Virus record (IMG/VR): IMGVR_UViG_3300042196_000313
Span: 1-28,915 of that record
Strand: one strand, 5' to 3'
DNA from: a virus
Lineage: Duplodnaviria; Caudoviricetes
Length of the DNA stretch: 28,915 bases
Both the position numbers and the translations under genes were made by a program. The notes beneath the pieces are model-generated. The model was not told the origin of the DNA, ran no database searches, and saw only the letters and a program-made list of their open reading frames with translations. Numbering within the stretch: the stretch's first letter is position 1; each line of letters starts with the position of its first letter. Of this stretch, positions 1-28,915 are shown one piece after another.

Positions 1-73
1 GCCAACATAGCGTGAGAGATAATATAGCATAAGCCTCTACGTCTCATCCCGCAGGCGATCCTGCTATTGACGG

Positions 74-436
74 TCAGGGCAGCCGCAGGTTCTTCGGCAC
101 GTCTGGTGGCGTGACCTTGTATTTGAGGCTGTCCTCCGATTCGCCGACGATGTTGACGGCGGTCACAGCAAACGCCTGCGGCACCGGTTGGCCGGCCAAG
201 TCAAACTGGGCGGTAGGGGCCTGCACGGTGCCAATGAGCACGCGATCTGGCGCGGCACAGGGGCCGGATGCTGAGGTGCCGCACTTATAGACGCGATAGC
301 TCGTGACTTCCTGGCCCACGCCAAGGGTCACCCCGTCCACGCCCGTCGTCACGGGGTCCCAGGCGAGGAACGGAGAGGCAACGGCAAGAGTGGCTTGCAA
401 GGCAACGAAGACAAGGGCGAGCAGGATGCGGCGCAT
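74..436 (-). CDS. Secreted fibronectin type III-like protein
   Basis: ATG at 436 with GGGAGG RBS; signal peptide MRRILLALVFVALQATLAVA; FN3-like motifs LAWDPV, SYRVY, FAVTAVN..GES. Confidence 0.65.
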   Translation of the reverse strand: MRRILLALVFVALQATLAVASPFLAWDPVTTGVDGVTLGVGQEVTSYRVYKCGTSASGPCAAPDRVLIGTVQAPTAQFDLAGQPVPQAFAVTAVNIVGESEDSLKYKVTPPDVPKNLRLP

Positions 437-453
437 GGGAACCTCCCTACAAA

Positions 454-506
454 CGTTCGGTGGTTCGGTCGGTCGATTGTTCGATGGTTGCCGGAACAAC
501 CGAACG
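454..506. repeat. Octamer array (GTTCGRTN) with a short inverted copy
   Basis: cgttcggt ggttcggt cggtcgat tgttcgat ... caaccgaacg in the intergenic gap. Confidence 0.6.
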
Positions 507-515
507 GGGTACGGA

Positions 516-986
516 CTAGCTCTCTGTCATGTGGTACTCGACCGCCACATCGCCGATTACGGCCCACCAGGATTCGTCGGCGACGACGTCGACCTGCGTC
601 TCGCGCAGGGCGGTGGCGTTCTCGATCCCGGTGATGCGCGAGGCCAGCAGATTATTATTCAGCGCGGCGGTGATCAGGCCCTGCAGGTCCGCCACCCCCT
701 GCGCATTGCCGGCGGCGTGGCCGATCACCGGCGTCTCGACGTCGCGCAGGTCCTGGACGTAGGCGCGCACGTTCACCGCGTACACCGCCAGGCCCGTCGC
801 CCCCGGCGTCCAGGTGATCGTGAGTCCCCCGTCCGAGACCGTCAGGAACGGCGCCTCCGCCTCCATGGGCAGGAGCTGATTCCCTTGGGCATCCTGGACC
901 ACGACCCAGACGCGGTTCGCGACCTCCGGGATCCTCAGATGCAACTCGTCTCGTACCGCTTTTAGTAGGGCTGCCTTTTGGCTCAC
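516..986 (-). CDS. Putative tail terminator/neck protein (Mu gp37-like position)
   Basis: 156 aa; follows the gp36-like and gpG-like genes; alpha/beta pattern typical of tail-completion proteins. Confidence 0.5.
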   Translation of the reverse strand: MSQKAALLKAVRDELHLRIPEVANRVWVVVQDAQGNQLLPMEAEAPFLTVSDGGLTITWTPGATGLAVYAVNVRAYVQDLRDVETPVIGHAAGNAQGVADLQGLITAALNNNLLASRITGIENATALRETQVDVVADESWWAVIGDVAVEYHMTES

Positions 987-994
987 GTCTCACT

Positions 995-1100
995 CGCATG
1001 GCGCAAGGCGCATGGCGCATAGCGTCCGGCTTCCGGCCCGGAGGGCTCTCCAGCCCGGAGGGATCCGGCGCTCTGCGCTTAGCGCTCTGCGCTTGGCGCG
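995..1100. repeat. Family A heptamer hairpin (GCGCAWR)n-loop-(YWTGCGC)n containing a 33-nt cassette
   Basis: cgcatggcgcaaggcgcatggcgcatagcg...cgctctgcgcttagcgctctgcgcttggcg; contains the TAA stop of the 1079..1603 gene. Confidence 0.9.
1029..1062 (+). mobile_element. 2x17-nt CCCGGAGGG cassette
   Basis: gcttccggcccggaggg ctctccagcccggaggg; removing 33 nt leaves the loop tccggatccgg. Confidence 0.75.
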
Positions 1101-1603
1101 ATGTGGCGCTCTAACATCCCTCGGAGAATTTCTAAATCCTCCGCCTGCGCCACGAGAAACGGGCGCGCGGGAATCCGGACCAGGCGCTGGTGCTGCCGAA
1201 CGGTGGCGTAGGTCGGCGTCTTGAGGCGCCGGCCGAAGGCCCGCGTCACCCGCCGGACGTGCTCGGGCACCGTCATGTTCCCCGCGAAGCCGAGCTGGTG
1301 GACGGCGGCATAGACCACGTTGGTCCCCAGCCGCAGCGTCCGCGGCCCCGTCACGCTGGCCACGATCGAGTTCTTCAGCCGCGCCGTCTTGATCAACGTC
1401 TTCCCGCCCTGGCGCAGCGCCCGAATCGACGGCGGCCAGGGCGCCGGCCGCCCCCCCGCCTGAAACGTCTGCTCCACGCTCCGCACCATGTGCACACCGA
1501 ACTCCGCCAGGACGGGCCGCAGATCCGAGACCCGGCGGACGATCTCCCGCAGCTCCTTCGACACCTGCTCGATGTTGCGCTGGGTGATCTTCAGACTGAT
1601 CAT
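1079..1603 (-). CDS. Phage virion morphogenesis protein (Mu gpG/gp31-like)
   Basis: Motifs LIKTARLKNSI, GTNVVYAAVHQLG, IPARPFL. Confidence 0.9.
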   Translation of the reverse strand: MISLKITQRNIEQVSKELREIVRRVSDLRPVLAEFGVHMVRSVEQTFQAGGRPAPWPPSIRALRQGGKTLIKTARLKNSIVASVTGPRTLRLGTNVVYAAVHQLGFAGNMTVPEHVRRVTRAFGRRLKTPTYATVRQHQRLVRIPARPFLVAQAEDLEILRGMLERHIAPSAER

Positions 1604-1608
1604 TGAAC

Positions 1609-1718
1609 CGCTCTGCGCAAAGCGCTAAGCGCATGGCCGCCGGCCCGCGAGGGCCTCTGGCCCGGAGGGCGCATGGCGTTCGAATCCGGACGCTACGCGC
1701 TCTGCACTATGCGCTTTG
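1609..1718. repeat. Family A heptamer hairpin with a 33-nt cassette
   Basis: gcgcaaagcgctaagcgcatg[cassette]gcgcatggcg..gaatccgga..cgctacgcgctctgcactatgcgctttgc fills the intergenic gap. Confidence 0.9.
1636..1669 (+). mobile_element. 2x17-nt CCCGGAGGG cassette
   Basis: gccgccggcccgcgagg gcctctggcccggaggg; removal restores gcgcatggcgcatggcg. Confidence 0.8.
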
Positions 1719-2177
1719 CTAGAACCCGTCCAGGCTCCCCACGTCCCCCGTGCTCGGACGGCCGATCGTGAACGTGCGGTCCTCCGAGGAGCGCGACGCC
1801 TCGGGTTGATCGCTGGCGTCCGTGGCCACCTCGCCGCCGCCGGTGGCGGGCAGGACCATGGTGCCCGTGGAAAGGGCCTTCAGCTTCGCGACCGCGTCCT
1901 CGTAATCCTGGCGCCGGCGCTCGTTGCTCATCCCGCGCCGCCCGTAGAGGCGCCAGATGCTGACCGCCACCGAAAGCTGGCGCAGGAGCGCCGGGACCGG
2001 GGAGACCGGCACGGGGTACCGGCTCCCCAGGTACCCGTCGATCTCGGCGTCCGCCTGGGCGATCGCCTCGGTGAGGATCGTGGCGTCCGCCAGCCCGTCC
2101 TGGTTGTCATCCGTGAGCTGGACGAGCTGCGCCGGCGTCAGCAGCTTCTCGATGTCCGCTTGCACACAGTAGGCCAC
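1719..2177 (-). CDS. Head-tail adaptor, Mu gp36-like (DUF1320)
   Basis: GTG start at 2177 with GAGG RBS; AYCVQADI, AIAQADAEIDGYLGSRYPVP, YEDAVAKL. Confidence 0.9.
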   Translation of the reverse strand: MAYCVQADIEKLLTPAQLVQLTDDNQDGLADATILTEAIAQADAEIDGYLGSRYPVPVSPVPALLRQLSVAVSIWRLYGRRGMSNERRRQDYEDAVAKLKALSTGTMVLPATGGGEVATDASDQPEASRSSEDRTFTIGRPSTGDVGSLDGF

Positions 2178-2185
2178 GGTGGCCT

Positions 2186-2264
2186 CGCAGGGCGCATGGC
2201 GCAAAGCGCATGGCGCCGGAGTCCGACGCTATGCGCTCTGCGCTATGCTCTATGCGCTACGCGC
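2186..2264. repeat. Family A heptamer hairpin
   Basis: gcgcatggcgcaaagcgcatggcg ccggagtccga cgctatgcgctctgcgctatgctctatgcgc. Confidence 0.9.
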
Positions 2265-3251
2265 CTAGGTGAGAATCGTATCCTTCCACATGAAGCCGCC
2301 GAATGTGCCAGTGACCACGATGTCCGTCTCCTCGGCGACCTCGTATACGTCCTGATGCTCGGCCGGCTCGCGCCAGGTGCTCGTCCGCCGGACCTGCCCG
2401 TTCTCGTAGGTCACGCGGACCTGGTAGCCGGTGCTCGGCACCTTGAGCCCAGGGCGCATCGGCCGGTAGAACAGGAAGGCCGAACCCTTCCCGGCGTTCG
2501 CCTCCCAGATATTCACTGAGGTGAAGTCTGTCCCGTCCTTCTTCTCGACGGCCGAGCTGTAGATCGCGCCGGCCACCAGGACCTCCTCGATCTGGAAGAG
2601 CGCCGCCAGCACATTGGGCGTGATGATCGCCCGCTCCACATAGGCGATCCGGTTTTGCACGGCCGTGACTTGCCGGACCGCGCTGAAGGTGTTGCCCGAG
2701 AGCGCCAGGACGTTCGGCCGGCGGCCGATGGCGCTCCGAATCGTCTCGATCCGGGTCTCGACATCCCCGACGAAGGTGTTGGTCGCGTCGTTGGGGGCCC
2801 AGAGTCCGGCGGCGTCTTCCCCGCCGGCACCGGCGCCGGAAAAGTTCGTCGCATTGATCAGCGCGAACATCCGGCGTTCCTTGCTGAGGTCGATGGCATT
2901 GGCGCCGAACTCGATCGCGTCCTGATCAGGCTGGAGCGGCGGCGCCCCTCGCGAGGCGGCGAATCGCCGATCCTCGTCCGGGACCTCCTTGGCGAAGGCG
3001 AATTCCTTTGTCGCCACGTCCACCAGATCGATTGGGTAGCCCCCACGCGGGGCGCGGGCGCCGGGACCGCGAACACCCGCTTCGTCCCGGAACCAGGCTC
3101 CCCGGGCATATCGGGCGATCTTCGACTTGGGATCGGTGGTGTCGATGATCGGAAAGATCCGATCGCCGACGTACTCGGCGTTGCGGAAGGCCACGCTCAC
3201 CTCGCTCAGCGGCCCCGCAACGATCAGCTCTTTCACACTCGGCTGCGCCAT
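2265..3251 (-). CDS. Major capsid protein
   Basis: 328 aa downstream of protease/scaffold and decoration genes; PLSEVSVAFRN, IFPII, GRRPNVLAL; strong RBS. Confidence 0.85.
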   Translation of the reverse strand: MAQPSVKELIVAGPLSEVSVAFRNAEYVGDRIFPIIDTTDPKSKIARYARGAWFRDEAGVRGPGARAPRGGYPIDLVDVATKEFAFAKEVPDEDRRFAASRGAPPLQPDQDAIEFGANAIDLSKERRMFALINATNFSGAGAGGEDAAGLWAPNDATNTFVGDVETRIETIRSAIGRRPNVLALSGNTFSAVRQVTAVQNRIAYVERAIITPNVLAALFQIEEVLVAGAIYSSAVEKKDGTDFTSVNIWEANAGKGSAFLFYRPMRPGLKVPSTGYQVRVTYENGQVRRTSTWREPAEHQDVYEVAEETDIVVTGTFGGFMWKDTILT

Positions 3252-3270
3252 GCTCTCTTCTCCTTTCCGC

Positions 3271-3293
3271 CCTATGCGCTACGTGCGTTGCGC
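3271..3293. repeat. Family A half array (degenerate)
   Basis: cctatgcgctacgtgcgttgcgc upstream of the capsid RBS. Confidence 0.55.
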
Positions 3294-3304
3294 CAGGCGT
3301 TCCG

Positions 3305-3703
3305 TTACGCTTTGACCGTGAGTGGGGTCAACAGGGCGCTGCCGAGCTCATCCTCGGCTCCGCCCGCCAGAAGCACCCCGACGGGATAGCCGGTCGCCAC
3401 GGCGGCGATGGCCTTGCCCGCGTCGCTGGCGGACACATACTCCATCTGGATGATCGCTCCGATCGCCAGCGTCGCGCCGAGCTGCACTTTGCTGATCCCG
3501 CCACAGCCGATAGGCCGGACGACGGCGGCTACATCCGCAGCATTCGGGGCGTTCTGGAGCACGCCAAATGGGATGTCGGTGGCCGCATTCGGTCGGCGTA
3601 CCTTGCCGCTGGTGGCATCCAGGACAACGATTCGGTACTGGTCGTTGCTCAGGTCCTCGTCTGCCGGATAGGGCACATCGAGGACCCTGTTCTCCGTTGT
3701 CAT
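3305..3703 (-). CDS. Head decoration/capsid cement protein (DUF2190-like)
   Basis: ATG at 3703 with AAGGAG RBS; small Gly/Ala-rich protein, FGVLQNAP, GKAIAA; lies between scaffold and capsid. Confidence 0.75.
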   Translation of the reverse strand: MTTENRVLDVPYPADEDLSNDQYRIVVLDATSGKVRRPNAATDIPFGVLQNAPNAADVAAVVRPIGCGGISKVQLGATLAIGAIIQMEYVSASDAGKAIAAVATGYPVGVLLAGGAEDELGSALLTPLTVKA

Positions 3704-3718
3704 TCGCTCTCTCCTTTC

Positions 3719-3793
3719 GCGCAGAGCGCAAAGCGCATGGCGCATGGCGCCGGACGCTCTGCGCTATGCTCTATGCGCTTAGCGTCTAGCGCG
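3719..3793. repeat. Family A heptamer hairpin
   Basis: gcgcagagcgcaaagcgcatggcgcatggcg ccgga cgctctgcgctatgctctatgcgcttagcg. Confidence 0.9.
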
Positions 3794-4412
3794 TGGGCCG
3801 CGCCTCTTCGGCGTATTCCCGCGCCAGATCGGGGTGGGCCTTCTGGATCTCCACGAAGGCCACGTTGTAGTTCACCTTCTGGTCCTGCATGTGCTTCCGG
3901 ACCAGGGCGTCCAGCTTCTCGCCGGCGGACCCGGCGCCCAGGGCCGGGTCGTCTTTCTTCCGCCCGGCGATCTCCTGGAGCGTCACCACCTTGGGCAGCT
4001 CGCCGAAGAAGGCCAGCAGGATCTCTCCGGGGTTCTGTTTCTTCCCTTCGGCGAATTCCATCGGATCCTGGAGCAGGAGCTGCTCGAGGACCGCCGGGAT
4101 CCCTTGCTCCTTCCAGGCCGGCAGGAACGTCCCGGCCTTGATCCCCCCCTCGACGAACACCGTGACCTTCGCCTTGACTTCCGCAGAGCGCATAGCGCTT
4201 AGCGCATGGCGCTCGGCATCGGCGCGCGCGCGCGCGGCGGCGGCCGCTTCCCGCTCCAGGACCTGGGCCTCGGTGAAGGTCGCCGCTCGGCCCTCGCCTT
4301 TCGACTCTGGGCTCTCCTCGCCTGGGATCTTCACGCCCTCCGGGCTGGAAGCCCCTCCGGGCTGGAAGCCCGCCTCGGCGAAGAGCGCCTGCAACTTCTG
4401 CCAGAACGTCAT
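3786..4412 (-). CDS. Scaffolding protein from an internal in-frame start (Mu gpZ-like)
   Basis: In-frame ATG at 4412 preceded by GAGGAGG; mirrors the nested I/Z arrangement of Mu. Confidence 0.65.
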   Translation of the reverse strand: MTFWQKLQALFAEAGFQPGGASSPEGVKIPGEESPESKGEGRAATFTEAQVLEREAAAAARARADAERHALSAMRSAEVKAKVTVFVEGGIKAGTFLPAWKEQGIPAVLEQLLLQDPMEFAEGKKQNPGEILLAFFGELPKVVTLQEIAGRKKDDPALGAGSAGEKLDALVRKHMQDQKVNYNVAFVEIQKAHPDLAREYAEEARPTR

Positions 4413-5117
4413 TGTCTTGCCTCCTCTCTGTTCTCCCCCACCCGTTCCCTCCCCCCGCCGCGGGGGAGGGGCGGGGAGGGGGGGGTCCTCCGATTTCGGA
4501 TTTCGAATTTCGGATTTCGGATTTTCCACAAACATCTCGGCCTCGACCAGGGATCGGAGGGAGTCCACCTGGTCCAGGATGGTCGTCTTCTTGTCGGCGA
4601 TCGCATCGTCGCTGAGGATCCCGTGCACCCGGTCCATGAGCAGGTAGCAGCCGTCGAGCACGCGCATCACCGCGGCCTGGCGGTCGAGGGCTTCGGCGAT
4701 CGGCATATCCAGATCGTGCTGTTCAAATTGCCCTTCCGACCAGCGGATCGGGGTCATGCCCTTGACCGCCGGGATCTCGGCGCCCAGGAAGCCCACGTGG
4801 CGCAGGTAGGGTCCGGAGACGCCCTCCAAGGCCCGATAAATGGCCATGGAGATCTTCTTGAACCGGCCTTCACGGACGGCCTGACGCAGCTCGGGCGCGA
4901 CCTGGCGGACCTTGGCCCAGAGCGTGTCGCCCATTCGGCGCAAGGCCTCGACCCAGCCCACGGCGGGACTGTCGCTGTCCGGGTGGCCCAGGACCAGCGG
5001 CGCCTCGTGCCGCGTGGGATCATAGTTCCGGACCATGGCGTCGAGATCCGCCGGGGCGATCGGCAGCTTCCCCTCGTAATTCCCGATCCGAAAGATCTGG
5101 ATCCAGTCGTGCATCAT
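3786..5117 (-). CDS. Prohead protease with C-terminal scaffold (Mu gpI-like)
   Basis: ATG at 5117; WIQIFRIGNY, APLVLGHP, PAVGWV, YLRHVGFLGAEIPAVKG. Confidence 0.9.
   Translation of the reverse strand: MMHDWIQIFRIGNYEGKLPIAPADLDAMVRNYDPTRHEAPLVLGHPDSDSPAVGWVEALRRMGDTLWAKVRQVAPELRQAVREGRFKKISMAIYRALEGVSGPYLRHVGFLGAEIPAVKGMTPIRWSEGQFEQHDLDMPIAEALDRQAAVMRVLDGCYLLMDRVHGILSDDAIADKKTTILDQVDSLRSLVEAEMFVENPKSEIRNPKSEDPPLPAPPPRRGEGTGGGEQRGGKTMTFWQKLQALFAEAGFQPGGASSPEGVKIPGEESPESKGEGRAATFTEAQVLEREAAAAARARADAERHALSAMRSAEVKAKVTVFVEGGIKAGTFLPAWKEQGIPAVLEQLLLQDPMEFAEGKKQNPGEILLAFFGELPKVVTLQEIAGRKKDDPALGAGSAGEKLDALVRKHMQDQKVNYNVAFVEIQKAHPDLAREYAEEARPTR
4183..4214. repeat. Family A half array in frame in the scaffold
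   Basis: gcagagcgcatagcgcttagcgcatggcgctc encodes ERHALSAMRSA. Confidence 0.8.
4336..4369 (-). mobile_element. 2x17-nt CCCGGAGGG cassette, in frame in the scaffold
   Basis: Perfect tandem ccctccgggctggaagc x2; removal gives LFAEAGVKIPG. Confidence 0.8.
4447..4485. repeat. REP-like GC hairpin CCCTCCCCC..GGGGGAGGG with G-rich tail
   Basis: ccctccccc cgccgc gggggaggg gcggggaggggggg. Confidence 0.7.
4492..4524. repeat. Heptamer array (RATTTCG)x4+
   Basis: gatttcg gatttcg aatttcg gatttcg gattt; encodes NPKSEIRNPKS. Confidence 0.9.
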
Positions 5118-5130
5118 CGCTCCCTTTGGT

Positions 5131-5212
5131 CGCTCTGCGCATGGCGCATAGCGCATAGGGCATAGCGCTCAGAATCCGGCGCTATGCGCTCAGCGCTTTG
5201 CGCTTTGCGCTA
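5131..5212. repeat. Family A heptamer hairpin
   Basis: gcgcatggcgcatagcgcatagggcatagcg..gaatccgg..cgctatgcgctcagcgctttgcgctttgcgc. Confidence 0.9.
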
Positions 5213-5992
5213 GGAGCGCACCAGCTCCAGCGTATTGCTCTCGTCCGCGGTGCCGAAGGCGGAGCCGATGGCCGCGACCCACTCCGGCAAGATCAGACCC
5301 GTCGGCTGCCAGTTCCGCGTGAATTCCAGATTGGCCCCCAGGGCATCTTGGGACGCCAGGACCTGGCCGATATAGATCCGCTTGGCCAGGCCGGCGGTGG
5401 TCGGGGCCGTGCTCGCCCGGATCCGCAGGTTGTAGCGGTTCGGGTTGACGCCCGTGCCGGATCCGCCCTTGGCCCAGTCGCTCTTGGGATCGAAGAGCAC
5501 CAGGAACTCGTTGATCGTCCAGGTCACGCCCGCGGAGCGCGGGATATCCACCAGCATCCCCGTCGCCGCGACCGCGGTCCAGGCGCTGCCGTTCCAGTAT
5601 TCGATCACGTGGACCTGGCCGGCGCCGATGCTCGCCGTGGAAATGTCGTAGCCGATGGCGCCGAATTTCTCGTCGCAGCCGATGACGTGGCCATCATTGG
5701 CGCTCGTGGTCTCCAGGGCGAAGTCATTCGTGCCGACGTCCTGGGCATCGTCGGTATCGGCCGTGTAGGTCGTCGTGGCATTCACCCACTGGCCGGCCTC
5801 CCACTTGCTATCCGGGATCAGGGCGACCAGGGCGACGGCCACGGCGCCCGCGCCGCGATTCTGGAGCCAGGCCGCGAAGAGCAGCGGCTGGGTGGTCGGG
5901 ATGAAGCCGGCCGAGGCAGGGACCACGCCCTGCGCCGTCAGCGGCTGGCCCAGCCACTTGTAGGGATTCGCCTCGCGGTACTGTCTGCCCAT
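5210..5992 (-). CDS. Hypothetical beta-rich protein, possibly virion-associated
   Basis: 260 aa, GGAGGGAG RBS; Trp/Gly/Thr-rich with IEYWNGSAW motif; lies in the head operon. Confidence 0.7.
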   Translation of the reverse strand: MGRQYREANPYKWLGQPLTAQGVVPASAGFIPTTQPLLFAAWLQNRGAGAVAVALVALIPDSKWEAGQWVNATTTYTADTDDAQDVGTNDFALETTSANDGHVIGCDEKFGAIGYDISTASIGAGQVHVIEYWNGSAWTAVAATGMLVDIPRSAGVTWTINEFLVLFDPKSDWAKGGSGTGVNPNRYNLRIRASTAPTTAGLAKRIYIGQVLASQDALGANLEFTRNWQPTGLILPEWVAAIGSAFGTADESNTLELVRS

Positions 5993-6006
5993 GGCTCCCT
6001 CCGGTC

Positions 6007-6119
6007 GCAGCTGGCAGCTGGCAGGTTGCAGCTGGCAGCTTCTGATATTTGTTTTCTGCTAGCTGCCCGCCCTCCGGGGCGGAGCCCCCTCCGGGGCGGA
6101 GCCTGCCTGCTGCCCGCTA
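6007..6119. repeat. Family B heptamer hairpin (GCAGCTG)n...(CTGCCNG)n with a 33-nt cassette
   Basis: gcagctggcagctggcaggttgcagctggcagc...ctgctagctgcccg[cassette]ctgcctgctgcccgctag. Confidence 0.85.
6070..6103 (-). mobile_element. 2x17-nt CCCGGAGGG cassette
   Basis: Perfect tandem ccctccggggcggagcc x2; removal restores ctgcccg ctgcctg ctgcccg. Confidence 0.85.
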
Positions 6120-7136
6120 GACCTCCCGTATCGCCTTCGCCGCATTTCCGGCAAAGCCCGGATCCGGCTGGGGGACCGCGCGGCGGCTGGGGCGGATGCC
6201 CTTCGCCTCCGCCTCCTCGATGCTGATCGCCGTCACGGTGCAGCGGCAGTTGAAGCCGTTCGGCGGCCACCACTCGTCCCAGACCGGATCGTCGCGGCGG
6301 GCGATGAAGCCGTCCATGGCGGCGTGCGCCGGGCGGACCCGGTCATCCCCGACGGTGTGGTACTGGAAGAAGGGGAAGGCCTCGGCCACCTCGGGCGCGT
6401 GATACATCTCCCACCGGCCGGCGTTGTAGGCGGTCTGGATGTTGGTATTAAAGACCGTCTCCGCGTGGTACGGGTTGACCGCGGTGATTCCCCCGGCGTC
6501 CGCCGCCTCCTCGAGGCCGGCGAGGAAGTCGCGCATCGTCAGGCCGCGCGCCAGGACCTGGTCCAGCCAGCCCTGGACGACGGCCACGGCCCGCGCCGTC
6601 TCCTGGCCGGCGATCGTGAACGCCCGGGCGCGATAGGCCTCGGTGAGCTGGCCGAAGGCCTGGGTGGTCATGGGGACCTTGTCCCGGAACAGGGCGATGG
6701 CCTCGACGGGATCCAGCGGCTCCAGCTCGACATCGCCAAGCGCAAAGCGCAGAGCGCCTAGCGTCTGAGTCCGGCGCCATGCGCCATGCTCTATGCGCTC
6801 TGCGAAGGCCGTTTCCACGGGCTTCGCAAATCCGAACCCCTGCCCCTCGACCTCGCGGACGACCTGGGCCCGGCCCAGGAGATCCCCGGTCACCATCCCG
6901 GCCACGAGCGCAGAGAGCAGCGTGGCATCCTTGGGCGGGTCGGCCGCCAGCGCATCCAGCGTCGGGCCCACGGATTCCAGGATCACCATGCCGCGCACGA
7001 CATCCAGGATCTGCTCGGCCAGGCGCGCGGTCGCCGCGATCCCCCGGCGCAGCGTCGCCCGGACCAGCGCCTCCGTCTCGCCGGCGATCCGGTCAATGTC
7101 TTCGGCGTACTGCAGAGCGCTTGGCGCAGAGCGCAT
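6117..7136 (-). CDS. Head morphogenesis protein (Mu gpF/gp30, SPP1 gp7 family)
   Basis: RAFTIAG, TNIQTAYNAGRW, DDRVRPAH, WWPPNGFNCRC. Confidence 0.93.
   Translation of the reverse strand: MRSAPSALQYAEDIDRIAGETEALVRATLRRGIAATARLAEQILDVVRGMVILESVGPTLDALAADPPKDATLLSALVAGMVTGDLLGRAQVVREVEGQGFGFAKPVETAFAERIEHGAWRRTQTLGALRFALGDVELEPLDPVEAIALFRDKVPMTTQAFGQLTEAYRARAFTIAGQETARAVAVVQGWLDQVLARGLTMRDFLAGLEEAADAGGITAVNPYHAETVFNTNIQTAYNAGRWEMYHAPEVAEAFPFFQYHTVGDDRVRPAHAAMDGFIARRDDPVWDEWWPPNGFNCRCTVTAISIEEAEAKGIRPSRRAVPQPDPGFAGNAAKAIREV
6735..6804. repeat. Complete family A hairpin in frame in the gpF-like gene
   Basis: Encodes AERIEHGAWRRTQTLGALRFALG; loop tgagtccgg. Confidence 0.88.
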
Positions 7137-7187
7137 GGCGATCAGATCCCTCCGGCGCTACGCGCTCTGCGCTTAGCGCTTAGCGCC
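7112..7187. repeat. Family A hairpin spanning the portal stop and gpF start
   Basis: gcagagcgcttggcgcagagcgcatggcg..tccgg..cgctacgcgctctgcgcttagcgcttagcgc. Confidence 0.88.
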
Positions 7188-8485
7188 TTGTCGGTTCGCG
7201 CGAAGGCCCGGTCGAAGGCGGCCTCGTCAAAACCGACCGGGAAGCCATCCGTGCCTCCGCCAAGGCCCGGACCGCTGGGAGCCGGCACCAAGACTTCTTC
7301 GTCCCCCTCGACGTCGGGGACCCCGTAGAGATCTCTCGCGTACCTGGCAGGGATCGGGAGGCCCATGCTCTGGAGATTTCTATCGCGGAATGAGAGGCGC
7401 CATTGATCCATGATGTCCGGTTCGCTCACCGTCTTGGTATGGAACCAGGGCGCGGGGACATCGGCCCCGAAGTTGAAGTCCACGATCCAGCGGATGAGCT
7501 GGTCGCGAATCACTTCGTCTTCCGCATCCGCGTCGGCCTGCACGAAATCTTGACGGACATTCTCTTGGACCTGGCCGAGCGCCAAGCTGCCCGTCTTGCC
7601 CTCCTGGGTCGTCAGGGTCTGGCCCAGGACTGCCTTGGAGATCTCCGCATTCATCAGGTTGATGAAGGGATCATAGACCGCCACCGACGAGGTCCGTTGA
7701 GCCTCGAGCAGCGAGATCTCCAGTGTGTTGGGGATAATGACCGCCTGATCGGTCTGGATGCTCTTCAGAATGTCCAGCAACTTCTGCTGCATGGGTTCAC
7801 CCGCGCCAGGTGGATACTTTCCAATCGGGAGCGGCTGGGCGAAGCGATCCAAAAGAACCACGTAGAACTTGATTCCATGCTTCTTGAACCACCAGGGCCA
7901 GTAGATGGACTGGCCGATCCCCACGCCGTAGGGATTCTCCGGGTCCGCGTCGTACTGTAGGAGCAGGAACTTCCGGTCAGGAAGTTCCTCGCCGTCGATC
8001 ATATTCTGGAGCGTCAGCAGCCGGAGGCGCCCGTCAGCGTCGAAGACAAAGCGGTGCTGGCCGCGCCGGCGGATCTCCATGGGGAGCACGCGACCACTGA
8101 TCACGGACCACATGACCTCGCCCACGGCAAAGCCTTTCAGGACCCCGTCCAGGAGGTCTCGGCGGCAGCGTTCGAATCCCCGGATCCCCAGGATCGCCTC
8201 CTCCACGAAATCCCGGACCTTCTGGTCGGCCGGGTCATCCGACGCGGGCTGGATGTCCCAATCTTTGTTCAGGACCGCCAGGCGCCGGCTCTGGACCACG
8301 GATCGGATGTGGCCGTCCCGCAGCATGTCCTGGTAGATCCGGATGCCCCGGGCCGGCTGCTCGCGCAGGATCTTGTCCGGGTTGGGCAGGGCCGTGAGCC
8401 AGCCGGCGAACAGGTCGATGTCCTTGCGGACCGTCGCCAGCTCGTCCAGGACCGGCTTTCCGGGTGCCTCCGCGAATTGGATCAT
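7142..8485 (-). CDS. Portal protein (Mu gp29, DUF935)
   Basis: DGHIRSVVQSRRLAV, KGFAVGEVMW, GKYPPGA, EISKAVLGQTLTT, GSLALGQV. Confidence 0.95.
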   Translation of the reverse strand: MIQFAEAPGKPVLDELATVRKDIDLFAGWLTALPNPDKILREQPARGIRIYQDMLRDGHIRSVVQSRRLAVLNKDWDIQPASDDPADQKVRDFVEEAILGIRGFERCRRDLLDGVLKGFAVGEVMWSVISGRVLPMEIRRRGQHRFVFDADGRLRLLTLQNMIDGEELPDRKFLLLQYDADPENPYGVGIGQSIYWPWWFKKHGIKFYVVLLDRFAQPLPIGKYPPGAGEPMQQKLLDILKSIQTDQAVIIPNTLEISLLEAQRTSSVAVYDPFINLMNAEISKAVLGQTLTTQEGKTGSLALGQVQENVRQDFVQADADAEDEVIRDQLIRWIVDFNFGADVPAPWFHTKTVSEPDIMDQWRLSFRDRNLQSMGLPIPARYARDLYGVPDVEGDEEVLVPAPSGPGLGGGTDGFPVGFDEAAFDRAFARTDKALSAKRRARSAGGI

Positions 8486-8495
8486 AGGACTCTCT

Positions 8496-8594
8496 TTATC
8501 CGCAGATTACGGCGCCACCCCGGAGGGCGCTCCCTCCGGGGTGGAACCCCCAACGGGGTGGAACCTGCCCCGGAGGGCAGATTTCGCAGATTCA
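8496..8594. repeat. Family C nonamer array (GCAGATTWC) carrying two nested cassettes
   Basis: ttatccgcagattac[66 nt]gcagatttcgcagattca. Confidence 0.88.
8511..8577 (+). mobile_element. Cassette with an inverted second cassette (8532-8565) nested inside
   Basis: ggcgccaccccggaggg cgct[ccctccggggtggaacc cccaacggggtggaac]ctgccccggaggg; compare 13273-13306. Confidence 0.82.
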
Positions 8595-8597
8595 CGA

Positions 8598-8891
8598 TCA
8601 GGACCAGCCGGCCAGGCGGTGATCGGTCCGCATCGCAGCCCGGGCCGCCTCCAGGAGGGCTTGCTGCCGCTGCTGAATGCTCATGGCGCCCAGGTCGATC
8701 ATCTGGTGGTTGGCTGCCCGGCGCCGGCGGCGATCGTGCGCACGCAGGCGCATGGTCCGCTTCCGGCAGGCGTCGGAGCACCACTGCCGGTTCTGGCCGC
8801 GCCGTCCGCTGGCCACCTCGACGCCGCAATGGCAGCTTAAAGCCCGGACGTCCGGGTTTTCCGCAGGGCTATGGCCATTCGCTTCGATCAT
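8598..8891 (-). CDS. Small zinc-finger protein
   Basis: CHCG...WCSDACRKR followed by a basic helix; GGAGG RBS. Confidence 0.6.
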   Translation of the reverse strand: MIEANGHSPAENPDVRALSCHCGVEVASGRRGQNRQWCSDACRKRTMRLRAHDRRRRRAANHQMIDLGAMSIQQRQQALLEAARAAMRTDHRLAGWS

Positions 8892-8923
8892 CGAACCTAG
8901 CGCCTCCTGCCGCGTCGTGTCTT

Positions 8924-8947
8924 CTGCCAGCTGCCAGCTGCCAGCTA
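8924..8947. repeat. Family B half array abutting the terminase stop
   Basis: ctgccag ctgccag ctgccag cta. Confidence 0.8.
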
Positions 8948-10462
8948 TCCGAGAAATCCCGCCGGAACCGCCCGCCCCCGCCCGGTGTAGGCCGTCAGAT
9001 CGGCCGTATCCCGCCGATCCCCGGTCCCCTGGGCCCCCTGGAGGGTCCAGCCCGACCCGGAGGCCGCCTGGCAGGCCAGGGCGCCGGCCCAGAAGTGGTC
9101 GGCGTGACCGGTCTGCTCGGTTTTCTCGGCGTCGAACCGGAAATGGCCGGTGCTGGTCTGGATCCGCTTGACGCTATGCAGGCTGTTCCGCAGGATGGCG
9201 GACGCCGGGATGGCCAGCGTCCGGTCCTCGGCCCGGGCCTTGATGGCACCCGCCAGGACCTCTTTGTTTTGCGCCGTGAAGGTGATCGCCTCGACCCTCC
9301 ATTCCCCGAACCGCTCCTGGGCGGATTCGGCGAGCTGCATCCCGATCCCTGTGGCATCGATGCAGAACCGGCGCACCCCGGGCAGGGCCAGGAGATGGAA
9401 CAGGACCCGCTGCTGGACCCAGAACGGCTGCCGGGCCAGCTCCAGGACCGCCAGGGACCGCAGGACGGCCGCCACCTGGACCATGGGCCAGATGATGGTG
9501 AGGTCGCGCTTCCGCCCGATGTCCACCCCGCCGAAGATCGGCTCGATCGGCCGCAGGTCCTCCAGGATCCCGGGGTCCAGCCCGGGGTCGTGTTTCGTCT
9601 GCAGGTACCGGCGGTGCTGGTCCGTCGCCTCCTCCAGGAGGATCGCCCCCCAGCGCGGCGCGAACTCCAAGTCCTCGACCTCGATGCTGCCGATCAGGTC
9701 GAAGGACAGCCAGGCCGTCGCCTCGTCCAGGAACTCGCACAGGTATTCCTGGGCCCAGGCCTCGTCGTCCCCCAGCGCCTCGCGGAGCTGCTCGGGCGTG
9801 CAGACGTTTCCCTGGTGATCCTTCAGCACCAGACCGCCGGCCAGGGCGTCATAGATCGTGACCTTGCGGCAGGAGTAGTTCGCATCCCCCGCCGCCTGGC
9901 GCCGCGACCAGTCCGTCCAGAGCTCATAGGCCTTGTTCTGCTTGCCCAGGGGCGTCGTCGTCACGCGCAGCCGGAAGCCCCGGGTGATCGTAGGGAAGAG
10001 GGCGGTCCAGATCGCCCGCGAATCCTTGTGCGTGGCGAACTCGTCCAGCAGCACATTGGCCGAATGCCCCCGCGCCGTCGCCGGATTGGCCGGGAGACCG
10101 ATGATCCGCGCGCCCGGAAGCTGGAGAACCTGGCTGGTGAATCGACCCTCCTCGACCGCGTACTCCTCGGTCAGCACGCTGGCCGCGACCCCGATCGCCC
10201 GGGCGTGCATCGCGCCTTTCTCGATCAGCTCCTTGCTGGCTCGCTCGCCGCTGGACAGCCACACCCACGGCTCCCGATGCTTGGCCGCGCCGCGGACGCC
10301 GGCCAGGGCGCTGCCGAAGGATTTCCCGGACTGGCGGCTCCACAGGTCGAAGACGAAGCGGGCCAGGTCCTGGACGGAGGCCTTCTGGTACTCCGTCAGC
10401 GGAATGATCGGCTTCCCCTGTCGCTGTCGCTGTCCCTGTCGGTTCTCAGCTGACAAGGCCAT
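8945..10462 (-). CDS. Terminase large subunit (Mu gp28-like)
   Basis: Walker A SRQSGKS, Walker B VLLDEF, QEYLCEF, nuclease GVDIGRKRD, IDATGIG, HADHFWA; start 10462 inferred from RBS. Confidence 0.95.
   Translation of the reverse strand: MALSAENRQGQRQRQGKPIIPLTEYQKASVQDLARFVFDLWSRQSGKSFGSALAGVRGAAKHREPWVWLSSGERASKELIEKGAMHARAIGVAASVLTEEYAVEEGRFTSQVLQLPGARIIGLPANPATARGHSANVLLDEFATHKDSRAIWTALFPTITRGFRLRVTTTPLGKQNKAYELWTDWSRRQAAGDANYSCRKVTIYDALAGGLVLKDHQGNVCTPEQLREALGDDEAWAQEYLCEFLDEATAWLSFDLIGSIEVEDLEFAPRWGAILLEEATDQHRRYLQTKHDPGLDPGILEDLRPIEPIFGGVDIGRKRDLTIIWPMVQVAAVLRSLAVLELARQPFWVQQRVLFHLLALPGVRRFCIDATGIGMQLAESAQERFGEWRVEAITFTAQNKEVLAGAIKARAEDRTLAIPASAILRNSLHSVKRIQTSTGHFRFDAEKTEQTGHADHFWAGALACQAASGSGWTLQGAQGTGDRRDTADLTAYTGRGRAVPAGFLG
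10417..10441. repeat. Hexamer array (CSCTGT) in frame at the terminase N-terminus
   Basis: cctgtcgctgtcgctgtccctgtcg encodes RQGQRQRQG. Confidence 0.6.
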
Positions 10463-11042
10463 AGACCTCTTCATCGATGATGCGCGCCACGTCCGGCGGC
10501 AGCTCTTTCATGGCCGTCTTCACCTTCTCCGTGATGCGCTGGGCCGCCTGGGTGGCCCGCTCTCGCAGCTCGACCTTGCGCGTTTCGAGCGCGACGAGCT
10601 GGCCGTCCAGATCAAGCTTCTGTTCCTGGAGCCGCTTTCGCTCCCGATCCAGCGCCAGCTTGTCCTCGGCCAGGCCGAGCTTGCGCTGCTGCTGCGCCAG
10701 GCCCACGACGGCCTTGGGGTCGTCGGTCTCCAGGCGCCTGAGCATCAAGAGGCTTAACGCCTCGAGCTTCTGGTCCACCAGCCCGGCCACCTGGTCGGCG
10801 GGGAATAACTGGAGCGACGCGACCAGCTCTTTCATATAGTCCCGCAGCTCCAGGCCGGCCCGCTTCTCGCTCTTCCACCAGGCCCGGTATCGGCCCAGGG
10901 TTGAGATGCCGATGGTCTCCCGCGTCGCCTCCTGCACCGCGGCGGCGATCTTTTCCAGCGTCTGGTTGGCCAGGAACCCCGAGTGGACGACGACCTGCGC
11001 ATCCTCGCTCAGGTCCATGGCCCGGAAGTGGCCCTTGCCCAC
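10446..11042 (-). CDS. Putative terminase small subunit (Mu gp27/DUF3486-like)
   Basis: N-terminal HTH (TLEKIAA..IGISTLGRY), coiled coil, ends IIDEEVYGL; directly upstream of terL. Confidence 0.75.
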   Translation of the reverse strand: MGKGHFRAMDLSEDAQVVVHSGFLANQTLEKIAAAVQEATRETIGISTLGRYRAWWKSEKRAGLELRDYMKELVASLQLFPADQVAGLVDQKLEALSLLMLRRLETDDPKAVVGLAQQQRKLGLAEDKLALDRERKRLQEQKLDLDGQLVALETRKVELRERATQAAQRITEKVKTAMKELPPDVARIIDEEVYGLVS

Positions 11043-11045
11043 GGC

Positions 11046-11387
11046 TCAGGACCTCAGCCATCGCGGAACGGCGACGATGGCGTCATCGCGCTCTCCCGAC
11101 AAGAGCAGCATGCCATCCCCCGTGATCCGCCAGGTGAGCTCCAGATGGCCATGGGGGGGGACGCCCACCTTCTGCTCCTTATACTGGGCGTAGCCGGCAT
11201 CCTTCAGCGTGGTGAGATATCCGGTCAGCTGCCCCTCGCTGAGATGGATCCGGTAATACTGCGCCAGGTGCGCCTGGAGATTGACCGCGAGCATGTAGCC
11301 GTCGCCCTCGTCCGGGATGCGCTCTCGCTCCAGGTAAAGTTTCAGGATGTAGAGGATGGCACCCCGGACGTGATCAGGACTTTCCAT
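11046..11387 (-). CDS. Winged-helix protein (Mu gp26-like position)
   Basis: RGAILYIL, LTTLKDAGYA, WRITGDG pattern. Confidence 0.65.
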   Translation of the reverse strand: MESPDHVRGAILYILKLYLERERIPDEGDGYMLAVNLQAHLAQYYRIHLSEGQLTGYLTTLKDAGYAQYKEQKVGVPPHGHLELTWRITGDGMLLLSGERDDAIVAVPRWLRS

Positions 11388-11661
11388 CGGCTGCCCCCGC
11401 GCTGCATGCCATGCGATCGATCCGGTCGAGAATCATCTGTACCCCGATCTGGATCTGCTCCAGCCGCAGGTTCTCGCGCTGGGTCGAGCGATCCACGGCA
11501 TCGGCCATCTTCGTCATCGCCGCCGCCTGCGACTTTTGGGAGTCAATGAATTCCCCCACGAAGCGCGGGGGCCGCCGGACCAAACCATAGATCCCCGCCA
11601 GGATGATCAGCCCGGGCCCCCACAGCGAGGCGTGCTTCAAGATCTCGCCCCACTCGGTCAT
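11374..11661 (-). CDS. Membrane-anchored coiled-coil protein (Mu gp25-like position)
   Basis: ATG at 11661 overlapping the upstream stop; one TM segment then a coiled coil. Confidence 0.6.
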   Translation of the reverse strand: MTEWGEILKHASLWGPGLIILAGIYGLVRRPPRFVGEFIDSQKSQAAAMTKMADAVDRSTQRENLRLEQIQIGVQMILDRIDRMACSAGAADGKS

Positions 11662-11966
11662 CGGTTCACTTCCTCGATGACGGCGCCGCGGGCCTTGGCG
11701 CAGGTCTGCCAGTCCACGATCCAGCGCTCCAGGATCACCCGATCCTCTGCCAGCATGCCCCACATCAGCAGCTCGACCCCGGGCCGACTCTTCATCGGGA
11801 TCCGATACGGGCCGCCGTCCGTGGCCATCCAGCCCGCCTGCAGTGTGACCGCCTCCGGCGGACACTCAGGCAGGGGGAGTCTGGTCGCCCGCGCCGCGAT
11901 CCCCGCGCACCCGAATAAGAGGAGAGTCAGGCCGATCAGCGCCGATCCCCTCGCGACGTTTCGCAC
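11658..11966 (-). CDS. Putative o-spanin lipoprotein (Rz1-like)
   Basis: Lipobox LLFGC, Pro-rich linker; overlaps the upstream i-spanin-like ORF. Confidence 0.65.
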   Translation of the reverse strand: MRNVARGSALIGLTLLLFGCAGIAARATRLPLPECPPEAVTLQAGWMATDGGPYRIPMKSRPGVELLMWGMLAEDRVILERWIVDWQTCAKARGAVIEEVNR

Positions 11967-12150
11967 CCGCTCCCTCGATCTTTCTGGCCGCCTCGCTGGC
12001 CCGCCCCACCTGGTCCGCCCCGATCAGCGCCGCCTCTGTGCGCGCCGCATCCACCGCCCGGTTGCGCATAGCGCGCAGCGCATAGAGCAGGGCGCCCAGG
12101 ATCAGCAGGATCCCAAGGACGACCGCCGCCCAACCGTAGCTCGAAGCCAT
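11866..12150 (-). CDS. Putative i-spanin (Rz-like)
   Basis: N-terminal TM then Ala-rich helix; follows the holin. Confidence 0.6.
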   Translation of the reverse strand: MASSYGWAAVVLGILLILGALLYALRAMRNRAVDAARTEAALIGADQVGRASEAARKIEGAGAKRREGIGADRPDSPLIRVRGDRGAGDQTPPA

Positions 12151-12159
12151 CAGATCATC

Positions 12160-12217
12160 CTCACGCAGAGCCGCAGCGCAGTGGTCGCCCTCTGCGTCTC
12201 CGCGTCGCTGCGTGAGA
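12160..12217. repeat. Family D nonamer hairpin
   Basis: ctcacgcagagccgcag...ctctgcgtctccgcgtcgctgcgtgag, intergenic. Confidence 0.8.
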
Positions 12218-12685
12218 TCAGGCCGGCGGCGCGTTCAGCGTCTTGGCCCACACGTCGCGGACGCTGGACCCCAGGCCGCCCCCGGAGAGACCGACCATCA
12301 GGATCGGCACGATATCGCCCCAGCCGGTGATCTGGCCCGTCCCCAGCGCGCCCGCCAGTGTCGAGACGATCCCCACGACGAGCGGCAGGACCGCGTTCCA
12401 TTTCGTGCTCCCGAACAGCTTCTTGAGGCCGGCCGTCAAGAACGGCACCAGCGCCGTCACGACCAGCCCAATCTGGACCCAGATGGTGAGGTTGGCGGAA
12501 TCGCCCTCCGCCGCCCAGGCCAGAGCCGGAAAGAAGAAGCTGGCAGCTAGCAGCAGGCAGCTGGCAGGAATCCATGCCAGGGAGAGATGTTTGTCCGCAT
12601 ACCAGCGGCCCGCCTTGCGAATTCCGAGGATCCCCAGACCCAGCAAGGCCAGCAGGCTTGCAACGATTGCGAGGACGATCTTCAT
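12218..12685 (-). CDS. Putative holin
   Basis: Several TM helices; in the lysis cassette; AAGGAG RBS. Confidence 0.65.
   Translation of the reverse strand: MKIVLAIVASLLALLGLGILGIRKAGRWYADKHLSLAWIPASCLLLAASFFFPALAWAAEGDSANLTIWVQIGLVVTALVPFLTAGLKKLFGSTKWNAVLPLVVGIVSTLAGALGTGQITGWGDIVPILMVGLSGGGLGSSVRDVWAKTLNAPPA
12538..12568. repeat. Family B array in frame in the holin
   Basis: agctggcagctagcagcaggcagctggcagg encodes PASCLLLAAS. Confidence 0.75.
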
Positions 12686-12695
12686 GGTCTCTCCT

Positions 12696-12824
12696 TTACG
12701 GCGGGCCCAGAATCAGCACCGCCGAGCACACGGGGCAGAGCAAGACGCCCCAGATCGAAATCCACCAGTGCCCCAGCGCCAGACACGGATCATGGCCGCG
12801 GGGTAGCCATACGATAAAGGCCAT
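12696..12824 (-). CDS. Small hypothetical protein (42 aa)
   Basis: MAFIVWLPRGHDPC...CPVCSAVLILGPP, translated by hand; fills the gap. Confidence 0.35.
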   Translation of the reverse strand: MAFIVWLPRGHDPCLALGHWWISIWGVLLCPVCSAVLILGPP

Positions 12825-12850
12825 CCCAGCCCTCGCTATACGTCACGCGC

Positions 12851-13324
12851 TTAGCGCTCCTCCGTCACGGTCGAAGATACGAGCCGGTACTGCAGCACCG
12901 CAATCACCCGATCATTCCCCGGGTGGCGCAGGAGGATCCGCGCCGTCTCCCCATCGCGCCCGACGTCGGTCGCGGTAATTTTCCAGCCCTCATAGCCCGG
13001 CGACTCCTCAAACGCCTCGCGCGGCACCCCCTCCCTCGAGGGGCCGCCGGCCCGGAAGGGCCTATGGCCCGGAGGGGAGGGACAGGGTGGGCCGCCGGCC
13101 CGGATGGGCCTCTGGCCCGGAGGGGGGGTGGCGCCGGCCCCGATCGCGGCGGGGAGGGGGGGGATCGCCACCGCGATCAAGGCCAGCACCACGGCGCAGG
13201 GGAGGTGCGCCCTCCGGGCCGGAGGCCCTCCAGGGCCGGAGGCCAGGGGGAACTGTTTTATCCGCAGATTACGGCGCCGCCCCGGAGGGGGCTCTGCCCC
13301 GGAGGGCAGATTTCGCAGATTCAT
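12851..13324 (-). CDS. Hypothetical protein; true start uncertain and N-terminal half largely repeat-derived
   Basis: C-terminus (YEGWKITATDV..VIAVLQYRLV) looks protein-like; hydrophobic VVLALIAVAI; four cassettes in frame. Confidence 0.45.
   Translation of the reverse strand: MNLRNLPSGAEPPPGRRRNLRIKQFPLASGPGGPPARRAHLPCAVVLALIAVAIPPLPAAIGAGATPPPGQRPIRAGGPPCPSPPGHRPFRAGGPSREGVPREAFEESPGYEGWKITATDVGRDGETARILLRHPGNDRVIAVLQYRLVSSTVTEER
13027..13130. repeat. REP-like hairpin interrupted by two cassettes (13043-13076, 13091-13124)
   Basis: Removing 2x33 nt gives CCCCCTCCCTCGAGGGGGAGGGACAGGGTGGGGGGG, like 4447-4485. Confidence 0.78.
13210..13243 (-). mobile_element. 2x17-nt CCCGGAGGG cassette
   Basis: ccctccgggccggaggc cctccagggccggaggc. 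Confidence 0.75.
13259..13323. repeat. Family C nonamer array with one cassette (13273-13306)
   Basis: tatccgcagattac[ggcgccgccccggaggg ggctctgccccggagg]gcagatttcgcagattca. Confidence 0.88.
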
Positions 13325-13718
13325 TCTCGGCTCTCGGCACTCTCTTGGGATCGTGCTCCGCGTGGACGTGCGTGCCCTGGATAGCGAACTGGTGCGCGCA
13401 CTTGGGGCAGGTCACCCAGGTCGGCGTCACCTCGAGGATCACGTCGTAGGTGCGCTGCCGCGCGTGCTCCAGGAGCTGCTTCACCCGACCCAGGAACGCC
13501 TCCAGGATCGGGCGCACCCCGATGTCCACGGCCTCGCCGCGCAGGTCCAGGCGGTCCTGGTGGTGTTTGCTGCCCACCATGTGCCGCCCGTCCTGGCCGG
13601 ACGTGATCGTCGCCTCGTCCAGACCGAATTCCCTGGCCGCCTCGTCCGCCACGTCCAGGACCAGGCCCATGGCCGGGTGCAAGTGATCGATCTTGACCGT
13701 GGGGTCTTTGACTTTCAT
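13269..13718 (-). CDS. Putative endolysin, zinc peptidase M15-like
   Basis: ITSG..H..GSKH, AVDI, HVHAE zinc-ligand pattern; upstream of holin and spanins. Confidence 0.8.
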   Translation of the reverse strand: MKVKDPTVKIDHLHPAMGLVLDVADEAAREFGLDEATITSGQDGRHMVGSKHHQDRLDLRGEAVDIGVRPILEAFLGRVKQLLEHARQRTYDVILEVTPTWVTCPKCAHQFAIQGTHVHAEHDPKRVPRAENESAKSALRGRAPSGAAP

Positions 13719-13987
13719 GTCTCGACCACGAATCCGCTATGGATGAAGAAGTGGTGCCCGCATTTGTGGATTATTTGATCACCTGATACGGGACCGACGA
13801 TGCTCCGGCCTAGCGTCAGGGGTGATTCACAAAGAACTTCATGGGGGCAGGCCATAACCTTCCCGCAGTACGGACAGCCGAGAAGCACCTTTTTCTTGCC
13901 GCCCTTGCCTATGGCAAAGCACCACTCTCCCGGCTGGTGAATCTCCTCCAGGCGCGCGACCTGCCGTAACGGTGTGGGATTAGACAT
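13715..13987 (-). CDS. Small Cys/His metal-binding protein (DUF6527-like pattern)
   Basis: CPYCG, LTL..SI, CGHHFFI..G.V; its TGA overlaps the endolysin ATG. Confidence 0.55.
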   Translation of the reverse strand: MSNPTPLRQVARLEEIHQPGEWCFAIGKGGKKKVLLGCPYCGKVMACPHEVLCESPLTLGRSIVGPVSGDQIIHKCGHHFFIHSGFVVET

Positions 13988-13993
13988 AGTGCC

Positions 13994-14047
13994 AAAAAAC
14001 AAAATCCCGCCGACGCTGCAGTGACCGACCTGCAGGATCGGCGGGAT
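13994..14047 (-). terminator. Intrinsic terminator-like hairpin with U tract
   Basis: Minus strand ATCCCGCCGA-TC-CTGCAG-loop-CTGCAG-CG-TCGGCGGGAT then TTTGTTTTTT. Confidence 0.7.
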
Positions 14048-14088
14048 CCGGTTCCCGCCTCCGACCTGGCCCCGCATCTTTAGGATCT

Positions 14089-14116
14089 CAGCTGGCAGCA
14101 GGCAGCTGGCAGCTGG
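14089..14116. repeat. Family B array
   Basis: cagctggcagcaggcagctggcagctgg. Confidence 0.8.
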
Positions 14117-14144
14117 GGGCCGTTATGTCATTCCGCTATGGCCT

Positions 14145-14492
14145 CTATATAGCCTCCTCATCGGGGTTTTGCAAGGGCATTAAATCCGGGTTATTCTGCT
14201 CCACTTTCCGGCGCTCTGCGCCATGCGCTTTGCGCTCCGCGCTTGCTGCCAGCTGCGAGCTGCCAGCTGCCAGCTTCCGCACTTCCTCGACGATCCCCAG
14301 GATCCGCTCCACCGTCCGCCTGGCCTCCTGGCAAGTCAGATCGCAGGCCAGGACCCCGGGCTGTTGGAGCTGCAGCCGGATATCCAGCGACGTGACCGCA
14401 TTGATTAGCCGATCCTCCGCCCACCGCCGAACGATGGCCAGGTCCTCCAGCGCCAGCTTCCGCAGATCGCAGTCCAACGAGCTGTCAGCCAT
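14145..14492 (-). CDS. Hypothetical protein with a repeat-derived segment
   Basis: 115 aa ORF in operon orientation. Confidence 0.5.
   Translation of the reverse strand: MADSSLDCDLRKLALEDLAIVRRWAEDRLINAVTSLDIRLQLQQPGVLACDLTCQEARRTVERILGIVEEVRKLAAGSSQLAASAERKAHGAERRKVEQNNPDLMPLQNPDEEAI
14210..14275. repeat. Adjacent family A and family B half arrays, in frame
   Basis: gcgctctgcgccatgcgctttgcgc + gctgccagctgcgagctgccagctgccagct. Confidence 0.85.
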
Positions 14493-14514
14493 CAGCGGTC
14501 AGCCTTCAGCTACA
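14481..14514. repeat. Heptamer array (NNTCAGC)
   Basis: tgtcagc catcagc ggtcagc cttcagc at a gene junction. Confidence 0.75.
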
Positions 14515-15109
14515 GCAGCCGGCCCTGGACCGCGCAGCGGCCCTGCCGTGGGGGCGTAGGCACATATTTCGTCCAATCGTATCGTTTGAATTCCGGTCGG
14601 AGCTTCCGGCGCTGGCGCCCAGGCACGGCGTGGCAGTACCCGGGATGGCCGGTCACCGAGTACTCGGCGATGACTCGCACGAGGCTGCCCTTGGAGCACG
14701 GGGACCCCAGCCACCATCGGCGCAGGCTGAGGCCAAGGCTGGACGTCACCGACCAATGGCTATGCACCCACCAGACGCGCTCTCTCGCCAGGCAGGCCGC
14801 CGGCCCAATGATCTGGAAAACCATTGATCCCGGGAGTGCCGTGTAGGGTGGGTCCACGATGACCACATCCCATGATTTACACCGGAACGGCGGATATAGG
14901 GCATTGCCGATGATGTCAGGGGACGTCGCGGGGTCGATGTCCATGCGCGTTCCAAAACGGGCGAGCCCGCCATAGAGGTGAAGCGTGCTTTTCCCCAATG
15001 CCACCGTCTCATCCATGATCAGCCGCTCGACTTCGACGGGAAAAGACCAGCTCCGCCGGTATCGCTTGAACTGAAGGAACCCCTGAAACGCCGATTCGTA
15101 TCTGGTCAT
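14510..15109 (-). CDS. Putative DNA N6-adenine (amino) methyltransferase
   Basis: Motif I-like LHLYGG, DIDP, catalytic VIVDPPY. Confidence 0.75.
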   Translation of the reverse strand: MTRYESAFQGFLQFKRYRRSWSFPVEVERLIMDETVALGKSTLHLYGGLARFGTRMDIDPATSPDIIGNALYPPFRCKSWDVVIVDPPYTALPGSMVFQIIGPAACLARERVWWVHSHWSVTSSLGLSLRRWWLGSPCSKGSLVRVIAEYSVTGHPGYCHAVPGRQRRKLRPEFKRYDWTKYVPTPPRQGRCAVQGRLL

Positions 15110-15687
15110 CAGACCTTGGCGCTCATGGCGTCTTGGGATCCGCCCCGGATGGGGCTATGCCCCGGAGGGCGGTTCAATCGTCTGCGCCGGATCGCTTTCA
15201 GCGCCTCCGTGTACCTCCCCACCTGCCCCGCCGTCCGGGGATGGGCCACGCCGGTCGCCCGGCGCGCGATCCCCGCGGCCTCGTCCATCCCGATCTTCAG
15301 CTCCCGCTCCAGGCTGCTCGCGCGCTGAAGCTGCCCAACGGTGGCGATGCGAACGACGTTGGGAGCATGGCGCATAGCGGTAAGCGCATGGCGTTCCGGC
15401 TTCCGGCCCGGTCTCCGACCCGGAGGGGTCTCCGACCCGGAGGGAGGGCTCTCCAGCCCGGAGGGATCCGGCGCTCTGCGCTCTGCGCTCTGCGCTTTGC
15501 CCGTCACCGCATCCAGCACCCGGATCAGCTCGCCATGATCGCATGTGGAGAGCCCGAACCCGGGCACCAGGGCCCGGCCCACCGCCCGGCTCGCCAGCTC
15601 GTAGGCCCTCTCCTGAGTGATCGTTCCGCCCTTGATCAGCAGCGCAAACTTCGCCTTCATCCGATTGTCGCTATCTGAGGGGATCAC
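15109..15687 (-). CDS. GemA/DUF1018-like regulator (start may be 15660)
   Basis: ELIRVLDAV, ATVGQL, YTEALKAI pattern; Mu gene order; three cassettes and a family A hairpin in frame. Confidence 0.55.
   Translation of the reverse strand: MIPSDSDNRMKAKFALLIKGGTITQERAYELASRAVGRALVPGFGLSTCDHGELIRVLDAVTGKAQSAERRAPDPSGLESPPSGSETPPGRRPGRKPERHALTAMRHAPNVVRIATVGQLQRASSLERELKIGMDEAAGIARRATGVAHPRTAGQVGRYTEALKAIRRRRLNRPPGHSPIRGGSQDAMSAKV
15114..15177. repeat. Family D array with a cassette (15136-15169)
   Basis: Removal gives ccttggcgctcatggcgtcttggcggttcaa, matching 21853-21885. Confidence 0.8.
15364..15500. repeat. Family A hairpin with nested cassettes (15399-15465 containing 15411-15444), in frame
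   Basis: Same loop and cassette as 1029-1062 plus gtctccgacccggaggg x2. Confidence 0.9.
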
Positions 15688-15883
15688 AACGCACCTGCTC
15701 CGCGGCCCGCGTCACCTCTTCTGCCTCGCATTTGATCGGACTCGTATCATGGCCTTCATAGTCCGCGAGCAATCCCAACTTCTGACGGTCGGCCCCCGCC
15801 CGGCACGCGAGCACAATCTCTTCCAGCTCATCCACGTAGGGACTCCGATGCTGCACCCCACAGAACGGGCAGTCGCGGAACAT
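15671..15883 (-). CDS. Small hypothetical protein with CPFC
   Basis: TAATG coupling with the upstream gene. Confidence 0.55.
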   Translation of the reverse strand: MFRDCPFCGVQHRSPYVDELEEIVLACRAGADRQKLGLLADYEGHDTSPIKCEAEEVTRAAEQVRCDPLR

Positions 15884-16254
15884 TACGATTGGCTCTTCCC
15901 TCCGGGCCAGGGGCCCTCGCGGGCCGGCGGCGATCGGAATGCCTCCGCCAACTCCGGCCAGGTCCTCTCCATGGTCTCCATCGCGCTCGCCGACCAGGGA
16001 TCGATGAAACACCGCCCGCTCTGCAGATATTCGACGCGAAGCGCATGGCGCTCTGCGCATGGCGTCCGGATTCCGACGCTATGCCCTATGCGCTCTGCGC
16101 TTGGCGTCGGAAGCCGGCTATCCAGCACCGCCCACCGCCACATGTTCTGGATCGTGGCCCAGGCCTGGGGCCAGCGGAATCGCCGCAGCAGCAGCCCCTG
16201 GATGCTGGCGCTGACGTGCCGATCGAGCGCATAGCTGTCGTCCTGGGAGTACAT
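15883..16254 (-). CDS. Hypothetical protein
   Basis: TGATG-coupled start; carries an in-frame family A hairpin and a cassette. Confidence 0.55.
   Translation of the reverse strand: MYSQDDSYALDRHVSASIQGLLLRRFRWPQAWATIQNMWRWAVLDSRLPTPSAERIGHSVGIRTPCAERHALRVEYLQSGRCFIDPWSASAMETMERTWPELAEAFRSPPAREGPWPGGKSQS
15898..15931 (-). mobile_element. 2x17-nt CCCGGAGGG cassette
   Basis: Reverse complement of 1636-1669 with one mismatch. Confidence 0.8.
16036..16107. repeat. Family A hairpin, in frame
   Basis: gcgcatggcgctctgcgcatggcg tccggattccga cgctatgccctatgcgctctgcgc. Confidence 0.88.
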
Positions 16255-16397
16255 CAGGCTGCCTTCTCCCTCGGGGGGTCGGGGGGCGGATTCAAGCATT
16301 TCCTATCGAATGTCGTCGGGCTCTTGTGGTACCACTGCCGAGATACGTGGTCCCAGTATCTGGGCCAGTTCCCGATGCACCACCGACAAGGATTCAC
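16254..16397 (-). CDS. Small hypothetical protein (47 aa)
   Basis: MNPCRWC...REKAA, translated by hand; start/stop overlaps at both ends. Confidence 0.5.
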   Translation of the reverse strand: MNPCRWCIGNWPRYWDHVSRQWYHKSPTTFDRKCLNPPPDPPREKAA

Positions 16398-16816
16398 GCC
16401 GCCTCGCTCCCCTGTGGACCCGGTCTCGATATCTGGTCCACAGGGCAGGCCAACAGCTTCTCGGTCTCCAAGGCAAGCTGCCCCAGCAGCGCCGGCAGGC
16501 TCGTCCGCTTCACCGCGGCCGCGGCCGCCAGGGTCCCCAGGGCCTTGGACTTCTGCTCGTGGTAGAACTCCTCGACCTCTTGCGAGGTCTCCGGGATGTA
16601 ATAGCCCGCCGGCTTGCCGGCCGCCGAGGCGATCGGCTGGCCATGCTGGACCCGCAGGCGGTGGATCACCTGCTGGATCTGGCGGGCCGGGATCCCGGAG
16701 AGGGACGCCAGATCGGGTACCCGGATGGCCCGCTCGCGCCCCCGCCGCACCTGCAGGAGGGTCATAATCCGCGTCTCCGCGGGATCGAGGGTCCAGTCGA
16801 GCTCTAACTCCACCAT
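16394..16816 (-). CDS. Winged-helix DNA-binding protein
   Basis: GRERAIRVPDLA..RQIQQVIHRLR..PIAS...GYYI. Confidence 0.8.
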   Translation of the reverse strand: MVELELDWTLDPAETRIMTLLQVRRGRERAIRVPDLASLSGIPARQIQQVIHRLRVQHGQPIASAAGKPAGYYIPETSQEVEEFYHEQKSKALGTLAAAAAVKRTSLPALLGQLALETEKLLACPVDQISRPGPQGSEAA

Positions 16817-16827
16817 AACCGAATCAT

Positions 16828-16890
16828 GAATATCGAACGCTGAATGTCGAACTCCGAAGTTCGGAGTTCATCATTCGACATTCGATATTC
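16828..16890. repeat. Heptamer hairpin (GAAYNTC) with a perfect 10-bp inner palindrome
   Basis: gaatatc gaacgct gaatgtc gaactccgaa g ttcggagttc atcattc gacattc gatattc. Confidence 0.88.
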
Positions 16891-17098
16891 TGCTCCCAGC
16901 CAGCCTCAGATCTTCTCGCGGGGCCCGAGGGCGGCCGTAGATCCCGTTCCACGCGGCGTACTTGTCCAGGACCTTCGCCGGCGGAGTCTCTTCTGCCCGC
17001 ACCCCGTCCCACCGCTCGATGTCGCGCCCGACCTGAATGCCGAGGGCCAGGATCGCCCCCGCCGCCGCCATCGCGATCAGGACATCGGTGTATTTCAT
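16871..17098 (-). CDS. Small membrane protein
   Basis: MKYTDVLIAMAAAGAILALGIQVG; stop lies inside the hairpin. Confidence 0.5.
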   Translation of the reverse strand: MKYTDVLIAMAAAGAILALGIQVGRDIERWDGVRAEETPPAKVLDKYAAWNGIYGRPRAPREDLRLAGSRISNVE

Positions 17099-17117
17099 AA
17101 TGAATTGCGATAGCAAT

Positions 17118-17588
17118 TCATCGCCACTCCGTCTCGCCGGCGAGTTGCCACTGGAACTCGTCCTGGCTGTCGCGAGTACAACCGACCTGCTTGAGCTGTG
17201 CGTCCGTCAGCTCCTTCATCGCCACGCGATCCGGCGCCTCCTTCGTCCGCACGCAGTCCTTGTGGCCGTGCTTTTTGAGGAGGGTGACGATCTCGTCGTC
17301 TGTCAGGTCCGAGACGATCGCGTCCGGCGTCTTGTACAGCCGCACGGCCCCATGCATGCCCCGGAGGGTTTTCTGGTCGAGCTCGTCCCGATGCCCGAAC
17401 GTCCACCGTTCGAGCTGGCCCTTCAGACGTTTGAACTCGGCCTTGATGGGCTTCACCACCTTCGCCACGCGGGCCCTGACCTTATCGAGCAGACCGCCCT
17501 CGAAATCCTTCGCGCGCTGGTGCCGTCGCTCCAGCGTGGCCAGCCGCGCCAGCGCCCGATCCACCCCGTCCGTCCCCTCGATCTTCAT
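17118..17588 (-). CDS. gam: Host-nuclease inhibitor, Mu Gam-like
   Basis: VDRALARL coiled coil, KTL..HGAV, CVRTKEAPDR, DEF; Mu gene order. Confidence 0.82.
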   Translation of the reverse strand: MKIEGTDGVDRALARLATLERRHQRAKDFEGGLLDKVRARVAKVVKPIKAEFKRLKGQLERWTFGHRDELDQKTLRGMHGAVRLYKTPDAIVSDLTDDEIVTLLKKHGHKDCVRTKEAPDRVAMKELTDAQLKQVGCTRDSQDEFQWQLAGETEWR

Positions 17589-17601
17589 GGCTCACTCCGT
17601 T

Positions 17602-17700
17602 CGCGCACAGCGCAGAGCGCATGGCGCTTTTCGCGCTAAGCGCGTAGAGCAGAGCGCCGGAATCCGAACGCTATGCCCTATGCGCTATGCCCTATGCGCA
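17602..17700. repeat. Family A hairpin
   Basis: gcgcagagcgcatggcg..gcagagcg ccggaatccga acgctatgccctatgcgctatgccctatgcgc; supplies the TAG of the upstream gene. Confidence 0.9.
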
Positions 17701-17991
17701 TCCCGCTTTGCCCGTGGCCAGGCGGTTCCGCCGCCGCTCCTCCGCCTCGATCTCGTTCCAGGTGTAGACCCGGCACCGCAGGCGCCCGACCAGGGCCTGC
17801 TGGGCGCCGGCCTCGCCGTCCTTGGCGGCGGCGATCAACCTCGCCCGCTGCGCCAGCTCGACGCCCTGGTCATGCGAGACATTCATCAGCCGGACATACT
17901 CCTCCGGCGACCAGAACTTCGCCGGGTCGCCCTTGGCCGCGCCGAACACATAGCCCTTCCGCCGGAACCGCCAGCCGTACTCTTTACCCAC
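17692..17991 (-). CDS. Hypothetical protein
   Basis: GTG start overlapping the upstream stop. Confidence 0.5.
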   Translation of the reverse strand: MGKEYGWRFRRKGYVFGAAKGDPAKFWSPEEYVRLMNVSHDQGVELAQRARLIAAAKDGEAGAQQALVGRLRCRVYTWNEIEAEERRRNRLATGKAGCA

Positions 17992-18469
17992 CCAGCTTCT
18001 CCCGGATCTTCGCCAGCTCACCCCTTGCGATCTCGCCCGCGGGCGTCAGGTCGCCCACCGGGCGAGTCGGCTGAGCGCATGGCGCCTTGGGCATAGCGCA
18101 TGGCGCAGAGCGCGTAGCGTCTGACTCTATGCGCTTACCGCTTTGCGCTTGGCGTTCTGCGGGCGCTTCGCGCTTTGCGCCAGAGATGAGTGGATCCCAC
18201 TCCGCCCCCTGCTTCGCCCAGTTCTGGATCCGGGCGCACCAGACCTTCCGCGTCGTCGGCCCCCGGGCGATCCAGTGCGCCCGGCAGGCGGCCAGGGCCG
18301 GGATCAGCCGGATCGCTGGATACGCGAGCAGCAACGACTCGAGGAGCGCGCTAGCCACCTTGTCCTCTTTCCCCAGCCTGTCCTCGCCCCAGCCGAGAAA
18401 CTTCCCCCCATCCTCTCGCATCCACTCAATCGCCTCGCCGATCCGCAGGTCCCTTTCGGCTTTGGTCAT
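17984..18469 (-). CDS. Hypothetical protein with an in-frame family A hairpin
   Basis: 161 aa ORF; AHWIA...RIQNW core. Confidence 0.55.
   Translation of the reverse strand: MTKAERDLRIGEAIEWMREDGGKFLGWGEDRLGKEDKVASALLESLLLAYPAIRLIPALAACRAHWIARGPTTRKVWCARIQNWAKQGAEWDPLISGAKREAPAERQAQSGKRIESDATRSAPCAMPKAPCAQPTRPVGDLTPAGEIARGELAKIREKLGG
18074..18181. repeat. Family A hairpin, in frame
   Basis: gcgcatggcgccttgggcatagcgcatggcgcagagcg...ctatgcgcttaccgctttgcgcttggcg. Confidence 0.85.
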
Positions 18470-18484
18470 GCCGGCCCAGGGTTG

Positions 18485-18513
18485 CTTTGCGTCCTTTGCG
18501 CCTTAGCGAGAGA
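18485..18513. repeat. Family D half array
   Basis: ctttgcgtc ctttgcgcc ttagcgagaga. Confidence 0.7.
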
Positions 18514-18525
18514 CACGTTCCGCTC

Positions 18526-18696
18526 CTACCACCTGACATCGACTTCCCGCCGGCAGCGGTCGCAGCGGTAGTGGAACCGGTGGCCGATCGGGATCCGCTC
18601 ATTCGTCCCCATCCGGATCCGGATGGGCTCGCCGAAGATCACCACCAGCGTCCCCCCACACGGGCAGTCAATCGGATCCCCGTCGCGAAGACTCAC
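18526..18696 (-). CDS. Small zinc-ribbon protein (56 aa)
   Basis: DCPCGG...YRCDRC, translated by hand; AAGGTG RBS. Confidence 0.55.
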   Translation of the reverse strand: MSLRDGDPIDCPCGGTLVVIFGEPIRIRMGTNERIPIGHRFHYRCDRCRREVDVRW

Positions 18697-18738
18697 AGAT
18701 TCACCTTATCCGCAGATTACGCAGATTACGCAGATTTC
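18695..18738. repeat. Family C nonamer array, empty (no cassette)
   Basis: ttatccgcagattac gcagattac gcagatttc. Confidence 0.9.
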
Positions 18739-18955
18739 AAGAGCCGATCCCCAGCTCGCGATCCTTGGGGCTCCATCCCCGCTCTTCCCACGCGCTGGCG
18801 TTGGTCGGGCCTGGTCCCTCCCCGTTATTCCCACGTTTTGCGCTCTGCTCTATGCGCTCTGCGCTTGCCCCGGCAGATACTGCTGCCATCAGCAGTACGC
18901 CCAAATTGAACCCCAGGACCAGCGCCCCACCGATCGCCCACCACACCCAGCCCAT
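18737..18955 (-). CDS. Small membrane protein
   Basis: WWAIGGALVLGFNLGVLLMAAVSAG; GGAGGGG RBS; in-frame family A array at 18837-18868. Confidence 0.65.
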   Translation of the reverse strand: MGWVWWAIGGALVLGFNLGVLLMAAVSAGASAERIEQSAKRGNNGEGPGPTNASAWEERGWSPKDRELGIGS

Positions 18956-18970
18956 GATTCCCCCCTCCGT

Positions 18971-19002
18971 CGCTATGCGCTTGGCGCTCTGCGCTTTGCG
19001 CT
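18971..19002. repeat. Family A half array
   Basis: cgctatgcgcttggcgctctgcgctttgcgct, intergenic. Confidence 0.85.
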
Positions 19003-19169
19003 CAAGGTGTCACGCCTGTGGCGTGCAACACCATGAGCAACCAGGCCAGGCCGGCGCCCAGCGCGATCGACCCGACCCACCACGCGATCTCCCCCACCGC
19101 CCGGACCCAGCGCCTCGGTGTCGGCGTCCATCCCTCAATCCCATACGGCAGCTCCACCCGGCGCCTCAC
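19002..19169 (-). CDS. Small membrane protein (55 aa)
   Basis: GTGA overlap with the upstream stop; TM segment IAWWVGSIALGAGLAWLLMVL; translated by hand. Confidence 0.55.
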   Translation of the reverse strand: MRRRVELPYGIEGWTPTPRRWVRAVGEIAWWVGSIALGAGLAWLLMVLHATGVTP

Positions 19170-19360
19170 CAATTCTCCTTTATCCGCTGCCGCCGGAGCA
19201 GCTCGCGGCTGACGGCGATCAATCGTGTCTTGCCGAATGGCTGGGTCTTCAGGACCTTCAGGGCCCGCCGGAGCTGGCCGAGGTTGGCCTGCTCCAGCGC
19301 GCTCTTGTAGTTCACGTCGTCCGCGGGCACCCGGATCAGGCAGTCATACACCCAGCTCAT
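19166..19360 (-). CDS. Small hypothetical protein
   Basis: MSWVYDCL...; ATGA overlap with the DUF5131 stop. Confidence 0.6.
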   Translation of the reverse strand: MSWVYDCLIRVPADDVNYKSALEQANLGQLRRALKVLKTQPFGKTRLIAVSRELLRRQRIKENW

Positions 19361-20238
19361 CGCGCCCCCTCCCTCTGCGCCCTCTGGGGCGGAACCCCAT
19401 CCGGGGCGGAGCCCATGCGCTCGGCGCTTTGCGGGAATTCGTCCCAGGTCCGCCCATCCAGCAGCCGGCCCCCCGAATTCGGACGCGGCCCGCCCCACTG
19501 CTTCATGAAGAACGGCACCTCGGCGGCCACGCATTGGTCGCGGATCGAGCGGACCCATTCGAGGGCTTCTTCCTTGGGATACCAATGTCCATGCTTAGGC
19601 AGGCCACACATCCGGTGTTCCGCGAGCGACCTCTCCGCCGAGCCGCCGCTCTCCCCGCCGACGATGACCCAGTCCACAGGGGGGATCCAAGCTGAGTGCT
19701 CCTCGTCGCCCAGATCGACCTCCTGGAATTCGTCGTCAAGATTCGCGAACGGTCCGAGCAGCGGTTCGATGGAGAGAAAATGGACGGCTGCGCCGACCAT
19801 GTGATCACGAAACCCTCCGGCCTTGTCGAGATCCTCCTGGATGGAGACGCTGAGCCCCAGCCAGACGTTCGGCAGCATCGGCTCCCGATGGAAGGCCCAG
19901 GGCACGCAGTCGCGATGGCGCTCCGTGCGCTTGCTCGGGATCAGGTATGTCTGCCAGGGCGTCCGCCGCATGATCTCCCAGGCCTCGGCCCGCCAGGGGT
20001 CCGCCTCTTCAATGAAGAAGTCCGACCAGGAGCAGACGAAGATGCGCTTCGGCTCTTTCCAGGTCAGCGGCGCGTTGAATGTCGCCGGCTTCGACCGGAC
20101 GATCGTCGCGGGATCCTGGCCGTACATCCTCTTCTCTCGATACATGTAGCAGTGCGCGCAGCCCGTGGACACCTTCCGGCAGCCCTGCCAGGGATTCCAC
20201 GTCGCGTCACACCACTCGATCTTGCTAGCCTTGCCCAT
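19357..20238 (-). CDS. DUF5131 / phage Gp37-Gp68 family (radical-SAM-like)
   Basis: SKIEWCDATWNPWQGCRKVSTGCAHCY, FLSIEPLLG, DWVIVGGESG, FFMKQWGG. Confidence 0.95.
   Translation of the reverse strand: MGKASKIEWCDATWNPWQGCRKVSTGCAHCYMYREKRMYGQDPATIVRSKPATFNAPLTWKEPKRIFVCSWSDFFIEEADPWRAEAWEIMRRTPWQTYLIPSKRTERHRDCVPWAFHREPMLPNVWLGLSVSIQEDLDKAGGFRDHMVGAAVHFLSIEPLLGPFANLDDEFQEVDLGDEEHSAWIPPVDWVIVGGESGGSAERSLAEHRMCGLPKHGHWYPKEEALEWVRSIRDQCVAAEVPFFMKQWGGPRPNSGGRLLDGRTWDEFPQSAERMGSAPDGVPPQRAQREGAR
19372..19433. repeat. Family A half array with a cassette (19380-19413)
   Basis: Removal restores ctctgcg ccatgcg ctcggcg ctttgcg. Confidence 0.85.
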
Positions 20239-20261
20239 CCCGTCCACCTGGTGGGGAAAAG

Positions 20262-20299
20262 GCCCCGGAGGCCGCCGAGTTTGTGTTCCCCTCCGGGGC
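20262..20299 (-). terminator. GC hairpin, possible weak terminator
   Basis: gccccggagg...cctccggggc, followed by CTTTT on the minus strand. Confidence 0.35.
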
Positions 20300-20445
20300 A
20301 TCTGCCATCATGTGGGGCAGTCGGAATTCCGTCCCGGCCCCTACGGTGCATCTCCTGACGTAAGACACCTTTCGGCCCAGGTGCCCCTGGCGTTCGCAGT
20401 CCAGCGCTGTCGGCGATCAGCCTGCGAAGCTAACCCATGTCCGCG

Positions 20446-20694
20446 TCAGGCGGGCGATTCCAAGACTCCACCACCCCTTCGTGGGATTCCTCGATGTCGT
20501 TTCTTCGCTGCCTTGCCTGCAACGGGTGCGCCCAGCATCGGCTCGATCTGGATCGAAAGCATCCGGCCAATCGGAAACGCCCCGGCAACGTCGAGCGAGG
20601 TCACAAGGGCCACTACGATGTTGGCGCAATCGACCACGATCGAAGTCTGGCCTTTAATCTTTCGATTGGCGACCACCGTCCCGCAGAGATACAT
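20446..20694 (-). CDS. Small beta-rich hypothetical protein
   Basis: 82 aa ORF in operon orientation. Confidence 0.5.
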   Translation of the reverse strand: MYLCGTVVANRKIKGQTSIVVDCANIVVALVTSLDVAGAFPIGRMLSIQIEPMLGAPVAGKAAKKRHRGIPRRGGGVLESPA

Positions 20695-20753
20695 CGCTGC
20701 CCCTGTCGCCCGCCGGGCCGGAGGCCACTCTGGGCCGGAGGCTATCCCTGCCG
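20695..20753. repeat. Hexamer array with a cassette (20709-20742)
   Basis: Removal gives cgctgc ccctgt cgctat ccctgc, like 10417-10441. Confidence 0.7.
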
Positions 20754-21230
20754 CCCTTCAATCCGCCGTGCCGCCACCCCCACCAGCTCGATCGCCCGCT
20801 GGCACTCGCCCATCATGGCCTGTAGCTCAACGGTAATTCGATCTGCACCCACCATCGCCGCCGCCTGATCCTTTCCGTCGCCATGCGCCCTGCGCTTCGC
20901 GCTCTGCGCGCCGCGTCTGGCCGGCAAGCTCCGAGCGCTGCCCCCCCCCTGCACTCCGGGGCACGTTCCCTCGTGCTTGTGCGCCCCGCGCGGATCCAGC
21001 ATCTTCCCGCAGCCCTTCGCGCAGGACCGCTTCTCCATTTTCCCCGTCGGCATCGTCCCCTCCTCCCGTTTCACCGGTATGTCCCGCCCCACCGCGTAGC
21101 AGTCCCCACAGATCGCGCCGATGAAATAATTCTTCTCGCTCCTGCAGGCTGGACAGCTCCGGCATTCACCGGACCCAGTCGGCGCGGCCATGGGGGAGGT
21201 GATGGGAGTCTCCTTCCAACGGTTTCCCAT
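20742..21230 (-). CDS. Hypothetical Cys-rich protein
   Basis: CPAC..ICGDC and C..GC..H..C motifs; in-frame family A array at 20880-20911. Confidence 0.55.
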   Translation of the reverse strand: MGNRWKETPITSPMAAPTGSGECRSCPACRSEKNYFIGAICGDCYAVGRDIPVKREEGTMPTGKMEKRSCAKGCGKMLDPRGAHKHEGTCPGVQGGGSARSLPARRGAQSAKRRAHGDGKDQAAAMVGADRITVELQAMMGECQRAIELVGVAARRIEGRQG

Positions 21231-21267
21231 CGCGGCTTTCGGCTATCGGCAATCAGATCAACCCGGG

Positions 21268-21340
21268 TGCCCGACGGAGGGAATTGAACCCCCGAGCGGG
21301 GTATGAGCCCATCTCTGCGCCTGCCGCCAGGCTCCCCGGG
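21268..21340 (-). tRNA. Atypical tRNA-like element, CAT anticodon
   Basis: T arm GGGGG-TTCAATT-CCCTC; GGG-CTCATAC-CCC anticodon arm; acceptor CCCGGGG/CGTCGGG with one mismatch; non-canonical D arm and variable region. Confidence 0.45.
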
Positions 21341-21424
21341 TGGATCCCAGCCCCGTGGAACAGGGATCGCGATTCCGCAGGGCGTTCGCCGTGGGTGTGC
21401 GGCGCTCTGTCCTCAGATGGCAAT

Positions 21425-21583
21425 CTACTTCAGGGTCTCGATCAAGAGGCCGATCTCGTCCCGCAGTGCCTTCAGCGACTCGCGAGTTTTCGCCCGAGAA
21501 ACGGACTTGTCGCTATAGAGCTCGCTAATCGCCTCTTTGGCCCGCTCATACAGTCTGTCGTGCAGCGCCGTCCCCTTGCCCAT
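21425..21583 (-). CDS. Small helical hypothetical protein
   Basis: MGKGTALHDRLYERAKEAISELYSD..; GGGGG RBS. Confidence 0.6.
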   Translation of the reverse strand: MGKGTALHDRLYERAKEAISELYSDKSVSRAKTRESLKALRDEIGLLIETLK

Positions 21584-21660
21584 GTTTCCCCCAAGTGCTG
21601 CCAGCTGCCCGTGGCTCGGCATCCCGCCGTCGGCGGGACTGCCCGCTGCCGGCTACGATT

Positions 21661-21828
21661 TCAGCCCGCCATGTGCAATGCTTTGAACGGAGGATTTGAA
21701 ACATCGCGCCATTTGAAATCGCAGATATGGCACCGATGGTAGAACCGCGGGTGCGAAGCCGGAAAAACAACCCCAGATCCGCAACGCGGGCATTTCGTCG
21801 GATTGCCAGCTTTTTCGGACCTGGACAT
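21661..21828 (-). CDS. Small zinc-ribbon protein
   Basis: KCPRCGS...RCHICDFKW; GGGGAG RBS. Confidence 0.6.
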   Translation of the reverse strand: MSRSEKAGNPTKCPRCGSGVVFPASHPRFYHRCHICDFKWRDVSNPPFKALHMAG

Positions 21829-21852
21829 TTCGCTCCCCGCGCCCCCAGCTCC

Positions 21853-21885
21853 GCGCTTGGCGCTCTTGGCGCCTTGGCGGTTCAA
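21853..21885. repeat. Family D half array at the MuB stop
   Basis: gcgcttggcgctcttggcgccttggcggttcaa. Confidence 0.75.
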
Positions 21886-22922
21886 CCGCCGTTGTTCCGC
21901 GCCGGCATCGCCGCCTCCCCCATCATCTTGCTGGCGGCGTGCAGGTCCTGGACGGTGACGGCCGTGCGCTCGTCGAGCTGGGCGAGCTGGTAGGCCCGCT
22001 CGCAGTGCTTGACGACGGACCGGATGCCGCCCCGATCGCCCGCCTTGGCCGTCAGGAAGTCGATGCACTCGGGATCGCGGTGGCCCAGGTACTGGACGGC
22101 GATCCGGGCGACGTCGTCGTGCTCCAGCCCGGGCTGGATGACCCGCTTGATCCCCACGCGGCTGACGAGCTGGTCGTATTCCGACCGGGTCCGGCCCGCG
22201 GTGAAGGTCCGCCACAGGATCTCGTTGCCCAGCAGGACCAGGCCGAAGCCCCCCTTGTCATAGATGGCGCGAAGCGTCTCGACAGCCTTGTAGGTGAGCT
22301 TCTGCGCCTCGTCCACGATCAACAGGCGGCCGCTCCCCGCCAGCTTTGCCGCGATCTCGTCCTTTGTCTTCTGGATGGTGGCCGTGGCCGAGATGTCCAG
22401 GGCGTGGGCCAGCGAGACCAGGAAGGCGAAGGGGCTCTTCGTCGTCTCGTCCGCCGTGACCAAAAGCACCGTGCTGCCCCGCTGGCGCCGGAATTCCTTC
22501 CCGGTCCGGGTCTTGCCCAGGCCGGCGGCGCCGTACACCATCCCCAGGTCGCACCACTTGTGGGCCAGATCCATGGCGGTGTGGATCTCCTGGGCGGGCT
22601 TCGTCTCGACCCAGATCGGCTCGCGCAGGATGCCCAGGCGGCCCGATTCCAGGAGCAGCCAGGCGTTGATGCTGTGGGCCACGTGGGCGACGTCGCCCTT
22701 GTAGCCCTTCGACAAGAACTGCGAGATGACGGCGTCGGACATCCCGATGGCCTTCGCGGCCGTCGCCTGGCTTTTCCGGGTGACGCGCAGGTGCTCCTGC
22801 AGGTCCGCGCGCACCCGCTCCGCGAACGCCTGGATGGTCTGGTTCCCCGACGCTAAGCGCATAGCGCTTGGCGCATGGCGTCCGGCGCTCTGCTCTATGC
22901 GCTGTGCGCTTTGCGTTTTCAT
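21882..22922 (-). CDS. Transposition AAA+ ATPase (MuB-like)
   Basis: N-terminal HTH, Walker A GAAGLGKT, Walker B LLIVDEAQ, LVLLGN, SRVG. Confidence 0.95.
   Translation of the reverse strand: MKTQSAQRIEQSAGRHAPSAMRLASGNQTIQAFAERVRADLQEHLRVTRKSQATAAKAIGMSDAVISQFLSKGYKGDVAHVAHSINAWLLLESGRLGILREPIWVETKPAQEIHTAMDLAHKWCDLGMVYGAAGLGKTRTGKEFRRQRGSTVLLVTADETTKSPFAFLVSLAHALDISATATIQKTKDEIAAKLAGSGRLLIVDEAQKLTYKAVETLRAIYDKGGFGLVLLGNEILWRTFTAGRTRSEYDQLVSRVGIKRVIQPGLEHDDVARIAVQYLGHRDPECIDFLTAKAGDRGGIRSVVKHCERAYQLAQLDERTAVTVQDLHAASKMMGEAAMPARNNGG
22851..22915. repeat. Family A hairpin in frame at the MuB N-terminus
   Basis: Encodes QSAQRIEQSAGRHAPSAMRLA; loop tccgg. Confidence 0.88.
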
Positions 22923-25201
22923 GACGCCTTCTCCCGGTGTTTATTGGCCTGGTAAAAGCGGCGTAAGATCTCGCCCCCGTCATCCTCCGCCGGGGCGGGG
23001 TCCCCCGAGAGATCGCCGACGAGCCGCCTGACCCTGGGCGCCACCTCCGCCTCGATCGCGGCCATCTTCTCTTGATGCTTCTTCTCGGCTTTGATGAGCT
23101 TGGCCGCGGCCTCGAGGGGGCGGGCGATGGGGATGATGACGGAAGACCGTGCCGCCGGCGGAGGCGGCTGGGGCGCCTTCGCGTTCTCGTACCGCACGCT
23201 GGCCGCCAGGGCGGCGACCGGGTCCGGGTTCGCTGCGTGCGTCTCGCGCGCGACCTGGTAGGCCTTGTGCATCTTCTTCAGGGCCTTCTGCTCGTTCCGG
23301 ATCCGGCGGTACTGATCGGCGGTGACGCCGGCGGCATCCCGCCGGGCGACGGTGCACAGGTACCGCTCGTCCGGGAAGCTGAACACGTAGATCTCGCCGA
23401 TGTTGGCGGGGTCGTAGCGATAGAAGACCTTCTGGCCATAGTACGGGGCCAGCTCGATGCTGCCGTATTGCCGGCCGAACGCCTCGATCCCGTTCTGGCC
23501 GACGGTGACGCCCCGGTCCCGCTGCGCCGGCATGAAGAGCAGGGCCAGCGCCTCGGCCGTGGCGGTCCGTTTCGCATACGGCTGCGAGGCGAAGACGGCC
23601 CGGGGGCTGCGCCCGTCCATCCCCTGCCCCTGGCTGGGCGTCTCGTTGACGACATCCTTCATATAGAGCGCGAACTTGGTCCGGAACTCATCCAAGCTGG
23701 GGAGGGCGCGTGGGGTCGTGAGCAGGGCGTTCAGGCCCTCCGGCTTTTCCGAGATGTCGCGTCCGCAAAAGGACACGAAGAGCTTGTCGAACCGCTCCAG
23801 GAGGACCCCGAACCAGCGCTCGATGATGCCGCGGGACTGCGGCTCTTTCGGGATGCTGAAATGCCAGGAGGCCCCCAGGTGCTTGACCAGGGCGGTCACC
23901 CGGGGCCGGTCGAAGCCGATGCGCCAGCGGCGGGATTTCCCGGCGACGGTGGGCGAGGAGAATTCCAGGCCGTTGTCGCTCCACAGGATCTCGGGCGCGC
24001 CGTATTCGCGCACCCCGCTGGCGAGGCTGGCCAGGACCGTATTGATGTTCGGGCCGTCGCCGATATACCAGCCGACCCCCAGCCGGCTGCGCACCTCGAG
24101 CCACATGGTCAGCCAGGGGCGGAAGACCGCGCCGCCGTCATACACCCAAACCTTGTGGTTGTAGTGGTCCGACACCCACCGCTCCATCACCCGGTACTGG
24201 TCGTAGTCGCGGGAGAGGAACGGCTGGCACTTGCGGCGGTAGGCCTCTGCCCCGTCCCGCGCGAGGATCCGCGCCTGAAGGGGGATGGTCTTGACATAGC
24301 GGTGAAAACTGGCCACGGAGGGGAGCGTCTCCACCAGGGGAGATCGGGCGAGGATCAGCTCCCCCTGGACGATGTCCCGGCAGGTCTTGACGGTCCGGCG
24401 GTGCTCGGTCATGTAGAGGCCATGGAATTGCTCGCGGAGCTCCGGCGGAATCTCCTGCCCGTCCGGGCCCGTCGCCGCATCCCGGAGCAAGCCCGGCAGG
24501 CCTTCATCGCGGAAGGCCGCCGCCCAGCGGTAGAGGGTCGTCTTGCTGATCCATTCCCCCTCCGGGTGGGTCTGATTCCAGTACGCGATGAAGGCTCGGG
24601 TCTTCTGCGCGCGCTGCCCCCGCTCGTCCCGCGATCCCACAAAGCCACCCCATGTCTGGAGGACCGTGAAGCATTGGATGGCCTGCTCGCGACCCCGATC
24701 CGTCGCCATCAGCCATTTGTCGTTGGAGGTCAGCCCCGCTTGCGCGTCGCGAAGTCCGGCCGGGGCGCCGGCGCCGCTTGCTTCGCGCGGAACTTCTCGA
24801 TCGCCTGTTCCGCCAGCGATCGCATAATCCAGGGCCGAACCGGCGGCTTCGGGTCTTGTGCTGCCTGTCTCCTGCGCGCTACGCGCTGCCAGCTGGTCTT
24901 TCTCGGTTCGCCCCGCGCTTTCAGAATCCGCCGCCGATACCTGGCCAGCGCCCCCATTCCGTCCTCCGTCGCTCTGCGCCATGCGCCATGCGCTCTGCGC
25001 CGCCTCGGGCAAGCTGGCGAGATTGACCTCCAGCCGCCGCCCCCCGCTCTCCCCCGGCACATATCGATGGTCCCACTTCCCTGCGTAGCAGCGCCGGCGG
25101 ACGTTCTTTTCGTCCAGCCCCACCAGCTCCGCCACCACCCCCGCCGGGATCCATTCCGCTCCGTCGCTATGCGCTTCGCGCTCTGCGCTCTGCGCCGTCA
25201 T
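22919..25201 (-). CDS. DDE transposase (MuA-like)
   Basis: N-terminal Mu-type HTH; ISKTTLYRW; catalytic WVSDH, WSDNG, IIERWF; C-terminal YRYDPANIG. Confidence 0.95.
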   Translation of the reverse strand: MTAQSAEREAHSDGAEWIPAGVVAELVGLDEKNVRRRCYAGKWDHRYVPGESGGRRLEVNLASLPEAAQSAWRMAQSDGGRNGGAGQVSAADSESAGRTEKDQLAARSAQETGSTRPEAAGSALDYAIAGGTGDREVPREASGAGAPAGLRDAQAGLTSNDKWLMATDRGREQAIQCFTVLQTWGGFVGSRDERGQRAQKTRAFIAYWNQTHPEGEWISKTTLYRWAAAFRDEGLPGLLRDAATGPDGQEIPPELREQFHGLYMTEHRRTVKTCRDIVQGELILARSPLVETLPSVASFHRYVKTIPLQARILARDGAEAYRRKCQPFLSRDYDQYRVMERWVSDHYNHKVWVYDGGAVFRPWLTMWLEVRSRLGVGWYIGDGPNINTVLASLASGVREYGAPEILWSDNGLEFSSPTVAGKSRRWRIGFDRPRVTALVKHLGASWHFSIPKEPQSRGIIERWFGVLLERFDKLFVSFCGRDISEKPEGLNALLTTPRALPSLDEFRTKFALYMKDVVNETPSQGQGMDGRSPRAVFASQPYAKRTATAEALALLFMPAQRDRGVTVGQNGIEAFGRQYGSIELAPYYGQKVFYRYDPANIGEIYVFSFPDERYLCTVARRDAAGVTADQYRRIRNEQKALKKMHKAYQVARETHAANPDPVAALAASVRYENAKAPQPPPPAARSSVIIPIARPLEAAAKLIKAEKKHQEKMAAIEAEVAPRVRRLVGDLSGDPAPAEDDGGEILRRFYQANKHREKAS
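24970..25001. repeat. Family A half array in frame in the MuA linker
   Basis: cgctctgcgccatgcgccatgcgctctgcgcc encodes AQSAWRMAQS. Confidence 0.85.
25166..25196. repeat. Family A half array in frame at the MuA N-terminus
   Basis: Encodes AQSAEREAHS. Confidence 0.85.
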
Positions 25202-25704
25202 CGCCGGAGCCCCGCCTCCACCTTCGCCCGCATGTCAGAGAGCAGATCCATACAGGCGTCCATCGCCTGCTCCATCTCGTTCTGGATGGCCAGGTACTCA
25301 TTCGTCGAGACGTGGTTGTCATTCCAGGCGCGCAGCGCCGTCTGGCCGGCCTCCGTGCATTCCTTGAGCTGGGCGGCCACCCGCGAGAGCGTGTCGGCGT
25401 GCGAGGATCCCTGGACCGGCGGCCGGCGGTAGAAGCCAAGACCGACCTCCCGCGCCAGCCACTCCACCGGCCCCGTGCTTTCAATCAGGCGGCAGAGCTG
25501 GACCAGCGTATCCGCGGGCGGCGTGCACTCTCCGCCCAAATACCTATAAACCTGCCGCTTTGTGACCCCCAGCCGCGCGCCCAGCTGATCGATGAACACA
25601 GCCGGTGGCACCTCTTGCCCCCGCTCCCGCGCCTCCTGGGATTGGCGCGAGGCCCAGTCGTGGACCCGCTGATGGAGAATGTGGCTGAAAGTGAAGGGCG
25701 ACAT
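25198..25704 (-). CDS. HTH regulator, phage CII(CP76)-like
   Basis: LGARLGVTKRQVYRYL HTH; PVEWLA; LKECTE...DNHVSTNE; GGAGG RBS. Confidence 0.7.
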   Translation of the reverse strand: MSPFTFSHILHQRVHDWASRQSQEARERGQEVPPAVFIDQLGARLGVTKRQVYRYLGGECTPPADTLVQLCRLIESTGPVEWLAREVGLGFYRRPPVQGSSHADTLSRVAAQLKECTEAGQTALRAWNDNHVSTNEYLAIQNEMEQAMDACMDLLSDMRAKVEAGLRR

Positions 25705-25789
25705 GCGGCGGTCCCTCCCGGGCGACGAGTGACCTTGAAGAAGTGCGGACAAAGAAAGAAGCTGGGCCCAGGCGGGACCCAGCCTCAGA

Positions 25790-26134
25790 TCAACGCTCCG
25801 GATGGAAGGGGCTGCACGGAAGATCCGACCAGCGCATCCGCTCGCGCGCCTCGGCGCAGGTGCGGCCCAGGGGACCGGAGATCCCGCCGCCGGCGACGAT
25901 CGCGCGGCCCTCCAGCTCCTCGATGCGCTTCAGGACATCCGCGATTGTGGGGTTGACAGGCAGTGGCCGCAGGACAGGCGGCGCGGTCTTGATGACGGCG
26001 GGCTTCGGGAATAGCGGCGCCGACGCCGGGGCCGGCGTGAACACGGGCCCCGCGCCCTGCGCTTCCATCACCCACAGGGTTGGGGCGCCAACGAGAAGGA
26101 TGACGAGGCCGGCAATGAGATCCGCGATTTTCAT
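25790..26134 (-). CDS. Hypothetical membrane-anchored/secreted protein
   Basis: AAGGAGGAG RBS; hydrophobic N-terminus, Pro-rich linker. Confidence 0.65.
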   Translation of the reverse strand: MKIADLIAGLVILLVGAPTLWVMEAQGAGPVFTPAPASAPLFPKPAVIKTAPPVLRPLPVNPTIADVLKRIEELEGRAIVAGGGISGPLGRTCAEARERMRWSDLPCSPFHPER

Positions 26135-26143
26135 AGCTCCTCC

Positions 26144-26410
26144 TTACGCCGCCTTCTTCCCGTTCTTGCGCCACTCCGGGATCCACAGGCCGAGCCAGGT
26201 TGCGTCGAGATTCCGGACACGGGCGGCGACGTAGTTTTCGATGGGGTTGGATTTCCTCCGGAGGGCGACGACGTGACACACGGTGCTCCGGGTAATGCCG
26301 AGTTCTCGCGCCAGCTTGGCCTGGCCGCCGAAGAACCGCTCCACAACCATCCGGCGCTGAATGGCCTTGCCACGGATCGCGATTTGCGCTATTTCTCTCG
26401 GGTCCAACAT
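26144..26410 (-). CDS. Ner/Cro-like HTH regulator
   Basis: GQAKLARELGITRSTVCHV; divergent from the repressor. Confidence 0.8.
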   Translation of the reverse strand: MLDPREIAQIAIRGKAIQRRMVVERFFGGQAKLARELGITRSTVCHVVALRRKSNPIENYVAARVRNLDATWLGLWIPEWRKNGKKAA

Positions 26411-26420
26411 GATGGCCAGC

Positions 26421-26449
26421 AGACTATTAAAAGTCTAAGATATTGTCAA
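26421..26449 (-). promoter_or_regulatory. Early sigma70 promoter overlapped by an operator-like palindrome
   Basis: TTGACA-17 nt-TAGTCT on the minus strand; AGACTATTAAAAGTCT (26421-26436) is a 14/16 palindrome. Confidence 0.75.
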
Positions 26450-26458
26450 GGAAAAACT

Positions 26459-26953
26459 TTGAATTCTCTAAGTCGGCGAATTCCCTGGACCGACGAGATC
26501 ATCGCGCGACTCTTTCGAGTTGTCGGAACGAATACCCAGCGCGGCCTGGCTAGGGCCTTTGGGATCAATGAGGCCACGCTCAGCGCGCACAAGAAACAGC
26601 GGATTATCCCAGAGAAGCTCCTTCGCCGCCTTGCGCACGATAGACAGCTGAGATATGAATGGCTGCTAACTGGGCAGGGGCCGCGAGATGTCCCTGGGGG
26701 AGATTTTGGAGCCACGGGCTTCAAACATGATCGCCCGGTATATGCTACGGAGGTTGATCGGGCTGTCGAAGAGTTGCGGTCCTTCCCAGAATCCGCACCG
26801 TGGGTTGTCGGCCTTATACAGATACTCAAATCTGGAGGGCTGGATCAGGTCTTGGGAGTTCAATCGAATCTTAATGCATTTCTTAATCAAATCGGGCTCC
26901 AGGAGGTCGGCCCACTCACAAGGATCAGAAAATCAAAACAGCGGGTGGGGTAA
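26459..26953 (+). CDS. Phage CI-like repressor
   Basis: IIARL...TQRGLARAFGINEATLS..IP..YEWLLTGQG; TTG start inferred from AAGGA. Confidence 0.8.
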   Translation: MNSLSRRIPWTDEIIARLFRVVGTNTQRGLARAFGINEATLSAHKKQRIIPEKLLRRLAHDRQLRYEWLLTGQGPRDVPGGDFGATGFKHDRPVYATEVDRAVEELRSFPESAPWVVGLIQILKSGGLDQVLGVQSNLNAFLNQIGLQEVGPLTRIRKSKQRVG

Positions 26954-27110
26954 TTAGGCTGGGCGGGGCTGGCGAGAACCTGCAGGAATTGCTATCTTCT
27001 ATATATGAGACCCTGGGCTTGGCGCTGGACCAGGTCGGGCATCCCTATAAATCCTTTTTTCTGCTCCTGCGCCGCCACCTCCGCCGACGGCTCAGTGGGG
27101 GGTTGAGACA

Positions 27111-27749
27111 ATGAGAAGTTTCGCCTGGGCGTGTGTGATCCTTGCTCTGTTGGGGGTGGCTGCAACCCTTCTGGTCATTCGGGAGAGCAATCGTGTCGCC
27201 CGGGAGGTTTATGACCAGATGTACGCAGAGGCCAGCAGAACGAACCCCTATCGTGCTATTCAGTTGGCTATGTCGCGGCCAGAGGAACACACTGGCGTCC
27301 CGGCCTTTGTAGGTTTCGGGATCCTCTTCGCCTTCGGAGTCCTGCTCTTGGCAATTCGATCACCCCGGCCAATATCTAAAGATGATGGTGGGCTGCATGT
27401 CACCCCAAGGAAGTGCCCACAGTGCGGTGAACTCGTTAGGCGGGAGGCAAAGATCTGCCGTTTTTGTAGGTTTGAATTTTCAAGCCTGGAGCCTATTCCA
27501 ATTGAAATCGCCTCCAGCGACCCCCCGACATCCTGTCCCAAGTGTGGTTCTCAGTACTTCCATAGAGCGGAGGATGGCACTCCGGTCTGGGTTTGTGACG
27601 GCCCTGAGTGTTTTGTTCGGTTCGCACCTTCGAAAAATCCCAGATCCGAACAGGCCATCCGCTGCAATTTCTGCAATCTTCCAGTGAGCCCAGCTCGCCC
27701 AATCTGTCCAAAGTGTGGGAAAAGGGTTCGTATCAGCCGACCTGCCTAA
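27111..27749 (+). CDS. Membrane protein with multiple zinc ribbons (accessory)
   Basis: Two TM segments; CPQC/CRFC, CPKC/CDGPEC, CNFC/CPKC. Confidence 0.75.
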   Translation: MRSFAWACVILALLGVAATLLVIRESNRVAREVYDQMYAEASRTNPYRAIQLAMSRPEEHTGVPAFVGFGILFAFGVLLLAIRSPRPISKDDGGLHVTPRKCPQCGELVRREAKICRFCRFEFSSLEPIPIEIASSDPPTSCPKCGSQYFHRAEDGTPVWVCDGPECFVRFAPSKNPRSEQAIRCNFCNLPVSPARPICPKCGKRVRISRPA

Positions 27750-27782
27750 AATTTCTCCAGATCGCCAGCACTATTTCCCGAG

Positions 27783-27826
27783 CGGCCGCCCGCTCGCGCC
27801 CGCTCGGCCGCCCGCTCGCGCCCGCT
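27783..27826. repeat. 22-bp tandem duplication
   Basis: cggccgcccgctcgcgcccgct x2. Confidence 0.85.
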
Positions 27827-27955
27827 CGCTCCCGGCCAATTCACCCCGACGTCCCCGGCCTTCGACGCCCACTTAACCCCCCTCTACGTTTCATTTAAAG
27901 ACACCTTTTCCTATACTTACAGCCATGCGCATGCCTGCGCACGCCCCAAACTCCC

Positions 27956-28148
27956 TTTGTCCCATTTCCCCCATCACTGCACCCCGATTTCGCCATTTTT
28001 CCCATTTCTCTCCCCTCTCGAATTCCCACCTCTAAATCACCCGTAACTAGCCGAATTTCCGCGCGCCGCCGCCTCCTCCCACCTCCTACAACCTTTTCCC
28101 ATTTCCGATGATCGGCAAGACTGGTACTTTCGGAGATTCTTCCTGACA
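27956..28148. mobile_element. Probable prophage end with transposase-binding repeats
   Basis: YTTKTCCCATTTC at 27956, 27996 and 28093; terminal ...CCTGACA at 28148 (TGT on the minus strand). Confidence 0.5.
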
Positions 28149-28295
28149 CCCACAGGCGGCTGCAGCACGCTCCGATGCGTCGCAGGGCACAGCCCCGCGG
28201 CCCGGGATGGATCGCGTCGGGTTGGTGGGCCCGCCCGCCCGTCGCCCTGTCAGAGCTGGGCCGCTGCAAGCCCCAAAAAACAAATTCTTATCACC

Positions 28296-28697
28296 TCACC
28301 CACCCTTAGGGGAGCGTGCCTTCTCAAGCCGCGCTGCCAGCTGCGCCACCAAGCCAGACATCGTCGAGTTAGATGCCGCTGCAGCGCGCTTCAGAGCCCG
28401 ATAGGCCGGCTCGGGAAGCAAGAGCTTTGTCTGAACCGTCTTCACGCCTCGGGGTCGTCCACGCCTCTCACCCAACACCTTCATGATGGCCCCGTAGGCA
28501 TTGTCAAGGCGCTGTCGGTCACCCGGGGTGAGAGTCAGATCGAGCTGAACTCCGATCCGCCCCTCTGCGGTTCGGTACAACCGCAGCGGCCCAGCATTCG
28601 GGAGGAAGCGCCTCACGGCTTCGCTCGCCTTGGCTTCCTTCTTGCGCAGCTCAGGATCCTCAACAACCTCGATAACATGCACTTTCGTCTTTCGCAT
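28296..28697 (-). CDS. Hypothetical protein with C-terminal ribbon-helix-helix-like segment, probably host
   Basis: VQTKLLLPEPAYRALKRAA..TMSGLV; GAGG RBS. Confidence 0.6.
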   Translation of the reverse strand: MRKTKVHVIEVVEDPELRKKEAKASEAVRRFLPNAGPLRLYRTAEGRIGVQLDLTLTPGDRQRLDNAYGAIMKVLGERRGRPRGVKTVQTKLLLPEPAYRALKRAAAASNSTMSGLVAQLAARLEKARSPKGG

Positions 28698-28727
28698 AGC
28701 TGGATCCTCTCGAGTACCGGCGGCCGC

Positions 28728-28915
28728 TCACGGCATTTGCTCATGCACCTCGATCAACAAAGAGTCCGACGGGTAGGCCAGGATGAACACGTCAGCTTGA
28801 TTCAGGTCTCACCCATGCGGACGACCAAATCCACCAGACGGTCGCGATGCTGAAGGAAGGCATCACGGTCAGCACACGCGGACCGCAGAACAACCTGACC
28901 CTTCTCGGAGAGGGT
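28728..28915 (-). pseudogene. 3' part of a gene with an apparent 1-nt frameshift
   Basis: ..LVDLVVRMGET* continues as LNQADVFILAYPSDSLLIEV in the shifted frame near 28803. Confidence 0.35.

Follow-up and report, generated by a model that had tools for sequence, protein, structure and literature searches.

The inserts in the phage window

The window, that is, the whole 28,915-nt stretch of viral DNA analysed here, is a Mu-like phage carrying 16 copies of a 33-nt insert (Table 1). All 16 copies listed by a previous sequence-only reading were found at the same coordinates and on the same strands. A scan for doubled 17-mers gave 15 matches at five or fewer mismatches (two of them pieces of the nested structure at 8511) and 19 at six or fewer, against a background of 0.0 and 0.05 matches respectively in 40 order-3 Markov sequences. 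The G-to-G span of 34 nt was intact in 14 copies, and 8511-8577 and 15399-15465 also measured 34 nt after the nested copy was excised. As that reading had claimed, excision of 33 nt restored the interrupted flanking pattern, and both empty paralogues within the window were confirmed. On re-reading we obtained the same count of copies inside repeats (13 of 16), those at 4336, 13210 and 15898 not lying clearly in one. The site at 6070 is likewise filled in the related phage G001.

An assembly artefact could be ruled out, because contigs from run X1 cross nine copies (8511/8532, 13043, 13091, 13210, 13273, 15136 and 15399/15411) and also the copy at 15898 with identical sequence; these contigs may come from the source sample, so they exclude an assembly slip and are not an independent confirmation. 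The 33-nt joint was absent among the joints listed from three runs. No mobiliser gene for the insert was found in the window.

Table 1. Copies of the 33-nt insert and associated features in the phage window
Feature	Position	Strand	Remarks
33-nt copy	1029..1062	+	centre of heptamer cassette; extra base in loop 3
33-nt copy	1636..1669	+	heptamer array; empty junction exactly twice elsewhere in window
33-nt copy	4336..4369	-	in frame (11 codons) in head maturation protease gene; orthologous empty site in L143
33-nt copy	6070..6103	-	heptamer array; both halves equal ends of long GIY-YIG elements
33-nt copy	8511..8577	+	9-mer cassette; interrupted by second copy
Nested copy	8532..8565	-	at central G of host copy's loop 3, opposite strand
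33-nt copy	13043..13076	+	REP-like hairpin
33-nt copy	13091..13124	+	second copy in the REP-like hairpin holding the 13043 copy
33-nt copy	13210..13243	-	doubled 17-mer scan
33-nt copy	13273..13306	+	9-mer cassette; each half a single edit away from long-form ends
33-nt copy	15136..15169	+	9-mer repeat; right half equals a long-form end
33-nt copy, twin of 1029	15399..15465	+	interrupted by second copy
Nested copy	15411..15444	+	at central G of host copy's loop 2; each half one edit from ends of 77-aa long form
33-nt copy	15898..15931	-	most diverged of the set (6 mismatches)
33-nt copy	19380..19413	-	heptamer array, 3' tail of phrog_2045 ORF
33-nt copy	20709..20742	-	hexamer array; halves 1 and 0 edits from long-form ends in G169 (L405)
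Empty paralogue of cassette filled at 8511 and 13273	18706..18737	+	
Empty paralogue of site filled at 15136	21867..21887	+	
Mu-type head maturation protease ORF with in-frame copy	3786..5156	-	phrog_976, E 5.5e-63

Empty sites and precision of insertion

Insertion at one shared G, with no multi-base target duplication, was borne out by at least 23 empty copies of a host mini-repeat. Filled and empty alleles also occur among relatives, since the protease gene of the related phage L143 has the empty site with one G. Regarding other junctions, the orthologous ones in related phages hold different repeat cassettes; G001 has a different cassette at 8485-8590, which is therefore not a clean empty allele. 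Searches of viral contigs with MuB and the nuclease gave no further phage relatives, and a search with the capsid protein in 201 genomes from the class to which G010 belongs detected no prophage. The precise one-G insertion and the filled and empty alleles support the earlier view of a non-autonomous element far below MITE size.

Length, structure and targets of the short form

The short element is spread over many phyla, with up to 101 copies per genome. Preservation of the reading frame, proposed as its defining trait, did not hold up, because the length of 33 nt is fixed only in this window and a 32-nt form is common elsewhere. A hand count of 100 rows from one host genome gave 55 copies of 32 nt, 35 of 33 nt and 10 nested or other forms.

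The four 2-bp arms of the element covary. Terminal inverted repeats had been said to be absent, which is right for perfect ones only, the halves being imperfect inverted repeats that agree at up to 14 of 16 positions. None of 12 folds of short copies was better than shuffled sequences (z from -0.8 to 1.0). We also rejected a single long hairpin across the whole element, as the pairs outside the loops score below shuffles.

Regarding target choice, the earlier reading had favoured structure over sequence. Of 195 junctions, 20 are in hairpin loops and 32 in tandem arrays, and both are indeed enriched, the control G's giving 2.8% and 0.9%; however, together they account for just 51 of the 195 junctions, a weak Y-R-G-A-R sequence bias is also present, and the long form described below uses fixed codons. 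Additional spread of the short form comes from insertion of copies into one another and from the amplification of host repeats that carry them.

A long form with a GIY-YIG gene

A longer element of 264-320 nt has as its sole gene a Slx1/UPF0213-like GIY-YIG protein of 77-100 aa. At locus L219, a left unit, a 77-aa PF01541 ORF and a right unit lie within a four-helix-bundle gene; the stop codon of the ORF falls in the right unit, and the host gene reads through once the element is removed. The link between short and long forms arose from one coordinate overlap and not from family-level co-occurrence, which is uninformative here (PF01797 in 64, PF05635 in 66 and PF01541 in 67 of the 68 genomes of the class). 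A metagenome scan with a DNA-only pattern, which nevertheless required a Pro-Trp codon pair taken from the nuclease, gave 101 distinct junctions, 81 of them with the nuclease gene. The outer base, left free in this pattern, was G in 68 of 68.

In the 68 genomes, the eight end-bearing nucleases were the top-ranked matches, interleaved with a few end-less ones (43-49% identity). At 88 bits or more, the pattern located one or both ends for 15 of 16 profile matches (7 of 8 outside the set used to build the profile); below 88 bits the pattern found ends in none of 42, L405 and L419 among these having ends on the opposite strand. The 20 regions with the strongest generic GIY-YIG matches had no ends wherever the motif search found the ORF. 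Residues Y4, Y15, R25 and E61 are conserved in 66-68 of 68 nucleases. The protein is a single PF01541 domain (77-92 aa among the proteins scanned), modelled with a pLDDT of 94, and its best PDB matches are of the UPF0213, Slx1 and At-HIGLE types (1zg2, 1ywl, 6seh, 7wme).

The long form favours fixed codons: 67 of 81 sites were in four-helix-bundle genes and 8 in IS5-like ones, and none of 67 targets was in a hairpin. Near-identical long elements (0.5-3% apart) occupy one G in four-helix-bundle host genes that are 18-45% apart. The third-position mismatch was 0.82 two bases from the junction (11 pairs); within 9 nt it was 0.61 (11 pairs) and 0.38 (7 pairs, a value that leaves room for very short conversion tracts in that group), and at 22-45 nt it was 0.49 and 0.55. 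These near-identical copies in diverged host genes, with no co-conversion of the flanks, point to precise insertion rather than homing. The long form was inserted recently and repeatedly. Nuclease distances show some correlation with host distances (Mantel rho 0.53 and 0.31). The type of end and the target codon follow the nuclease clades (TC/GA-arm group, SH-aLRT 98 in a quick tree).

Relation between the two forms

Both forms sit precisely at one G, and the two-arm units of 16/17 nt that bound them are the same. Among 152 distinct short sequences, 69 have both halves within two edits of long-form ends, as do 6 of the 14 intact window copies. We consider it probable, with a likelihood of roughly 60%, that the 33-nt insert, which looks like the left and right ends of the long form joined together, is a gene-less derivative of that element and that the nuclease moves it in trans within the host of the phage. 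The nuclease would bind the paired mini-arms while the DNA is single-stranded or extruded, and would cut each end at its outer G and the target likewise at a G, presumably preferring a C-R-G-A-G context like the inner loops of the element. Host ligase or repair could then join the ends without copying the flanks, so that a single G remains.

Five of the 8 genomes that carry the long form also have the short one, compared with 14 of the 60 that do not carry it (p = 0.034, in a test that ignores kinship and uses incomplete genomes). Several results speak against the proposed derivation and mover. The window phage has no GIY-YIG long-form gene, and two scans of viral sequences gave no long form, the single match being due to chance. 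Five copy-bearing genomes (G008, G011, G012, G013 and G766) have no detectable end-bearing nuclease, and 3 of the 8 long-form genomes have no short copy. Furthermore, a long counterpart of the most frequent short subfamily was found in one genome only, with no close relative of it in 401 genomes, and just 2 of the 127 distinct sequences of 34 nt match an abutted end pair with no more than one mismatch (L405 excluded). The long form is also bound to fixed codons, whereas the short form is not. The correlation of nuclease with host distances and the lack of stable folding in short copies, both given above, weigh on the same side. Finally, GIY-YIG enzymes hydrolyse DNA, and we know of no joining activity among them.

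The movers suggested previously, namely HUH/RAYT transposases, IS110 recombinases and reverse transcriptases, had no physical link to the element at the loci examined, where the GIY-YIG gene was linked instead. It is still conceivable, although rather unlikely, that another trans-acting enzyme, either a HUH/Y1 transposase or some strand-transfer protein, moves the ends and that the GIY-YIG protein is cargo that cuts empty sites and so favours filled ones, TnpB-like as in IS200/IS605. Y1 transposases make precise, scar-free insertions with hairpin ends, the Y1 family PF01797 is nearly ubiquitous in the class, and copy-rich genomes can be without the nuclease. However, neither a transposase nor a Y1 gene was present among 62 ORFs beside 30 host copies, all of them housekeeping or unidentified genes, so that an autonomous gene beside ordinary copies was also discarded; six-frame clustering around copies gave no recurrent neighbour family, only repeat-derived peptides and ordinary orthologues. 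None of 160 short sequences had a GTAG or CGTC tag within six bases of an end. The way in which ends and target codons follow the nuclease clade also disfavours such an enzyme, as does the absence of co-conversion, some of which cutting plus repair would leave. Less probable again is a free-standing homing endonuclease gene, spreading by cutting and gene conversion, with the short form as a passive relic copied by repeat recombination only. The concentration of long copies at conserved codons of one gene family would fit this, and so would the amplification of filled host repeats as whole units and the differing cassettes at orthologous phage junctions. Nevertheless, synonymous differences extend up to the junction, short copies are found in single-copy genes with no relation to each other and in repeats of many unrelated types, and the same site of one host repeat is occupied by variants of different sequence and length.

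An RNA route, in which both forms are excised from transcripts and reinserted by a reverse transcriptase, maybe aided by the four-helix-bundle proteins, seems more improbable still. All 75 long copies with a classified host lie in the sense direction of the host gene, the flanking host halves are intact in 44 of 48, and loops 2 and 3 are complementary in 54 of 152 distinct short sequences compared with 31 by chance, which means that the ends could pair. Against it, short copies within genes face both ways, the long-helix pairs score poorly as noted above, intact hosts are explained by recent arrival, and the window gave no Rfam match above the gathering score. As for local tandem duplications or immobile host regulatory sites, we give them hardly any credence: two direct repeats can slip, and rare one-unit and three-unit forms exist, but the empty sites contain no 17-nt unit at all, and the same element is found in many phyla, in both orientations, nested, and with a patchy distribution (19 of the 68 genomes surveyed).

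A possible class of minimal insertion sequences

Movement by the nuclease remains our preferred reading, and it leads to a broader proposal that we hold only tentatively, at a little under even odds: a new class of prokaryotic insertion sequence, in which a 77-residue Slx1-like GIY-YIG nuclease would be the whole transposase and would need no homology to insert, at a single G, either the 270-nt element or the 32/33-nt derivative made of its joined ends. It would be the first identified mover of a micro-element of the SDR type; elements of 20-40 nt are spread through bacterial genomes and had no named enzyme so far. If the nuclease drives insertion, transposition chemistry would extend beyond the DDE, DEDD, HUH, tyrosine and serine classes. 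The enzyme likely moves both forms, and this would be a new, minimal way for DNA to jump. The long form would be among the smallest autonomous elements, and the family would give comparative support to the mobile origin proposed for Ssn nucleases. The family offers a pair open to testing: the 77-residue nuclease, whose element has known targets and ends defined as 16/17-nt units, and the gene-less derivative, for which filled and empty alleles exist. The window also shows a phage that gathers copies from its host, 16 here, and one of these copies adds 11 residues to a virion protease.

Comparison with known systems

The sequence-only reading had recognised no described family, and in the literature we likewise found no description of the element, the nearest being Ssn/SRM and the cyanobacterial SDRs. 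The Ssn nucleases (cd10448), with their NTS/SRM hairpins (Chenal et al. 2025, PMC11893778), share the layout of a single-domain GIY-YIG gene (<150 aa) between its own hairpin repeats, many further copies of which lack the gene; SsnA cuts single-stranded DNA next to its own hairpin, and the authors remark that the layout is IS-like and suggest that the system was once mobile. In contrast, our filled and empty sites show precise recent insertion, absent from that paper as far as compared (PMC11893778), and our gene-less form is both ends joined. Each end here is a 16/17-nt unit built of 2-bp arms, and the protein is nearer to UPF0213/Slx1; the SRM motif, which is not fully sensitive (it matches three restored host hairpins and misses the L237 flank), was in none of 160 short sequences and none of 81 long ends. 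The nuclease L247, whose best PDB matches are UPF0213 and Slx1, aligns over 28 residues only with L237, which we take to be an Ssn-type protein.

The Nostocaceae SDR1-8, work of Elhai et al. from 2008, reportedly measure 21-27 nt and are said to nest in heptamer arrays and in themselves, with covarying structure. Very small size, precise insertion and nesting in repeats and in itself are thus shared with our element. That work is cited in PMC5861425, PMC4390886 and PMC3116915, and the second of these states that SDR5 inserts between bases 3 and 4 of HIP1. Judged by the descriptions of SDRs, our element differs in its 32/33 nt, in the phyla where it occurs and in having a candidate gene-bearing parent.

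REP/REPIN sequences with RAYT (PMC3116915, PMC3733652) also form an autonomous/non-autonomous pair with structured ends, unit doublets and occasional in-frame gene inserts; however, the partner here is a GIY-YIG protein instead of a HUH tyrosine transposase, and a long stable stem is lacking, as is the GTAG/CGTC tag. MITEs of DDE insertion sequences, given there as 70-300 bp with 15-30-bp inverted repeats (PMC3733652), are likewise internal-deletion derivatives of two ends shared with a gene-bearing element, with mobilisation in trans, which for our element is a proposal. The short form is less than half their minimum size, with imperfect inverted ends, one shared G and PF01541 in place of a DDE gene. 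The long form alone resembles the free-standing GIY-YIG homing endonuclease genes, which are of the I-TevI/Seg type, in occupying conserved codons of a host gene family; unlike these, it has no DNA-binding domain (77-100 aa), its ends are defined and structured, its flanks show no co-conversion, and its gene-less derivative is found at sites that are not homologous. UPF0213, Slx1 and At-HIGLE are the best matches of the nuclease in sequence and fold, although the PDB matches do not report them in mobile elements. Slx1 itself cuts branched DNA.

The short element and its architecture

The 33-nt element is real. The 16 copies that the sequence-only reading had placed in the window were all found at their positions, our scan giving 15 matches at up to five mismatches, compared with 0.0 in 40 Markov sequences. 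The copies at 8511 and 15399 measure 34 nt from G to G once two nested copies are taken out. Regarding a possible assembly artefact, ten window copies were reproduced without difference in contigs of sequencing run X1, possibly the source sample of the window. The search for an empty allele in an ortholog was also successful: the 11 codons of copy 4336 are precisely what is missing from the protease of a related phage (L143, 81% identity), which keeps one G. The proposal that the insert is always 33 nt long had to be abandoned, as the 32-nt form outnumbers the 33-nt form in the unbiased list of genome G006 (100 rows: 55 and 35 respectively, and 10 nested or other). Over 227 copies the G-to-G length was 34 nt in 189 and 33 nt in 38, a count biased by initial scans that selected for 34 nt. 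Copies in open frames are more often 33 nt (46/147 vs 3/28, p = 0.037, many such frames being spurious), which fits selection after insertion.

The layout is G, arm, C, arm, G, arm, C, arm, G, and every arm consists of a 3-nt loop on a stem of 2 bp. There are four such loops in the 32-nt form; the 33-nt form has one added base in the centre. The arm pairs covary: the outer pairs of arms 1 to 4 are complementary in 141, 149, 85 and 151 of 152 distinct sequences (shuffle means 72, 127, 55 and 126), although these sequences are mutually related and the counts against shuffles are not probabilities. A single long hairpin over the whole element was rejected, the required pairs being below shuffles in the 152 sequences. 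The folding energy was no better than that of shuffles; therefore, a protein would be needed for the arms to form, or else loop effects absent from the folding model.

A long form with a GIY-YIG nuclease

The first lead to a long form was a GIY-YIG match adjoining a lone right unit in G006. This locus consists of the left unit, a 77-aa ORF and the right unit (268 nt G to G) within a four-helix-bundle gene that reads through after excision in silico, and seven further genomes of the class have the same layout. Among profile matches of at least 88 bits (n=16) the pattern found both ends in 9 and at least one in 15; below 88 bits it found ends in 0 of 42, but two of these carry them on the other strand. 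At L405 and L419 (G169:C380) the nuclease gene lies opposite to the G-bearing strand, and both occupy an identical position in a repeat, twice within one contig.

A metagenome DNA pattern (two ends plus a Pro-Trp codon pair) gave 120 loci in 41 of 64 parts, with 101 distinct junctions. The nuclease was present in 81; the other 20, without it, look like chance. The hosts of the 81 showed four-helix-bundle motifs in 67 cases, were IS5-like in 8 and other or unclear in 6, and Pfam on host halves (26 of 149 checked) gave PF05635 in 17, DDE or DUF772 in 5 and none in 4. The end type tracks the target codon and also, in a quick tree with 16 rows labelled by score, the nuclease clade. This tree groups 73 end-bearing proteins with one end-less protein (SH-aLRT 88), and a second group has five more. 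The nuclease keeps Y4, Y15, R25 and E61, and its nearest structures are UPF0213, At-HIGLE and Slx1. Sister clades of the small GIY-YIG gene are flanked by duplicated tRNA-like fragments rather than by mini-arm ends and are possibly other mobile cassettes.

Mobility and mechanism

The two forms have their ends in common. Joining the ends of long form L219 gives the sequence of a short copy that occurs in L003 as well as in G006, both halves of window copy 6070 are identical to long-form ends, and copy 20709 is one edit from those of G169. Both halves are within two edits of long ends in 6 of 14 intact window copies and 69 of 152 distinct short sequences. The short form occurs in 5 of 8 long-form genomes vs 14 of 60 others, a modest co-occurrence (p = 0.034).

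There are pairs of long copies whose nuclease genes are 0.5-3% apart and whose host genes are 18-45% apart with synonymous sites saturated (e.g. L342/L346, L306/L355). Near-identical nucleases in distant host genes, together with synonymous differences that continue right to the junction in a co-conversion test, indicate that the long form has been inserted recently, repeatedly and cleanly. Nuclease and host distances are partly correlated (rho 0.53 and 0.31), which is due to target preference or to some vertical descent.

We infer, with a probability of around 0.6, that the nuclease cuts both element ends and the target, and that a host step would then join the cut ends. SsnA, a small GIY-YIG enzyme, is able to cut single-stranded DNA next to its own hairpin, and Y4, Y15 and E61 of the nuclease are in line with SsnA residues Y6, Y17 and E64 (PMC11893778); another GIY-YIG enzyme leaves a one-base overhang (PMC2630997). 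Against the link between the forms, only 2 of 127 short sequences differ from a joined end pair by at most one mismatch, a single long counterpart is known for the commonest short subfamily, and the long form was not found in the phage window, the viral collection scanned or five genomes bearing short copies. That something else moves the element, the nuclease being cargo, is unlikely. Homing is still less probable. For each of the homing, Ssn, REP and DDE-MITE families the element lacks one or more of the membership features tested. An RNA route seems very doubtful.

Hardly credible is that the copies are not mobile. A host mini-repeat is both filled and empty in three genomes, and the two parts of the split matches have one base, G, in common in at least 23 empty copies, counted by hand among the matches listed, with 23 further matches lying outside that list. 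For 46 of 150 junctions of the collected loci a one-G empty junction was located elsewhere, many in repeat arrays or other copies. Some mini-repeat copies are longer than the filled query, which suggests further micro-inserts of other families.

The short and long forms work in like manner to the Ssn/SRM and RAYT/REPIN pairs, and the element behaves like an SDR. Our literature search (mostly open-access papers, Elhai 2008 lying outside it) found no description of the short element, nor, with the Ssn supplements listing SRM-flanked homologues outside its scope, one of an insertion sequence of the GIY-YIG kind that occupies four-helix-bundle genes.

Targets and distribution

Short-copy junctions show a weak Y-R-G-A-R bias. 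Hairpin loops account for 20 of 195 junctions (about 4-fold over control G's) and tandem arrays for 32 (about 18-fold), jointly 51, and a part of this enrichment could come from tolerance of intergenic DNA. Removing the element restores another copy at 26 of 224 junctions. In 18 of the 26 the insertion point is the middle G of loop 2 or 3; loops 1 and 4 held no insertion.

The 33-nt pattern matched 17 viral stretches. In the genome collection it matched 125 loci, spread over 17 of 64 parts, and about nine of the loci look by eye like chance matches with unpaired arms. The 125 loci are mostly in Desulfobacterota, and also in NC10, Patescibacteria, Nitrospirae, Planctomycetota, Verrucomicrobia and one archaeon. 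Copy numbers within one class are 1-101 in the 19 of 68 genomes that have the element, with 0 control matches. Some copies are in frame within housekeeping genes, including a helicase (PF09369) and a family B polymerase (PF00136); other hosts we take to be TsaD-like, PilB-like and CysRS-like.

Repeat cassettes of the window

The window, a virus record, is 28,915 bases long. Its genes are of Mu type (transposase, transposition protein, Gam, terminase, portal, protease, capsid), and heptamer and 9-mer arrays crowd their junctions (86 tandem-repeat rows). Inverted heptamer-array cassettes occupy most junctions and also parts of ORFs (protease, head morphogenesis, MuA and MuB termini).

Coordinates and loci of the features observed
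Feature	Location	Remark
Inverted heptamer-array cassettes	window 995-1099, 2186-2264, 18074-18180	examples
Junctions with differing cassettes	window 8485-8590, 5995-6115, 10418-10495, 6940-6995	compared with related-phage loci L145, L143
Lone right-arm 9-mer	window 17360-17368	Gam gene; chance or decayed copy
Partial arms, inverted pair	window 20261-20300	phrog_2045 region; chance or decayed copies
SRM-motif hairpins (Ssn nuclease type)	L049, L070, L124	interrupted by short copies ten bases in
Longer host mini-repeat copies	G011:C257, C109, C476; G012:C172	30-35 extra bases
Cluster of short copies	G766:C1:4298698-4407008 (L433, L436-L443)	110 kb with 9 of 10 matches; 8 contexts listed, all inserted at loop 2 of a host copy, one with three units
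In-frame short copies	L058, L024, L096, L174, L182	
Sister-clade GIY-YIG loci	L238-L240, L244, L253, L257-L265, L270, L274-L276	tRNA-like fragment flanks

Orthologous junctions of phages 80-88% identical differ in the type of cassette (heptamer, 9-mer or REP-like). Therefore, whole cassettes have been swapped, some of them within coding frames. The head morphogenesis ORF of L144 has a long in-frame insert, with a Cys start and a His-Asn end before Cys, which we presume to be intein-like.
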